Shown here: positions 1 to 64,000 of the stretch, piece after piece
How positions within the stretch are numbered: position 1 is the first letter of the stretch
Layout: each line of letters starts with the position of its first letter
Position numbers and translations under genes: made by a program
Notes under the pieces: model-generated
Seen by the model: the letters and a program-made list of their open reading frames with translations, nothing else
Databases searched by the model: none
What the model was told of the DNA's origin: nothing
Source of the DNA: Ascidiella aspersa
Taxonomy: Eukaryota
Direction of reading: 5' to 3'
Assembly (NCBI GenBank): GCA_963924565.1
Contig: OZ004607.1
Location: 36,642,001-36,706,000, forward strand
DNA: 64,000 bases

Positions 1-41
1 AGAGTTCCTTCACGATGCCCTGCCTCCGGTGCTCAGTGAAG
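1..41 (+). CDS. RIOX1: RIOX1/NO66 coding exon (5' part outside window)
   Basis: Frame from nt 2 reads EFLHDALPPVLSE, matching human NO66 FIHDSLPPVLTD; GT donor at 42, phase 1. Confidence 0.88.
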
Positions 42-99
42 GTCAGACCCCCATTTGTTTGACTGTGTCATATCACTATTTTTCTTCATGGACCCGTTA

Positions 100-554
100 A
101 AGTCATTCGACACACTTCTAGTGTAAAAACATGTTAATCTCGCATTTCCTTCAAGTAAGGGAAAGATGCACACAAGTATGTGTGTTAACAACTGTGATCT
201 TACCCTTCTGAAGCTGCTTTTTGGGCAACCATTACGGCTTAGGTATATTTAGTACACCGAAAGCCATCGCAGACTTTCCGAATCTGTCGATCAATGATGA
301 AAGCAGGGCAGGTTAGAAAAAGCTTGTAAAGTTTGTTTCAAGGCGACACATAATTACAAACTTTCTGGATTTTTGCGATCAGTAAAAAACGCCGAAATAC
401 ATTCAGTAATCAAACGTTTTATTTTGTTAATGAAATTTTGTTTTTGAAAAATAAATAAAAGTTTTTGCAACATTTCAAGGCAATCATGGACCCCCTAAAA
501 CTAGTTTACGGAACCCCAAGGGGTCCATGGACCCCAGCAGTTTAAGAAACCCTG
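100..554. mobile_element. hAT-type MITE remnant (family B), left end lost
   Basis: Right end cagtttaagaaaccctg with ggggtccatggacccc subterminal motif; shares internal sequence with the copy at 10876-11394. Confidence 0.55.
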
Positions 555-696
555 CTTTAAACAGTCTCACCAAACCCCTGGGGCCTGCGGACCGCAGATT
601 GAGAAGCACTGTCGAGTCTAAGTCTTTATTATATTTCTAACGATACGGGTAACAAAATTAAAAGGATTGCACCCTAACACCAACATATTCTTACAG

Positions 697-898
697 ACGA
701 GCTAGCCCGTTCGATAAACGGCGCCAATATCCGCATGGTGTCGCCAGGGTGTCCTGGCTCGTGGCTCTGTGACGTCGACGCCAGTACGCGCATCCGAGTG
801 TTACGTAAGAATGCCCTGCGACTGTTCGCAGCCAATCAGGTGACGGATGCCAACGACAACTTGGGCACAAGAGTCTACCACAGCGTACAAAATCCGAG
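697..898 (+). CDS. RIOX1: RIOX1/NO66 coding exon
   Basis: ttacag acceptor; DELARSINGANIRMVSPGCPGSWLCDVDASTRIRVLRKNALRLF...VYHSVQNPR, collinear with the NO66 C-terminal region (human LYYTVENSR); gtacgg donor; phases agree with neighbours. Confidence 0.88.
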
Positions 899-1211
899 GT
901 ACGGTTTGTAAAACGATTGACATATAGTTAACTTGAACGTAAGCTTAACGTCGTTTTGTGACACACAACATGACTTGTAGAACTAGATAATTGTAGTTTT
1001 TTAATTCAGTGAATTAGAGCAAAATGCGACAAATTCTGATCTAATTTGTGAATTGCTTGTGTGCAATTCTAGTTATAATCCAACTTGGTTTTACGAAATA
1101 TGCTACTTTGACATTTTTAGTCTCTCAATTAAAACAAAGAATTTAAAATAAAACTCTTTGGTCGAAAAGACTTGTAGGTGATTTTTACTGTCTGAAAAGC
1201 ATGATCTATAC

Positions 1212-1600
1212 CAGGGGTCGGCAACCTTTTTTCAACCTTTTTTTTCAAAATGAAACTCAGAAAGGTCTCTGCGGGCCGCACAAAATTTTAACAAAGAGTG
1301 TTGTTATTAAAATAGTAGAACAAGTTCTGTGAAAACACGTTTGCCGTTTTTCCGCAACGCACCTGGCAGCCTTCCACGGCGCAACGGTAAAGAAGCGCTG
1401 ATCTAGTTGAAAATACAGCTTCAAACGTAAACAAACCGGACGTAGAATAAACATTCGCGCGAAGCGCAAAAATTTTTCGCACTTACGTATTTCAAATAGT
1501 TAAAAAGTATGTGAAATGGACTCGTGTCTAATTTGTCAAAGAGGCGGCGGGCCGGATGAATTACTTTGGCGGGCATCGGGTCGTAGGTTGCCGACCCCTG
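1212..1600. mobile_element. hAT-type MITE, intact (family C)
   Basis: Perfect 15-bp TIR CAGGGGTCGGCAACC/GGTTGCCGACCCCTG; perfect 8-bp TSD ATCTATAC at 1204-1211 and 1601-1608. Confidence 0.92.
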
Positions 1601-1816
1601 ATCTATACTAAACGGTATAAAAATAGCACACATATATTAACCACACACAATACACATTCTTATTGGAATAATTTGCGATTCAAACTAAATCAACTGTGAA
1701 TAATTCAATGTAATTTTATTAAAATTATACACTTGAAATTCGTTTTTTTTAGAATTCGTTAATTCTTATCTCATTTGAAAAAAAACTAAAAAGAACTTAC
1801 GTCTTATTTTCGACAG

Positions 1817-1949
1817 AACTTATCACCAGGAAGAGAAAAAGTTCTTCGAGATGGAACCTGATTGTGCCCCAGCAGTCGAGTATCTCATCCACAGCTACCC
1901 AAACTACGTCACAGTTGGTAGTCTGCCGCTGAAATCAGACGAAGAAAAG
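1817..1949 (+). CDS. RIOX1: RIOX1/NO66 coding exon
   Basis: cgacag acceptor; TYHQEEKKFFEMEPDCAPAVEYLIHSYPNYVTVGSLPLKSDEEK vs human [44 protein letters not shown]; gtagat donor. Confidence 0.92.
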
Positions 1950-2017
1950 GTAGATCCTTATTACAAACACCTACCAAAAAACAATGTGATAGTTTTAACA
2001 TATTGTATAAAGTTTGC

Positions 2018-2290
2018 CAGTGTTGTTAAGTCATTTTGAAGTCCGACAAATCATTCGTAAAATAATTTCATTTTGAGTCAAATACTATTTAAATCACAGT
2101 TAGATCAAGTCAAATTTTATTAAGTCCTTGCCATGAGAATAAGCCGTTAAAAACAGATAAGTAAATTGTTTTCTGTGCAAAAATTAAGATAATTAACCCA
2201 CCCAAGTTTACCAAAAAATGCTTGATGTATAAACTTCACTCTAACCCAAGTCAAGTTAAGTCGTTTAAAAACAGTGACTTAAGTGCAGTG
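2018..2290. mobile_element. Degenerate MITE with AAGTC/GACTT subterminal repeats (family J)
   Basis: cagtgttgttaagtc start and repeated aagtc; related in inverted orientation to 36003-36432. Confidence 0.45.
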
Positions 2291-2351
2291 CAGAAAATTG
2301 CTCTGGGTCTCCTGGGACATTAGAAAGGTTTATAATACATAACCTTTAAGG

Positions 2352-2683
2352 CAGGTATCCTTCAAGTAAGGTCCATGGAACCCTTGGGTGTAAGTGAACT
2401 AGTTTTAGGGGGTCCATGAAGGCTAAAGTGAAATATTTGTGTTATGTAAGAAGTTATCAATTTTTAAAGAAATGAGTTTAATTAAACATAAAACGGTTTT
2501 GCACTGAATATATTTAGACTCCATTTCACTTTTACACGTTTTGGACCAAAATCAGCAGATTTTTTAAGTGTATTGTTACGTAAATTTATAACGTTATCTC
2601 TGGAAATTTATCGCCTACCGTCGTCCACGCAAAGCAAAAAAAAAATTAGTGGTCCGCGGTAAAAAAAAGTTGAAGAACCGCTG
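2352..2683. mobile_element. hAT-type MITE (family B-related)
   Basis: cagg... and ...aagttgaagaaccgctg ends; flanks CTTTAAGG / CTTTTAAGG; ggggtccatg motifs. Confidence 0.7.
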
Positions 2684-2732
2684 CTTTTAAGGAATCTGCA
2701 TCCACAGTAAATGCTGCAAACCTTATCCGCAG

Positions 2733-2819
2733 GTAATTCTCGCCAGCTCCTTGTTCGAGAAGGGTCTCATTATGACGGAAGCAAAAACAAAAATGATGAA
2801 CCGAAACCAGCTTCTGTGA
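2733..2819 (+). CDS. RIOX1: RIOX1/NO66 terminal coding exon
   Basis: ccgcag acceptor; VILASSLFEKGLIMTEAKTKMMNRNQLL* vs human LSLATTLYDKGLLLTK; TGA at 2817-2819. Confidence 0.9.
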   Translation, partial: VILASSLFEKGLIMTEAKTKMMNRNQLL

Positions 2820-2885
2820 CGTAACACACGCTTCTTAGGACCGAAGACGACTGTGATTTTTTTTTCGCGCCGCTGTAAAATACGA

Positions 2886-2891
2886 AATAAA
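2886..2891 (+). terminator. Candidate polyadenylation signal of RIOX1
   Basis: First AATAAA after the stop codon (67 nt downstream). Confidence 0.4.
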
Positions 2892-3122
2892 TGCGCTGCA
2901 TGCAATTGTGAAAGTCGTCGGCTGATATTGTCATATCAAAGTACAAACTAAACACTTATATTACATATACAAAGGATTGATAGACAGTTAGTTAAAAGCA
3001 GGGCTGCGGAGTCGAAGTCGAACTCGAATTTGCAATTGAAAGGTGTCTTATTACATGCTACACTCGATGCAGGAACAAGGTTTAAAGCGCATTAAAATTG
3101 TGTTTACGTAGTTGAAAAAAAA

Positions 3123-3404
3123 AAGTGCTTCTCAACCTTTTTTCGCGGCGACCAAAATATTAAGCGTAAGTATGGCGACTAAGCTTTGGCGACCCAATTG
3201 TTTATTCTTGTAAGCGAACAAAACATAGGCATTGGCATAAAGAATTTCGAATTTTAATCATTATTATAAGATATTATTTGTATTGCTTCCTTAAATTTTC
3301 TTAATTCAGAAATATTTCTCAGAACCAATCTTAATAAACATATAAACTACTGCGGTTGGCGACCCAACCAAATCAAACAGCGAACCATAGGTTGAGAAGC
3401 ACTG
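3123..3404. mobile_element. hAT-type MITE with GGCGACC subterminal repeats
   Basis: TIR agtgcttctcaacc / ggttgagaagcactg; flanked by direct repeat ACGTAGTTGAAA. Confidence 0.75.
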
Positions 3405-4626
3405 ACGTAGTTGAAATGCCCCAAAATATAAGGAATGGCCTTGTGTCCAGTTTAAATAAAAAAGACGCCGGTCGGATAATTGGCCAACTCCCGATTTAAA
3501 TACTGTTGGGCGCTTGTATATGACCCGGTTTGACAGTAACGATTTGATTTGCCAAATATCTTGGCGTGGAGTAAACAAATTAAAGGACGCAATAAATCGA
3601 CATAAAACGCCGCTAGATGTCACTGCCATACCGGTGTGCGTATTTCATTAAAGCCTGTAATTCCTTACTGTTTACTGATTTGTGATTGTTGATGTAAATA
3701 CGCCAAAACTTTGCCTTCCTTGATGATGTTCAAAACACGGTAAAAACGGTGACACAATCAGAATACCATATTTCGCTAGGAATTAAGAATCTCGTAGCAT
3801 TCCGAGTAAAATGGGCCAGTCTGTAAACGTATAACTGTCGCTTCTTATTAGGTGCTTTTTATCTTCCACCGTGTAACTTATTATCTCGTAATAAAGTCAG
3901 CAAAAATAATAATAAAAACGCCGGCAATTGCATGGGCACAACAGCGAGTCAACCGACCAATTAAGGATGATAAAATTTTATTTTGATGCGTCGATTAAGT
4001 ATTATACTATGGTCGCTTAATGTCAGGCATTTACTATTTGCAACGCGTAATGTCTGTTTGGGCGCCCATGCGGTTTGGACAAGCATGGTCAGTAGGTGTT
4101 TGGAAAGAATGCAAACAACGTCGCAGACACGCTATTCATTTTGACTTCGCCGTTTTGGTAGTAGGACTAAGTGCATCGCAAGTATTATAGAAAAGAAACC
4201 TATCATCTTTCCGGTGAGAAGAAAATTATTCGACTTTTACACCTGTTTCGTAAGGATTTAACTCTTGCCAAACGGATTTGATTATGTCGAAATTCAGAGC
4301 CAATTAATTATTTCAGCAATTACCTCAGCGCTTTCTGTCGAAACCACATAAACGTGTGCGCACCGATAAAACAATCTATCCTCGGTAAACAGCCATCACC
4401 AAAACAGGAAAGTGACATTTTGAATGACGTGCACGATGGATGTTTGCAAAACGGCGTTAAATTTTATGAACCTTAATCGAGGCCTACTAAACCCCGCCAT
4501 TCCAATTGTATGACGTGTTTTGTTGCGCAAATAAAAGGGTCACCATAAATATAAAATAAAAGGGGTTCTTCCACGAATTAAGGTGATTTGTGAGTCCGAC
4601 GACATTTGATTTTTAATATGGTAATA

Positions 4627-4906
4627 TAGTGTCTCTCAACATTTCATGGCTTGCGGCACCTCTCAGAAATAACTTTTTTGCGGCACTCCTACAAGCTATA
4701 GTGTCACAATAATCGGAACTGGAACAACACACATCAACTCTACACAACGTAGGAAGTTACAATTGGATTTATTCCACTCTAATCTTGACAGAAAAGTTAA
4801 GAGTTGACCAAAAATCAAATTCTTAAAGATTCTTAAATATCTCTTGGCGCCTTTGAGCATTAAATATCACACCATGGTTCTGCGGCACCCCGGTTGAGAA
4901 CCACTG
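4627..4906. mobile_element. hAT-type MITE (family A)
   Basis: tagtgtctctcaac / ggttgagaaccactg ends; TSD TGGTAATA / TGGTAATG; GGCACC subterminal repeats; similar to 51166-51474. Confidence 0.82.
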
Positions 4907-5161
4907 TGGTAATGTGTATAGCCGGAAATATTCCAACTTGGTATACGAGTTTTACACCGTTGGGTTTATACTTAGAACTGAAAGCAACAAAATCATTTAA
5001 ATGTGTACTTGTATAAAATGCTCAGTGCTTAGCATTTCCATAATAAAGCAATGGCGGTAAGCGGGAGTGCAAAAGCAAGGTTTTCTACAAAGAACGTGTT
5101 TGGGGAGGTGGATTTTTTTGCAATGACGCAAATCCAAATTGCCAAATAAACGTATTTTAAA

Positions 5162-5415
5162 GACCAGTTTACATTACAGCTGTGCTGAGCTGGGCTGGGC
5201 GTGAAATTGCGTTTGTACTATGGCTGCGTAACAGACTGAGAAAAATTACTTTCACGCTTCGATGGCAGTCGAGCAAAGTGTGAAAGTCGCTTAAAAGCGT
5301 TGCGTTTTTAGCTGCAAGGGGCTTGAGTTTAGCAAAGCGTGAAATGCTCGCCACAATAGAATTTAAATGCAAATTACGCTTTGCTCAGCTCAGCGCAGCT
5401 GTGGTGTATAAGAGG
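5162..5415. mobile_element. PIF/Harbinger-like foldback MITE (family K)
   Basis: Inverted ends tttacattacagctgtgctgagct / agctcagcgcagctgtggtgtata; second copy at 27354-27522. Confidence 0.7.
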
Positions 5416-6242
5416 ATTTCTATACAAAAGCAAATGTACTTAGTGCTTAGCGTTTCCATAATGAAGCAAGGGCGGTAAGGTTTTGAATTGCTGATGGTTC
5501 TGTGTATTCGACGTTTGAAATCACGAACGTTTTTGCACTCGATATTCGATTCATCTAAAAATACTCAGAATTAAGTCTAAAAGAGTATTTTTAGTTGTTT
5601 TTATTTAATTTTTTTTCGTATAAGTCACTGTCTCATCATTATCATAAACAGTGGCAATTTAAAGCGTTTTCGAAAATAACAAGGGGATTCACATTGTTTC
5701 TCAATATTTATCTATTTCAATTTTTTGGTAACGGTTGGAGAGGGTTCTTTGAAGCATTAAAATTTACATTGGGAAATCCAAAAATATTTAGGATCGTTTT
5801 TCAAGGGCTTAAAAAAACGTGTTTTGATTTTTGTAAATAAGGGCTTAAACTAAAAAAAAATTGTGTTTTGTTAACTCTGGTTAAAAACATCGGTTTTGCA
5901 ACGATTGCGAATCCTTTCCGGGCCGTAGTTTCCTCAACGGAACTCGACAAAAAAAACGGGCGAAAATTCGACAAAACAAAGGCGACGACGAGCGATCGAA
6001 AGGCCGGGTGCAATTACCGTCGTTGCGCAACAGGCCCGCCTACGCACGCGTTGCCATGGAAACGTCGGTTGCCAGTGACAACGGACATCGGTATGACGCG
6101 CGCGAAAATCGATCGGGAGGCGAGATTTGGTGCGCCTGGGTCTTTTAACGAGTGACGAGCGATGGAGTGTCATCGGTTCCATTCGCACATTACATATGGC
6201 GGCAACGTGCAACTGGGCTGCAAGGAAACGATAAAACACAAA

Positions 6243-6295
6243 GAGTTGCCTTTGCAGAAGCGTTGCCTTTGCAGAAGAGATGCCTTTGCAGAAGG
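6243..6295. repeat. 17-bp tandem repeat x3 (core TGCCTTTGCAGAAG)
   Basis: Three consecutive copies read directly. Confidence 0.85.
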
Positions 6296-6380
6296 GCTGC
6301 AAAGTCGGTTAAAAATAACCCGAGTCCGACTCCGGTTAAACAAATAAATAAACCCGAGTCCCGAGTCCGACTCCCGAGTA
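6293..6380. mobile_element. MITE fragment with GAGTCCGACTC repeats (family I)
   Basis: agggctgcaaagtcgg start and ccgagtccgactcc repeats; related to 2999-3030 and 55900-56010. Confidence 0.55.
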
Positions 6381-9230
6381 GTGTTATAATGATGGCATTG
6401 GAATCACAAACCTTCCGCCCCACCTTTGGTTCCCATGCCCCAAATGTTCCACCTTTACATAAGATGCGTCGTGCAAACTTTTCAATGTTTTAAGATGATA
6501 ACTAGATGCACACACAACGAAGCATACACACAATTTGTGTGTTCACGTTACTTAATGCCTGGCGTGCTTTTTCTATAAATCAAGTGTTATTATTTCATCT
6601 CTGTGATATATAGTGCTCCACTTTTAATCTAGAAAATATGCACCTCAACGCAACCATTACCACTATACTTATTTGTTGTGGAGGACCATGACAGTTGTTA
6701 ACGTTTGGTGGTAGAAGACGTTTGGTCGGGAATTTTGACATGCTCAACACATAGGGTTGGTACTATAGCATGCCAAAGGGTTGGTACTATATTTGCAGGG
6801 GATATTTTAGTGTGTTACAGGTGCTATTGTTTTTTACTATAGTAATCGTCAAATTGTGCTGGTTAAAAGTGTCTATAGCTGCTTTAAATATTTCCTGTAT
6901 CAGTCGAATTGTTGCAGAGACAGGCAGCAAGTTGCGGCCAAACATCGTTTTAGGCAAACAAGCTTGAATCAGGCTGTTGTTTACATTAATAAATTACCGT
7001 TTAAACTTGTTTTTTTTTGTATATTTCTGCTTAATATAGTGTACTATGTCAAGTTATATGTTATACGTTTCTACGCATTTTCAAAGTAAGACATATCGAC
7101 AGCTTTTACTGATTGAGGTTTGGAAAGCATGGGAGCCTGTTTTAAGAATGACGTGACCGATCACTTTTTGAACTAGATTGCCTTGAAGATACACAAGATA
7201 ATTGGCCGTTTTGGCTGTTTGAATAGACTGGTGTGCACCAAGGATTGCATGTTTGTTGAATCCTTGGATTGGGCTGTCTGTCTGTTTTTTGTTGTTTTTG
7301 GTTCACGAAATTTTATTTGTTCGTGGTGTCCGGAGATGACACCTCGTAAATTAATTAAAGTCACGTTTTTTTAAGTGAAACGCTATTTATTCCACCTCTA
7401 CATATATCGCAAGTTTCCAAGTTAGAAAAATAGACAAGCTAAATCAAGCCTAAATATAAAGTGCTAAACCCTGTGTTTTTCCTTGGTCTAATTTTCGGAA
7501 ATTTGGCGGAACGTGGTGTATTCATCGACTTAGTCAAACGAAATTTCCAGTAAACTTAGGCACAATGCCCACCACTATCCGTGCTTATTTTGACGTTTCT
7601 CGGAAACGTTTTTAACCGGGCTTGTCCAACTTGAATCATAACACGACGGAAGGAGAGTTTTGTGACGTCACAAACACTTCTCCAGTACGATTATTTACAA
7701 AACAATAGAATGGAACAATAACAAAGCATAATTGTGGGCTTTAGTTGTGTTAATCGTACAATATTGACCGTTTTATGTTCAGTAATGAAAAGGTCAGGAT
7801 TTCACCGAAAGGTCAAAGATAGTTCAGTCTAGGCTTGGCGTATGACATCGGCAGTATTTTAAGTACGCCGTGTGTTTAGCTACAGGAGTGAATAGGTCGC
7901 AGAAAGCTGCGGCCATCGGTTCAGGTTAGTGTCCAGAACTTGTATAAATATATCACCTAAAAACAACACGAAAATGATATGAGCCAAAACGCAGCTATTT
8001 AATGGCTGTCACATATCGATATGTTAGAAGTGAAACTATACCTGATTTTGGAGCATAATGGTTGGAGGTTGTTTATTAGGCGTAATTACGCCTATACTTG
8101 ATGTGTTTGTTACTTGTTTCACACGAATTTTACAGTTTTCTTGTCAAGTTAAATTCTTATAGCCGGCGTATTAGCCTATTCCGCGCTCAAGTGTGGTAAA
8201 TCTGATTTTTTGTTTGTCAGGTCACACATCCAAAATTAAATTGGTTTGCTTTTTATAAGGATCGAACAATTTTTTAGCTTAAAGATAACGATAACCACCC
8301 CTTGTTGTTATAACACTTTTAACTATGCCCATTACATCAGCAGCTGTAACAAATGCATTTTTTTAATTGATTTAAAAACTTAATTAACGCGGGGTCAACC
8401 TAGTAACGTCGTTGCAATAAATTGTATTTATGGCTTTGAATGTGTGTTGCTCTAACGATGTGTACTAAAATCACCATAGCCCACCATAAAACTTTTGCTA
8501 TTGATACAGCCATGGTTTTGACATTTCTGTATTTGGGATTTAGTTTGAACGAATATTTGCAAAAATATATTATATTGAACGGATGATTAAGTGAAATACA
8601 ATGGGGTTTCGCCAAGTGCTAGTTTAAACTATAGCTATAAGCCCTCGCTTTTGCTGGCACAGATCCGAGTTTTATCGGGTTTTGGATGATCGAGTTACAC
8701 AATTTCGCTTCAACCGACGAGCAATGTTATTTGCTGACAGAGTAGCATTCTCTGTCCATAGTTTTCACCAAACTCAAACGGCTGTCCACTGATTGAAAGA
8801 GTTTTTTCCCCTTAAAACGGACAGATGGCCTTTTCGCGTGAAAACTAATAGGAAACCGGGACATCATATCCCCTGGGAAGCTGGATCTAATTTTCAGGCA
8901 GTTCAGTAACCATATGGTCTAACACCAAAAGGCAGCAGTGAAATTCTGTAATTACTAAATTGTATGTAAATGAAGGCATTATCTTAAAATTAAATGAAAG
9001 GGTTGTTTATGATTAGAGCTAACAAAAACAAGTTTGTTAGCATACCTTTATGAACGAATTGGTGTTTGGTGTTTATCAGCAGGTCATTAGTTAGTAAAAA
9101 TTAGGTAATTGTGTGAATTTTGTCCCGTTTTTGTTGTTTTTTTGACCTAGAAAGCGAATATCAAACATCTTGAACTATGTTTGAAGTATATAAAACCTTT
9201 AAGATCTACTGATTTCGCATAGCGTTAACT

Positions 9231-9544
9231 CGGTGGTTCGCAATCTTTTTTTTGGCTTGCGGCCACCTACAGAAATTATAACTAGGCACCCTTGCTCGTA
9301 TATTTGCTGAGTGGTTTACTATAGCATTACAATAAACGAGATTGAAACAGCACATTAACTGTGCAACAAGGTTGAAATTTTTTTTTTTAATTTTGACACT
9401 TTTATCGTACACAACAAATTGTAACATGAAGCCTATCAATAGACAAACAATTGAAATCCTACAAAATTTGAAATATCTCTCGGCACCCTTGAGCATTAAA
9501 AATGGCACCCTAGAGTGCCGAGGCACCCTGGTTCGGAACCACTG
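9231..9544. mobile_element. hAT-type MITE (family A variant)
   Basis: cggtggttcgcaa / ggttcggaaccactg ends; TSD CGTTAACT / CTTTAACT; inverted copy at ~20174-20410, deleted copy at 51863-52050. Confidence 0.8.
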
Positions 9545-9937
9545 CTTTAACTCTTGCGTATCCCGTACGAGGCGGCGTGCTGAAACTTTTACGCTTCAAT
9601 GTACACAGCTGCGTCACGTTCTCTCTGCGTGCGTGTTCGACGCTCACGTGCGTAACGGAGGGACGGACGTGCGTCTGACGCCAGCTACCTTTGGCGAGAC
9701 GGGAACGTACACCCGACCCCACCCTACGTCATAATCACCCAGGGGGCGGAAACGGCGAAACAAAACACTGAGGGAAGTTCGCTGCGTTACGCACGCGAGA
9801 TGCGTGGATCGGTGGTGAATAATCCGCGTCAATGGTTTGTTGTCGGGAATTGGAGGTTTGGCAGTAACGTAAGGTTGGCTGGCCCGTAGCACCGGATATG
9901 CCAATAGACCAGCGTTTCTCAACCGTGGTAACCCTTG

Positions 9938-9976
9938 ATGTGTGTGTGTGGGGGGGGGGGGGGGGGGGGGGGGGGG
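9938..9976 (+). repeat. (TG)n followed by a 27-nt G homopolymer inside a MITE-like element (~9910-10149)
   Basis: Read directly; element ends cagcgtttctcaac / gttgagaaacactt. Confidence 0.8.
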
Positions 9977-10406
9977 CATACGCACCGATTGTAACGTGAG
10001 GTTAGGCGAGTCTGTGTTTGCAAAATAAAACAGGTATGGCACGAGGATTGTGTGTTTAAGAGGATTGTTTTATTTATTTCGGATTCGGAGGTACTTTTTT
10101 TTGGTTGATATGTAGACCCCAAAAGATACAAATCCGTTGAGAAACACTTGTTTCTAATTTTTTCCAAGATTGGTCCTTTTTTGCTCGAAAATAAGCATAC
10201 TATTTATTGGGATTCGGAGGTATTGCAGCGAATATTACGTAAGGTCTGGCGGGCCCGTAGCACCGGATATGCCAACAGACCAGCCGACATTAATGTGCGG
10301 GGGGCATACGTAATTTTAGTTATAAGCCAGTTAAACTCGATTTTGTCGTTTTTGTTATGTATGCACAAAGTGGCGGTACATTATGTTCAGTTAACCCGTA
10401 CACAAA

Positions 10407-10770
10407 ATAGAAATGTACGATAATATCAGATCGGAGCCGATGTCCGATACCAAGTAGTGATATCGATATACGCCCGATAGTAAAGTAAACTCGTGCCGAT
10501 TCGACACCAAATCGGAAAATTTCTTCCATGATTTGCGTTAAACTGCTTGTTTTCCATTTAGAAGGCAACTTTTTTGAAGTAGTATTACCTACGCAAATTT
10601 GTTTTTGCTTAAAAACTCGAAAAATATTACCTTTGCTTGTTTTAATTTGATAAATTTTGCCTATTCGACGATACAAATGTCGTTTGGTATCGGCTCGCGG
10701 TACCTTCTAGCTAAAATATCGGGTTAACTATAAAAAAAATATCAGGTATCGCATCGTACAAGGCTTCATC
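10407..10770. mobile_element. MITE with CGATA/TATCG subterminal repeats (family L-related)
   Basis: tagaaatgtacgata start, repeated ccgata at left and tatcg at right; fragments near 30290, 42086 and 62222. Confidence 0.5.
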
Positions 10771-10875
10771 GCTATGCACCCCCAAAACCTGATCATGAAT
10801 TGTGACGTCATCTCGGTTAACAAAAGGGGTGACGTAGGTGCGAAATATTTTCTTGTCGCGGGCCATGGTTCAAAT

Positions 10876-11394
10876 CAGCGGTTCCCAAACTTTTCTAAAA
10901 AATTGGCCTGGTGGACCCGTTGCTATTATTTTGATATTTCGCGTCCCTAAAAAAATAGACAGGTCAGTTTGACCCATGTTTCTCGTAGTACACTACTGCA
11001 GTCACGATTTTTGTAATGTAACAACTTTCTAACTACACCGAAAAGCCATTGCAGACTCACCGAATCTGTCGATCAATGATGCAAGCACACATATATGTGT
11101 GTACATATGTTTCAACTTTCTAACTAATGCGACAAATTCGCTGATTGCAGGTAGTACAGCCTAATAGATGATTTATGATTTCACAAAAGACGTCATAAAA
11201 CACGCTATATGATCGAATAATAAAGCATATATAAAGACAATAATGATGACTGATGGTTAAAACCTAGACTAATGTTTGAAAACATTCGCTAAAGCCCAAT
11301 TTTAAAATAATTCACGACTAATTCTCCTTGCGGACCCTCTGAAACTGCTGTACGGACCCCGGTTGGTCCGCGGACCCCAGTTTAGGAACCGCTG
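10876..11394. mobile_element. hAT-type MITE (family B)
   Basis: TIR cagcggttcccaaact / agtttaggaaccgctg; TSD GTTCAAAT / ATTTAAAT; GGACCC subterminal repeats. Confidence 0.82.
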
Positions 11395-11894
11395 ATTTAA
11401 ATTAACAAAGTCCTGGAAAGTCGAATTTACGTCATAAGTTTAGTTAACAAAGGTAAATAGCGAAAGCACGGAAAGCTGAGCAATCTCAATGAGCTTTAGC
11501 AAACCGCAACAAAAGGTTGATAAACGCCCACGTTAGCGGTCAAATCGCGTTGGGCGGGAAAATCTTATGCGGTTTAGCGCGTGGGGAGGAAGGGGAGGGG
11601 GAAGGGGGTCAACGGCTTGTTCCTGCGGCGTGGAAAACACACAAGGAGCTCTGTCGGTGTTGTTTTTACCGCTGTTCCGAGAATCGTCCGTTCTACAGTG
11701 TAGCGATGACGCGCGCACACCCGTGTGCATAAAGCTGAAAGTTCTGTTATGCACCAGTCCGTGTTTTCCGCTAACACGCCGCTCTGTGCCGCGGCTAGTA
11801 GGGGCAAAGCAACGTGACTATTGTTTAAATTTCCATCATACTTTGTGAAGAATAGCTTGTTTGTAAACTGAAACATTAATTTACAAAATGCGTA

Positions 11895-12715
11895 TAATCT
11901 GTGATCAAGCCCCTATGAAGCCATATCCTTACCAACGACAACGGCACACATTGTGCCGTCCACTAGAATCCGTGTTACATGCCGCTCTGCGCCGCGACGG
12001 GTAGGCTAAACAAAGTAACGCGACTTTTGTTCAAAATTCAATCCAGCTTGTAATTTCAAATCTAACTTTTTATCTACGCAATGGGTATATTCTGTGATAA
12101 AGCTCCTATGAAGCCGTACACTGACCATCGACAACAGCACACATTGAAAAGCCTATATACATGTCGTTCAGCGCCTCATTCTTCCTGGATGTTTTTCCAG
12201 CTCTTAAAGCCTTATAGAAAAATGCCACCTATCCCAATGTTGGAGTTTACAGTTTCATTTCGATAAAACGTTAGGGCTCTAGTTTCACGCTTCCGTGACT
12301 TTTCGCGTTGGTCAGTTTTGCGTGGACACTCAAAGTTCCACCTTAGAAAAAACAGTGCCCCTAAAAAGGGAGGCTTTGCAGAGTGGTAAAGCCAATTATT
12401 CTCCCAGGGTGTTTTTCCAGCGCTTTAAGCCTTATTGGAAAATGCCACTGATCCCAATATTGGAGTTCACAATTTACCACAACTTCAATTTCGACAAAAA
12501 TCCTTACAATAAAAAAGAATCATGATTTCGTCTTTCAATTGTTTAAACCGATTTAGGTGTTAAAGACCTCAAATTCGCACGGCGGAATAAATCATGGGTC
12601 ACACTACCCCCATAAAGTTGCCCCAAGTTACAAAAAAACCCATCCCTTTAAACAAGCCCCTTAAAGACACCTTCAAAGGTCCACCTTAGCAAAAACCAGG
12701 CCCCAAAAAGGGCTA
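11895..12715. repeat. Cluster of diverged local duplications
   Basis: 11900-11953 ~ 12093-12146; 12190-12250 ~ 12410-12470; 12337-12371 ~ 12680-12712. Confidence 0.7.
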
Positions 12716-13422
12716 CGTCTGTCCAAAAAACAAGATTGAACTGAATTAAATATTATCCCAGAATCCCGAGATACATGGAAGTGGAAAAACTTAGTAAATG
12801 ACCCCGATAATACGCTGTAGGTTTAAAGTTTGGACTATACGGGTAACTTGACTCAGTAACCAAAAATATATTTTTACACTACCCGTACGATAATTTTTTT
12901 TTCACAAGAAATTAAAATCGAAATTTGAAAAACAACACCAAATATTCTGGCAAAAATGCCTGATTCTCACCGCTCAACTCGCCAAGTGACCGTAAATGCA
13001 GATTGACAGCGACGTGACGTAACAACGCTTTAGATAAGCGCGGCCGCTATTGTTTCGTCACAATAGCCTGGTTTACATGACACGGCGTTCCGATTGTCGC
13101 TTCGCCCTTTCCCCCAAAAACCGCCGCCACTTCGCCGAACTTTCGACGAGAAACCAGAATCCCTTGTAACGGGCGCCTGCGTCGTCTGTGACGTCATTGT
13201 GGTGCGCTGTGTCAACAATCGGGGTCGCGACTTACTCGGGCGAAATTAAATCCGCCGAAATCCAGGCTCTTTGGCGCGCAAAGACGGTGATTTACGTGAC
13301 AGCAGTTTAGTTTTCATGGCGATTTCAATACAATGAGACTGCAGCATTCGTCTCATTTGAGACAACTTTAAAAACTTTGCTAAACACACGGCATTTTTTA
13401 CTGGAAATAAAGCAATTAAAAT

Positions 13423-13702
13423 TAGAGATCGACCGATATCACTTGTTTGGACCGATACTGATACCCCATAATGTTTTAGTTTATATACCTTTATTAATTA
13501 TTAAACTATTATTTTGCATATTACTTGGTGTGATGCTAAAACCTAATTTTTTTATCAAAAAATAGGGTAAATTGTTTGTTGTACCGGAAAAATTATGTCA
13601 TATTTTCGTGCTAAAACATCAGCAAAAGTATCGGCCTACATTTACCGATACCGATATATCGGTAGAAGCCAAATATCGGCCGATATTATTGGCAAATCTC
13701 TA
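13423..13702. mobile_element. hAT-type MITE with CCGATA repeats (family L)
   Basis: TIR TAGAGATCGACCGAT / ATTGGCAAATCTCTA; perfect 8-bp TSD ATTAAAAT. Confidence 0.85.
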
Positions 13703-14564
13703 ATTAAAATACCCAGTGAAACGTTGGTCCACTCAGAAAACGTGGCGTTTTCACCAAAACTAATCCATCAAAATAAATAGGCAGTAAGTATAGCGGATGG
13801 TTAGGCCTGTTTTAAAGCAAGGAGAGCCGAAATTCCGCCGACCTAACAGGCAGGATTACATAAAGCAAAAACACACTATCGCTATAGGTTCACTAAAGCA
13901 GCCGCAACGACCGCATCCTACGTCAACAGCGACCCTGTTTCACCCTTTGCTTTCGATTTTTTCGTGGTTATGGTTTGCCTGAGGGACGAAGTTCGGGAAC
14001 ATTCCATTCCCCTGTTAATGCCAACGCTTTAACGCCCGTCCATCGATTTTTAAGACTTTGTCGCTAAACCGCATTAGCGGCGATTGGACCGTGATGGGAC
14101 TTTGCAGAGATGTGCAATCGCGCAAGGCATTTGAAAATTACATATGTTGTTGTTTATGTTAAGAATGTAAACTGCCGTCTTTTGAAGTGGTTTTAGTGTT
14201 GTATAGTTTGTGTTCTAGTATTCAGCTTGAACTTCATTTCACATATGCTTTTTGAATTCTGTAATTTGAGTAGAAAATGGATTTATACGAACATTTCGCC
14301 ATTAAAATTCTTGAGGGGATAAACTACGTGATTAAACTTCATATGGTCCAGCGTAATTTAAGCTTGTTATTGATTTTTAAGCTTTACGTATTCGCTAATA
14401 CTTAATTAATTTGGGAAAACACGTCAAAATTAAGCACGAATTTTATCCTAGTTAGAAACGTTAAAAAATGAGTTGCCCAAATCTGTGGTCAGGGGTTTAA
14501 ATACCCTACTCACCAACACAATGCCGCCGTTAGCTAGTTCTTCAAAACGCTTAATCCTTCTCTA

Positions 14565-14700
14565 TATTCAATGAAAGATGCACACATTAGTGTGGTAACA
14601 ACTGTGATCTAGCCCTTCTAAAGCTGCTTTTGGGACACAATTACGGCTTACGTATCATTAGTACACCAAAGCCATCGCAGACTCACCACATCTGCGGATC
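14565..14700. repeat. Dispersed repeat module also found inside family B MITEs
   Basis: aaagatgcacac...aacaactgtgatct...aaagccatcgcagact matches 161-290 and 11035-11085. Confidence 0.75.
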
Positions 14701-15975
14701 TATATCACTACAACCAAAAAGCATTTAATTTACCTTGTTGTAGCCTAATCTCTTATTATTTGTCTTCATTCATGTTTAATCAATATCCTTTATGTACATT
14801 TGCGTTTACCAGGGGTGTGCAACAGTATTAATGAAAAATGAATTTCGAATATTTAAATTTTTTATGCCAGCCACATTAAATTATAATGCATATATTACAT
14901 AGCGAGGCACGACAGTTAGGTAAACATAGTCGCCAATTTACGATGCATCCGTCGCCAAATTCGACATTATTGTACAGATCTGAATTGTAATTAATAGATA
15001 TTGTCTCGCCCTTAAAACAGTGAACTTGACTAATGAATAACAGCATGTCTAGACAAAGCCAAATGCTTTAAGATGACTAAACTCGCGTTTCGCGTATTGT
15101 CTCACTTTCCATGAAAAACAATCAAAAATCAAATTAGTTTTACGACGCGCTTCATTTGGTTTCAGTTTGATCGTGACAAACGCTATAAACTATCGCCGTC
15201 AAGTTAATTATTATTCGCAAACTGCAACACGACTTCATCTCGTGTCATATTCTTTCTCAAGCACAAGTTTAAAGTTTTCATCTCTTGTTAATTTTCTTTC
15301 TCTAGCGCAAGTTTAAAGTCAATTTTGAAAAATTTACATTCTTGCAAAAGCTTGTACGTAACACTATAGGTTTCACAAATATAGTTTGTTTGGCAATTTA
15401 TTTCCGACTTTGTTAAAAATACGATCTCTTGCAGCCTGTGGTATAATGTGGTAAACTTTGTTGATTTTCAGTCAAACTGAAGCGCCTTGTAAAAACAAAT
15501 TTTAAGAATTGCAATGGTTAGGGTCACTACACCGGTTTGGCAACAAATAACGAAACAATTTTTATAATGCTATTACTGGGTCTTTACTTCATTGGTCCAA
15601 AACACCTTCAACAAAAAGATTACCCCTAAAAACAAACTTGAAAAAAATGCTTATTGTTGAACGGAAAATTATAAACAGTGTCGAGCCAGAAGGTAGCAAA
15701 ATTTACCCATCAAAGACTTGTTGTGGACTAATGTTAATTTACGCAAAGTATTACGATTTTTTCGCAAAATATCAAATTTTCCTAACTAAACGTTTTATAA
15801 AGAGAAAATGCGAACTAGTTTGCAAACGAAAAAATAAGGTCAGTTATTTCCAAATCAATTTACCTTTTTAAAAGGTTTTTCCGTATCAAGGTCGAATTTC
15901 CTATCCTATAAAATCCCAGCTTCATCGCCATGGGGTAAGAAAATGCCCTTTATTTTACATAATTTATAGTAATTT

Positions 15976-16118
15976 GAAGCATAATGGTTGGAGGTTGTAG
16001 TAAGACGTAATAAGAATATCAAAGCCCAGACAGAAGTAGGTATCATCTTGAACGTTTCGAATAACTCTTTATTCATTGATGTTGTAAATGAATAAAGTAT
16101 GGGCTTTGATAATCTTAT
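15976..16118. mobile_element. Foldback MITE (family G)
   Basis: Arm (g)gagcataatggttggaggttgtagtaagacg...aaagcccatacagaagtagg; copies or fragments at ~8050, 25131-25240, 26114-26312, 32805-33010, 49296-49440, 59300-59474. Confidence 0.8.
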
Positions 16119-18669
16119 TATAACAATTTAATACAGTTCAAAGCGCCCATAGCAAACTTAGTGTCTAAAGTTGCGAATTTCCTTTATTAAACCTACGCGC
16201 GGGCGGGCAACTTTGGCGATTAAGGCAAAGCTCTATGATGACGACGCAGAGTAACAAGAGACGGCTTGCATTGCCTGTCGTTTATCGCCTGCGACGAAGA
16301 TAAGGCAAGGCGATCGCATGCATAATTCATATCGCCGCCTCTTTGCACCCGGATATTTGCATACTAAGTCGAGAGCAAGCGGCCGCGCTCCCGCATCAAC
16401 TATGACGTCACAGACACGGTCGCGTGACTCAGCCTTACCGACGTTGGGCCCCCCCCCCTCCTTTGGCTCGCATGCGAAATCGGAAAATAACGTCAGTAAG
16501 GTGATTCACGCCAATAAGCAGAAAATCCGGCTCCGGTTAAATAAATCCCTGCTGGAAAACAGTTTGACGATGGCTTTGGTATTTATGGTGCGCGGTGACC
16601 TGAAGTGTACGCAACGTGTTAGAAACGTTTTTTTTTGTGGGGGCGAGTTTAACGTGAGTTTATCGTCGTCACAAACTGTGATTTCATCAATTTTTTGAGT
16701 ATTAAATGTCAATAGAATGTAATCGTATAGACATACCGTGATTCGGGGTGCTATTTGTTGTGGGGCTTAAAACTATAATTTCAATAAAATAATAAAAGCG
16801 AGAAGACCCAAAAAAATCGACCGTTTACAAGAATCGGCAGTAACTTGCGGTGAAGATTAAATCGATAAAATTGCAATACGGGAAAATAACTAAAGGCAAC
16901 GTTACACATTTTTTGAAGATTAAATTCTTACAGAAACGGCCAGCATACGAAAACCCGTGTATAACGCGCTTCAAGTCCTAAAACCTAAGATTTAGGATCT
17001 GTGTCACAAAACACTATAGATATTAATAAAATTATATTAAATATAGAAAATTCCAGGCCAGTCATAGTCTTTTTAACGAATAAAACCCTTCATTGTGACT
17101 CGCGAATCTCTCAAAGATTTTTATCAAAAGTTTAAAAAATCAATATTAGTCTGACAAGAAATGTACGCATATTGCTGTTAAGACTAAATCATTTGCTTTT
17201 CGACTAAACATATGCTGATTTCGCAGACTTAGTAAAAGTAATATAAATTTTTCATGATTCTATAGCAGCGATGTTTCATTCAGCCAAATTTGTTGTTATA
17301 AACCTCTAAAAATATACTTGACAGCAATTAGGTAGTTTGCCCTAATAATTAAAAATATATATTTTTTAATTAAATTTAAACTTTTGTGCCAGCACTACAT
17401 TGACGTTTCACCGAAGTTCATCGTAAAATGTATTTGCGGCGTTTCCATTTGTGGCAAGTCAGCTAAATTTACAGTTAACGCGTAAACTGAACTTTGAATA
17501 ATCAGATAATTTTGGCCGGGTCTATTTTTTGTCACGCATGTGTGATTTTCCGATGACATAGAGCTAATGCGTTCGATGTTTTAATCTGCCCAAAACGACT
17601 TTTTGCGACCACTTTCTCTCATTTGGCGTTTACGTAAATTTTAATGCGTAAAAGTGTGAATGGCGCATTTACCACCAATGACAAGCTGTGATCGGAGCAC
17701 ACTCGAGCCAATACGCATGATTCAACTGGGATTAAAAGGCAAAAACGTCACGCTTGTGGGTCCAGCACACCAGGGCTGCTTTCTTAACGCCTACGCACTT
17801 TTCGATGATGATTGAAAGGGCATGAAAGTATGCTGGATTGCTGGTGTGTATCTAGGGATGGCCTAACACGCTCCCGTGAAATTTGTTGCTCAAGACCAGT
17901 AGTTCTCATTCTACGTGCTGTTGTAACTCAAGTGCAGAAGATTTCCACCTGTGCATGGAAAACTTTGGTACAAATCCTGTCATTTTCATAGTCATTTTTC
18001 ACAATACAAATCAGCGTTTTTAAACGGAAAACTAAAAGCACCAAAAGGTGCTGCAAAAAGTTGGATTTTGGTTGAAAGCCGTATGCCTTAAAAGGGGGAT
18101 AACCAGCACATTTAACATTTTTTTCCGGATTTAGCAATAAATATAGTGGCCCAGTCATTCGTAAAGTAGGGCCCATGAGAAAAATAATCCAATTTTGCGA
18201 GACTAAAGCCAACCAAAGAGATGGCATGTATAGTGTTGCACGGATTATTTCATGATTTGTGAGTGAGTATTTTTATGTCAAAATTTTAACACCGAAGTTG
18301 GTATGATATGTATTTCTACAGGACTGCCGTACCCTTGTAACCTTGTTGCATTAAAACGTGACGTAAAACAAGTAATCATCCCCTGTAATAAAACGTGACC
18401 AAGCAAATGTTGACCATCTTGCAAAATTAATTACCAAAATCTGTTAAACTAACTACCAACAGATAACGATGTGCACAAAAGCGTCAGAAAAACGGAAACG
18501 CAATTTTACACCGCGGTCATTTCAATGACCTGCTGTCAAGTATGGCAAACCTAATTGAGCCGTTTAACGAGGTGTCATATACTGCACGTGTAAGGTCGGA
18601 TAACGTCACGGCTCGGAAATGCGATAATGATAAAATATCTCGACCGGTGATTCTTTTCGAACTACTTGT

Positions 18670-18838
18670 NNNNNNNNNNNNNNNNNNNNNNNNNNNNNNN
18701 NNNNNNNNNNNNNNNNNNNNNNNNNNNNNNNNNNNNNNNNNNNNNNNNNNNNNNNNNNNNNNNNNNNNNNNNNNNNNNNNNNNNNNNNNNNNNNNNNNNN
18801 NNNNNNNNNNNNNNNNNNNNNNNNNNNNNNNNNNNNNN
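18670..18838. other. Assembly gap (169 N)
   Basis: N run. Confidence 1.
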
Positions 18839-18839
18839 A

Positions 18840-18882
18840 GTGCGTGCGCGTGCGTGCGTGCGTGCGTGCGTGTGTGTGCGTG
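18840..18882. repeat. (GTGC)n/(GT)n microsatellite next to the gap
   Basis: Read directly; may have caused the gap. Confidence 0.9.
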
Positions 18883-20173
18883 AACAATTTCGCCGCAGAC
18901 TTGCTGTTGAGATATCATCAGTAGCGATGTCCGATAATACCGTGTCGGATCGACACCCTATGGTATGTAGCATATAATAGTATCGTCCGATACTTGGCTG
19001 TATCCACCAAATCTACTAAACACGGTAAGAATATGTTTTCGCTTTGTCGTTACAAAAATATCAAAGCCCCACCGTTGCCAGGCCCCTTCGGTGGGGTGAA
19101 TAAACCTTACTTTGAGAACTACTGGCCTTGGTGAATGCCTTGCCTAAACTTCGGCTTACTTTTCGATAGAAAATTGATAACAGACACAGAAATACGCTAC
19201 TGCGGCAAGATAACAATTGTTCTTTTTTGCCTTTACACAAAACATGCATATCAAATCGCTTTGAAAATGTAGGATTGAAAAACTACACTTATGGTTTCCT
19301 TATGAGTGCGTATTCAAATTAGCGAAAGACCCATTACATAGTCAGGTTGGATAGGGGCCAGTCTATTCTTTTCAAAGGCACGATTTGGCACATAAAAGCA
19401 ACTAGGTCAGATAGCAAGGCTACTATGTAATGGGCAGCAGGGCGAGGGCATTTTTCCTGGGAGGTTTAACAAGCGCTTCACACACATGAAGGAGCACAAA
19501 AACGGAGTTGTGCGAAAAAAACTGATTTTTGTTTAAATCCTAACCTGAACGTAATGAACCCAAATTTAAAAAAATGTTGAGAATCTTAATAAAAACCTCG
19601 GAAAAGAAAAATCTGGATAATTTTAATTCGCCATGTATTGTCGATTTTCCTGTATCGGCCACGTAATTTTTCAAAAATAGTATAATTACGGACTATGATG
19701 ACGTAATACCAACATAATATAATTTTCCAAAATAGTAGATTTGTGCAAGATACTTTTTGTTCATGAGCACTTTTATCAAAATGCAAAAACAATGGAAATT
19801 TTAATCCTCTTAAATTGTGTTACATCATGTCAAGGTTACCAACAGGTTTACAAAGATCCCTCTTAATAGAATAGACGAGTAAACATTGTATTTACAGCGA
19901 GTTAACGCACTTTGTAATTATGGCGATCAAGTCACCAAACAAATTACCGCCTGTCACATGGCAACGGTTAAAAACAGGGAGAACACATTCCATCTATTAA
20001 TCTCGCTTGACTTTCTCCCTCGATCGCCACGTTAAGTGCAAGCTAGGCACGACAGGGAACTTCCCTAACTTTGATCGCCATCCACAGAGCTGATAACGAC
20101 CTCAGTTCCACAGCAGGCATTGTTACATGCTTTAGGTAGATGCTTTAGTGTTTCTCAACCTACATGATTTAGA

Positions 20174-20410
20174 TGTTTCTCAACCGGGGTACCGCGGCAC
20201 TCATGCCATTTTAACGCTCAAGGGTGCCGAGAGATATTTCAAATTTTTTACGATTCCAATTTTTGCTCTGTTGGTAAGCTTCTTGATTTAATTTTTTATA
20301 TACGATCAAAGTGCAAATAATTAGAAAGGTTTTTTCAACCTTGTTGTACAGTTAATGTGCTGTTTCAATCTCGTTTGTTGTAACCTTACAGTCAACCACT
20401 CTGCAAATAA
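20174..20410 (-). mobile_element. Family A MITE, inverted and truncated
   Basis: Reverse complement of 9300-9544. Confidence 0.7.
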
Positions 20411-20547
20411 AGGTTGCGAAATACCTTTGAAAGCCTACAAATTTTCTTTGGCCTTTGAATGTAGGAACCCTTTATTAGGGAATCCACGAGTTCAACCATT
20501 ATTGCATCAAAATTAAAATCGCTAGACTTTTTATGGTTGTCTTCAGG

Positions 20548-20705
20548 CAGTGGTTTCCCATCTTTTATGGCTTACAACGCCCCTCAAAATAATAATGAGG
20601 TTGTGGCACCCATAATAGATTTTTCAGTAAGTGTTTTTCTGTAATGTCACACCATAAACGGAACTAGAACAACAAAAATCACAATCAACTCCAAACATGT
20701 AAAAA
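20548..20705. mobile_element. Family A MITE, left half
   Basis: cagtggtttcccatcttttatggcttac...aaacggaactagaacaac, as in the 24017 and 56641 copies. Confidence 0.65.
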
Positions 20706-20712
20706 ATATAGT

Positions 20713-21662
20713 AAGAAAGTCACTTAGGTCGGAGAAGGCTTGCTTTTAATGCGGGGCCTTTCCGTATCGCTTAGAAATGAAAAGAAATGGCTCGGCGGAT
20801 TCCGGAGATTATTGGTTTCCAAACTGTTTGCACTCTTGACCCCGTGTAAGGCCGTTAAGCCCACACGTTTAACGGTCAATACTTTAACTTGGTAAAACTA
20901 AAATTGGGGAAGACAAATTCATAGACTGCTGCTAAAACATTTTTTATTTACTGGTATGATAACAATAAAATAACTTTTAGTTAAGCTTTAAGCAATTTTA
21001 ACATTTAAACTGGCATAAATATTATATTAAATAAATATTATGTGCCTAATGTTATCAGACAAATAACTTAAAATCTTTTTTAGCATTTTATGAACGTGTC
21101 TTCTCTCGCTTTTAGTTTTACCAAGTTAATGTATTTACCATCCACAGAGCTCATAACGTTAAGGTTAAGTAAGTCACTTAGGTGGAAGAGGGCTTGCCAT
21201 ATCGCTTAGTAATTAAAAGGATTTCTGGGATCAGTAGTTTCCAAACTGTTTGCACTCTCAACCTCGTGTAAGGCCGTTAAGCCCACACGTTTAACGGTCA
21301 ATACTTTAACTTGGTAAAACTAAAATTGGGGAAGACAAATTCATAGACTGCTGCTAAAACATTTTTTATTTACTGGTATGATAACAATAAAATAACTTTT
21401 AGTTAAGCTTTAAGCAACTTTAACATATAAATTGGCATATGAATTCGTCTTTCCCACTGTCAGTTTTACCAAGTTAAAGTGTTTACCATCCGAAGAGTTG
21501 ATAACGTTAATGTTAAGAAAGTCACTTAGGTCGGAAAGGGCTTGCTGCGGGGCTTTTCCGTATGGCTGAGTAATTAAAAGGAATGGTTCGGCGGATTTCT
21601 GGGATCAGTAGTTTTCAAACTGTTTGCACTCCCAACCTCGGGTAAATCCGTTTAAGCCCATA
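20713..21662. repeat. Tandem ~350-450-bp unit (about 2.3 copies) containing an inverted-repeat element
   Basis: aagtcacttaggt at ~20717, 21171, 21519; 20845-21020 nearly identical to 21267-21440; internal inverted arms tactttaacttggtaaaact / agttttaccaagttaa. Confidence 0.85.
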
Positions 21663-22025
21663 CGTGACCGCAGAGTCATATTCTGGTTTAACGATACCCA
21701 GAATTGACGTCTGTTTAATTAAAGGATTGCCATAAGTATTCTCTGTTCAATCCATCTTAACTTGCAGGTCACGACAATGAGCTGATTGTGTGTGCGAGAA
21801 ATTTAGGACTCTTTTTAAATGAGGGATTTTTCTGTATCCATACGCTGTTAGTTTTAAGCCGTTTTTTCGAAGTCATGTTTCAAGTTAACTATGATGTATT
21901 TTGCAATGAAAATCCGTGGTTGATTTAATTTCAACTAAAACATGGTTTCGCTTGATTAACGCTTATATTTTGTGCTTTTGGTGCAATGTGTTAAATTTTT
22001 GTAATAAAGAAGAGGTATACTGCAC

Positions 22026-22214
22026 CAGACTTGGACAACTAGAGACTAAAGAAACCGTTGCACAAAGTAGCATTTTTGGTAAAATCCGAATTAGATTAGA
22101 ACTAAAATTAGAGCCCTTAAGCAATTCACAAAATAGATTAGAATTAGAATTAGTCGCATTTTGCCCTAATTCTTAAATTAGAAAATTAGAATTAGCTATA
22201 GTTGTCCAAGTCTG
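22026..22214. mobile_element. hAT-type MITE with (ATTAGA)n internal repeats (family H)
   Basis: TIR CAGACTTGGACAACTA / TAGTTGTCCAAGTCTG; flanks TACTGCAC / TTCTGTAC. Confidence 0.85.
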
Positions 22215-22943
22215 TTCTGTACCTGCAAACTCCATTGTCGCATATGGGTGTGTTTAGTGTTATAGAGTTGGTAACGTCAACGTTGTCTGGAAGTTCAAAT
22301 TTTATCTAAAGCGCAGTTTAACAGTAACAGCACGTATATTCGGCATTTCGGCTTTAAATAGAAATGCAGTTTCTCTTTAACAGTGGTTCGCTTTCGGCTG
22401 CGAAATCTCGAAAGGAGAGAGATTGTCTTAACCGACGATCAAGCGTCCGGTTATAGATACGTTGCGAGCGTCTATTTTGGGGCCTGGTTTACTTTCGTCA
22501 GGCGCGCCGCGTCTATTTTTAAGGACGCCGGTGTCTAAAGATAGACCGGTCGCCGCGCTAACGCACTCGCCGTTGTAACCGCATATTTTACGGCCGTTTA
22601 AAAGTAGCACTCGTGACGACGTTTACAGTGACGCGCAGTAGGACACAGGTGCATATTTGTCACGAGGCGGCGAAACTTTGCTCGCATCTATTCCCGAAAG
22701 GTGAACGGCCACGCGTTGACATTTCGGCTCGCGCTAAGCGTAAATTCTGCATGTTGCGGTAAGTGCTGAGCTTGACCTTAAATTCCCGACGGACTTGTTA
22801 GGCAGCATTGGAACACAACGCGTGAAATTACTCTTTTTCCATTATGGCTAAGTTTTTGCCTATACAAATATCTCGTGCGTTAATGTGCGTTAGGGTCGTG
22901 AGTGGCACTTCCCGTCTACGGCGCCATTAAACATAGTTGAAAC

Positions 22944-23098
22944 TTAAAAGTGGAGTTAGCTCCACCATATCAATAGATAAAAATCGCTCTTCTGATGTAA
23001 ACGAAGCTGGTATCAGCTGCCGAAACCAGTTTATACTTCGTTTACACCACGAGAGCGATTCCTGTCTATTGATAGTTGGAACTGTTGTAGCACTTTAA
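22944..23098. mobile_element. Fully palindromic foldback element, Kolobok-like
   Basis: Arms pair over almost the whole length (tatcaataga...aatcgctct...tgtaaacgaag / cttcgtttaca...agagcgatt...tctattgata); TTAA at both ends with AG...CT just inside. Confidence 0.6.
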
Positions 23099-24016
23099 CT
23101 TTGTGTATAAACGTCACCCCTATAAAATGCAGCAAATCGAGTCGCTCTGTTGTGCATATTACATTATTGTTAGTGTGCACCTCAATTTTACTGACAGGTC
23201 GTTTATTGTGTTTTCCATTATAAGAAATATGATTAGGGGCTTTAAAGATGTAAAAAACAGAACAATCCACTTCAAATGTTTTCGGAAATTACCGTGTCAT
23301 CTCTTCGATGAGTTTTTTGGAAATATTTTTGACATACTTTATATGTTTGGTAACGTTGTACGCTTCTTCTATATTTTTAATAGATTTATGTAGCAGTTTT
23401 TTGCCAAGACAAGGGCCTTTCAATGTGTATCAGATATATGTGTAAACCATCCTAAAGTACACCCGCGAAATACAAAGGTGCCACACATTTGTTGTTTGTT
23501 TCTTCCCAGACCAAATACCCACGAAAACTGATCGTGGACAGGCTAGTAGTCACATTTATGTGGTTCTGGGCTTCAACCAAACACGTTATTTGCCCTGCGT
23601 GTAGGATAAGGTGGGGGATGGGACTGAAATCTCTATAGTTTTAAGAAAGGGCGTTAAGCCCTAAACAGCCTATATCCCGTGCTGATACATGCCCAGACTC
23701 TTTTCCCAAATTTTAGTACATTGTTTACAGGCAGTAGTAAAATATAGCGTTATCAAACACATAGATTGGTCTACAGATTTTACATAATATTTTTTTTTTC
23801 TTTTCAAAGCATGGTCAAAAGCTTGCGCACAGTTTTACTTAGTGATAAAATGCAGCATTAAATCAATTCTACATTCACCTTTTTAGTTATAGGTGTCTTT
23901 TGAGAATGGGTTTCACCTTTCCTTTATCCTTTGCCGCTCAAGACCCCTTCTCCAACAGGCGTTTAGGAAATTGTAGGACTTTTTTCGAATAATTTTTAGG
24001 TTTCGCATCACTAATC

Positions 24017-24337
24017 CATTGTTTGGCAACCTTTTATGGCTTACGGTACCCTCTTAAATATTAAATAGACTTTCAGCACCCCGAATGGATTTTTTGTTGA
24101 GTATTTTACCGAAATTTCACTATATAAATGGAACTGGAACATCACAATCATCTTAAAACATGTAGGAAAACGTCATTTGGTAGAATGGTCTTTAATGATA
24201 CACAAATAGTTGTATCAAGAAGATTATACCAATTGAGCAAAAAACAGATTCCTAAAAATTCTCAAATACCTATCGGCACCCTTGAGCGTTAAAAATGTAA
24301 CCCTAGAGTGCCGCGGCACCCCGGTTGAGAAACACCG
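24017..24337. mobile_element. hAT-type MITE (family A)
   Basis: cattgtttggcaacc / ggttgagaaacaccg ends; full family A interior. Confidence 0.8.
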
Positions 24338-24730
24338 TCTTAATCCCTTAACGTATAGTTCCTTTTCTCGCGTTTCGTTTTACCGTTACCGCAGCAAAAT
24401 TCTTTGCCTACGTGCGGCGCCCACGTCACTTTTAAGGCACGCGGCTTGTTTGTGTTGGCCACAGCGCGCTGACCTGAGACCGCTTCGCCCCGCAGTTAGC
24501 CCACTTCCAGCGCCTAGGTCTCGTGATGCGAAACGCAGCGGAGGTATCGTACTTTACGAAAAGCACCTGATCGCGCGGTTACGTCAAGCGCAGGTTTTCC
24601 GTCGGGCGAAAACGACGAGCGGTATTTCCTCCGCTCGCTTCGAACTTTCCTGCGCATTTTCGCGTTTGCGATACGATCTCTGACGTAACGGGATGGCTTT
24701 AAATCTTTCGCCGACTTGCCCCCCAGTTGT

Positions 24731-25328
24731 CAGACTTGGACAACTAGATTTATTTTATCTGTTTAAATTTGATTAGAATTAAAATTAGAGCTATTTAGTT
24801 TTTCCGAATAAGATTGGAATTAGAATTAGATCGTTTTGAGTTTATTCAAATTAGATCGGAATTAGAATTACCGAATTCCTAAAAAATCAAATTTAAACTA
24901 GAATTACATTAAATTATTCACAATCAATTTAAATTAAATCGCGAATCATTCCAAAAAAAAATGTGAATGGTAAATATGTGTGTGCTAATTCCTATGCTTT
25001 TTAGACTGTAAAAATTACATACAAGTCGTTCCAACCAAAGAGTGTTAATTGAAATTCTTTGTTTTAACTATAGGAGACCAAAAATGCCGTTGGATAAAGT
25101 AGAATTTTTGATAAAATCCGTATCAGATTTTGGAGCATAATGGTTGGAGGTTGTAGTAAGACGTAATAAGAATATCAAAGCCCATACAAAAGTAGGTATC
25201 ATTTTGAACGTTTCGAATAACTCTTTATTCATTTTCAACATCGAATTAGATTAAAACTTGAATTAGATGCATTTTGCTCTAATTCATTAAATTAGAAAAC
25301 TAGAAGTATCTATAGTTGTTCAAGTCTG
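24731..25328. mobile_element. Family H MITE with a nested family G arm (25131-25240)
   Basis: TIR cagacttggacaacta / tagttgttcaagtctg; flanks CCAGTTGT / CCAATGGT; ATTAGA repeats. Confidence 0.82.
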
Positions 25329-26113
25329 CCAATGGTGACGGAAGATGACAAGTTCGCGGTACCTTGCTTGGCGCCACTGTTTTCGGAGCGATGCTTTAGT
25401 GCGTTTTCTTTGCGTAGGAGATAACGGATCGGCGTAGCGGTTGCCGCAAAGCAAATATTGTTGTGTGCAGCTTAGAGGTTTAGCTTTTTATATTGCACGC
25501 TTCTACACGGCCAGTCGGCGCTGTAGACGAGACAAAGCTGGGAGTATGCACCTGATCCGTCAGAAATTAGTGGAGCTCTAAGCAAAAAGGTCTACGACAA
25601 GTGCGTCCAAGGGCAGGAGAGTCTGACTTTTAGACCTTGAGGTCTTGGACAATGCACTAATTTGACTTAACAAATCTGCATAAAAAGATTACGTTTACTA
25701 AACTGCACCCTAACCCAAATATAAACGATTTAGGTCCTGATACATCAATGTGTGACGTAACAATCCTAAATACCCTGGACGAGAAATTATATTGTGCCCA
25801 CCCGAGTTTGAGCTTTTTCCCAGCATTTAAATAATTATAAAATCAACGCACATTCTGAGTATGTATACTTGTATAGCTGAGTCGAGATTTCACACGGGGG
25901 TCTAATCGAATCTTCCAAACTTTGCAGCATTCTTTATCGATTATATTTTTCTCTTATTTATTTAAAGTCGTGTTGCTTAATTTCAATTTTGGGTTTTCAT
26001 AAATTTGATCCCAGCTATTTACCAATTCTGCACTAAAGTTTTTGAATTTGTAAATCCGTGGATGAAACGCGCATGCATTAAAATCAGGTCAAAGGTAATT
26101 GTGTGCAAGGTCC

Positions 26114-26312
26114 GAACGTTTCGAATCAAGTCTTTATTCATTTGCAACATTTCTTTATTTATTTTCAACATTTCTTCATTAATTTTTAACATCTCTTTAT
26201 TCATTTGCAACATCAGAAAAAAGAGATATTCAAAACGTTCAAAATGATACCCGTATACTTCTGTATGGGCTTAGATATCTTTACTAATGCAACCTTTAAC
26301 CTTTATGCTCCA
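26114..26312. mobile_element. Family G MITE right arm with an internal 21-bp tandem repeat x4
   Basis: tctttattcatttgcaacatt-type units followed by ...cttctgtatgggc...tatgctcc. Confidence 0.72.
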
Positions 26313-27220
26313 AATCCCTTTTAACGATTTGACAAATCCGCCGCAAAAAGGGTCGCAGCAGCTAACTGGAAACGCGTCATTCTAATGATAAAACCCCGGC
26401 CCAGACCCTAAATCACACATTTGGCGTAAATGCCTAAATCGCTATACAGCTTCGTCAAACAAAAATGAGCTCAGTCGGGCATTTTACGACCGCGTCTGGT
26501 TGCCCTTTCCACGTTCGTCTATTACATTTCAAAGCCTTTTAACCTTTGCAAAGGAAGTTAATCAAAAACGTGCGTGTTTTACAACGGCGTCATTGCGTGA
26601 TATTTAAATGGCACGCGTAGATGCTGGACGGCGGTCGTATTCGCCCCCATAAACTCCGTTTTGCCACGCAACGAACTCATATTAATGCCAACGAGCAGTA
26701 AAAATGATTAATAGCAATAAAACATTTTTTGTGAAAATTCAGATTAGAACGTGTATTTTAAGTATCACAACACTGAAAGACGTTTTTGTGTGCTTTTAGA
26801 CAGTTTGATGCAGAAGCAGTTCAACTTATCTGTTTTATTTTATTGCACTAATCAAATAATCAATCTGCATCTGTCCGCATGAGAAACATTTATTCATTTT
26901 CAATTTATGAACCCAGAAATTTAGCTGTCTTCAAACTGGGGTCTGGGAAGGAGTTTTAAACAACATTTTTTTTTCATTTTAAAGCTTATGTAGGCCTACA
27001 GCAAGTGTGGTTTGTTGTATAAAGTGATTTGTATAGATTAAGATAAATGCCGTGATGGTTAAATACTTCTTTATATGTGTGTGAGTGTGTGTCTTTTGAG
27101 AACAGGTTTCATATTACCTTGATCCTTAACATTTCATGTTTTGAAAGTTGATAGTGCTTTCATTACCTCAAGAAAGCAAAAGGGGTTCGCCAGCTGAAAA
27201 AGTTTAACAATCGCTTGGGT

Positions 27221-27348
27221 CAGGGGTTCCTAAACTTTTTTTTTTGTTTGCTTCGCGTGGACCACGGTACTAGACTGTAACGTTTCAATTAGGCCGTCAT
27301 GGACCCCATAAAACTATTTCACGGGGGGTCCAGTTTAAGAACCCCTTG
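27221..27348. mobile_element. Short family B MITE
   Basis: caggggttcctaaact / agtttaagaacccctt ends. Confidence 0.72.
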
Positions 27349-27353
27349 CTTAA

Positions 27354-27522
27354 GGCCGATTTACACTACAGCTGCGCTGAGCTAAGCTTGATGCAATTGC
27401 CTTTGTACTATGGAGCTGCACGGGGCTTGAGTTTAGCAAAGTGTGTGAAACGCTCGCCACAATAGAATCCAAATGCAAATTACGCCTTGCTTAGCTCAGC
27501 GCAGCTATAGTGTAAACGGGCC
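27354..27522. mobile_element. PIF/Harbinger-like MITE (family K)
   Basis: TIR ggccgatttacactacagctgcgctgagctaagc / gcttagctcagcgcagctatagtgtaaacgggcc; TAA on the left flank. Confidence 0.78.
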
Positions 27523-27536
27523 TTTACACTCTAAAT

Positions 27537-27688
27537 CAGCGGTTCTCAACCAATGGGTCATGGCTCACTGGTGGGTTTTTTGTTCTAAACCTATTATAAA
27601 GTTTTTTCTTTCATAAAAATTCTACTGGGCCACAGAATTTTTTTGCACCGTAAATGGGCCACGAAAGAAAAACGGTTGAGAACCACTG
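27537..27688. mobile_element. hAT-type MITE (family E)
   Basis: TIR cagcggttctcaacc / ggttgagaaccactg; perfect TSD CTCTAAAT. Confidence 0.9.
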
Positions 27689-30600
27689 CTCTAAATCGTC
27701 TCTATCGCGTCGTTGGTTAAGGGTTCGTCTCCGGTGCGTTTCAACCTTCCGTTTGGCGCAATCGTTTTATTTACATTTCGTGCGCCGCTCGTCCGCTGCG
27801 TCACAAACGCCGCATTGTCACGTCACGAATCGTGCGTCGACTTTGTCTCGCGCATTGAAAGGTCGCCAGCAGCGAATGACAACCGCGTTCGCACTTGCAT
27901 TTTTGCATTCTAACACCAAAGGGCATTGCAACCCTTGGTCCAGCAATGCATTTGCAAACAGCTGCGCTGAGCACTGCGGTCTGATGTATCCACAAGCAAA
28001 GGCTTTGCCCTTTTGCCAAAGATTACATTACCCTAGGATAGCAATGCATCTGCAACCGACTTGCGCAGTGCTTTTCAACCTTTAAAAGAACCGTTGGCAC
28101 TTTTCTATTTCGAAAAATTTTCATCCGCACGATACAAGAAAAGTAAGTTCGCACTAGTTTTCCCTATTTGTGAAATAAGAATTGAAGGGTTTGTGTGTTA
28201 CAACCGTGAGTCCGATATCAAATGGAGCGCCTAAGCTGCATTGAACCACTGAGAGACTGTATTACTATTACTGTACCCGTAACGCACAAGTTGGCGCACC
28301 TGATTATTCGATTATTGTATTGCATATAATGAAAAACAATAATATCCACCACTTTCATGTGCACATTTATCCGCACGACGTTTGTTATGCGCATAGCGAT
28401 TTTTTTAATCCGCGTACCACCCCAAAGCACTAGACTAGCGTATTGGTGTACTAACACCACTTCTTTTTATCCTTCACTTGCGAATTACAGAGTTTACTTT
28501 AATAACTGGCGCCGGTAAATTTTCAAGTTGTCGAACAATAACACATTTTATTATGCTGTTTTTTTATGTTTTAAATAAAAACATATTTTAACGAACTTTA
28601 CAAAAAAATATGACTTTCTTGTTAAGCAGTGCGAGTTTTTTTTACTTTTATGCAAGCATTGGCTTCATAGGTTGATTATCTGTTGTGCGTCGCCGCCCAG
28701 TAACACCATACGTGCGGGTCTAAAGACGTCAGAAACAAAAATGTGCCGTTAAAAAGACAGGAAAACCAGTTACGCGCGGCAGGGTCAATCAAGTCGTGCC
28801 TGCGTCAAACGAATCGAGAACGGTGCCATTGTCCTTTGCAAAAGTCGCGCTTTTTCGCGCGAAGTTTGCCGACAAAAGCGTTGGTCCTGTACCGAAGCGA
28901 CGCCTGGGGTAATCCCCTGTTTTACAACCGCCAGCTGCTGAGAGAGTAGACTGTTGTTGTCGGAAGAAGCCGAGAGTATGCGCTCTCCTGCTGCGTAACA
29001 GCGGGCGAAGTGTGAAACAAAACATCGGCCAACGCGGCGTCGCGCGACTTTCGGCGCAATTGACGTCACAATACACTTTGTGTAAATGCGATGACAAACG
29101 CGATCGAGATTCGGAACCCTCGCTCGCGTGTCTACGTGATTCGCGCTTGCCTGTGCAGAAAATGCGAATGTCGGCAAAAACACGTCGTTTCTCGTGAAAC
29201 GGCATTCATCAGCGGATAACTAGGCCACGTCGATGCCTTAACTAGAGACCAGAGAGGTCCCTGATTGCTAGCATCTGGAAGCACACAATTATTTGCGTGT
29301 TTTTCGTGGCCACTCACTTTTCGCTACGAATTTCCGTGCTGAAGTTCGTTTAATTTTCGTTTGGTTTTTGTGCTTTTAGTGTGTATTCTTTAACGAAAAA
29401 AAGCGCAGATGTACATTTTTACTCTATGTCAAAATTACACTTGGTACAAAAAATGTAAACCGCGTGCATTTTTCTTTCCTGGCATATAGCAATGGGTGCT
29501 GTGTAGGTTTCGCCCAGCCGCCTCACTGCTGGCTATATAAAAATGTAAAACGAAAAAAAATCAAGACTCTATTCAAGGAATAATTATTTGCCTCTTACAA
29601 CTTCCTATAACGTCACTATTCGGTGTTCAATTCCATACTGTTGCTCTTTCACATGTAATTATAAGTTATAAAAGAACTGCGATACGACAGCAACATTACA
29701 CCACTACGAAAAAAGTCGACCAAGTATAAAAAAGAGACAAAAAAAATAAAATAAAAAAATTCGGCCAAGTTTAAAAAATCCAAGAAAAAACATAAATAAA
29801 TCGAGTATTGATATAGTGTAATACTCGTGCCCAGTCTGAGTACTCGATTCATTCTGTGAGAAGCTTTTAGCAACTCCCATTCACAACCGATAGTGTCCCT
29901 CCCACAACACACCCCTTTTGCCTTTGCGTAAATGACAGACTTACCCTCGTAAACAAGGTCTTCAAGATGTCGTCAGCCAATTATGACGAGGGTTGTCATC
30001 TGGGTTCGAGTTACATGTTTTTTGCATCGAGTCGTCGCTTCGTCTCAAGCCCGTGATTAAACATTCCATCAATATTTATTCGCCAAGATGTCAATTGGGC
30101 CTCTTGTTTAAAACTGTAAATATTTATAACGGTTTGATTTGTTTGTCATCGCGAACTAAATGGGGATTTTTGGGGCGCAAAAATAAAATACCCAATAAAT
30201 AATTAATTGAAAAATCCTTCAGTATTTATCCGCCAAGATACACGTGATTAGGCGATTGCAGAAAAGTCTGGCATCGTTGCTACAGGTATTCGATAATATC
30301 GGGTCGGAGCCGATCTCATGATATTGAGTGAGTATGTAGCATCGATGACCACCCAATATTAATAAAGTCCTTTGGTCAGTGTTTTCTTCACGAAATTTTC
30401 ATACAGAGCTTATGTTGGTAAGCATTAGAATTTTAAGTCTGAGTTCGCATTTTAAATTAATTACAAACTTTGTGAATTAGTATAAAAATTACCAACATTT
30501 TTCTCACCTAATGTACGTGGCCTAATCTGTTTTTTTTGTACTTATACATGTTTTCATTACTGTGTCATGATTATTTGGCGAATCTTGATCAATAGCTAGT

Positions 30601-31520
30601 TATAGAGATACGCGAGATCAAATTTGACTGCGCTAATCATCGTGAAATGCTGCGCAAATACGCAGTTGTGCACGTGTTTGGCCCACAACTCGAAAATCGA
30701 CATTTCGACAGTGAAGATAGCAGCTAAGTAGTAACAACGATTTAAAGTTAGCAGGTTATTTTAGTCTAATCACCGTCTTCCCTCATTCGCAGCCAATTGG
30801 AACCTAATGGTTAAGATTAATTACAGCTCGTTAATCGATCTCAACTTGCTTATTGTACGTCGTTATTCGCGGACCTATAATATGTTTTGATGTGGCGCTT
30901 TTAATATGCTGGCATTTCATCGGGCAGCCACTCAAAGCCCAAAACATCGCGCTTGTTGTAGGAACATATAGATAAACGCGGTTCTAACAGTCAAAAGGCG
31001 ATCGAAAACAATTTAATGACGAAAAACGAAACTTTTCTTTCTATACTATTATAGGGTTGGGTGATCGCGTTTTATTCCTATACCGCTACCCTAAGTTTGA
31101 GAAAAATGTTGGCCCGTTCGATGCGAAAAATGCAGAGTAAGCAATATTGATAAATTGAAATGTAGAAAGGAAATATTTTTCATGCTATTTGTCAAAATTT
31201 GTTTTTGCATTGGGAATTTTTGGTAAACTTTGATTCTTCGAAAAAGTACCGATACAACCTCTCTACATCAACCGACCACACATGTCCCAAAAAGGAAGAA
31301 GGCCGACCTACGAATGAGATCAAACCGGGCGTTTTTCACTCAACCAAACAAAAAACATCTTGAGGCTTTTCGCCTGTTGCAACAAAGCACAACAAGCAGA
31401 AACTGCTACCGCTGCGATGTTTACGCGCTGGAAGCAGCAGCTACAGCAGTAAATAGCGGCAGGAATATCGCAAAAATATGTGCACTGAGCGCGGGCGGCT
31501 TCGCGTGCTGTGTCGAGTGG

Positions 31521-31924
31521 CAGGGTTGCCAGATGGCCAAAATAAAACAGCCAAACTTGCCTCCAAAAAAGCAAAATCTACTACAAACTCTAACAAGCCT
31601 ATGTTTTTCCTGAAATACATCAAAAATGCAATGAATGGTCATGTTGGTACATTGAATTTCTCTTTTTGTAAATTTTTACTGGCAATTTCTCTCTTTTTGT
31701 GATGTTTTTGGCAATTTTTCTCTTTTTGTGTTAGTTTGATCTCTCTTACAATAAATTTGTGAGTAAAACAATAAAAGTCTCAACAAAAGAAAGCCTCAAA
31801 AGCCTCAAAAAAGCCGCAAAATTGTATTTCATTTTGATTTTTTTTTGAAAAAATAACTCCAAAGTGGGTTAAAAAAAGCCTAAATTTCCAAAATTGGCCT
31901 AAAAAATCCCAACTGGCAACCCTT
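31521..31924. mobile_element. MITE with CAGGGTTGCCAG termini
   Basis: cagggttgccag / ctggcaaccctt; AAAGCC-type subterminal repeats. Confidence 0.72.
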
Positions 31925-32240
31925 GTGTGGACGAGCCCTCTCCAGTTCAGCTCAGCTCAGCCTGCCAAACGCCAACTCCTCCCGTGACGTTTGTTGCGTG
32001 TGTGCGGCGGCCGTGCGCGCGCCTCCGGTCGTTCTCTTTCCACGCGACGCGCGGCCTTATCGCGTCGCGCACTAATCGGCGCCTGACGTCATGCGCATTG
32101 ACAGAACGCGTCAGAGCCGGGGCTGCGGGTTGTAATTCGATATTAGGTGGAAGAAAGCAATTCGCGCTGGCCGCGACCAGTCGACTGAGGCAGGCGAGCT
32201 TGCTGGCAGCGTGGTTGGCGGCTCTTGCTTGCTTGCCATG

Positions 32241-32765
32241 TAAATAGCTTTAATTTACGCTTTGCCAACGTCTTGAGGGCTCCGTTGAAACGTCAGGGTC
32301 ATTGTGTAATCGCTGGCCAAGTCCTCGGCCACTTGAAAGGTGTTTTTTCTGTTTTAGTCAGCGAAATGTTAGGAAGTTGGGACAGAAATGGTATTTGCGG
32401 TACAAATAGTTTTGTTTTGTGCCTTGTCAACGTCTTGAAGGCTCCTTTCAATGGCCGTGGACTTGACCAGCCACAACTCTGACTCTTTAAAGGGGTGTTT
32501 TTTTTCTGTTTTAGTCAACAGTAGTCAGCTTTTACTGAAGGATAGTTTTTTAATGAAGGATAGTCGAGCCGAAATAGGTTTTGCCGTGCAAATAGCTTTG
32601 CGTTTTGTCAACGTCTTGAGGGCTCCGTAGGAGAGTCAGAGTTGTTGTGTATTCGCTGGTTAAGTTTACAGCCACTTGAAAGGTGTTTTTTCTGTTTTAG
32701 CCAGTAGTTAGCGAAAAGTTAATCGTTTTTTTTATAAAAGGTATATTGGCCAGAAAAAGAATTTG
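32241..32765. repeat. Diverged tandem triplication (~165-190-bp unit)
   Basis: aaatag...caacgtcttga.ggctcc...aa.ggtgtttttt.ctgttttag occurs three times. Confidence 0.8.
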
Positions 32766-32804
32766 TGCCTTAAATGGCAACAGTTTTCCTTAAGGGTAAT
32801 GTTA

Positions 32805-33010
32805 TGGAGCATAATGGGTGGAGGTTGCAATAAGACATAATAGAAATATCAAAGACCATACAGAAGTAGGGTCATTTTGAACGTTTCGAATAACCTACTT
32901 CTGTATGGGCTTTGATATTTATTCTACGTTTAACTACAACCTCCAGCCATTATCTTAAGGTTTATTCGAAACGTCCAAAATGCTACCTACTTCTGTATGG
33001 GCTTTGGTGT
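32805..33010. mobile_element. Family G foldback MITE with both arms
   Basis: ggagcataatgggtggaggttg...catacagaagtagg / cctacttctgtatgggctttgat...caacctccagccattat. Confidence 0.8.
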
Positions 33011-35440
33011 TAGTTATGGTTATGTAAGTTGAGGAAAAAGAGATAAAAAGTGACTTGATTTGAATCATCATTTGTGAATTGAGATTTATCAAATAAAAAA
33101 GGTCGTGAAAAACGTTGCACTATATGTCAAATGTCAAGGTGTGAAAATTTTCCAAATGGGGATTAAATCAGTTTGCTTTTGAGATATTAAATAATTGACT
33201 GGGGTTTCGCACGTAAAACTAAATTGCCATCTGTGGAATATTAAGCGATAATTAATCGACGAAGATCTGCTCTTTTAAAGATAAATTTTATTGGAAAGGT
33301 ATAAGATGCAAACGTCTATGGGGCAGTTCAATTGACAACTAAAAGAATAGTAATTTATTGATCGAATATAACCTTCGAAAGGAATATCACCTTGTATCAC
33401 CTTAAAAACGTTGTACACCTGTAATATGACTCGACCTTTTAGGCGTATGTTGAGGCTAAAACCGCAACAGTTGTAGGTTATAATTTGCAAGACAGGGAAC
33501 TTCATGTAAGAGATCAAAAAAAAAAAAACTTTATGAATTAAAGAAATACCGACAAAGAGTGACGACCTCAGTGAGTGTATTTGCGCATAGATTTAAATGG
33601 GAATCTCGCTAGAGCTGTGAGTTAAGTGCGGCGGTGTCTGGGCGGTTGATGAGATTTCGAGAGTGTTTGCTGGCTTGACGTCACACGTCACGTGACTTAC
33701 GCGTCACGGCGCACTTCGTCGACTCCAACAATCGATAGGAAGTCAGTTGGGAAGCCACGGTAGGTCGGGGTTAGCGACAGACATCACTGAGTTGCGCTTA
33801 GAATTGTGGAAATGTGCGCCCGGCACCAGCCAACCGGCGCCATCAATGAGAATCTCACTAAGAATTTTTGACACCCAAATTTTTCTTTTTTAACCGTCTA
33901 AACGCCAGTTTTTGACTGTTTTTTGATTGTCCAGACCAGTTAAACGCCAAGTTAACATCAGCTGGCTACGATTTACTTCCCAATTCAGCGGTGAAAAAAA
34001 TTGCTTTACAATCTCAACCATAAATTTAACAAAAGGTGGGCAAAAGAAACGTCTGCTTAAAAGCGGTTCTGTAAACTCCCAAGAACATCAAATAATGGAG
34101 CGGAAGGATTGTTAAAAGAAACAGCCCGGTTCTTGGTAAAGTACCCCTTTTCCCAACCTTTAGTTTGTACTCGATTTAATGGTACAACTGCTGCAGCTTG
34201 CTGAACGAAAATTTCTCGCAGTCGCGGCCTTGGCTGCAACTTAGCCCAGCTAAATTGGCTCTTGGTAGCAAAAGGGAGTCTAGGAGTATGTGCCGCCTTT
34301 CAATCGACCGTTGAGAACGACGTGGTTTATGTCATGTGTCAAGCAAATGGCACTGCACTTTGTCGAATGACGTCGGTCTGATTCCTCAGGGAAAAAAAAC
34401 AGGCCGACACGTCGTAGAAACAAGCCATTGCCGAGATATGGGATTGATTTATAAGGTGGCGCTCAATTTTACATCCTAATGCGTGATTCAGCTCTTTCTT
34501 CCCTTTAGGCGTTAACGACAGCAGTCACCTAATCGAATATTCGCTGACGCAAAGCGGGTCCCGAGTTGATGTGACATTTCGTTCTGGTCGTTTTTGGCAG
34601 TTTGTCTACGCAAGTCGATCCCATTGCGTGGCCAGCGCTGGTCTTTTGCAGCACTCTGCGGGGTCGTACTGTCAGAGTGACGCCTTATATTCAATTAGCG
34701 CAGCGGATGGCTGCTGTCATTAGGTCGACAGGGGCTAAGAGAGCCTCTTTTCTTGCCTTGCTAACTAAATAACTGAAAGGCGACGGCTGTTCGGTGATAA
34801 GCTGGCGAAAAAATATCCGCGCCGATGTTACGTCAGAATGGTGCATTGTTGCGCAACTGATCGATCACAATGGGCGATGGTTTCGTTGGGTGTGACGGCT
34901 CAGTAACCGCAGTCAGTAAAACAAAATAAACGCTTTGTTTGCTTTTGTCTGTATTTACTAGTTTCCCTCAGTATCGTTTATGATTAAAAAACACAAAGCT
35001 TTGATATAAACAATGGGGGTAGCCAACCGATTGTCACATTTTAACTGGCCGATCGCGTCGAATATGTGTTACGTCATTACACAGTAGCTGTCGCACAAAA
35101 GCGGAACATTAAAATTACCAATTGTTGTCTGGACAAGCCTTGTTAAGCGTTCTTTGAGGTAGCAAATTAACCTCCATCGCTGGCTTGGAATGCAATTAAC
35201 GCCTTAAAATGTTTAATAGTGTTCTTGTGACTTTTTTACTGACCAGTCGATCGCAATCAAACATAAGTTGGCTACATCTAATAAAAAAAAGGGGTCCGAC
35301 CCCCCCTAGCGACCCCGGAGATCGGGTAAGTCCCAGATTTCGAAGGCGAGCTGTCAATGCAGGAGAGATTGCGCTTGAAAAGGAAGCAGCTGTCAGTGCA
35401 TTGATTTACCAATCCGATTGCTTCAATTCTTTGACTAGAA

Positions 35441-35555
35441 CAGGGGTCGGGAACCTATGGCTCGCGACAAAAAGTACTATGTGGCTTTCATGGAAATACA
35501 ATTAAGAATTTTTGGCTTTTATGGCTTCCTTAGATAAAAAGGTTTCCGACCCCAG
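35441..35555. mobile_element. Short family C-like hAT MITE
   Basis: caggggtcgggaacc / ggtttccgaccccag; flanks GACTAGAA / GATTGGAA. Confidence 0.72.
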
Positions 35556-36002
35556 GATTGGAAGATTAATGGCAACCAGTCATGTTTAAGTAGGCCAAAA
35601 TGTGGGCGCTTTGGGGTCTTAGTCGAAAACGTCGATCAATCTCTAGTTAAAGGGGCACAAGCAGGTGTTCATTATCGGCAACCAGCTGCTTAACGTACGC
35701 ACTACCAAATGTGTTTTTGCATTCGTCGGCTGCTGTTAATGGCATATTTTCGTTACGTGTTGTGTCACCGCGATTAGCCGATTTTTGAATAACACAAAAA
35801 CAACGACAACAGCAGTGAGCATGGTAAAAAGCCAGTCATAAGATAAAACGCTGTCCTAGTGTGAACCAATGTTTTGGCAGCTGGTTTCAGCTAAACCTAA
35901 TTAGGTTAAATAAATAATTAACAAGAGAATACGTTAACCAGCTTACGAAGTGGTAAACCTTAACACTCTGCAAGAATATCGATAGAACTTAACAGTGTAG
36001 CC

Positions 36003-36432
36003 CAGTGTTAGTAATGACTGAAGTCAAGCCTTGACTTAAGTGCATTTAAGACACTGTGTTTACTTGACTTAAGACCCAATTCTTTTGGGAAAAATTAGTT
36101 CACTTGACATTGACTTGATCATTTGGACAAAAATTGGGTTATTTGTATTCAGTTTTTTTCACGTAAAGCTGTTTGCTTGCTATATGTTGCGTTTTGCTCT
36201 ATTTTTTTTACTTAAGTTATTGCTCATAATCGGAGGAATTTACCAATTTTAATACTTTAACGTTTTGGACTGACTGGCCATTGACTTGCTCTGATTATGG
36301 CTTGAGTGGAACTTGTTAGTTTTTCGAAAATACTTGGTCTGGACTTAGTCATACTCAAACAAATGACTTAACTTTGACTTAAGTTATTTTACAAATGACT
36401 TTACTGTGACTTCTGACTTGTTTACTACACCA
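36003..36432. mobile_element. MITE with TGACTT repeats (family J); partial re-duplication at 36545-36630
   Basis: cagtgttagtaa / tttactacacca ends; flanks GTGTAGCC / GTGCAGTC; many gactt units. Confidence 0.6.
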
Positions 36433-38779
36433 GTGCAGTCTACAAGATGCTGTGACGCGAAAACTAATGTTCCCATGAATTGTGCAATCTGACAAAGACA
36501 GAACTGTAGCACAGTGGTAGTGGGAGGCAGGTCGCAGCAATCCTTGGCTTGCTCTAATTATGACTTGATTGGAACTTGTTAATTATTCCAAAATACTTGA
36601 TCTGAATTTAAGTCATTTACAAACAACTGCTATGAAAGATCCGAACAGTGATACGGGAATTGACATTACGTGTTCGGTAAGCTAATGACTTAAATAACAT
36701 AGTGTTAGTTGGAGGCGGGTTGCAGCAATCCGGGCAGTGCACTAGCGGAAGCGGAAAAGATAGCAAAAACGGGAGGCTCAACGGCGGAAGCTACGTAGCG
36801 TTACGCGATTGCCAACCGTCGCTACACGCGTCACATCAATTCCCAACAGGCAATAGCTAAACAACCAAGCTGCTGCGTTCAGTAAGTGAACACAACTGTA
36901 CAAGTACACCTATCATACAATAAGTTGCCCTGTCTAACCGTTCATTAACTGAGTTACGCAATGTGAGGATCCGCGAATTCATCGGCACTTTAACGATTTC
37001 AGACAGTCTACATTATAAATACTACAGTATCTTTTTAGATTGTGAAGATCGTTTAAAAAACTGACCGATGTGTTGCATTATAAATATATGTACAGACGAA
37101 ATCAAACATTTAAAAATGCATGGAAAGTATTTTGCTGTTTATGTCTACTATTTGTTGTCAACAAGGTTTCTTTTTATTTCAGTTAAACATGATTATAAGC
37201 ATGGAGCTTTTTGTAAAGAAATACTCAGACATATAATTTACCTTTGAAGCTGATTGAAACAGTTATTAGGTATGTAAAAGCGTTCTTCTTGTGCTATATA
37301 AAAATTACACCACACATTTGGCTTTAGAAAGAGGTCGCACTTAGCCCTTATCATTTCGCAGCTAGAGAAAAAACAAAACGCTTTAGAGCGGTATCGTTGA
37401 AAATTGAAGAGCGGACCGATTCACACAAAAGCGTCAACGGCGAAACTCCCCGATCGCCTGTTGAGGTTTGCTGTGGTTTATTTGTTGCCGCGTCCGGCCC
37501 AACCGGTAGAAACACCGGTCTCTTTCTCAGCTTACGTTGCCTGCCTGGCAGGATATTACGGCGGTGGCGGCGTCGGCAGAGATACAAAGAACTGCTGCTT
37601 TTGTTGAACACGCAATATCTACGTAACAGCGGGAGGCGTGCCTTGATGCTGCTTCTGTTCCTGATGCTTTGTAGCTGCTGAGAGGATTGCTGTTTTAAGG
37701 CTATGTTGTCTGCTGGGTGTTAATTGGAACAGGCGCCAGGAGCCGTAAAAATGCTCGTTACTTTTGAACGCGACTGAAACACTTAAAATACTTTCATAAG
37801 TAAGAAATCTCCCGCAGACAATAAAATGTTAAAGAAATATTCTTGCGTTCGTATCAGATGATCTTGAGACTGCTTATAAAAACAGGTATAAAACATAAAA
37901 TAATTTCTTAAAACTTTGCGGTAATATATATTTCGCCTTATAAATAGGCGATCATCAGTTTCTTATTCAAACAGAAAAAAACTGCAATACCTGTTTTTAT
38001 AAACAGTCTTAAGATCGAGTAAAACATTTTAATTAAAATATCTGGTTAAGACCTTTAAAATATAGAAGTTAGCTACGTTTTAAGTGATGAGGTCATTATG
38101 AGTTGTAATAATAGATTAATTGTGTCTTGCGATTGAAACACAATCTGAGAAACTTTAAATATTTCTGATTTATTATTTGTGGATGAGCAAAGATTTCATT
38201 TGACGAAGTCCTTGAAAATATAGACTGTTTACAGTTTCAGCGATCAAAAGAGTTTCAGTATGTTTAACTGTGTCGCCATATACTGTACATGTAGTTGTTG
38301 CAATTCTCAAACCGGCTCATTTTTGAAGGGCCTCTTCAGTTTAGGTTATTGTGGCTGTGCCATGCCAGTTGTGTTCTTGTTGTCTCTTGTAGCAGCAGAG
38401 TTAAACCGTTGACATGTTTGTGTGCGCCAGTTAAAAATGAAAGACAACCTAGATTATAATGCGTTACAGATTGTTCGGCTATCGCACAGAGATTTTTTGC
38501 GTTTTCCACTGATGAGAAAACTTTTGCGTATTCCACTGATGATTCGAAGCACTTTTTGCGTCGATATACGACTGAAGTACTGTCGATGATAACAGGGTAT
38601 CATTAAAGTAGGGTGTGTTTTCTGTAGTGGTACAAAAAGACCGAAACTCGCAGTTTCACTGTACACGTGTTACCCGAAAGGGAAAAAAGTTCACTGTCCA
38701 TGCACCCAATAGGCACCGCCGTGCTTTTTAATTTTTGGCCTTATCCTTTGTGTGAACTCGGTAATCTCCCCTGTAAGAG

Positions 38780-40720
38780 TAATGACGTCATCAACATGTT
38801 ACGTCATACATGTAAAGACGTCTCATAAACCTCAAGTCAGAGGCAAACCAATAAATATTTGGAAACAAATCAAGTAAAGGTAAAATATCGCGCATTTATT
38901 TTGAAAATAATCTATTTTGAAATAAATATATTGTGATTTTTGTAACCGCACGTTATGGCATACATCCTTTGCGTGAACTCGCTGGAAAAGATTTTCCGAA
39001 TCCGTTTAACCGCGGTTCTCGAGACCAACGTGAAACGCGTCAGCATCCCACAATATCGCGCCCGGCCTGGATGACAAATTTACAGCGGAAGCGCGGAATG
39101 ACGAGCCTGTCCATGGGAAATGCGAAAACGTTGGTTTGACTCGAATCTTTGAACTTGCGAGCAAGTGCTTTTGGCAGTTTCGGCGATGCGAGTTTGGAAT
39201 GAACCGCATTTTTATGTTACCCTATCGTTCTATGTATGATATATTCAAAATTGGCGGAAAACCTACTCTCGTGTGGGGGTAAGGAAGTCAGTTACCAAAC
39301 GTGTCGAAAAAAATAACAAATATATATATATATATATATAGGAAGTCCTAGAATGGTCAGCCATCACAGAACCCGGTGTACTTTAGCCATGCATCAAGAT
39401 GTTTTAAAAACTATGGTTGCAACGCTAGCTCAAAGGCATCAGTTCCTTGTTGTTCATGTTCGCACTTCATTGCCTTACACGGAATTCACGGAGTCAATGA
39501 TAGGCGGTCGGGAGACAAGAAATCAATGCTTGTGCACTATGACGTCAATAACTTCGAGCGGGCGCCTGCAACGTTTCAGGTAGCTTGCACCATGTGCGGG
39601 CGAAGCTTGTGACGTCATAGCGACCGTTGTTGCGTCACGTTTAAGGGGGGTGAGAGTCAGAGTGCGATGGTGAAGGAAGGTTTTGAGTTTGCGAGGGAAG
39701 ATTCCCTATATAGTAAAAGAGACCTCTGAATGCGGGTTACAATTGATGTCCTATTTTTAATTTTAATGCGATGCTTCCTTGAGCGACCTTTACGATTTTT
39801 TCTAGAAAATTTCATATTTGTCAACATTGTTAGCCTATTCAACTTTGTCGTTTTTCAAATGGCTATGAATCCCATTAAAATGCGGAAATCACAGGCAACT
39901 CATTCTAAGCCTAGAAGATATCGAACGATTGTTAGTGTTTCCCGCGTTAAGCGTTTTCTTTATCTTTAAAAGACATTCCTATTAAGGCAAGGCAGTTTTA
40001 ATTGCCGGACATATCCTTTGCGTTTGCAACCTTTTGCAAAGTAATAGTTAAATCACCAAAAAAGTTTAAAATTCGCGGGCTTGGGAGATAATTTATTGAA
40101 AACCGCGACAAGCAATTAAAAAGCTTTTAGTGTTTGTGGTGTCATATATTTGTTTGCCGTGCAAATAAACTCGCCTTCAAAGGCGGAACTTAAGTTGACG
40201 CTGGGTCAACACATCAACGAAACATTCCCATGCTGTTTAACTTTAAATGACAAGAAGATTCCTTGTGGTTTGATTCTACAACTTAAAAACAATAGCAAAC
40301 TAAAAACAGAAAAATTATGTAAAAGTTTGAATTGTTTATAATTAAACTATAGAATTGAGTTGTTTTAGGTAAAATATAACTTCTTGCGTTTTTTGACCGT
40401 AAATCGCTTTTGTGATGAGTGCAAGTGGTGTTGATGAGTTTTTATTGTGAAAAAAGTTTTTTTTGTGTATTTTTAATGAAAATTAGTAACGTAATGTTTT
40501 AAAGACATGTATTTTATTCGAAATTTTATTGTTACGTTATTTGGCGTAATTTTTCCTCTCAAGTACAAGTACAGTTTTTCGCTTTAGAAGTGCTTCTCAC
40601 TGCCCATTGATTTATCGACTGTTACGTCACACCCGGTAGTTTTGACACACTATCGTGTCAAGTGGGCCCATTGACGCGCGAGCACCAACACGTGACTCAC
40701 GTCTCTATGACGTCAAAATC
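38780..40720. promoter_or_regulatory. Proximal CRE cluster upstream of SIK (candidate promoter/enhancer)
   Basis: TGACGTCA at 38783, 39540, 39610, 40708; TTACGTCA at 38799 and 40622; TGACTCA near 40693; TATA-like ctatatag near 39706. Confidence 0.5.
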
Positions 40721-40878
40721 CCCAGCCAAATATCTGTGCAATTGCGAAATGGCCTAGCAAGCACGCGTTGGCCATTCATACAGAGCTTGCCAGTAGCTGT
40801 CTTACGGATGACAGAGTCACAATGAATATAACGGGGTTAAGTTAAGGCAGACGAGTATTAGTTTTTCAGACTCTATAG

Positions 40879-41169
40879 CAGTGATTTTCAACCTTGTATG
40901 ATTTATGGCACCCTTCAAACACAATAAATAGATTTTCGTCACCCCAACTGGATTTTTTTCTTGAAAGGTTACTGTAAATTGGAACTGGAACAACACAATC
41001 AACTAACATGTAAGAAATTGCCCTTCGATATAATGGTCTCTATTCGTACACAAATAGTTGTATCAAGAAGCTTACCAATTGAGCAAGAAACTTAAAAAAA
41101 AATCTCAATACCTATCAGCACCCTTGAGCATTACAAAGGGCGCCGCGGTACCCCGGTTGAGAACCACTG
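40879..41169. mobile_element. hAT-type MITE (family A)
   Basis: cagtgattttcaacc / ggttgagaaccactg; left flank CTCTATAG, ctatatag just right of the element. Confidence 0.8.
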
Positions 41170-41529
41170 CTAATTGCTATATAGCGTTCTATTTTTTAAC
41201 TTGAGTTTAAATTAGAAAATATGCTCTTTAAGAAAAAAAGATGCTTCCTTTAAAAGATGCTTCCTTTAAAAGGCGTCAGTTTTCGCAAAATTCTAGCCTA
41301 AGCAACACAACCGTAATTTGATGTACCCGAGATTGGAGATTAGACAGCTAAATGCCGAGGCGTATATCGGTGACAAGGTTTTGCAACTTTAATTCTCTGT
41401 GATAAGCTGAAGTTTCTCTTAAAATTACGATTAACGCTGTTTATGCTGGGAAGTTAAGAGTTTACGTGCTTCGGCGTTTTCAACATGCTTTTAGATTGAA
41501 AAAAAAAACGCCTTATTGAATTTAACACA

Positions 41530-41558
41530 GCTAACCAATATATTTTGTTTCCTCATAG
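41530..41558 (+). promoter_or_regulatory. Splice acceptor upstream of the SIK start codon
   Basis: Branch-like gctaac (41530-41535), pyrimidine tract ttttgtttcctc, TAG ending at 41558, 85 nt before the ATG. Confidence 0.55.
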
Positions 41559-41634
41559 CGACAAATTTACCTAAGTTAGGAATGTTTCTGTGAAATTCCG
41601 AGCAAAGTGCAAAGAAGCAAACAAAAACCGCTAG

Positions 41635-41772
<138 letters not shown>

Positions 41773-44700
41773 TGACGTCACGCTTTGTTCTGTGGATTAG
41801 GAAAATTTGCGCTATTTCGGGCTTTAGGGATTGTCCGGAAATACAATGGAAGCAAGCTTTAAGGCGAGTCCGGACAAAATGCCCTTCTTCTTTATTAAAG
41901 GCGCGCCAATAGTTGTTAGATCTTGTTGGTACCCGAAAAAACACTATATTTAACTGTTTTTTGATCACTACAAACACTATATATAACGCTTTTTAAACGG
42001 CGTTTCGCGACCTTTATTCTATAACACGGTATGCGTTGATTTAATTATTTTTATTTTTGTGACAATATTTTATATTTTATTGCTATAGAGATGTATACGA
42101 TATATTCACATATTACTGTCAAGTGTCAATAGTACGCCTAAAACAAAGAACAAAGTACTCCTTTTAAATTTAAGAACCACTGCTGTGGAGGATTAATTTA
42201 TTTATATTACCAGCTTTCGAAATCGCGGGTATATGCGCAGGATAATTCCTAATGGCATATTGATCAAATCCAATCTAGCGATAAAGGCCCGGGGTCACCT
42301 TGCTCGAGATTTCCTTGACACGCCGGCGCTGAAACGCGATTAAGACGTCACACAGGGCTCGGTCAAATCCGTTTATTGCGAGCCTGTTGAACCCAGCTGG
42401 CCTTTTACGGAACTGTAATTCGTCACACAGAGCAGCCGCCTTAACCTTAACCGCATCTTTACGCCCTCTTTTAATTCTCACGCCCACTTAGAAACCCACG
42501 GCTTCCCCTATTCCAGCCTTATGTGGTGCTGTTGTATGTGTAACTGGACGTATTACCTTTAAAGGAACCAGCCTATTTTATTCATTCATATTCAGGTCAA
42601 GGCACATGGGCAAAATTAAGAACAATTGTGGCACACCTTGTAGCATTACATAAAAATCCAGTGCTTTTATAGCTTGGCAAATGCTATTACTACAATGCGA
42701 GGCAATAATACTACAATTATTATCAGTTGTCCAATGAAATATTGTACATTCACAGTCTACATGCTTTCAACCTTATTTTGGAATACGAATAGACCATATA
42801 AGCGTAGTATGTGTTTCCACAACATAATCTTGCCCTCCAACAAAACACATAATGCCGACGATAAAAGTTCTAAAATTTCTACAGCGGTACGCTTTTCAAG
42901 CTAACACGAATAGACCATTTTCCCAAATTTACAAAAATTACGCGAGAGAATCCCCAAATGTACATTTTCGAGAAATACAGATTGCGAACCACTGGTTCAA
43001 TGTAAATGCCCAGCTTTTTGGAGCGGCCATATAGTCACCTTGTGTACCCCGGCCAAACGATGACCCTCGCGACCGCCTGTTACCTAATAATGGTCCTCAA
43101 TTCGAAAATCGATTGTTGGCCCGCGTCGCGAGCGTGCAATTGTCCACGTCACAATGTGTCTCATTGTCTCAGCGCGTATCTAATTCACTATCCACAAAAC
43201 TAATTGTCACATATCTTGGCTAATTGCCATTCCCCGTATGTAAGTAAGTAACATGTTTTGCCAAACAACTTTAAAGGTTAAAATTTATCTCCGCGGCGCA
43301 TCGTTTCCTTATATGTTAACAATGTCGCTTGGCGGTGGCGTTACGATAATTTGCCTTGAGTTACGGGCGAACAACGAGTAAAGTCATCGGCGCCTGATCG
43401 TAGGCAAACACCAGCACGCCCATATTTGTCCCACGCGGTTTGTTTGATCGCTGTATCACGCAATCGGGAGTTGGCGAAGAGAGATAGACCGCATAACTAC
43501 TATCCGAAATGCACCAGGCACTATTTTCTAGCGATGCCTTTTAGCCGCTTTATAAAACCACTTAGCCAGCTGCAAAGCCGTTTTTTTCCTTTAAAAGGGG
43601 TTTAAAGAAGGCACCTTTTAAAAAGGCCTTTGTAAGCTGGGCCGTCGCGGTATCTCTTAAAGTTTCAACCAAGTTCCATTGGCGTCATGCCTTTGAAGAT
43701 AACGCCAGACACCGCCGTCCCTACGCCACGCGATTTTCGCCGGCAAATTATCGCTTCGCACTGTTGTTTTTTGAGATTTGGATGGAAAATATTCGAGGAA
43801 ATGTGATAAGGTTCGGCCGCCAGACGATACGCATATTTGGCGGTCGCACGACCTGTCGCCTGTACACTGTACAGCACAGCTTTATGCCCTTTATCGGTTT
43901 TGCTTGAGATAATATCGCCCATTTTGCGTTGGCCATGACCTAAAATGGAAACCGCCGTGGCTTAATCCAGGCCTCTTTAACTGTGAACTTGATTTCTTCG
44001 GGGTTAAGCTTTTTGCCTTGCTAATGGCGCTAAGTTTATTGTGGCAAGGTTAGAACTTATATACTTGTTTAAATAATTTATAACAAGCTGGGTTAGGTTA
44101 CAAGCCTATGATCAAATTACTGTTCTTTATTTCATTACCCTTTTTTCCATGTCAGTAAAACTGCCAATATACTAATAAAATGAACTTCAAATTTATATTT
44201 TAGGAGCTAAAATCGTAGTGGGGGAATTTTGCTACAAATAGACGCCTAGGGGCAAGCTCCAAAATAAGTAGTTGCGGTTAAGTTGTACCGCGTTTCAATT
44301 TCCCCGAATCGCTATTATTTTTGGACACTATTTTTGCTTTAAACTGTACTTTTATAACTTTACGTATGTTTGCTGTAGTTTTCATTTGTTAGAAATTATC
44401 TGCTGTATTACAGTGTGTTCCTAGATTTGCGCGATCCAAATAGTACTACAACTATCGTATGCCTACAAACTAGAATTATGGTGCGAAATACGCCATGCTT
44501 GTATTCAGTCACGCTCAATGTCACACTTCACTGGCGTTTTTTTACCTGGGCCCTAACTTTGACGCCGTAGGCACGTATATGGCATTTTTACCCTTTGCTT
44601 TGCGTTTTGCTTATTTTACCCCGACATATTGTTAATACGAGGGTAACACCTGCTTAGAGCTTTGACAAACAACAACTTTGCCAGACATTCGTCATTTTTC

Positions 44701-45228
44701 AGTAACAACTGCCTACTAAAAAGCGGAAAGTGTAACCCTTGGGTCACTGAATATTTTTGGAACATCTTACATTAAACGTTGCAATGCCACAATTTTGAAG
44801 CAGCCATCAAAACCCAGTGTTGTAAGGAAAAAACTATTTCGACAAAAACCTTCTTGTCTGTGACAAGAATCTTTTTGTTTGTCCAAGGAACAAAATGAAA
44901 AAAGTAAAACCCAACCAGTTTTAACCCCCCTTGCAACGCAAGTTTCCAGATTCCGTAAGCTAACCAAACCTTCACGTGTTTCGGCGATATGCTGCGTAGC
45001 TCGAGGCTACCGCTGCCCAGGCCTCAACCGTCTGCTGCTGCACTCTGTGACATCACAGGGCAAGAATCTCGTGCGCACAAGTGAGCCGCTCTGACGCACA
45101 TGGGCCCTTTGTGTGTCACTGTGCGTCTGATAAGCGTCGAGCGAGCGGCTGCGCCTCAGCCTGGGTTCGACAAGCAGCAGCCTATCGTGTGTTTCACTTG
45201 CTAACTGACGCTTTACGGTGTACAGAGG

Positions 45229-45292
45229 GGAGTCATTGGGTTTGCTGTTGTTCCGAGGTGGAAGGGGGTCATTGGGTTTGCTGTTGTTCTGC
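45229..45292. repeat. 36-bp tandem duplication
   Basis: gtcattgggtttgctgttgttc twice. Confidence 0.85.
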
Positions 45293-45714
45293 AACTCATT
45301 TGCTTTCTTCATGAAGTAATTTGAATCGTTTTTGTTTTTTGTTTTTTTTTTAAATTACGATTATTTCGAAATCAAATGAGTTAACGAATCAATGCAATTG
45401 AAACCTTGCCAAACTATATAAACGCTTGTGAAAAAATACAAGTACACTGTCCAGTGTGGAAACCTTGGGTTCAAAATGCCATTTTTTTTATCAAAAACAA
45501 ACAACAACCGTAGTTTAAAAGAATCAAAAAGCCTACAAGAATCAAAATCATAGTTTGCACAGAAACGGATACCGAAACGTTTTAAGCAAAAAAATGTTTT
45601 AAGCGTACAAAAATAAAAAAAAATTCAATACTACCAATAAAGTCCAAGTCGTCTCATTTAAAAACAGTGACTTGAATGCATTAAAGTAAGATCATTATTC
45701 CTAAGGGTCTAAGA

Positions 45715-46026
45715 CAGTGGTTCTTACCCTTTTTTCTTTCGTGGCCCATTTTCGTTGCACAAAAGTTCTGTGGCCCAATAAATGTTTATGAAAAAAAAAA
45801 CTATAAAATAGGTTTAGAACAAAACAGGTTTCAAAACAGATTATTTATTCAATCGTGCATTAGTGAGATACTTGCGCCTGAACAATAAATTTACATTCCT
45901 TCTCGATTCCTCCCCAATCCATTATTCTTGTAAAATTATGTATAGTGACACAAATGAAACTAAATTCCTCCATAAATCTAGCTTTTTTAATTGTTCTGTG
46001 GCCCACCAGTGAGCCATGGCCCGCTT
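45715..46026. mobile_element. Family E MITE (longer, inverted relative to 27537)
   Basis: Perfect TSD GTCTAAGA at 45707-45714 and 46027-46034; left TIR cagtggttctta; right TIR largely deleted. Confidence 0.8.
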
Positions 46027-46738
46027 GTCTAAGATGAATGAAGTTTCCAAGCAACTTCTTGCACCAGTTTGTTTTGCTCGCAATGATAAGCTCGAAGTTG
46101 TCCAGTGTTTAATTTGACGCGATCGCTCATAGCATCGTGACGTCTATTTACGACACACACCCGGGGTTGTTATGATTGCCGTTCCGCCCGATTGCTCGCA
46201 TTAGCGAGGAAAACTTGCCGGGCCCGAAGTTTTCACGTGACTCTCGTGTTGTGTTGTTTTTGTCGCGTCATAAACGCGCCTTTGTGACGCACCGCCGGCC
46301 GATTGTTCGCGGTCAGCCGGGCGTGACTGTTGACACCGGCCCAGATTTGCGTGATTTTTTGCTTGGTCGGTTGTTTTCCAGAGTGCATTGCGCTATATTT
46401 GATGGACATGCTTTAATATGTCAAAACAGGAATATTTTTCCTGAACATATAAAAGGGCGTATCCTTATGGAATTCAAAACTATTAGCAGCAGGTTTTTGC
46501 TTGTCGATCACTGTTCCGCTGACACGTATATAAACAAATGTACTGCGTTATTTAGCCACCGCGGAAGTCTATTTTGACAACTGCAAAACAAAATCAAAAC
46601 AATCTCAATAAGAAACCAATTTGCCCGAATGCAGTTAATTTTGGTGCCGATATTGTAAAAAGCAAAGATGCCGTTTCCTGTTGTTTTTAATTTTATCCTA
46701 GAACTTATTCCGACTGAAAGTTGTCAAATTTGCCCTGG

Positions 46739-47114
46739 TTTCAATTTATACCAAGGAAAGTTTCAAATTTTGTGTTTGTTTGTAATTTATTCCGACTGCA
46801 AGTTTTCAATTTTGTCCTTGTTTTCAATTTATACCAACTGCAAGTTTTCAATTTTGTCCTTGTTTTCAATTTATACCAACTGCAAGTTTTCAATTTTGTC
46901 CTTGTTTTCAATTTATACCAACTGCAAGTCTTCAATTTTGCCCTTGTTTTCAATTTATACCAACTGCAAGTTTTCAATTTTGTCCTTGTTTTCAATTTAT
47001 ACCAACTGCAAGTCTTCAATTTTGCCCTTGTTTTCAATTTATACCAACTGCAAGTTTTCAATTTTGTCCTTGTTTTCAATTTATACCAACTGCAAGTCTT
47101 CAATTTTGCCCTTG
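46739..47114. repeat. 42-bp minisatellite (7 clean units plus 2 degenerate units)
   Basis: Unit TTTTCAATTTATACCAACTGCAAGTYTTCAATTTTGYCCTTG from 46821 to 47114. Confidence 0.96.
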
Positions 47115-47144
47115 TGTTTGATATACTCATAACCCTCACTTTAA

Positions 47145-47330
<186 letters not shown>

Positions 47331-47875
47331 TAGTTATAGGTAGGCTGGTAGAATTTTGTAATTGTTTTTTCGAGAGCTGAAAAACAATATTTAAAAAGGT
47401 TGGCGCCGTTGAAATGTCGACCTTATTAGAGGAGTTTATTCTGCGTTAAAGCAAGGGCCACTAATTTTTATATATTGTAAAAAGTCTATTCACTGGTTTG
47501 TATAGTTATTAGTAGTCTGGCAGAATCTAATAAGTTTTTGAATATATTTTTTTTCACCAATTTATTTGGTTTTCTGGCTGATTCTTCGGCCGACATAGTC
47601 GCCAAGTCTCCAGCATTCTGCCATATGGTTATTGGAATATTCAGTAAAATTATTAAGTTTAAAGTTTGAGCGGCATAGATATGGTTACTTGAAAGCATCT
47701 GCGGGTTGGAATGAACTTTTCAGAAAAACAAAAAAATATAAATAGGTTAACTCGCAAACTAAGTGCATAAACCACAAAATATCATCATACTAAAGTCCAT
47801 CGATTTTCTATCGGAAGTTGCTCGGAACACTTTGCCCTTTCACCGAATGATTTTAACATTGCTGTGGTTTTCCAG

Positions 47876-47939
47876 GTGATGGAATCCAGCAGCGTGATTT
47901 ACCTTGTGTGCGAGTACGCAAGCCACGGTGAAGTGTTTG
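47876..47939 (+). CDS. SIK2: SIK coding exon 3 (hinge)
   Basis: VMESSSVIYLVCEYASHGEVF; ttccag / gtgagt. Confidence 0.96.
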
Positions 47940-48588
47940 GTGAGTATCTACTACCTACGTTCGTTGAGCTTATCCTCTTTTTGTTTGTCGTTTCTATGTG
48001 TTAAAGTGTGGGTGTTTTTTCGCGGACATTTTCGCGTATCTTCAACCTAACCGAAAAAAATTACCCTGAATATCACAAAAATAAACTAAATCTTTAAAAA
48101 ATGAATTCATACCAAAACCACAACGAAACATTGTATTGTAACGTTTAAAATAAGAAAGTGTTTTTTTTATAAAAGTTTAACGCGTTAATCACACAATCAT
48201 ACGACAATTTAAACTTATTTTGCTGTCTTTGGATTTAAAACTGCTGTCGTTGGTTTCCAAAGATACACATTGATGTAAAAATCATTCCCAAAATTAAAAC
48301 GGAAACCGGAAAATTCTCAAACCACTATCGCATTAGATTATCCTAAACGTTTAAAAACCAAGCAAACTATAGGCGGCCAGGCTTGAGGACATGTAGATTT
48401 TACTTGCATCATTATTAGTTAGTAAATTAAACTTCTACGATGTATACTTTTTTATGAAGCTTTAGACAAAAGAAAACCATAGCAAACCAAAAGGGAATAG
48501 CGGCAAAAAACAAGGTTTACCCCGAAAATAAATTTTCGGCACATATAATAACACGTGGCTCTTTAACGATTGTGCGTTTCCGTCCCAG

Positions 48589-48704
48589 ACTTTATCACAC
48601 AAGAGGAAAAGATACCTGAGGACAAAGCTCGTCGTATGTTCTACCAGGTGCTCACCGCCATCGAGTACTGCCACAAGAACAATGTCGTCCACAGGGACCT
48701 AAAG
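48589..48704 (+). CDS. SIK2: SIK coding exon 4 (catalytic loop)
   Basis: DFITQEEKIPEDKARRMFYQVLTAIEYCHKNNVVHRDLK; tcccag / gtaggc. Confidence 0.97.
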
Positions 48705-48962
48705 GTAGGCCAACTGTGACGTAGGCAACTCGCGTTGTGACGTAACAGTAGCGACGCGCGACCGTCCCACGAGAGCCGATCTTTGTGCGCTTTTGGTTTG
48801 TTCTATGTGGACGTTGGTTGTTAATGCGACTTGCGGTTATTGCGATAATGGTCTTTTGGCAGGTTTCGGCCGCGTTTCGTTAACATCGATTTTTATTGAG
48901 TTTCATTAACGTTGATTAAAAACGACAATTTTATTGAGTTTATTCGTTATTTTTTCTTCCAG

Positions 48963-49008
48963 GCAGAAAACCTTCTTCTGGACCAGAACGACAACATTAA
49001 GCTGGCAG
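48963..49008 (+). CDS. SIK2: SIK coding exon 5
   Basis: AENLLLDQNDNIKLA; ttccag / gtaggt. Confidence 0.96.
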
Positions 49009-49463
49009 GTAGGTTGTTGATTTTGTCAGGATTTTATGATAGTTAAGCCATGTTTTGTACAAGTTGGATTGCTTTACTGCCAACAGAGTTTCGCCTTTAG
49101 TTTCCTCTACTTTGGATATATTGGTTCCTTTTTAATGCGTGCAAGATAACAGGCGTTATTTATTTATTTGGTCTTTATAACTCTTAACCTAATATTCCCA
49201 CCCTTAAATCTTTAGCCACATTTTTATAAATATTTAAACGAGCTGTTCATAAAAGAATAAAAACGAGTCTGACCAAGAGTTTTACAAAAAAAGTAAGCCC
49301 ATACAAAAATTGGTAGCATTTTAAACGCCTAGAATGACTCTTTGTTCACTTTTTGTAAACGTTCAGAATGCTACCTACTGGTGTATATGGGCTTTGATTT
49401 TCTTGCTACGTCATTCTACAACCTCCAACCATTATGCTCCAGACTTTAACCGATTTTATGTAA

Positions 49464-49637
<174 letters not shown>

Positions 49638-49779
49638 TGAATTTTTTGTGTAACTAGAATCGAGTTTTAGGCGTTTGCCGAGTTCAATGGTCAAGGCGAC
49701 ACTACTTCATCTTTTTTAAATGGTGTATTGTTTTTACCAAAATGTTAAGGCAATAGAGAACCGGATAATTAAAAGTGAT

Positions 49780-49962
49780 ATTTATAACGGGAAAACGACC
49801 GTAAACTACCCATGGGCTATAATAGCATATTAGCTCTGTTTGTAAGGGTACTGCTATTAAAAAAACACAATTAAAGTGAAATGTTTAACGGGAAAACTAC
49901 TGGAAAACTACATATGGGCTTTAAATAGCATATGAGCAATGTTTGTAAGGTTACTGCTATTT
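49780..49962. repeat. ~100-bp diverged tandem duplication in intron 6
   Basis: taacgggaaaac...atgggct...aatagcatat...tgtttgtaagg.tactgctatt twice. Confidence 0.8.
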
Positions 49963-50277
49963 TTCAATGAAAAAACCCCAAAGCAGATGCAGTCAATCGT
50001 GCTCTGATTGTTTCTAACTTGCCAAGTTTACTTGGTATCTTAATGTCCTCACTATAACAGGGTCTATAAGTTCCAATAATTCCAAATGCTAGTTTTCTAT
50101 AGCATTGAATTGCTTTTACAGGATTTCCTAACAACAATTCTATTATTAGTGTTACTTAAGGGCTCTGGCGTCCGTTTCTTTTACCAGGGCAATTTCGTGA
50201 GGGCCTGGTCACAGTTATACACGGTCAAAGTGTTTCTATACACGTTACTGCGATGCAGGTTTTATCTTACTGAATAA

Positions 50278-50511
<234 letters not shown>

Positions 50512-51012
50512 TAAACAGCAGCAAACCTTTATTCCGTGTTTGCTGCGCAGCTTTTAGGGTAAGAAGTTTAAAAAGTGCGTATAGCTCAGCTTTCTGTCAA
50601 TTGACGCAAGGTTGATTACGCACGTAGGGGTTATCTATCTGGCTGGCTTTAGTCCAAACAGTCCACCTGACAGGTCAACCGTACGTTTAGGCGATTTGAA
50701 GAGGATGTCCTGCTTATAGTTACTTTAATAATGCAAAGATTTACTTGAGGAAATGGCTAGTTGCTTTAGGAATGCAAAGATAGGTTGAGGTTTCAGGTTT
50801 CATGAAAACATACAATCAAAGAACACGTCAATTGGCAGAAAGAACATAATTTCGTGGTCATCAGTAATCTCCCGTAAATATTTTATCTTTCCAGTGATTG
50901 AACCAAAAATTTAAATGCGTGGCGAAACTGTAGCAATCACGAAAGACACAAAGCCGTTCCAGCCTGATTTTTAACGACGTCCGACAATAAACACCCTCGA
51001 TTTTTGTTCCAG

Positions 51013-51113
51013 ACTGCGAGAACCTGATCCGTCGAATGCTGGTCGTTAACCCGAAGAAGCGACTTACAATCTCGCAGATCAAGAAGCATAAGTGGATGCA
51101 GGTGTTTGCCCAG
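51013..51113 (+). CDS. SIK2: SIK coding exon 8 (end of kinase domain)
   Basis: [34 protein letters not shown]; ttccag / gtaagc. Confidence 0.95.
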
Positions 51114-51165
51114 GTAAGCTACAAAACTGGATTTTTAATTAAGTGCGTTAATTAGGCCTGTAGTC

Positions 51166-51474
51166 CAGTTTTTCTCATCCTTTTATGGCTAGCGGCACCT
51201 CTGAGAGAAATAACAAATAGATTACAGCACCTCTATAAGATTTGTCCGTGGGTAATTTACTAGAATGTCACAATAAACGGACCTGGAACAACACACATCA
51301 ACTCTGAACAATGTAGGAAGTTATAATTGGATTCATTCCACTGTAATCTTACACAAAAAGTTGTAGGAGTCAACCAAAAATCAGATTCTTAAACATTTCC
51401 AAATATGTCGCGACACCCTTAAGGATTAGAAATGGCACCCTATGGTGCCGCGGCATCCTGGTTGAGAACCACAG
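51166..51474. mobile_element. hAT-type MITE (family A)
   Basis: cagtttttctcatcc / ggttgagaaccacag; flanks CTGTAGTC / CTGTATAG; similar to 4627-4906. Confidence 0.8.
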
Positions 51475-51862
51475 CTGTATAGGCTCTGTTGTTTTGCTGT
51501 TATAAGCAGGATTTCTAGGCAAGGGGTATCCGCCCTAACAATCTACTATGGTCAACTGACGATGTAAACAATTTCTACGTGCCGTTCCTTGTCAGCTGTT
51601 CGCTAATTGCGCTGTTTTTGCTCGTCATTTTTGCCGTAAGCCACTATACAAGCGTCCATCAGTTATACCTAACGAGGTCGCGAACGCGCTGTTTATGAAT
51701 GAGAGATTGCCAAGCCGGGTATTTTCGATCATTATTCAAGTCCCGTGCAGCGAAACAGCTGCTTTCGCAAACCAATTGACCAACGTGAAGATTGCCGCTC
51801 ATTATGTTAAACGCCAGGCCGCCTGCTGTATGTTGAACGTGTTGACACGCATGCCTTTAGTG

Positions 51863-52050
51863 CAGTTTTTCGCAACTTTTTTTGGCTTGCGGCAACCTAC
51901 AGAAATTATGAATATTTCGCGACACCCTTGCTCATTATTAAAACGCTTACTAGTAGGGCAAAAATTGGAATCCTGAAGAATGTGAAATATCTCTCGGCAC
52001 CCTTAAGCGGTAAAATGGCACCCTAGAGTGCCGCGGTACCCCGATTTAGA
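51863..52050. mobile_element. Internally deleted family A MITE
   Basis: Matches both ends of the 9231-9544 copy. Confidence 0.68.
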
Positions 52051-52234
52051 TTGTAATAGATGACTTGATATAGTTTAACAATAAGAGCAAAAACACATTT
52101 TGCGAAATAATTGTTTGTAGCATATTAAGGTTAAAACTGTAAGGGGTATGTGATGTCCGATACCCGATCATAAACCGTTTTTACCTTAGCTATACACTGA
52201 TAATAAAACAACAATTTGCTTTTGTGCCTCGCAG

Positions 52235-52357
52235 AAAAACGACGTCATCACGAAAGCCGACTCTCCGGCGCCACGTGTGGCCGGAATGCCCGAGTTTAAC
52301 GAGCACGTGTTAAAATGGATGCAGAGTCTCGGTCTAGACAGACTGGAAACGTTAGAG
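52235..52357 (+). CDS. SIK2: SIK coding exon 9 (UBA, first part)
   Basis: KNDVITKADSPAPRVAGMPEFNEHVLKWMQSLGLDRLETLE vs SIK2 [22 protein letters not shown]; tcgcag / gtaaag. Confidence 0.93.
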
Positions 52358-53119
52358 GTAAAGCATTTGCTGGTTTTAAAGTTAAGTCAGATACAATAAA
52401 GAGATTATAAAAAATATATATATATTTCGCCAACAAAGGCATTGTCAGCATATCTTGTATAAGTAGAATTGCTTTTTACATATCCTTTAAGATCTATTAA
52501 TTGTGTCTGACCTGAATTGCTAGCTGTGCTAGAGTATTTTGAACTGTTACTGATCAGGAATTAAAGTCGACATTTATCATGCAAGGGCCAAGGTGATTTC
52601 TATTATCACATATTTAGTGCAACATTAATTTAAACCGATATATCCTTTTACAACCCCGGTTTGGGCAAGGAAAAGGGTATTGAACAAGGATTTAATCGGA
52701 GATCTTGGTCTCTGCAGCCAAGTGTATTTAATATATGTAAATGCTTGACATCAACTTGTATATTTCGAACATTGGCTGTCTATACGGTTGTATAAGTGTT
52801 TGTTGAAAAATGCGCAGCTATAAGTGTGACAAAGTCACTAGATAGTTGAAGTTTAAAGTTCACCTTGGCACTTTTAAGATAAAAACGTTTAAAATTGATC
52901 CACACCATACCGGGTACCGCATTTCTGTTTTTCAATCGATCGCTTTCTGGTAATTGTAATTATTTATCAACATTTCGGCAACCTATTCAAATCGCCTTTG
53001 TCAGGGTGAATGACACTCAAATTACAAATTACATTTACCAGGGGAGCTGTTTTTTGATTTATATTACTATGCCTGGTAGCAACAGTTTATGTAAATCGAT
53101 CACTTTGTTGATTATTTAG

Positions 53120-53278
53120 TCTCTGCGGAATTCCTCGTACGACCACCTCTATGCTATCTACCACCTCCTAGTGGACAGATTAAAACAGCACCGAACCAGT
53201 TTTCCGCTGGAGGCGCGCATGTGCTTTGACGCGAGCCGAAGAAGACCTTCGAGCATCGCGGACCAAACGCTTACCAAG
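53120..53278 (+). CDS. SIK2: SIK coding exon 10 (UBA end; S343- and S358-equivalent sites)
   Basis: SLRNSSYDHLYAIYHLLVDRLKQHRTSFPLEARMCFDASRRRPSSIADQTLTK; atttag / gtaaaa. Confidence 0.95.
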
Positions 53279-53396
53279 GTAAAACGACTTTGGCTTTTAT
53301 TGGATGATGATCTGCTACTGTAGACCACTTCAACGTGAAGTTGCTTGTACTAACAGAATTTAGCCAGCATTGGCTTATGGTTGTTTCTCGACTCGC

Positions 53397-53472
53397 TCCT
53401 CTCTTAGCTCAGTTGGTAGAGCGACGGTCCCGGTATGACTGGAGGTCGTGAGTTCGAACCTCACTGCAGGAT
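53397..53472 (+). pseudogene. tRNA-like sequence (tRNA pseudogene or SINE head), nominal anticodon GGT
   Basis: A box TAGCTCAGTTGG, D stem GCTC/GAGC, stem CGGTC/GACTG around loop CCGGTAT, T arm GTGAG-TTCGAAC-CTCAC, TTTT at 53477-53480; acceptor stem imperfect and C at position 33. Confidence 0.75.
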
Positions 53473-53846
53473 ATTCTTTTGTCGTTGATTAGGAAGATTT
53501 CCTTATTCACATACTTTGTGTGTTCCCGTGAGAAACATGGAACCACAATCAAATACATTGGCAGTTTTAGACAAACAGCTGTAACCATCAGTAACTGATT
53601 GGCAATCGAAATTGATTTGAAACCACGATCAATATGCTCATTGCTCAGCAACAGATTTTCGCCCAATTGTAGTCGGTACAAAGCTACGAAACCAAAAAAA
53701 AGATACGAAACCAAACAAAAAGCTACGAAACACCGTTTAACGTCGGCCATATTTTACTGATTTATTTTGTAGTTACAATACGTTTTGCAGATAAATCGAT
53801 AACCGACTGACTTATTTGAAATTGAAACCTTTACCATTTTACTCAG

Positions 53847-54036
53847 GTACCCCTCATCACCCCCAGCGTTAGCCCCTTTCAGCCCGAAGTCGCCCACAAG
53901 CCCCAGTTCTTTCCAACCAAACGCAGCACGCTGCAGCACGCCTCACCTATGACGTCATTCGACGATGACGTCACGCCGGCCAAGCTGCTGCACGCGCAGG
54001 CGATCGAGCGGAACTTCGGCGATGATATTTGCCACG
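53847..54036 (+). CDS. SIK2: SIK coding exon 11
   Basis: VPLITPSVSPFQPEVAHKPQFFPTKRSTLQHASPMTSFDDDVTPAKLLHAQAIERNFGDDICH; actcag / gttcgt; GC-rich and phase-compatible. Confidence 0.8.
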
Positions 54037-54477
54037 GTTCGTACGGGACAGACTTTCTATTGGAATTTATCTAATAAGAAATTGTGGGGAGTGATAAACT
54101 TGATGTATCTCTGTTTGACTTTCTATTGGAATTTGTATATTTCTCTTTTTTGAACTTGTTTGGAGAATATACGGAATAATACGTCTAACACCTAATAATT
54201 TGGGTTTTGAAAACCCTGAAAAAATCTCTCAAAATTGTCCCAAACTTTATTATTCTAAAGTTATTTTTTAATATTTATTGATATTTAAGGATATAAATAT
54301 TTTTTATAGATCAGACTATATATATTCAGACAGAGTTGTTTAAAAAATTTTGAATGTTTCGCAATGTGATGGTTTCAAATGTGTGATGTTTATAGATCAA
54401 ACAATATGTATTCAGAGATGGAAACAACATATTTTTTAAATAAAAAGATACTAAATCCTCAATTTCTCCTCGTTCAG

Positions 54478-54773
54478 AAATCCCTCGCCTACAGCGCAGC
54501 CTGGCCATCGGGGGCGTCGGCGCCCAACAGCCCCCCGTGCACCACTCGCCCCCCAAACACCGCTACACGACCCAGGGGCCCGGCCCCAACCGGGGTCCTC
54601 TGCCCCACCAGCCCTGGTCCTTCCATTCGGGGGTTCGCATCTCGGCCTACCAACGAATAGCCAACCCCAGCTCGGTGCCTCGCTATGGGGAGGCGCGTGA
54701 CGTCATGCCGTCTGTGACGTCAATCGACGAGGGCGTCGAGCTTTCTGACATCACGGAAGAACAATCGGCGATG
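54478..54773 (+). CDS. SIK2: SIK coding exon 12 (TSIDEG motif)
   Basis: EIPRLQRSLAIGG...RDVMPSVTSIDEGVELSDITEEQSAM (SIK2 TSIDEGLE); gttcag / gtgagg. Confidence 0.88.
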
Positions 54774-55354
54774 GTGAGGGGATTTTTTGTGTGTGTTTAA
54801 AATCGAATGAAATCTTGTGTAAAAAAATAAAAAATGTACTGAAAAATGTGACACAAAAAAAAACAAAAAAAAATGTGTCGTCTAATGCTAAATAACTACA
54901 AGTACAATGAACCAGATATAAAAACTGCACTTAACACAGATTTTTCGTGTTTAAAATTGAACAAAATGTTGTGTAAATAATATAAAAAATGTCGCCTAAC
55001 GCTAAATAATTATAAGTATAACTGATATCGCTACAGCGATCTGGCGAAAGCAAACTAAGCTCGTACCGGGGTGACGTCATTTAAAATTGAACAAAATATT
55101 GTCCCTATAAAAACCCCTTCATACTGTAGTTGTACCCAGCCTGGTGACCATCTTTTCTGATAAAAAAACACAAGTACCCTATCGTTAAACACGCTTTTGT
55201 TATTTACAACCTTAATTGATTTGTCAATGCTTTTAAATTTATAAACATCAGCGAAATCAACTTTGCTGATGTGCGGTAACCTGTAAAAAAAACCATAACT
55301 GTCTTTTTAATATACTTTTTATGGCAATTTACTATGAAACTGATTTTTTTACAG

Positions 55355-55501
55355 ATGCGCCAGGCGTCGCAGCATCGACGTCACACGCTGGTCGTACCAG
55401 ACGTGACGTCATACCCCCCCAACCTCAACTTCCACGACCCCCAGACGCTAAACCGATCGACCGGCTTCGTCGGGATTACGGCCGATACCCATCACAACAC
55501 T
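55355..55501 (+). CDS. SIK2: SIK coding exon 13 (RRHTL, T484-equivalent)
   Basis: MRQASQHRRHTLVVPDVTSYPPNLNFHDPQTLNRSTGFVGITADTHHNT; ttacag / gtaagt. Confidence 0.9.
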
Positions 55502-55899
55502 GTAAGTTAGCAGTATATGGTCAGATTTAAATACAAAGACATGGCTCATATTAATTTAATTCTTATTAAAGCTAGTGTCTTATTTGTGAGATGTTCACTT
55601 TAAGCCTACGAAATGTTCACCAAAGAGAAACTGTGTAGTCAAAGCTTTGCTGTTGAACCTACGTCTAGTGTTTGGGTTGCCGCCAAAAAAGGTTGAGCAA
55701 CTCTGAATTAACCGTTAAACTTTTGAAAATGCGCTAATTAGGCAGTTTTCTTAAACAAACTTTAAGTTTTAAAGCTTCATACAGGCTACCCTGTATTTTC
55801 CGAGCCGACTTTAAACCGTTCGGGTGCTGGTTATCTGTATCCGCCAAATATTTTATGTAGACGCCAGGAATTTTTTATGCGTTGTGGACGCAGGATCGG

Positions 55900-56010
55900 G
55901 GCTACGAAGTGGGTTTAAAATAATCGAGTCCGACTCTCGAGTCTCGGGCCCGACTCCGGTCAAATGTGCGATTTCGTCGAGTCCCGAGTCCGGCCCTGAC
56001 TCTACAGCCT
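55900..56010. mobile_element. Family I MITE (GAGTCCGACTC repeats)
   Basis: gggctacgaagt...gagtccgactc...gactctacagcc. Confidence 0.6.
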
Positions 56011-56389
56011 TTATGGAATACTCTATTAGTTTTCAAAAATCTGTCACACTAAAAGTAGTGCAAATAAACATTGACATCTTAGTAGCTTTTTCACCTCTTT
56101 CTCAGGTTTAAGCGAACGTACAAACTGACTTTAAATCAATAAAATACTTTAAGAGTGCCTTCGACGGCGGCGATTCGAATTTTAAACAAAGCAATACAAT
56201 TCACACTTTCCCGGTAGTGTTTGCAGTTAGCGCTCAATCGACTGAAATATTGTTATTTGGCTTGCATGTGGGATACTCTATTAGTTTTCAAAATTCTTTC
56301 ACACTAAAAGTGGTGCGAATAAACACCTGTCTTAGTTAGAACTTCTCTTTTTAGGTCAAACTGACTTTAAATCAATAAACTACTTTCAG

Positions 56390-56633
56390 AGCGCTTTCGA
56401 CGCCGGAGACTCGCTTTCGAGCGCCTTCTCGGAACAAAGCGACGTCCTGGAAATGGACCTCCAAATACCCCCCATGCCCAACAACCCTGCCTATGACGTC
56501 ACCAACAACCGTGGCTATGACGTCACGCCCAAACTGGTACTTTCCCCGCCCGTCGACGCCGCGCACCCGATGGTGGATCCCCGAGTGACGCAGATCGAGA
56601 ACCAGCGACAGTTGCTGGACGTTTCTCCAACAG
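56390..56633 (+). CDS. SIK2: SIK coding exon 14
   Basis: SAFDAGDSLSSAFSEQSDVLEMDLQIPPMPNNPAYDVTNNRGYDVTPKLVL...LLDVSPT; tttcag / gtgaga. Confidence 0.85.
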
Positions 56634-56640
56634 GTGAGAG

Positions 56641-56945
56641 CAGTTATTCTCAACCTTTTATGGCTTACGGCACCCCTCAAAAATAATAAATAGGTTTTCG
56701 GCACCCCGAATGGATTTTTGTTATGGTATTTTACTGAAATGTCACTATAAATGGAACTGGAACAACACAATCAACTTGAACATGTAGAAAAATATTATTT
56801 GATGTACCGGTCTCTAATCGTACACAAATAGTTGTAAGAAGCTTACCAATTGAGCAAAAATCAGATTCTTAAAAATTCTTAAATACCTATCGAACCCTTG
56901 AGCATTACAAATCGCACACCAGGGGTTGCGGCACCTCGGTCGGTA
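56641..56945. mobile_element. Family A MITE starting 7 nt into intron 14
   Basis: cagttattctcaacctttt...; highly similar to the 24017 and 40879 copies; right TIR lost. Confidence 0.8.
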
Positions 56946-57099
56946 GTGCGTAGGTCTATATAGTTTGACGATCATTTGAAAAAACGCAGCATTGCACTTG
57001 GTTCTTTTGGTAAACGCCCAATCGTTAACTCTCACTATGTTCGAATCCCACAACCAGTGGTGACGTAAAACACTAACGCCCCTCCCCGTCCAATCACAG

Positions 57100-57284
57100 G
57101 CTTCCGTCAGGGCAGGAGGGCCAGCGACGGTCTGCTGTTGCTAGGCGACAACCGACTGGGGGAGCACCTCAAGTTGACCAGGGTCCAGGGATTCCCCACC
57201 ATCACCCAGGAGGAGACCGATGACGCCTGCCTGGAGACCAGTGACGTAGAGTCGGATTGCGTCAGCACGATGCCCTACCAACTG
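57100..57284 (+). CDS. SIK2: SIK coding exon 15 (RRASD, S587-equivalent)
   Basis: GFRQGRRASDGLLLLGDNRLGEHLKLTRVQGF...STMPYQL (SIK2 FREGRRASD); tcacag / gtgagt. Confidence 0.93.
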
Positions 57285-58144
57285 GTGAGTGACGTCATGA
57301 TTTGTTGTTGAGTTTAAATGTAGTGGGAGTTTTGTTATTAAATACTCGTTTAAGTAAATATTTATCGCGCGGTTGTGAGTCGTGACAATTTTGCAAAAAG
57401 GAAAACGTCAAGCAAACATAAAATCCAGCGCCGAACCTTTTGCCGCATATTTAGAATATAAAAAATCCCAATTTGTTTTTTTTAACACCGCATGCTTGTC
57501 TTTGTAATTGCCAGCTGCAGTTATTTTTTCTTTGCAACTCACGTTTTGCTTCTTTAATTCCATCTTACCGTTACACATCAATCCTGTCGGCAAAAAACCC
57601 TCAAACGAAACACATCGAACTTACCAACTGTTAAAAAAGCAACTAACTTGCAGAAGCTCTTAGCGTTAAGTCGAATAGGGGGATATGTGTTATAGCGTAA
57701 TATTTTGATGTATTGCTTTTGCACAATGTCTTCTTATTGGAAACAATTCATTTGGCTGATATTCTCTACCTGTTTGATACAATTTTATGCTTCCAAATCT
57801 TGTGTTAACGGAACACCAAATTTACAGCAGTTGGTTCGGTTGCTGTTGTATATGCTTCACTTTAGCCAATATTGTTCAGTTTTAAGTATTTCGAGCTAAC
57901 TCTGGGGTAACCGTTGGAAAGCCACTGTAACGATAAGTCATTTAACAAGTGTAGTCTACCGGGTATTTTGCGCAATTACTCTATCCAGGCGAGCATTGAA
58001 AGATGAAGACACTCGCGCCAAAGTTCGTGTAATTTAATAACCACTGACTCTTTAGTTTGCTTTGCTTTTTACCACTTGGTTAGGATGCTTATTGTCATTT
58101 AAAACAAGCTTTAATATTAATCTTATTTTTTTCATAATTTTTAG

Positions 58145-58305
58145 AATCATCTGGCAGCTCAAAAGACCACGCACAACGAACTGGGAATGATGTCATCGCA
58201 CTCGTCACACCACCTCACCAAGGGCGGTGACGTCATCAATTTCCAGCCCTACACTCCGACGAGCCGAAGGAAAAGCCTCCAAGTTTCCCAGGCGCTCGGC
58301 GAAAG
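58145..58305 (+). CDS. SIK2: SIK coding exon 16
   Basis: NHLAAQKTTHNELGMMSSHSSHHLTKGGDVINFQPYTPTSRRKSLQVSQALGE; ttttag / gtaaga. Confidence 0.83.
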
Positions 58306-59075
58306 GTAAGACTCGTTTTGTTTAGCTCTTAATTCGCTGACGAGATTTTTGTGAAGTTTTACGTACCTTTGTGGAAATGTTTGCGTGTTTGGACTGAAAA
58401 TCGCTGGAAAACCTAAAAGAACTTTAAAGAAATACGTTTGAACCATATTGGCAACACAGGCTAATTGCACCTATATGGAAATATTTTGAAAATAGCTGTG
58501 AAAATACTGCATTGGAAATATACTAAGGCGGATGCTCCATTTTATAAATATCTCAGAAAGCAAGTAAAGTTAACAAATCGAATTCCGGTCGGAAATACTA
58601 ACACAGCAAGCCTCGATTGGCTTCTCACTGTATTTATTTCATTTAAAAAAAAATTTTTAGTTTGCTGAACAACGAACAAAAAGCAAATATAGCAAAACTA
58701 CCAGTTTTCGGCCAGCATTCATAAAATAAGTCACGTTTAAAAATATAGGCACATCGGCTCCACAGGTGGAACCACGAAAAACTTTCATAAAACTCCCAAA
58801 ACAATTATAAATCAACCCCTCGAAGCCATGTTATATGCGATGTACAATTCGGTAACTTCGATCGTTCAAATAAAGCAAAGTCAAACGAAGATAAGGTTTT
58901 AGAGCTTTCTGTAGCCACAACACAAGTAGAAATAACATATTATAGCATAGCACTATACTGCAGTGTTGTAAACAAGTCTTTTTAAAATGACGACAAGCGA
59001 TTCAAACATAATCGTCTGACCCCCATTAGTCTTCCATCATAATAATCAACAATGTTTTTTCCTTATTTCCTACAG

Positions 59076-59243
59076 AAACAGCTCTTCAGTCACACTAAGC
59101 GCCTCGCCTACCAATCATCCATCAGCGATGGAGCAGCTGGCCGCCTTTCAGCAGCAATACATCTCATGTGATGCACCTGAAGCCGACAGCCAGTACCAAT
59201 GGTCCTCGTGGAAAACGGTCAAGGAGGAGAATTGCATTCCTGG
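59076..59243 (+). CDS. SIK2: SIK coding exon 17
   Basis: NSSSVTLSASPTNHPSAMEQLAAFQQQYISCDAPEADSQYQWSSWKTVKEENCIP; ctacag / gtgagc; phase 2-2. Confidence 0.8.
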
Positions 59244-60084
59244 GTGAGCAAAGACTGCTTGCGACAGTTGTGCGCAATGTGAAGCTAATAGGCGCGGCGT
59301 AGTATGAATATCAAAGCCCATACTTTGATTTTGAACGTTCCGAAAATCTATTTGTAAATTTTCAACTTTTTATTTAATTTTCTTGGAAGTTGTTCGAAAC
59401 GTACAAATTGCTAGCTGCTTCTGTATGGGCTTTGATATTCTTATTTCGTCTTACTACAAACTCCAACCATTATGTGTGAGTTGGGTGTTTGGGACAGAAT
59501 AAGGGAAGTATACAGTCACCAATGATGGTCTAATGGCTTCAAGCCCTGCTAACGACGCTTCTTGAAAGTTAAGCATTATACACAGACCACAGATTCTTTT
59601 GAAAAGACCATAGAATTGGCTGTTTAACCCTAGCAATATCAGGGTTGGAAAGAATAAAAACTTGTTTTTAATGGCATTCAACAGAATGACAAGTTTATTA
59701 CACAATTCGTTACAATTTTTAAAACGTTTGGCGCGGGTAGTCAAACTAAACGTGTGCTAAAAGAATGGCGTGTTTGCATATGTTAAAAATGAAGCTCTGT
59801 TTGCCTCTGTAGAAAAATATCACAGACGCGTTGGTAAAGTAATTTCCTCCTGATGGTACACATACATTAAAAAATCCGACCTGCTCAGAACAACAGATTT
59901 TAACGACTCCGTTTAAACACACGATGCCGCTTACATTTTTTAAAGCGTTTAGCCAGGAAGAAATGAAGCTCTGTTTTCCTCTATAGAAAAATATCACAGA
60001 CGCGTTGGTATAGGTGTACACATACATGAAAAAAATCAGGCCTGCTCAGAGCAACAGAGTTTTAACGACCTTAACTCCATTTAG

Positions 60085-60273
60085 ACACACGATGCCGCAA
60101 CGCGTGTCTTCCAACATGGCTCGTGTCTACGCCGCTCCATTCGTGGTCGCGTCAGACGAGTCCATGATCCGGTCGGCCGAGGTCGAGCTGGCCCAGCGCC
60201 AACCCAGCCTGCCCAGCCCCACGTCCCACCACATGGGACACCCGAGTCTAGGCCAGCAACTGCAGCAGCGAAG
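60085..60273 (+). CDS. SIK2: SIK coding exon 18
   Basis: HTMPQRVSSNMARVYAAPFVVASDESMIRSAEVELAQRQPSLPSPTSHHMGHPSLGQQLQQR; atttag / gtaagc. Confidence 0.82.
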
Positions 60274-60599
60274 GTAAGCTCACGTTCGGCTTTGTTTTGG
60301 TTAAAGCAGTGCTTCCCAACCTTTATCAGTTCGCGAACCACTTTAAATGCAAGTTTTTTTGTGCGACCCACAGTGAGATATGACCAAATAAATAAAGTTC
60401 TATAAAACCTGTATCTCATCTCCATTTTTTTCGCTGCTGGCAAATATTATTTTTGTTTACTTAGCAGAAATAGTCTCACAAACATAGGCCGCAATACTCT
60501 TCAAAGTAAAAAACAGATATCAATTAGAGATCAGCCGCTTAAAACCGCAGTGGGTGTGGTTTACAGCTGTTTAACGTTGGTTTATTTGCTAATCCGCAG

Positions 60600-60972
60600 A
60601 TTAAAACGGCGTCTGAAGGTGGCACACAACATGCAGTCGACACCCACCTACCAGTTGCCAGTATCCGAGCTCCAGCACCTGCAGATTGACCCTGAGTTCG
60701 TAACCGCTCCCTTTGCTGGACAACTGGACGCCTCCAGCTACCCAGAGGAGCAAAGTGTAGGCGGCTACCAGCAGGCCCCTCAAATCGCCGCCGACCCTAC
60801 AAGCCTTAATCGCGCCTTTTCGCCGAGAGGTGGGACTCTGAACCCTGCAAACTTCCACTTTAAGTCGCCTTCATTCGAGGAACGGCAGTCACCCGGGCTC
60901 CCAGCTTCCGGTTACGCAAGGCACCAGCCGGTCGAAGTCCCCAACGCTATATTGGACTTTTTTCGCTCCTGA
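60600..60972 (+). CDS. SIK2: SIK terminal coding exon 19
   Basis: ccgcag acceptor; LKRRLKVAHNMQSTPTYQLPVSELQHLQIDP...NAILDFFRS*; phase-compatible, GC-rich. Confidence 0.85.
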
Positions 60973-61652
60973 ACGCACGCGAGCGCGATAGGTGGACACT
61001 GTGACGTAACAAACGCCCCCCCCCCGTCCGCCCCGACGGTCATCGAACAATCATTCACACTATGTACCTGTTCTTGTTGTTGTTTTTTGTGTTTTGTCGT
61101 TATCGCATTCTTCCTATTTATTCGCGTTCCTAACCCGACCGTGGCAGGTACACAAGGGGTTAATTTATCCGGTGCTGTAGCAATCGTTGTTAACTTCTTT
61201 TTTTGTTTTGTTTTGTTTTTCTCTTTACTTGTCAATAAGAAAGCCAGCAAACCTTTGACGGTAAACACGGCTTTTTACAATGCTTAAAAATAGCGTACCT
61301 CGCAAAAGCAGCTAAGTTACATTAACTAGCTTCGCCTTTCAACTTTTTGGAAACAAGATTGCTGTTTTGATGTTGCAAGAAGACTGAAAGCTGTGTTTTT
61401 CTATTTCGCACTTCCTGTCGTCCACTAAATCGATAGCATTGGGGCAACTATTACGACAAATTATTACTAACCACAATTACGTCAATTCAGTTCATTTACT
61501 GGAGCATATGTTTTATTATTTGATGTCAGCAGCCCTATTTGAAAGTTTAACCAACCGCTCAATCTAGTCTGTTTAAAGTTACAGTCAACATCGACAAGAA
61601 TAGACCTTTCAAGTGAACAACCAAGTTTGTTGCCACTGTACGCGCTTACCAA

Positions 61653-61658
61653 AATAAA
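61653..61658 (+). terminator. Candidate SIK polyadenylation signal
   Basis: First AATAAA noticed after the stop, followed ~12 nt later by the GT-rich tttgtgttcgtttg. Confidence 0.45.
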
Positions 61659-63179
61659 CTACAAAACAATTTGTGTTCGTTTGCATTCACTTTAAGTGGA
61701 AATGTGAAGTTGATTGTTATACAAGCATACAACTTGCAAGAATGGCAAGGAAAAGCAAAAATAGAAATAATTAAAAAACTATATTTTGCTAGTTTTGAAA
61801 AGGACTTTGCTAGACTTTTGACTTAGCAAGAAAGGAAAGAATTAGTTTGAATTGTTAATAAGTGCTTTAAAAAAACTATTATAAAAGTGCCTGTAAAATG
61901 TACTCAGTATAGTATAATGCGATAGTAGGGTAAAAGAGTGGAGCACAAAAAGTATAAAAAATACGTCATTACTAGGCCAAACAAGCAAAAGAGATGAAAA
62001 TAAAACGTGGGTTAAACATGTCTACAATGCCTAGATCCACTTTTTCTGTCGGATCAACATTCAAACAACCTCAGTATCGCGGAAAACTTTGCCGACTCTG
62101 CAATCTAGTCGGCAATTTTACAATAATAAACAGCCCTTAAGGCTACAGTAATTAAATAAGTTACGCGACGTTTATACGTTTCTGGTATCAATAGTTTCAC
62201 ACCCTGGTACGATTTGTACTCTAGAAATGTCCGATACTTGGCACTTTGTTTCTAAACGTATGTTTTAAGACAAGTTTTATTTTAAATGAATGTCAACTCA
62301 CACAAAAGCGATATTATCTTTAAATGCATGTTTTCAATAGCAACATAGCAGCCTAAGTAAACCATTTTTAAATTGGAAATAAAACAATGACGACTCATTG
62401 TAGCATATGTATAATAATAATAATGTATTAAACTGGTAAAAATCACCTGTTAAGTTGGTTTTGAGAAATTTTGCTTGGCTTGCTTGAGAAGAAAAGGTGT
62501 CGTGGTAGGTCATATTAGGCAAAAATGTCCATAAAGATTGAATTCCTTACTAAATGACTGTGTTGCAAATAGCCTACAGTTTAGTATTTTGGTAAACTGG
62601 TAAAGTGTAAATAACGCCGCTTGTACTACCATCATGCTCATAACGATTCGTCAGTATTTAAGTATTTTGTTTTAGGAAAAGCTAAATAATACTTGGAAAA
62701 GTAATGTTTAAATCAATGTATGCATCCGAAAAATATTTTTAATGTAGTCATCGGGCTAAAAGGAGTTGTATTTGAAGCAGGCAAAGCATTGTGTAACAAG
62801 TGCGGAGTATAGCCTATCAATATTTGAAAGAGTTATTAATTGTTGAATGATGGCCATTGCATATTTTCAACCGGTGCTTCGTGAGAGATCTTTAGGTGTC
62901 CTGCAAAATATATTAATACGGCTAACTTCCATGGAACACAGGCCGAAAAACACTGCTATAACCCAATGGACGCAAGTAGCTTGATTTTTCTGAAAATTTT
63001 CCTTTTTTGAAAAACTTACATATTGTAAAATTACACGCCATCTGTTTCCACCATTCTAATTTTCGAACAGGACAATCATGTGAATGCTACCGAACAGATA
63101 TGACTGGTATTTCAGGATTTAATTTGATACGCGATTTAAGTACATGGTTTGGTACTCGTCCGATACTATAGAGTGGTGT

Positions 63180-63372
63180 TGGTATTTTAATCCATTGTTG
63201 TGATCTAATTGAGTGTTGCACTTCGGTAATTGTTTTAGAAAATGGTAGCTATCAAGGTAAATAGGTACACCAGCATTACAGCATTTTCTCCTCACAACTC
63301 CGAAAACATTCCGTTTGCAAATCAAATCAAAGCAAAACAATTTCGACACAAACAATATATGTCAGCGTAATT
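63180..63372 (-). mobile_element. Possible highly decayed LINE reverse-transcriptase fragment
   Basis: Minus strand reads YAD, then after a frameshift ILFVS...FCFDL...GVPIYLD, resembling sequence at and after YADD in non-LTR RTs; very degenerate. Confidence 0.25.
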
Positions 63373-63465
63373 TTGTATCGGGACGGCCGTGCTTTTGTTG
63401 CTTCGAAAATGATTGGGAATCATCGACATTGAAATGAAATGCAAAGTATCGATTATACCTTACTG

Positions 63466-63899
63466 CAATGGTCGGCAAACTGTGGGCCACAGAGCCATTT
63501 TTGTGGGCCGCGAGTTATTTTTGAATCCCGTAGTTGTGTGCCGCGCTAGACCCGTACATTTATTGCATTAACTTTAGAAATTTGGCGTGGCATAGAAATT
63601 TTATATTGGATCAGCTGGAAAAGGCCCACGTGACAAATGTGGTCCTGAGAGCCTGTCGAACTATGTTTTTGTTAACTTTAGCTATATGTAAACGCAAAAG
63701 TACCGTATTGTTTTCGTTTCATAGTATGTTTTACATTATGACATGATAACGTTTAGCCCATCAAGTCGCTGTGCAATATTTCATCTAAATCAAATATCCT
63801 GTATCCGCCACTGTTTTCGTAGTAGTTTTATGTAGTGGGCCTTTAATAGCTCTGAAAAGATTGCTTTGGGCCGCGATAATAAAAGTTTGCCAACCACTT
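63466..63899. mobile_element. hAT-type MITE (family C-related)
   Basis: caatggtcggcaaact / agtttgccaaccactt; flanks CCTTACTG / CTTTACTT; GGGCCGC subterminal motifs. Confidence 0.72.
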
Positions 63900-64000
63900 C
63901 TTTACTTTAACCCCTTGCCCCATATTCACATGTCAACAACTGCACGATGTGGTGTTGCCAGAGATACGTGACAAACCGAAAGGCCTTCGGACTCAGCGTT

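Follow-up and report, generated by a model that had tools for sequence, protein, structure and literature searches.

Gene content of the window

The window, i.e., the whole stretch of 64,000 bp from Ascidiella aspersa analysed here, revealed a GC content of 39.7% and a CpG observed/expected ratio of 1.14. The following genes were annotated:

2733..2819, forward strand: last RIOX1 coding exon; its TGA stop opens a TGACGTAA variant at 2817-2824
41644..60972, forward strand: SIK1/2-type kinase gene with 19 coding exons, 1017 aa

Pfam RIOX1_C_WH matches were found on the two preceding exons of RIOX1 (678-908 and 1779-2036). The product of the kinase gene displays an AMPK-type kinase domain, followed by a UBA domain (UBA_SIK3 match) and a long C-terminal tail in which four RRx[ST] motifs occur; its best relatives are SIKs, with database names of the SIK2-like type. 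The gene model is free of internal stops, all introns are GT-AG, and 640 of 918 residues are identical to protein P0001. An acceptor-like AG at 41558, before the ATG, points to an upstream exon or to trans-splicing, and the CRE cluster called proximal below is so named by its distance from the ATG only. About 6% of one raw RNA run yielded no SIK exon-exon joint, with 2,365 of 2,378 reads fitting only partly in a search that had no positive control.

Number and position of CRE palindromes

All 22 coordinates of the full CRE palindrome TGACGTCA given in the preliminary description were correct, with none missing and none extra in the window. About one site had been expected there by eye; dinucleotide shuffles (n=100) gave a mean of 0.76 and a maximum of four, and 0/100 reached 22. 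The variants mentioned there were also recovered (nine TGACGTAA and seven TTACGTCA), including the one overlapping the RIOX1 stop, which begins with the TGA ending the last RIOX1 exon. Upstream and intronic sites, listed without strand, are as follows:

7663..7670: distal upstream, non-repeat
10803..10810: distal upstream, non-repeat
13189..13196: distal upstream, within a GC/CpG-rich island (53% GC)
16403..16410: distal upstream, within a GC/CpG-rich island (53% GC)
29061..29068: upstream, GC/CpG-rich island (53% GC)
32084..32091: upstream, GC/CpG-rich island (63% GC)
33676..33683: upstream, three half-sites and one CACGTG at most 150 bp away
38783..38790: proximal cluster, 2.85 kb upstream of the ATG, TTACGTCA at 38799
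39540..39547: proximal cluster, 2.1 kb upstream of the ATG
39610..39617: proximal cluster, 2.0 kb upstream of the ATG
40708..40715: proximal cluster, 0.93 kb upstream of the ATG, TTACGTCA at 40622
41773..41780: intron 1 position +4, overlapping the splice donor region
55072..55079: intron 12
57290..57297: intron 15 position +6, overlapping the splice donor region

DNA around the 11 upstream sites is richer in GC/CpG (48% GC vs 40% at random upstream positions), and four CREs are placed 0.9-2.9 kb before the SIK ATG, a distance from the ATG and not from the transcription start. A splice-donor role of the sites at +4 and +6 was considered and rejected: 15 of 472 sampled site orientations follow a donor-like word, which is near the estimate from flank composition.

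The term "locus-wide saturation" used beforehand does not describe this distribution, as 15 of the 22 sites are concentrated in two clusters, five within 3.0 kb around the SIK start codon and ten within 4.3 kb over the C-terminal exons. Two stretches of about 12 kb each (16411-29060 and 41781-53949) are free of sites, the second containing nearly all of the kinase domain, and the four most distal sites are closer to the RIOX1 end than to the SIK start.

The palindrome in the genome

Genome-wide, 45,059 TGACGTCA sites were counted (9.35 per 64 kb) and 5,750 of the reversed word. The over-representation amounts to 7.8-fold against the reversed word, about 12-fold against shuffles, and 16.5-fold against an order-2 Markov model, and the word occurs in ORFs too. 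Among one-mismatch variants, 11 of 12 occurred at 0.7-1.7 times the order-2 Markov expectation, with TGACGTAA/TTACGTCA at 3.3 times. The base flanking the word (-1) was a purine in 90% of cases (234 sampled sites, read both ways). Variant tolerance and purine flank fit a bZIP dimer and match the specificity of CREB/ATF. The genome also codes for a CREB-type bZIP factor, as indicated by translated PF00170 (bZIP) matches at C5:15765031 and 15765358; from its sequence we presume it to be of the CREB1/CREM type. Sites also tend to occur together, since 5,094 pairs within 30 bp were found vs about 204 under random placement, and counts were strongly overdispersed (variance/mean 3.6 in 32 sampled windows).

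The preliminary description had left the choice between an extreme cis-encoded feedback loop and a genome-wide motif bias. The bias is real, since the genome-wide count exceeds what the shuffles of the window predict by a factor of about 12, and it covers about nine of the window's 22 sites. The word "extreme" fails on total counts: because two of 32 sampled 50-kb windows were as dense, the window is high and not extreme, and 100 sites fall within the initial 164 kb of contig C1. Richness of this kind on total counts would concern about 5% of windows, some 240 of 4,821. Nor is the window average, the rank that was to refute locus specificity according to the preliminary description: its density is 2.4 times the genome mean, and it ranks first among 33 on non-repeat sites.

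The latter rank is based on the finding that 0/22 window sites lie in detected repeats, vs 144/234 (62%) of sampled sites and 204/600 random positions, in a search space of 1.86 Mb in which families of less than roughly 150 copies can escape detection, in window and sample alike. Non-repeat density was 0.44 per kb in the window, 0.091 in the sample, and 0.28 in the top sampled window, so the window beats all 32 (negative-binomial tail 0.001). Its densest 5 kb hold ten sites vs at most seven in the comparison, and the adjoining 100 kb on each side contain only 6 and 15 non-repeat sites. GC content, CpG ratio, and distance from chromosome ends were rejected as drivers of density, showing no correlation across the 32 windows (P 0.43, 0.43, and 0.74); in 10-kb bins, a weak link with CpG ratio was seen (rho 0.19), with 0 sites in the seven bins below 0.6.

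Coding sites and codon choice in SIK

That eight of the 22 sites are coding had escaped the preliminary description. They were compared with P0001 and with L250, another ascidian-like SIK locus:

53950..53957: exon 11, M-T-S (aa 402); L250 retains 7/8 bases at the orthologous position
53966..53973: exon 11, D-D-V-T (aa 407); L250 retains the full site at the orthologous position
54698..54705: exon 12, R-D-V-M (aa 504); P0001 lacks this peptide
54715..54722: exon 12, V-T-S (aa 510); 7/8 bases kept in L250
55404..55411: exon 13, V-T-S (aa 546); adjoins an RRHT motif
56494..56501: exon 14, Y-D-V-T (aa 613); lies in one unit of a 24-bp in-frame tandem duplication
56518..56525: exon 14, Y-D-V-T (aa 621); L250 retains the full site at the orthologous position
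58228..58235: exon 16, G-D-V-I (aa 749); P0001 retains D-V-I, L250 has lost it

The 24-bp in-frame tandem duplication in exon 14 (56478-56526) is not present in P0001. All eight sites are located in the tail and none in aa 1-350. In the SIK CDS, eight of 11 synonymous opportunities spell TGACGTCA, vs 0.58 expected, and 0/20,000 synonymous shuffles gave more than five; half-sites are not enriched (12 vs 13.4 expected). The peptides themselves are in excess as well, as we identified ten DV[TIM]/[MV]TS peptides in this SIK and nine in that of Phallusia, at partly different positions, vs 0.97 and 0.82 in shuffles, four in Clavelina, and three in Styela. In 37 other ORFs of the same genome, 23 such peptides were found vs 11.3 expected. 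In regard to conservation, two of the eight coding sites are full in L250 and two more keep 7/8 bases (a comparison with one gene only), and L250 uses only two of eight synonymous opportunities. Transcript L247 carried no TGACGTCA site.

Other genes and repeats

Synonymous shuffles of 38 control ORFs predicted 1.1 TGACGTCA sites, vs ten counted. Five sites were located in the 1.3-kb ORF of a FoxL2-like gene, which lies 95 kb from the C5 terminus, and six coding-like sites in a PLAT-repeat gene; both genes are as rich as SIK and have no known role in CREB feedback. Because they behave alike, SIK belongs to a class of CRE-rich genes, in which it is a strong member, one of the unusually rich loci and not a unique one. 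The Ciona FoxL2 proteins revealed 0 and 0 DV[TIM]/[MV]TS peptides, and the bZIP locus L191, presumably Jun-like, had no TGACGTCA in 3.2 kb. Paralogous kinases (one site in nine loci of 3 kb) were dropped as an unfair control, because the matching exon of SIK itself is also without a site within 1.5 kb.

Similarity clusters carrying TGACGTCA numbered 25. Protection of the word from mutation within repeats was proposed and discarded: the masked word was intact in 60% of homologous copies vs 29% for shifted 8-mers, but the choice of queries predicts about 54%. In a consensus test of ten repeat families, agreement was 0.80 for the motif (where masking may add gaps) vs 0.87 for the flank, with the motif higher in three of ten. 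Since the word is kept no better than its flanks, no protection was seen.

Interpretation

Based on these data, we lean slightly towards the reading that the sites, those at the SIK locus included, are predicted ATF/CREB-dimer sites under weak genome-wide selection, which would be strongest at some genes; SIK itself is probably a true CREB target. A broadly expressed CREB/ATF dimer would bind full sites in any location where the DNA is CpG-rich (and likely unmethylated), and every site may contribute slightly to accessibility or inducibility, so that sites would accumulate in repeats, introns, and loosely constrained protein parts. Of the two SIK clusters, the proximal one would confer induction by cAMP/CRTC and that of exons 11-16 would serve as an intragenic enhancer; the induced kinase would phosphorylate CRTC and dampen the signal, in a circuit comparable to the CRTC1-SIK1 loop of mammals.

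Neutral motif bias appears unlikely, though it is the most probable of the rivals. Mutation, repair, or gene conversion, together with word-carrying repeats, would generate the word, which would show where protein constraint is loose, and the SIK excess would be regional variation chosen afterwards; as about 5% of windows are this rich, the post hoc pick of one with a CREB-linked gene can be coincidence. The repeat-borne majority of sampled sites, the 25 clusters, the overdispersed counts, the very rich C1 start and FoxL2-like gene, and the restriction of the SIK coding sites to the tail all agree with it. It explains less well why no window site lies within a detected repeat, why the flanking 100 kb per side are poor in non-repeat sites, and why tolerated variants and purine flanks resemble a protein's specificity; the missing protection in repeat families and the peptide excess common to Phallusia SIK, at partly different positions, also speak against it. 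A feedback loop peculiar to the locus, with the 22 sites as one cis-encoded device, is very improbable: the first rank on non-repeat sites argues for it, but the genome mean itself is 9.35 per 64 kb, two sampled windows are equally dense, unrelated genes are equally rich, two 12-kb gaps interrupt the series, and the four most distal sites are nearer to RIOX1.

A chromosome-level mark, in which a palindrome-bound protein would organise chromatin, replication, or recombination and gene identity would be minor, is rather improbable. It would account for a single octamer palindrome 12-16-fold in excess within and between ORFs, for the surplus in the 38 control ORFs, and for Ciona CREs that, in the accessible part of one report, were without bias to transcription starts (PMC1796609). 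The clustering of sites as pairs and patches does not match it, nor does the exact correspondence of the word to the site of a known family of transcription factors, and according to the available text of two reports, certain enhancers of Ciona depend on their CREs for activity (PMC6589888, PMC4010673). Least credible of all is an internal cAMP-driven promoter in exons 11-16, comparable to the CREM P2 promoter of ICER, which would yield a kinase-less SIK tail competing for partners. Ten sites in 4.3 kb lie directly downstream of the kinase and UBA exons, an in-frame ATG opens exon 13 before the RRHT and RRAS motifs, and ICER's intronic promoter has four CREs, as stated in the accessible portion of PMC3941242; against this, the sites are mostly within exons and not ahead of one, and a single-exon gene has similar clusters.

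Beyond the favored reading of weakly selected ATF/CREB sites, we tentatively suggest, as a possible but doubtful extension, that the ascidiid CRE palindrome is an animal highly iterated palindrome, selected for predicted CREB/ATF binding, dictating synonymous codons and adding DVT/DVI/MTS/VTS peptides, with the SIK C-terminal exons doubling as a CREB-bound enhancer that would close the gene's own loop. If selection for one transcription-factor site fills eight of 11 codon positions and reshapes a disordered tail, SIK would be an unusually clean test case of dual DNA/protein coding, and electroporated reporters make synonymous recoding cheap in ascidians. Recurrent DVT/MTS peptides of ascidian proteins may be DNA signals and not protein motifs, and CRE enrichment in ascidian motif searches must be set against the genome background. 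If neutral bias were true instead, an undescribed motif-making process would act in this genome.

Comparison with known systems

Exonic transcription-factor sites, in which synonymous codon choice spells a binding site in coding sequence, are known as duons. Compared to these, a single motif is repeated here in one gene (8/11 opportunities), and the amino-acid sequence is apparently shifted too. A search covering mainly freely accessible main texts found no paper on a genome-wide or codon-level TGACGTCA excess in ascidians.

The cyanobacterial HIP1 (GCGATCGC) is likewise one octamer palindrome strongly over-represented in and between ORFs. While HIP1 is described, in the available part of the source, as 15-300-fold, periodic, and not regulatory, TGACGTCA is 12-16-fold in excess, patchy, 62% repeat-borne, and the site of a known transcription-factor family (PMC5861425). 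In the human genome, the CRE reaches 25% of its expected number, as given in the accessible text of PMC1796609. As far as the available passages on Ciona go, CRE mutations lower the reporter activity of some enhancers (PMC6589888, PMC4010673), and CRE sites are dispensable in two notochord enhancers (PMC11001920). The CRE/TRTGACGTCA enhancer motifs treated there are non-coding elements of chosen genes, and neither a genome-wide count nor sites in coding exons are given (PMC11001920, PMC6589888, PMC4010673, PMC6952182; accessible portions).

For the mammalian CRTC1-SIK1 loop, the available text describes a conserved promoter CRE in mouse Sik1, the gene that closes the loop (PMC3898689). The locus studied here shares with it a SIK-family gene, full CREs before the coding start, and RRx[ST] tail motifs; it differs by its 22 sites, eight of them coding, and by a genome in which the word is about 12-fold over-represented. 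In L254 and L256, a distant animal SIK locus, two CREs were identified 156 and 238 bp before the ATG.

CRE density in the window and in the genome

All 22 coordinates named in the preliminary description for the palindromic octamer TGACGTCA (CRE) proved correct, with no extra copy in the window, and its chance expectation of about 1 per 64 kb was borne out by dinucleotide shuffles (n = 100; mean 0.76, maximum 4). The word was the first-ranked palindromic octamer of the window, in which two stretches of about 12 kb each were devoid of it. The genome-wide motif bias that had been raised as one option is real, since the genome studied (308.6 Mb) harbors 45,059 copies compared to 5,750 of the reversed word. 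This corresponds to an average of 9.35 per 64 kb, which the window exceeds 2.36-fold, and the ratio is the same for TGACGTAA (16 in the window, 6.75 per 64 kb in the genome). For comparison, we drew 32 windows of 50 kb from all nine large contigs, placing them at round megabase positions before any counting; this sample, 0.5% of the genome, agreed with the whole-genome value (mean 9.44 sites per 64 kb). As two of the 32 matched the window's density (95% interval 0.8–21%) and a negative-binomial fit to total counts gave P(≥22 sites) = 0.05, the total count is high, not extreme. The first 164 kb of contig C1 (1–164000) contained 100 CREs (39 per 64 kb), part of them in a tandem array, and close CRE pairs were much more concentrated over the initial 0.5 Mb of this contig than deeper inside; chromosome ends may be enriched in CREs.

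Repeats, defined by another copy within 1.86 Mb of compared sequence, carried 144 of 234 sampled sites compared to 204 of 600 random positions and none of the 22 window sites; in the two sample windows denser than ours, they supplied 16/20 and 19/20 of the sites. Overall, TGACGTCA was carried by 25 similarity clusters. Among loci L021–L180, the consensus of many unrelated short repeat families contained a full CRE (8 of 10 families tested); in some, it was present two or three times, at a spacing of about 25 bp. For non-repeat sites, the sample mean was 3.7 per 64 kb and the top sample window had 11 in 50 kb; the fitted tail for 22 was 0.001, a value that depends on the fit, the 32 windows directly bounding the share of richer windows at less than about 9–11%. 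Per non-repeat kb, the window had 0.44 sites versus 0.091 in the sample (top window 0.28). When non-repeat sites are counted, the window thus lies above all 32 sampled windows, and since its 100-kb flanks hold only 6 and 15 of these, SIK sits on a local peak.

Motif specificity

Relative to order-2 Markov expectation in the sample, the full site was present 16.5-fold and TTACGTAA 4.3-fold; of the one-mismatch variants, 11 of 12 ranged from 0.7- to 1.7-fold, with TGACGTAA/TTACGTCA at 3.3-fold. A purine directly preceded the site in 90% of cases, with T one base further out in 49%. We take this pattern of variants and flanks to reflect ATF/CREB-dimer specificity. Genome-wide, 5,094 CRE pairs lay no more than 30 bp apart versus about 204 with random placement. 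The flanks agree with the motif TRTGACGTCA known from Ciona notochord enhancer regions, which is reported to occur ten times in one 1.8-kb region, mostly outside minimal enhancers (PMC11001920).

Organization of the SIK locus

The following features were distinguished in the window:
2830–41643, RIOX1–SIK interval of 39 kb without convincing protein-coding segment, with several GC/CpG-rich islands; probably the SIK regulatory region
41644–60972, + strand, predicted SIK gene (19 coding exons, 1017 aa, no internal stops, all introns GT-AG)
46705–47115, tandem array of a 42-bp unit (9.8 copies, 89% matches) whose end lies 50 bp 5' of SIK exon 2, with long open frames on both strands
53400–53470, tRNA-like short repeat in SIK intron 10, with very high copy depth in DNA contigs

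The nearest named protein is SIK of Phallusia mammillata. Eleven of the 22 CREs are located upstream of SIK, in DNA whose GC and CpG levels exceed those of randomly chosen upstream positions; four of the eleven lie 0.9–2.9 kb 5' of the ATG. Introns account for a further three, of which two start at +4 and +6 relative to a splice donor. The remaining eight are coding, all within the tail (aa 402–749) and none in aa 1–350; one of these eight was created by a 24-bp in-frame duplication.

The SIK coding sequence offers 11 places at which a choice among synonymous codons can produce the full site, and eight of them contain it (one unused place overlaps a used site), compared to 0.58 predicted from codon usage; none of 20,000 synonymous shuffles exceeded five sites, and half-sites were not enriched in the SIK CDS. 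Therefore, TGACGTCA is here a feature of the DNA or RNA level and no by-product of the protein. Such opportunities are themselves in excess, with 10 DV[TIM]/[MV]TS peptides in SIK versus 0.97 in shuffles. SIK of Phallusia had 9 (0.82 shuffled), Clavelina 4, and Styela 3, and 21 of the remaining 22 relatives had 0–2, the other being a snail protein with 6, four of them in a repeat.

Other CRE-rich genes and related loci

In 38 long control ORFs of the same genome, a set that includes some ORFs extending into introns and from which six loci with overlaps and the exon from the window itself had been excluded, we found 10 CREs compared to 1.1 expected (7 sites in 17 Fox, 2 in 7 bZIP, and 1 in 14 RRM/helicase ORFs). 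Five of the seven Fox sites belonged to one FoxL2-like ORF (3.9 per kb; SIK 2.6):
L208:727–2016 (contig C5, about 95 kb from the contig end), single-ORF FoxL2-like gene; 8 CREs in 3.3 kb

A PLAT-repeat gene on contig C4 carried six coding-like CREs. Four of them fell within ORFs that gave PLAT hits, two above the cut-off, and several of the six occupy similar places of successive PLAT domains (L128–L130, C4:30.02–30.05 Mb). Among non-repeat sampled CREs, 25 of 92 were in coding-like segments versus 3% of random positions, by a scorer that also flags four non-coding window sites.

Another ascidian-like SIK locus (L250) showed the same exon pattern, with 5 CREs in 24 kb. Two of these are coding sites whose orthologs in the window are 53966 and 56518; at two further orthologous places, 7 of 8 bases agree, and 2 of 8 opportunities are used. 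Loci L251–L253 repeat parts of it. The transcript-like L247 had no CRE, and the mutually close but more distant SIK loci L254 and L256 had two, 156 and 238 bp 5' of the ATG. For FoxL2, the comparison covered Ciona and Clavelina, the hits including no Phallusia FoxL2; the Ciona proteins had none of the CRE-spelling peptides and Clavelina one, so that Phallusia retains the richness at SIK, but neither Ciona nor Clavelina does at FoxL2.

Possible explanations

CREs, the SIK loop, and CRE-rich Ciona enhancers are already known; our literature search yielded no account of an ascidian genome-wide CRE excess or of coding CREs. With odds slightly better than even, we favor weak selection for full ATF/CREB-dimer sites, with SIK as a likely true target bearing a putative exonic enhancer within a CRTC–SIK loop. 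Such selection would act across CpG-rich DNA, most strongly at some genes, and the proximal cluster and putative exonic enhancer of SIK would feed the loop, which is established in mouse (PMC3898689). For mouse CpG islands, one report regards CRE binders as probable chromatin openers and describes loss of ATF1 alone as without effect (bioRxiv 10.64898/2026.05.04.722487). Constitutively accessible elements of Ciona Ebf are reported to contain mainly CREB and T-box sites (PMC6952182), and Ciona CREs to display no start-site bias (PMC1796609).

A neutral motif bias, with the window picked after the fact, is a less probable but serious alternative, and a chromosomal mark similar to HIP1 seems rather improbable. 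SIK is not alone, as a minority of genes are CRE-rich and most have none; a loop peculiar to SIK is accordingly given little credence, and an ICER-like internal promoter even less.

CpG classes and a bZIP exon pair

Loci L181–L246 fall into two classes of CpG ratio: values of 0.25–0.7, together with low GC3, are typical of most RRM/helicase and SIK3/MARK-like loci, and values of 1.0–1.25 of most Fox and bZIP loci. SIK and the window belong to the CpG-rich class, as expected under mosaic gene-body methylation. The segment C5:15765031–15765489 (L192, L193) contains a pair of CREB-type bZIP terminal exons at a distance of 327 bp from one another. Both have an acceptor and a stop of their own, an arrangement similar to that in vertebrate CREM with its two alternative domains for DNA binding.

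What the first reader, a model, noticed from the sequence alone, without database searches (positions are those of the whole stretch)
53847..58305. A DNA motif appears to dictate protein sequence: eight exonic CREs in both stop-free frames
Seen: exons 11-16 (~1.2 kb coding) hold TGACGTCA eight times, read as MTS (53950), DDVT (53966), RDVM (54698), VTS (54715, 55404), YDVT (56494, 56518) and GDVI (58228). Both possible frames are used; the third begins with TGA. Three close pairs are 16, 17 and 24 nt apart. The RRHT site is itself written CGA CGT CAC (CGACGTCA), and CpG-decay-type variants TGACATCA/TGATGTCA occur in exons 1, 12 and 16. Kinase exons 1-8 have no perfect copy. Inference: frame independence points to a nucleotide-level cause tolerated only in the disordered tail: dual-coding exonic bZIP sites, a chromatin or methylation signal, or a motif-generating mutational process. 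This is the best candidate for an undescribed system here.
Basis: partly seen in the sequence, partly recalled or inferred. Interest (0 to 1): 0.8.

Follow-up and report, generated by a model that had tools for sequence, protein, structure and literature searches.

The report
DNA palindrome written into kinase exons
Eight copies of the DNA word TGACGTCA sit in the coding exons of a sea-squirt kinase gene, far beyond what protein sequence or codon usage explains; they belong to a genome-wide excess of this word that bends codon choice and some amino acids, by a mechanism not yet known.

Summary
All eight exonic TGACGTCA copies lie at the stated positions, in the two stop-free frames. Exon borders are supported by a Phallusia SIK2 protein and RNA-like contigs.

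- **Not chance:** synonymous-codon permutation gives a mean of 0.65 copies (maximum 4 in 20,000), and codon usage predicts 0.32-0.49. Eight were observed.
- **Nearly saturated:** eight of ten peptide spots that could hold the word do. The tail has 10 such spots against 1.04 expected. The kinase and UBA exons analysed have none.
- **Not locus-specific:** the genome holds 45,059 copies against 5,750 of a composition control, and 73% extend to the 10-bp palindrome RTGACGTCAY. The excess also occurs in promoter-like DNA, introns and transposon families.
- **Already seen by this scan:** the same phenomenon was noted on other DNA of this genome. I found no published description.
- **In relatives:** Phallusia SIK2 carries the same peptide imprint at partly different positions. 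A more distant ascidian keeps the perfect word at two of the eight positions.

Best model (about 0.5): double-stranded recognition by a dimeric ATF/CREB-type bZIP, with sites kept wherever protein constraint is low. A drive-like process or an RNA role is not excluded.

The parts
53847..54036 (+). Exon 11 of the SIK-like kinase gene (disordered tail). It holds two copies, at 53950 (ATG ACG TCA, MTS) and 53966 (GAT GAC GTC ACG, DDVT), 16 nt apart.
   Evidence: tblastn of Phallusia SIK2 matches 53856-54029
54478..54773 (+). Exon 12. It holds copies at 54698 (CGT GAC GTC ATG, RDVM) and 54715 (GTG ACG TCA, VTS of the conserved VTSIDEG), 17 nt apart. The one-letter variant TGACATCA lies at 54746 (SDIT).
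   Evidence: representative search with this exon found Phallusia SIK2
55355..55501 (+). Exon 13. It holds one copy at 55404 (GTG ACG TCA, VTS in PDVTS). The 7-of-8 match CGACGTCA at 55376-55383 encodes the RRHT site.
56390..56633 (+). Exon 14. It holds copies at 56494 and 56518 (TAT GAC GTC ACC and TAT GAC GTC ACG, YDVT twice), 24 nt apart.
   Evidence: X3 contig of 299 nt covers 56390-56628 with 30 unlike letters at each end, as expected of a spliced transcript
56478..56526 (+). 24-bp tandem duplication (2.0 copies, 92% match, eight codons NNxxYDVT). It created the second YDVT copy.
   Evidence: Tandem Repeats Finder; Phallusia and L031 have a single xDVT here
57100..57284 (+). Exon 15 (RRASDG site). 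It holds no perfect copy. The best possible partial match, TGACGTAG at 57242-57249 (SDVE), is present.
58145..58305 (+). Exon 16. It holds one copy at 58228 (GGT GAC GTC ATC, GDVI). The variant TGATGTCA lies at 58188.
55072..55079 (.). Intronic copy in intron 12, next to a locally repeated AT-rich segment.
57290..57297 (.). Intronic copy starting at the sixth intron base after exon 15 (CTG|GTGAGTGACGTCA), overlapping the last letter of the GTGAGT donor. Genome-wide this arrangement is no more frequent than chance.
41773..41780 (.). Intronic copy starting at the fourth intron base after exon 1 (GAG|GTATGACGTCA).
38783..40715 (.). Four copies (38783, 39540, 39610, 40708) lying 0.9-2.9 kb upstream of the start codon at 41644. 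This is a promoter-like cluster with neighbouring ACGTCA half-sites and CACGTGAC.
   Evidence: no coding frame
41644..53278 (+). Kinase and UBA exons 1-10 of the same gene. They hold no perfect copy. In the 1,053 nt analysed there is no peptide spot where the word could fit.

Best explanation
The eight exonic copies are a local case of a genome-wide property of this phlebobranch ascidian. The 10-bp palindrome RTGACGTCAY, a perfect CRE/ATF site, is kept in very large numbers in unique GC-rich DNA (exons and promoter-like regions). It is also carried by transposon families.

The most likely mechanism is recognition of the double-stranded site by a dimeric bZIP protein of the ATF/CREB class. A weak but pervasive pressure then keeps perfect sites wherever the protein can afford them.

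In coding DNA the word is accommodated in two ways:
- By synonymous choice, including otherwise rare T-ending codons.
- In the unconstrained SIK tail, by amino-acid replacement (for example L to M before TS, N/G to D in RDVM) and by a 24-bp duplication.

The kinase and UBA domains stay free of the word because their sequence offers no compatible peptide.

Shown here: the excess, its nucleotide-level nature, the symmetric 10-bp consensus, the near-saturation of available spots, the peptide imprint, and its partial sharing with relatives. Inferred: that a bZIP binds the sites, that the pressure is selection, and what the exonic sites do (intragenic enhancer or chromatin function).
For: - **Codon level:** 8 observed against 0.65 by synonymous permutation (maximum 4 in 20,000) and 0.32-0.49 from codon usage. 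Eight of 10 compatible spots are filled, and one empty spot overlaps a filled one.
- **Protein level:** the tail has 10 compatible peptides against 1.04 after residue shuffling (none of 20,000 shuffles reached 10). DV occurs 9 times against 1.9 expected, while VD occurs 2 times. The folded part has none.
- **Genome level:** 45,059 copies against 5,750 for the reversed control. A 300-kb random sample holds 48 copies. Of 106 GACGTC hexamers, 70 carry T..A flanks, and the excess over a first-order Markov model is 10x to 49x in every GC class.
- **Symmetry:** R at -1 and Y at +1 hold in both GC-rich and AT-rich sites. Genome-wide, 32,742 of 45,059 copies (73%) fit RTGACGTCAY, against 21% for the control word. 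All eight SIK sites have R at -1 and seven have Y at +1.
- **Sharpness:** one-letter neighbours are not enriched overall (168 against 154 for controls), except TTACGTCA/TGACGTAA and CpG-transition variants.
- **Non-coding sites:** those in the window lie in promoter-like clusters beside TGACTCA and CACGTGAC.
- **bZIP genes:** present and not expanded.
- **Relatives:** the Phallusia SIK2 tail has 10 compatible peptides against 1.12 expected, with positional turnover. Another ascidian contig keeps the perfect word at 2 of the 8 positions and 7-of-8 matches at three.
Against: - No binding, accessibility or expression data could be examined.
- Functional CREs are normally promoter-proximal, whereas these lie 12-17 kb inside the gene.
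- Near-saturation of every available coding spot, and tens of thousands of perfect sites with little enrichment of weaker variants, are unlike ordinary transcription-factor site evolution. They fit a drive at least as well.
- The excess is strongest in GC-rich, exon-like DNA (about 49x against 10-15x), which an RNA-level role would also predict.
- Part of the genome-wide count is repeat-borne, so 45,059 overstates the number of independent sites.
Confidence: 0.5

Rival explanations
1. A molecular drive rather than selection. A lineage-specific bias in repair or gene conversion favours alleles carrying the perfect palindrome in GC-rich, recombining or transcribed DNA. One possible form is a protein bound to the site that shields it from breaks, so the unbound allele is converted. 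The word then accumulates until protein constraint stops it. This would be the eukaryotic counterpart of uptake-sequence accumulation in bacteria.
For: - Available spots are nearly saturated (8 of 10).
- The preference for the perfect word over its one-letter neighbours is very sharp.
- Intensity is lineage-specific: a distant relative fills about 2 of 7 spots at the same gene.
- Positions turn over while the number stays constant between this genome and Phallusia.
- Amino-acid changes occur at poorly conserved positions, as described for bacterial uptake sequences (PMC2817400).
Against: - Copies of a transposon family that carries two sites decay to TTACGTCA, TGACGTAA, TAACGTCA and TGATGTCA (7 of 13 site instances lost). 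There is therefore no universal correcting process.
- The density is highest where constraint is highest.
- No known animal mechanism does this.
Confidence: 0.2
2. An RNA-level element. UGACGUCA in the transcript would act as an exonic splicing enhancer, as a binding site for an RNA-binding protein, or, when paired, as an 8-bp hairpin stem.
For: - The excess is strongest in exon-like DNA.
- The exons lie in AT-rich introns, where exon definition matters.
- Two of the three close pairs fold into hairpins with z about -3.
- 5,094 close pairs occur genome-wide against 19 for the control.
Against: - The same 10-bp symmetric consensus holds in AT-rich, transposon-borne and promoter-like sites.
- There is no excess next to 5' splice sites: GTRAG+TGACGTCA occurs 159 times against about 176 expected.
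- The SIK sites lie 50-238 nt from exon ends.
- Flanks of paired copies do not extend the stem, and one pair does not form the hairpin.
- The word does not resemble the purine-rich enhancers known from other animals (own knowledge).
Confidence: 0.12
3. A locus-specific reading. The copies would be CREB sites of a SIK-CRTC-CREB feedback loop, since SIK kinases restrain CREB co-activators and mammalian SIK1 is a CREB target (own knowledge). Exonic sites would serve as an intragenic enhancer of this gene.
For: - Fifteen of the 22 window copies lie in the 20 kb of this gene. Four are upstream and one lies just inside intron 1, three bases after exon 1.
- The peptide imprint is shared with Phallusia SIK2.
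Against: - The same packing is reported for unrelated genes of this genome (NAV, FLRT, ABCC, a zinc-finger gene).
- It is also seen in open frames of random genome samples.
- The local density follows from the number of compatible peptides multiplied by a genome-wide fill rate.
Confidence: 0.1
4. Peptide-level selection. DVT/DVI and M/V-TS would be short linear motifs of the SIK tail, and the DNA word would be a by-product.
For: Several of the peptides (VTSIDEG, PDVTS, xDVTPK, xDVIN) are conserved among ascidians.
Against: - Two different frames give unrelated peptides.
- Codon choice, including the third base of the preceding codon, completes the word in 8 of 10 cases.
- Conserved peptides use other codons in the distant relative.
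- The same word is in excess in non-coding DNA.
Confidence: 0.03

Closest known systems
cAMP response element / ATF site bound by bZIP dimers (CREB, ATF1, ATF2/7, CREM)
   Same: - It is the identical 8-bp palindrome.
- It has symmetric purine/pyrimidine flanks as expected for a dimer.
- It clusters with half-sites and with AP-1-like and CACGTG-like words in promoter-like DNA.
- bZIP genes are present in the genome.
   Different: - Known functional CREs are few per gene and promoter-proximal.
- Here there are tens of thousands of perfect copies, many inside coding exons, filling most spots where the code allows them.
- Occupancy was not tested.
Dual-use codons and exonic enhancers (duons, eExons; PMC4745165, PMC8410138)
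   Same: A transcription-factor word lies inside coding sequence and biases codon choice.
   Different: - In vertebrates the effect is subtle, statistical and spread over many factors.
- Here a single exact word gives a roughly 12- to 25-fold excess in one gene tail and visibly changes amino acids.
DNA uptake signal sequences in Haemophilus and Neisseria proteomes (PMC2817400)
   Same: - An exact short word is present in thousands of copies.
- It lies in coding regions in several frames.
- It raises the frequency of the peptides it encodes.
- It sits preferentially at poorly conserved positions.
   Different: - Those are bacterial and non-palindromic.
- Those accumulate through biased DNA uptake plus recombination, a machinery animals lack.
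- Here the word is a palindrome with a known eukaryotic reader family, and the accumulating force is unknown.
M26/CRE recombination hotspot of fission yeast (Atf1-Pcr1; own knowledge)
   Same: It has the same core (ATGACGT, extended to TGACGTCA) read by a bZIP dimer, with an effect on chromosome behaviour rather than on transcription only.
   Different: A hotspot word is expected to be lost by conversion, not to accumulate. No recombination data exist here.

Membership tests
CRE/ATF bZIP binding site | Exact palindromic core TGACGTCA | tested here: met
   22 copies in the window, 8 of them in tail exons.
CRE/ATF bZIP binding site | Two-fold symmetric flanks, as for a dimer on double-stranded DNA | tested here: met
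   R at -1 in 57 of 70 sites and Y at +1 in 58 of 70. The rule holds in both GC-rich and AT-rich sites. Genome-wide, 73% of copies fit RTGACGTCAY, against 21% for the control word.
CRE/ATF bZIP binding site | Graded tolerance of half-site variants | tested here: inconclusive
   TTACGTCA/TGACGTAA are about 3x enriched and other neighbours are not. However, decaying transposon copies produce the same variants.
CRE/ATF bZIP binding site | Promoter-proximal position | tested here: not met
   The eight exonic copies lie 12-17 kb downstream of exon 1. Only the four upstream copies fit.
CRE/ATF bZIP binding site | Occupancy by a bZIP protein in vivo | not testable with these tools
   bZIP_1 domains are encoded in the genome, about 12 matches. 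No binding data are available.
Dual-use codons / exonic enhancer | Codon choice biased towards the word beyond codon usage | tested here: met
   Permutation mean 0.65 and codon-usage expectation 0.32-0.49, against 8 observed. All 5 preceding codons end in T.
Dual-use codons / exonic enhancer | Enhancer activity or footprint of the exon | not testable with these tools
   This needs reporter assays or footprinting.
Exonic splicing enhancer / RNA element | Bias towards splice sites and restriction to transcribed exons | tested here: not met
   The donor-adjacent arrangement occurs at chance level (159 against about 176). Sites lie 50-238 nt from exon ends. The same consensus holds in transposons and promoter-like DNA.
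Drive-accumulated genomic words (uptake-sequence type) | Thousands of exact copies, in several frames, raising the encoded peptides at weakly conserved positions | tested here: met
   DV occurs 9 times against 1.9 expected. RDVM and one YDVT are derived. The folded domains are untouched.
Drive-accumulated genomic words (uptake-sequence type) | A transmission or repair bias in favour of the word | not testable with these tools
   This needs pedigree or population data. Decay in transposon copies argues against a universal bias.
SIK (salt-inducible kinase) gene | AMPK-related kinase domain, UBA region and RRHT/RRAS sites, collinear with a named SIK | tested here: met
   tblastn of Phallusia mammillata SIK2 gives 84-100% identity in kinase exons and is collinear to exon 19.

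The most novel reading that the evidence does not exclude
In ascidiid sea squirts, a protein-directed drive (biased repair or conversion at a bZIP-bound palindrome) writes perfect RTGACGTCAY sites into GC-rich genic DNA. It steadily remodels the disordered regions of proteins. This would be a eukaryotic analogue of bacterial uptake-sequence accumulation and a new way for a DNA word to shape a proteome.
Probability: 0.2. Interest if true: 0.9.

Novelty: new variant of a known kind. Interest (0 to 1): 0.72.

Why it matters
If a single transcription-factor word can saturate the coding exons of an animal, then nucleotide-level forces can dictate codon choice and even residues far more strongly than the disputed "duon" effects seen in vertebrates.

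- It offers a clean natural system to measure selection or drive on dual-use sequence. The word is exact, the available spots can be counted, and related ascidians differ in intensity. Ciona and Phallusia embryos are standard electroporation systems for testing regulatory DNA (own knowledge).
- It is a practical warning for annotators. DV[TIM] and [MV]TS peptides in disordered regions of these species may be by-products of DNA, not protein motifs.

Tried and rejected
**Ideas tested and dropped**
- **Link to 5' splice sites.** Two intronic copies start three and five bases after a donor GT. Genome-wide, GTRAG+TGACGTCA occurs 159 times against about 176 expected, so this is rejected.
- **Transposon-excision footprints as the source of close pairs.** The spacers between paired copies share no termini, so this is rejected. 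One pair is a plain 24-bp tandem duplication.
- **RNA hairpins between pairs.** These are possible for two of three pairs. Flanks do not extend the stems, and the third pair does not form a hairpin.
- **Methylation signal.** CpG is not depleted in the window or in most samples. This was not directly testable.
- **Chaetognath origin** (nine chromosomes, no gene-body methylation). This was dropped once the nearest protein proved to be Phallusia SIK2.

**Searches that returned nothing useful**
- Six literature searches for a description of the word in ascidian or any coding exons found nothing relevant (paper look-up).

I stopped that form and recomputed from coordinates only.
Exon 12 alone was searched. 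Exons were joined only inside local counting scripts.
- X4, listed under a different organism label, is near-identical at low depth and gave no cross-species information.


Full report
**What is there**

TGACGTCA occurs 22 times in the 64-kb window, against 0.76 expected from dinucleotide-preserving shuffles. After homopolymer runs it is the most over-represented 8-mer. Ten copies lie in 53847-58305.

The + strand carries a SIK-type kinase gene. Exon 1 starts at 41644, kinase and UBA exons run to 53278, and a long tail follows. My splice reading of tail exons 11-16 is 53847-54036, 54478-54773, 55355-55501, 56390-56633, 57100-57284 and 58145-58305. Two lines of evidence support it:
- tblastn of Phallusia mammillata SIK2 (P0001) matches exon by exon, with its sequence running on across my junctions.
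- Run X3 has contig depth of about 55-115 over the bins that hold exons and about 2-30 over bins that are wholly intronic. One 299-nt contig covers exon 14 with 30 unlike letters at each end, as a spliced transcript would.

Run X1 is the assembly source. X2 is another individual. X4 is the same or a near-identical organism at low depth. The sites are therefore not an assembly artefact.

Only exon 12 was searched, and exons were joined only inside local counting scripts.

**Is it more than chance and more than the protein?**

- Permuting synonymous codons within the tail gives a mean of 0.65 copies. No permutation out of 20,000 exceeded 4, against 8 observed.
- Given the tail protein, codon usage of the folded part predicts 0.32 copies. 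Whole-gene usage predicts 0.49.
- Ten peptide spots can hold the word. They are either x-D-V followed by a residue whose codon starts with A, or L/M/V-T-S. Eight are filled. One of the two empty spots (PDVT) overlaps the filled VTS. Only LDVS is truly unused.
- All five codons in front of GAC GTC A end in T (GAT, CGT, TAT, TAT, GGT), although T-ending codons are 11.5% of the tail.
- The protein itself is imprinted. The tail has 10 compatible spots against 1.04 after residue shuffling, and none of 20,000 shuffles reached 10. DV occurs 9 times against 1.9 expected, while VD occurs twice.
- The 1,053 nt of kinase and UBA exons analysed contain no compatible spot at all. That explains why they hold no copy.

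**It is genome-wide**

The window is G000:C1:36642001-36706000 of a 308.6-Mb genome with nine chromosomes of 26.6-41 Mb. The nearest named protein is from the ascidian Phallusia mammillata. Ascidia mentula also has nine chromosomal pseudomolecules. I infer a phlebobranch ascidian of that group.

- The genome holds 45,059 copies, against 5,750 of the reversed control word.
- Thirty random 10-kb samples hold 48 copies.
- In sample plus window (364 kb), 70 of 106 GACGTC hexamers carry the T..A flanks.
- The excess over a first-order Markov model is about 10x below 35% GC, about 15x at 35-54% GC and about 49x at 55% GC or more.
- The 12 other window copies are not in convincing coding frames. Several lie in promoter-like clusters next to TGACTCA, CACGTGAC and ACGTCA half-sites, including four copies 0.9-2.9 kb upstream of SIK exon 1.
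- About half of the AT-rich sample sites are in repeats. One family has two sites 13 bp apart in its consensus. Its copies decay to TTACGTCA, TGACGTAA, TAACGTCA and TGATGTCA. The total count is therefore inflated by repeats.
- That decay also explains most of the few enriched one-letter neighbours. Overall the neighbours are not enriched (168 against 154 for controls).
- Earlier notes of this scan describe the same packing in NAV, FLRT, ABCC, a zinc-finger gene and others of this genome.

**What reads it**

The flanks are symmetric. R at -1 occurs in 57 of 70 sites and Y at +1 in 58 of 70. The rule holds in both GC-rich (26 of 34 each) and AT-rich sites (30 and 29 of 33). Genome-wide, 32,742 of 45,059 copies (73%) fit RTGACGTCAY, against 21% for the control word.

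All eight SIK sites have R at -1, and seven have Y at +1. This explains residue choices. M or V rather than L precedes TS, where the relatives have LTS. T, I or M follows DV.

A two-fold symmetric 10-bp site found alike in exons, promoter-like DNA and transposons points to a dimeric reader of double-stranded DNA. By established knowledge, the ATF/CREB class of bZIP proteins reads exactly this word. About twelve bZIP domains are encoded, with no expansion.

Close pairs are common: 5,094 with a gap of 0-30 nt, against 19 for the control. Spacings run from 11 to 37 nt, with modes near 13-15, 22 and 24-26. Repeat families contribute to these figures, so I do not read helical phasing into them. Solo half-sites are 4.6 times denser within 60 bp of full sites.

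**Relatives**

The Phallusia SIK2 tail has 10 compatible peptides against 1.12 expected (none of 10,000 shuffles reached 10). Its folded part has none.

Positions turn over between the two species:

| Status | Peptide spots |
|---|---|
| Shared with Phallusia | L/MTS, VTS-IDEG, PDVTS, xDVT-PK, xDVIN |
| Only in this genome | RDVM, the extra YDVT, DDVT (Phallusia has DDVV) |
| Only in Phallusia | PDVTH, SDVTE, YVTS, SDVTD |

A JGI metagenome contig (L031) carries the SIK gene of a more distant ascidian. It has 4 copies in 20 kb against 1 for the control, and a CpG observed/expected ratio of 1.17. At the positions of our eight sites it shows:

| Our site | L031 sequence | State |
|---|---|---|
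| DDVT (53966) | GAT GAC GTC ATA | perfect word kept |
| Second YDVT (56518) | AAT GAC GTC ACG | perfect word kept |
| MTS (53950) | CTGACGTCG | 7 of 8 |
| VTS (54715) | GTGACATCA | 7 of 8 |
| VTS (55404) | TGAGGTCA | 7 of 8 |
| RDVM (54698) | - | nothing comparable |
| First YDVT (56494) | - | nothing comparable |
| GDVI (58228) | - | nothing comparable |

So some peptides pre-existed and the word was written into them by synonymous change. Others were created by replacement. The YDVT pair arose by a 24-bp tandem duplication (Tandem Repeats Finder, 56478-56526).

**Mechanism**

Shown here:
- a nucleotide-level force;
- a symmetric 10-bp target;
- near-saturation of permitted coding spots;
- an imprint on disordered protein sequence;
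- presence in relatives at different intensity;
- decay in transposon copies.

Inferred: a bZIP dimer binds these sites. A weak pervasive pressure, plausible in species with very large populations, keeps them wherever constraint is low. Exonic sites would act as intragenic regulatory or chromatin elements. I put this at about 0.5.

The rivals are:
- **A drive-like bias in repair or conversion (0.2).** It explains the saturation, the sharpness and the lineage specificity better. It is at odds with the decay in transposons.
- **An RNA role (0.12).** The exon bias fits. The symmetric consensus in non-exonic DNA does not. Nor does the chance-level frequency next to donors (159 against about 176), nor the inconsistent hairpins.
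- **A SIK-specific CREB feedback enhancer (0.1).** It may add to, but cannot explain, a genome-wide pattern.
- **Peptide-level selection (0.03).**

**Comparison with what is known**

The word is a textbook CRE/ATF site, but its number, its exonic location and its saturation are not textbook. The concept of dual-use codons and exonic enhancers exists (PMC4745165; review PMC8410138), with far weaker effects.

The closest analogue in behaviour is the accumulation of DNA uptake sequences in bacterial coding regions. Those raise the frequency of the encoded peptides and sit at poorly conserved positions (PMC2817400). The mechanism there cannot apply to an animal.

Six literature searches found no description of this phenomenon in ascidians or elsewhere (paper look-up).

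**Limits**

- There is no annotation, no binding data and no population data.
- The 169-N gap at 18670 was left alone.

Noticed in passing
window 56478-56526: A 24-bp tandem duplication of eight codons (NNxxYDVT, 92% match) inside exon 14. It is absent from Phallusia SIK2 and from the L031 relative, and it doubles the TGACGTCA copy.
   Followed up: yes
window 2504-2662; L008:1019-1187; L017:9067-9233; L015:3458-3624; L030:8555-8720; L006:3629-3790; L005:9202-9360: A short interspersed repeat family whose consensus carries two CRE palindromes 13 bp apart. Individual copies show them decayed (the window copy reads TTACGTAA and TAACGTTA).
   Followed up: partly
window 53229-53586, 55914-56092, 56630-56987: SIK introns hold very high-copy repeats (summed contig word depth 10^4-10^5 in runs X1 and X2), with many internal deletions and joints among copies.
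   Followed up: no
window 56010-56175 versus 56265-56415: Intron 13 contains a roughly 250-bp duplicate of the region just upstream of exon 14, including a look-alike of the acceptor and of the first ~25 nt of exon 14 (with aag instead of cag). It may be a dead or alternative exon start.
   Followed up: no
G000:C2:20080392-20081753: An uninterrupted 985-aa open frame with a complete C5 DNA-methylase domain (E 3e-50). That is unusual for an intron-rich animal gene.
   Followed up: no
window 16403-16440, 33676-33715, 40680-40715: Non-coding TGACGTCA copies sit in promoter-like clusters with TGACTCA (AP-1-like), CACGTGAC and several ACGTCA/GCGTCA half-sites.
   Followed up: partly
L007, L013, L028 (genome samples): A few 10-kb samples are strongly CpG-depleted (observed/expected 0.36-0.60) while most of the genome is at 1.0-1.3. 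These samples hold no TGACGTCA. This suggests a mosaic of methylated and unmethylated DNA.
   Followed up: no
G000:C1:71092-71869; C3:38.77-38.82 Mb; C4:132634-132832; C1:2978832-2978975: Tandem arrays with periods of about 70, 19-38, 31 and 34 bp, whose unit contains TGACGTCA. They add to the genome-wide count and to the count of close pairs.
   Followed up: no
P0001 (Phallusia mammillata SIK2), residues 286-684: The orthologous tail has 8 DV against 1 VD, and 10 word-compatible peptides against 1.12 expected. This predicts that the Phallusia genome shows the same DNA-word excess.
   Followed up: partly
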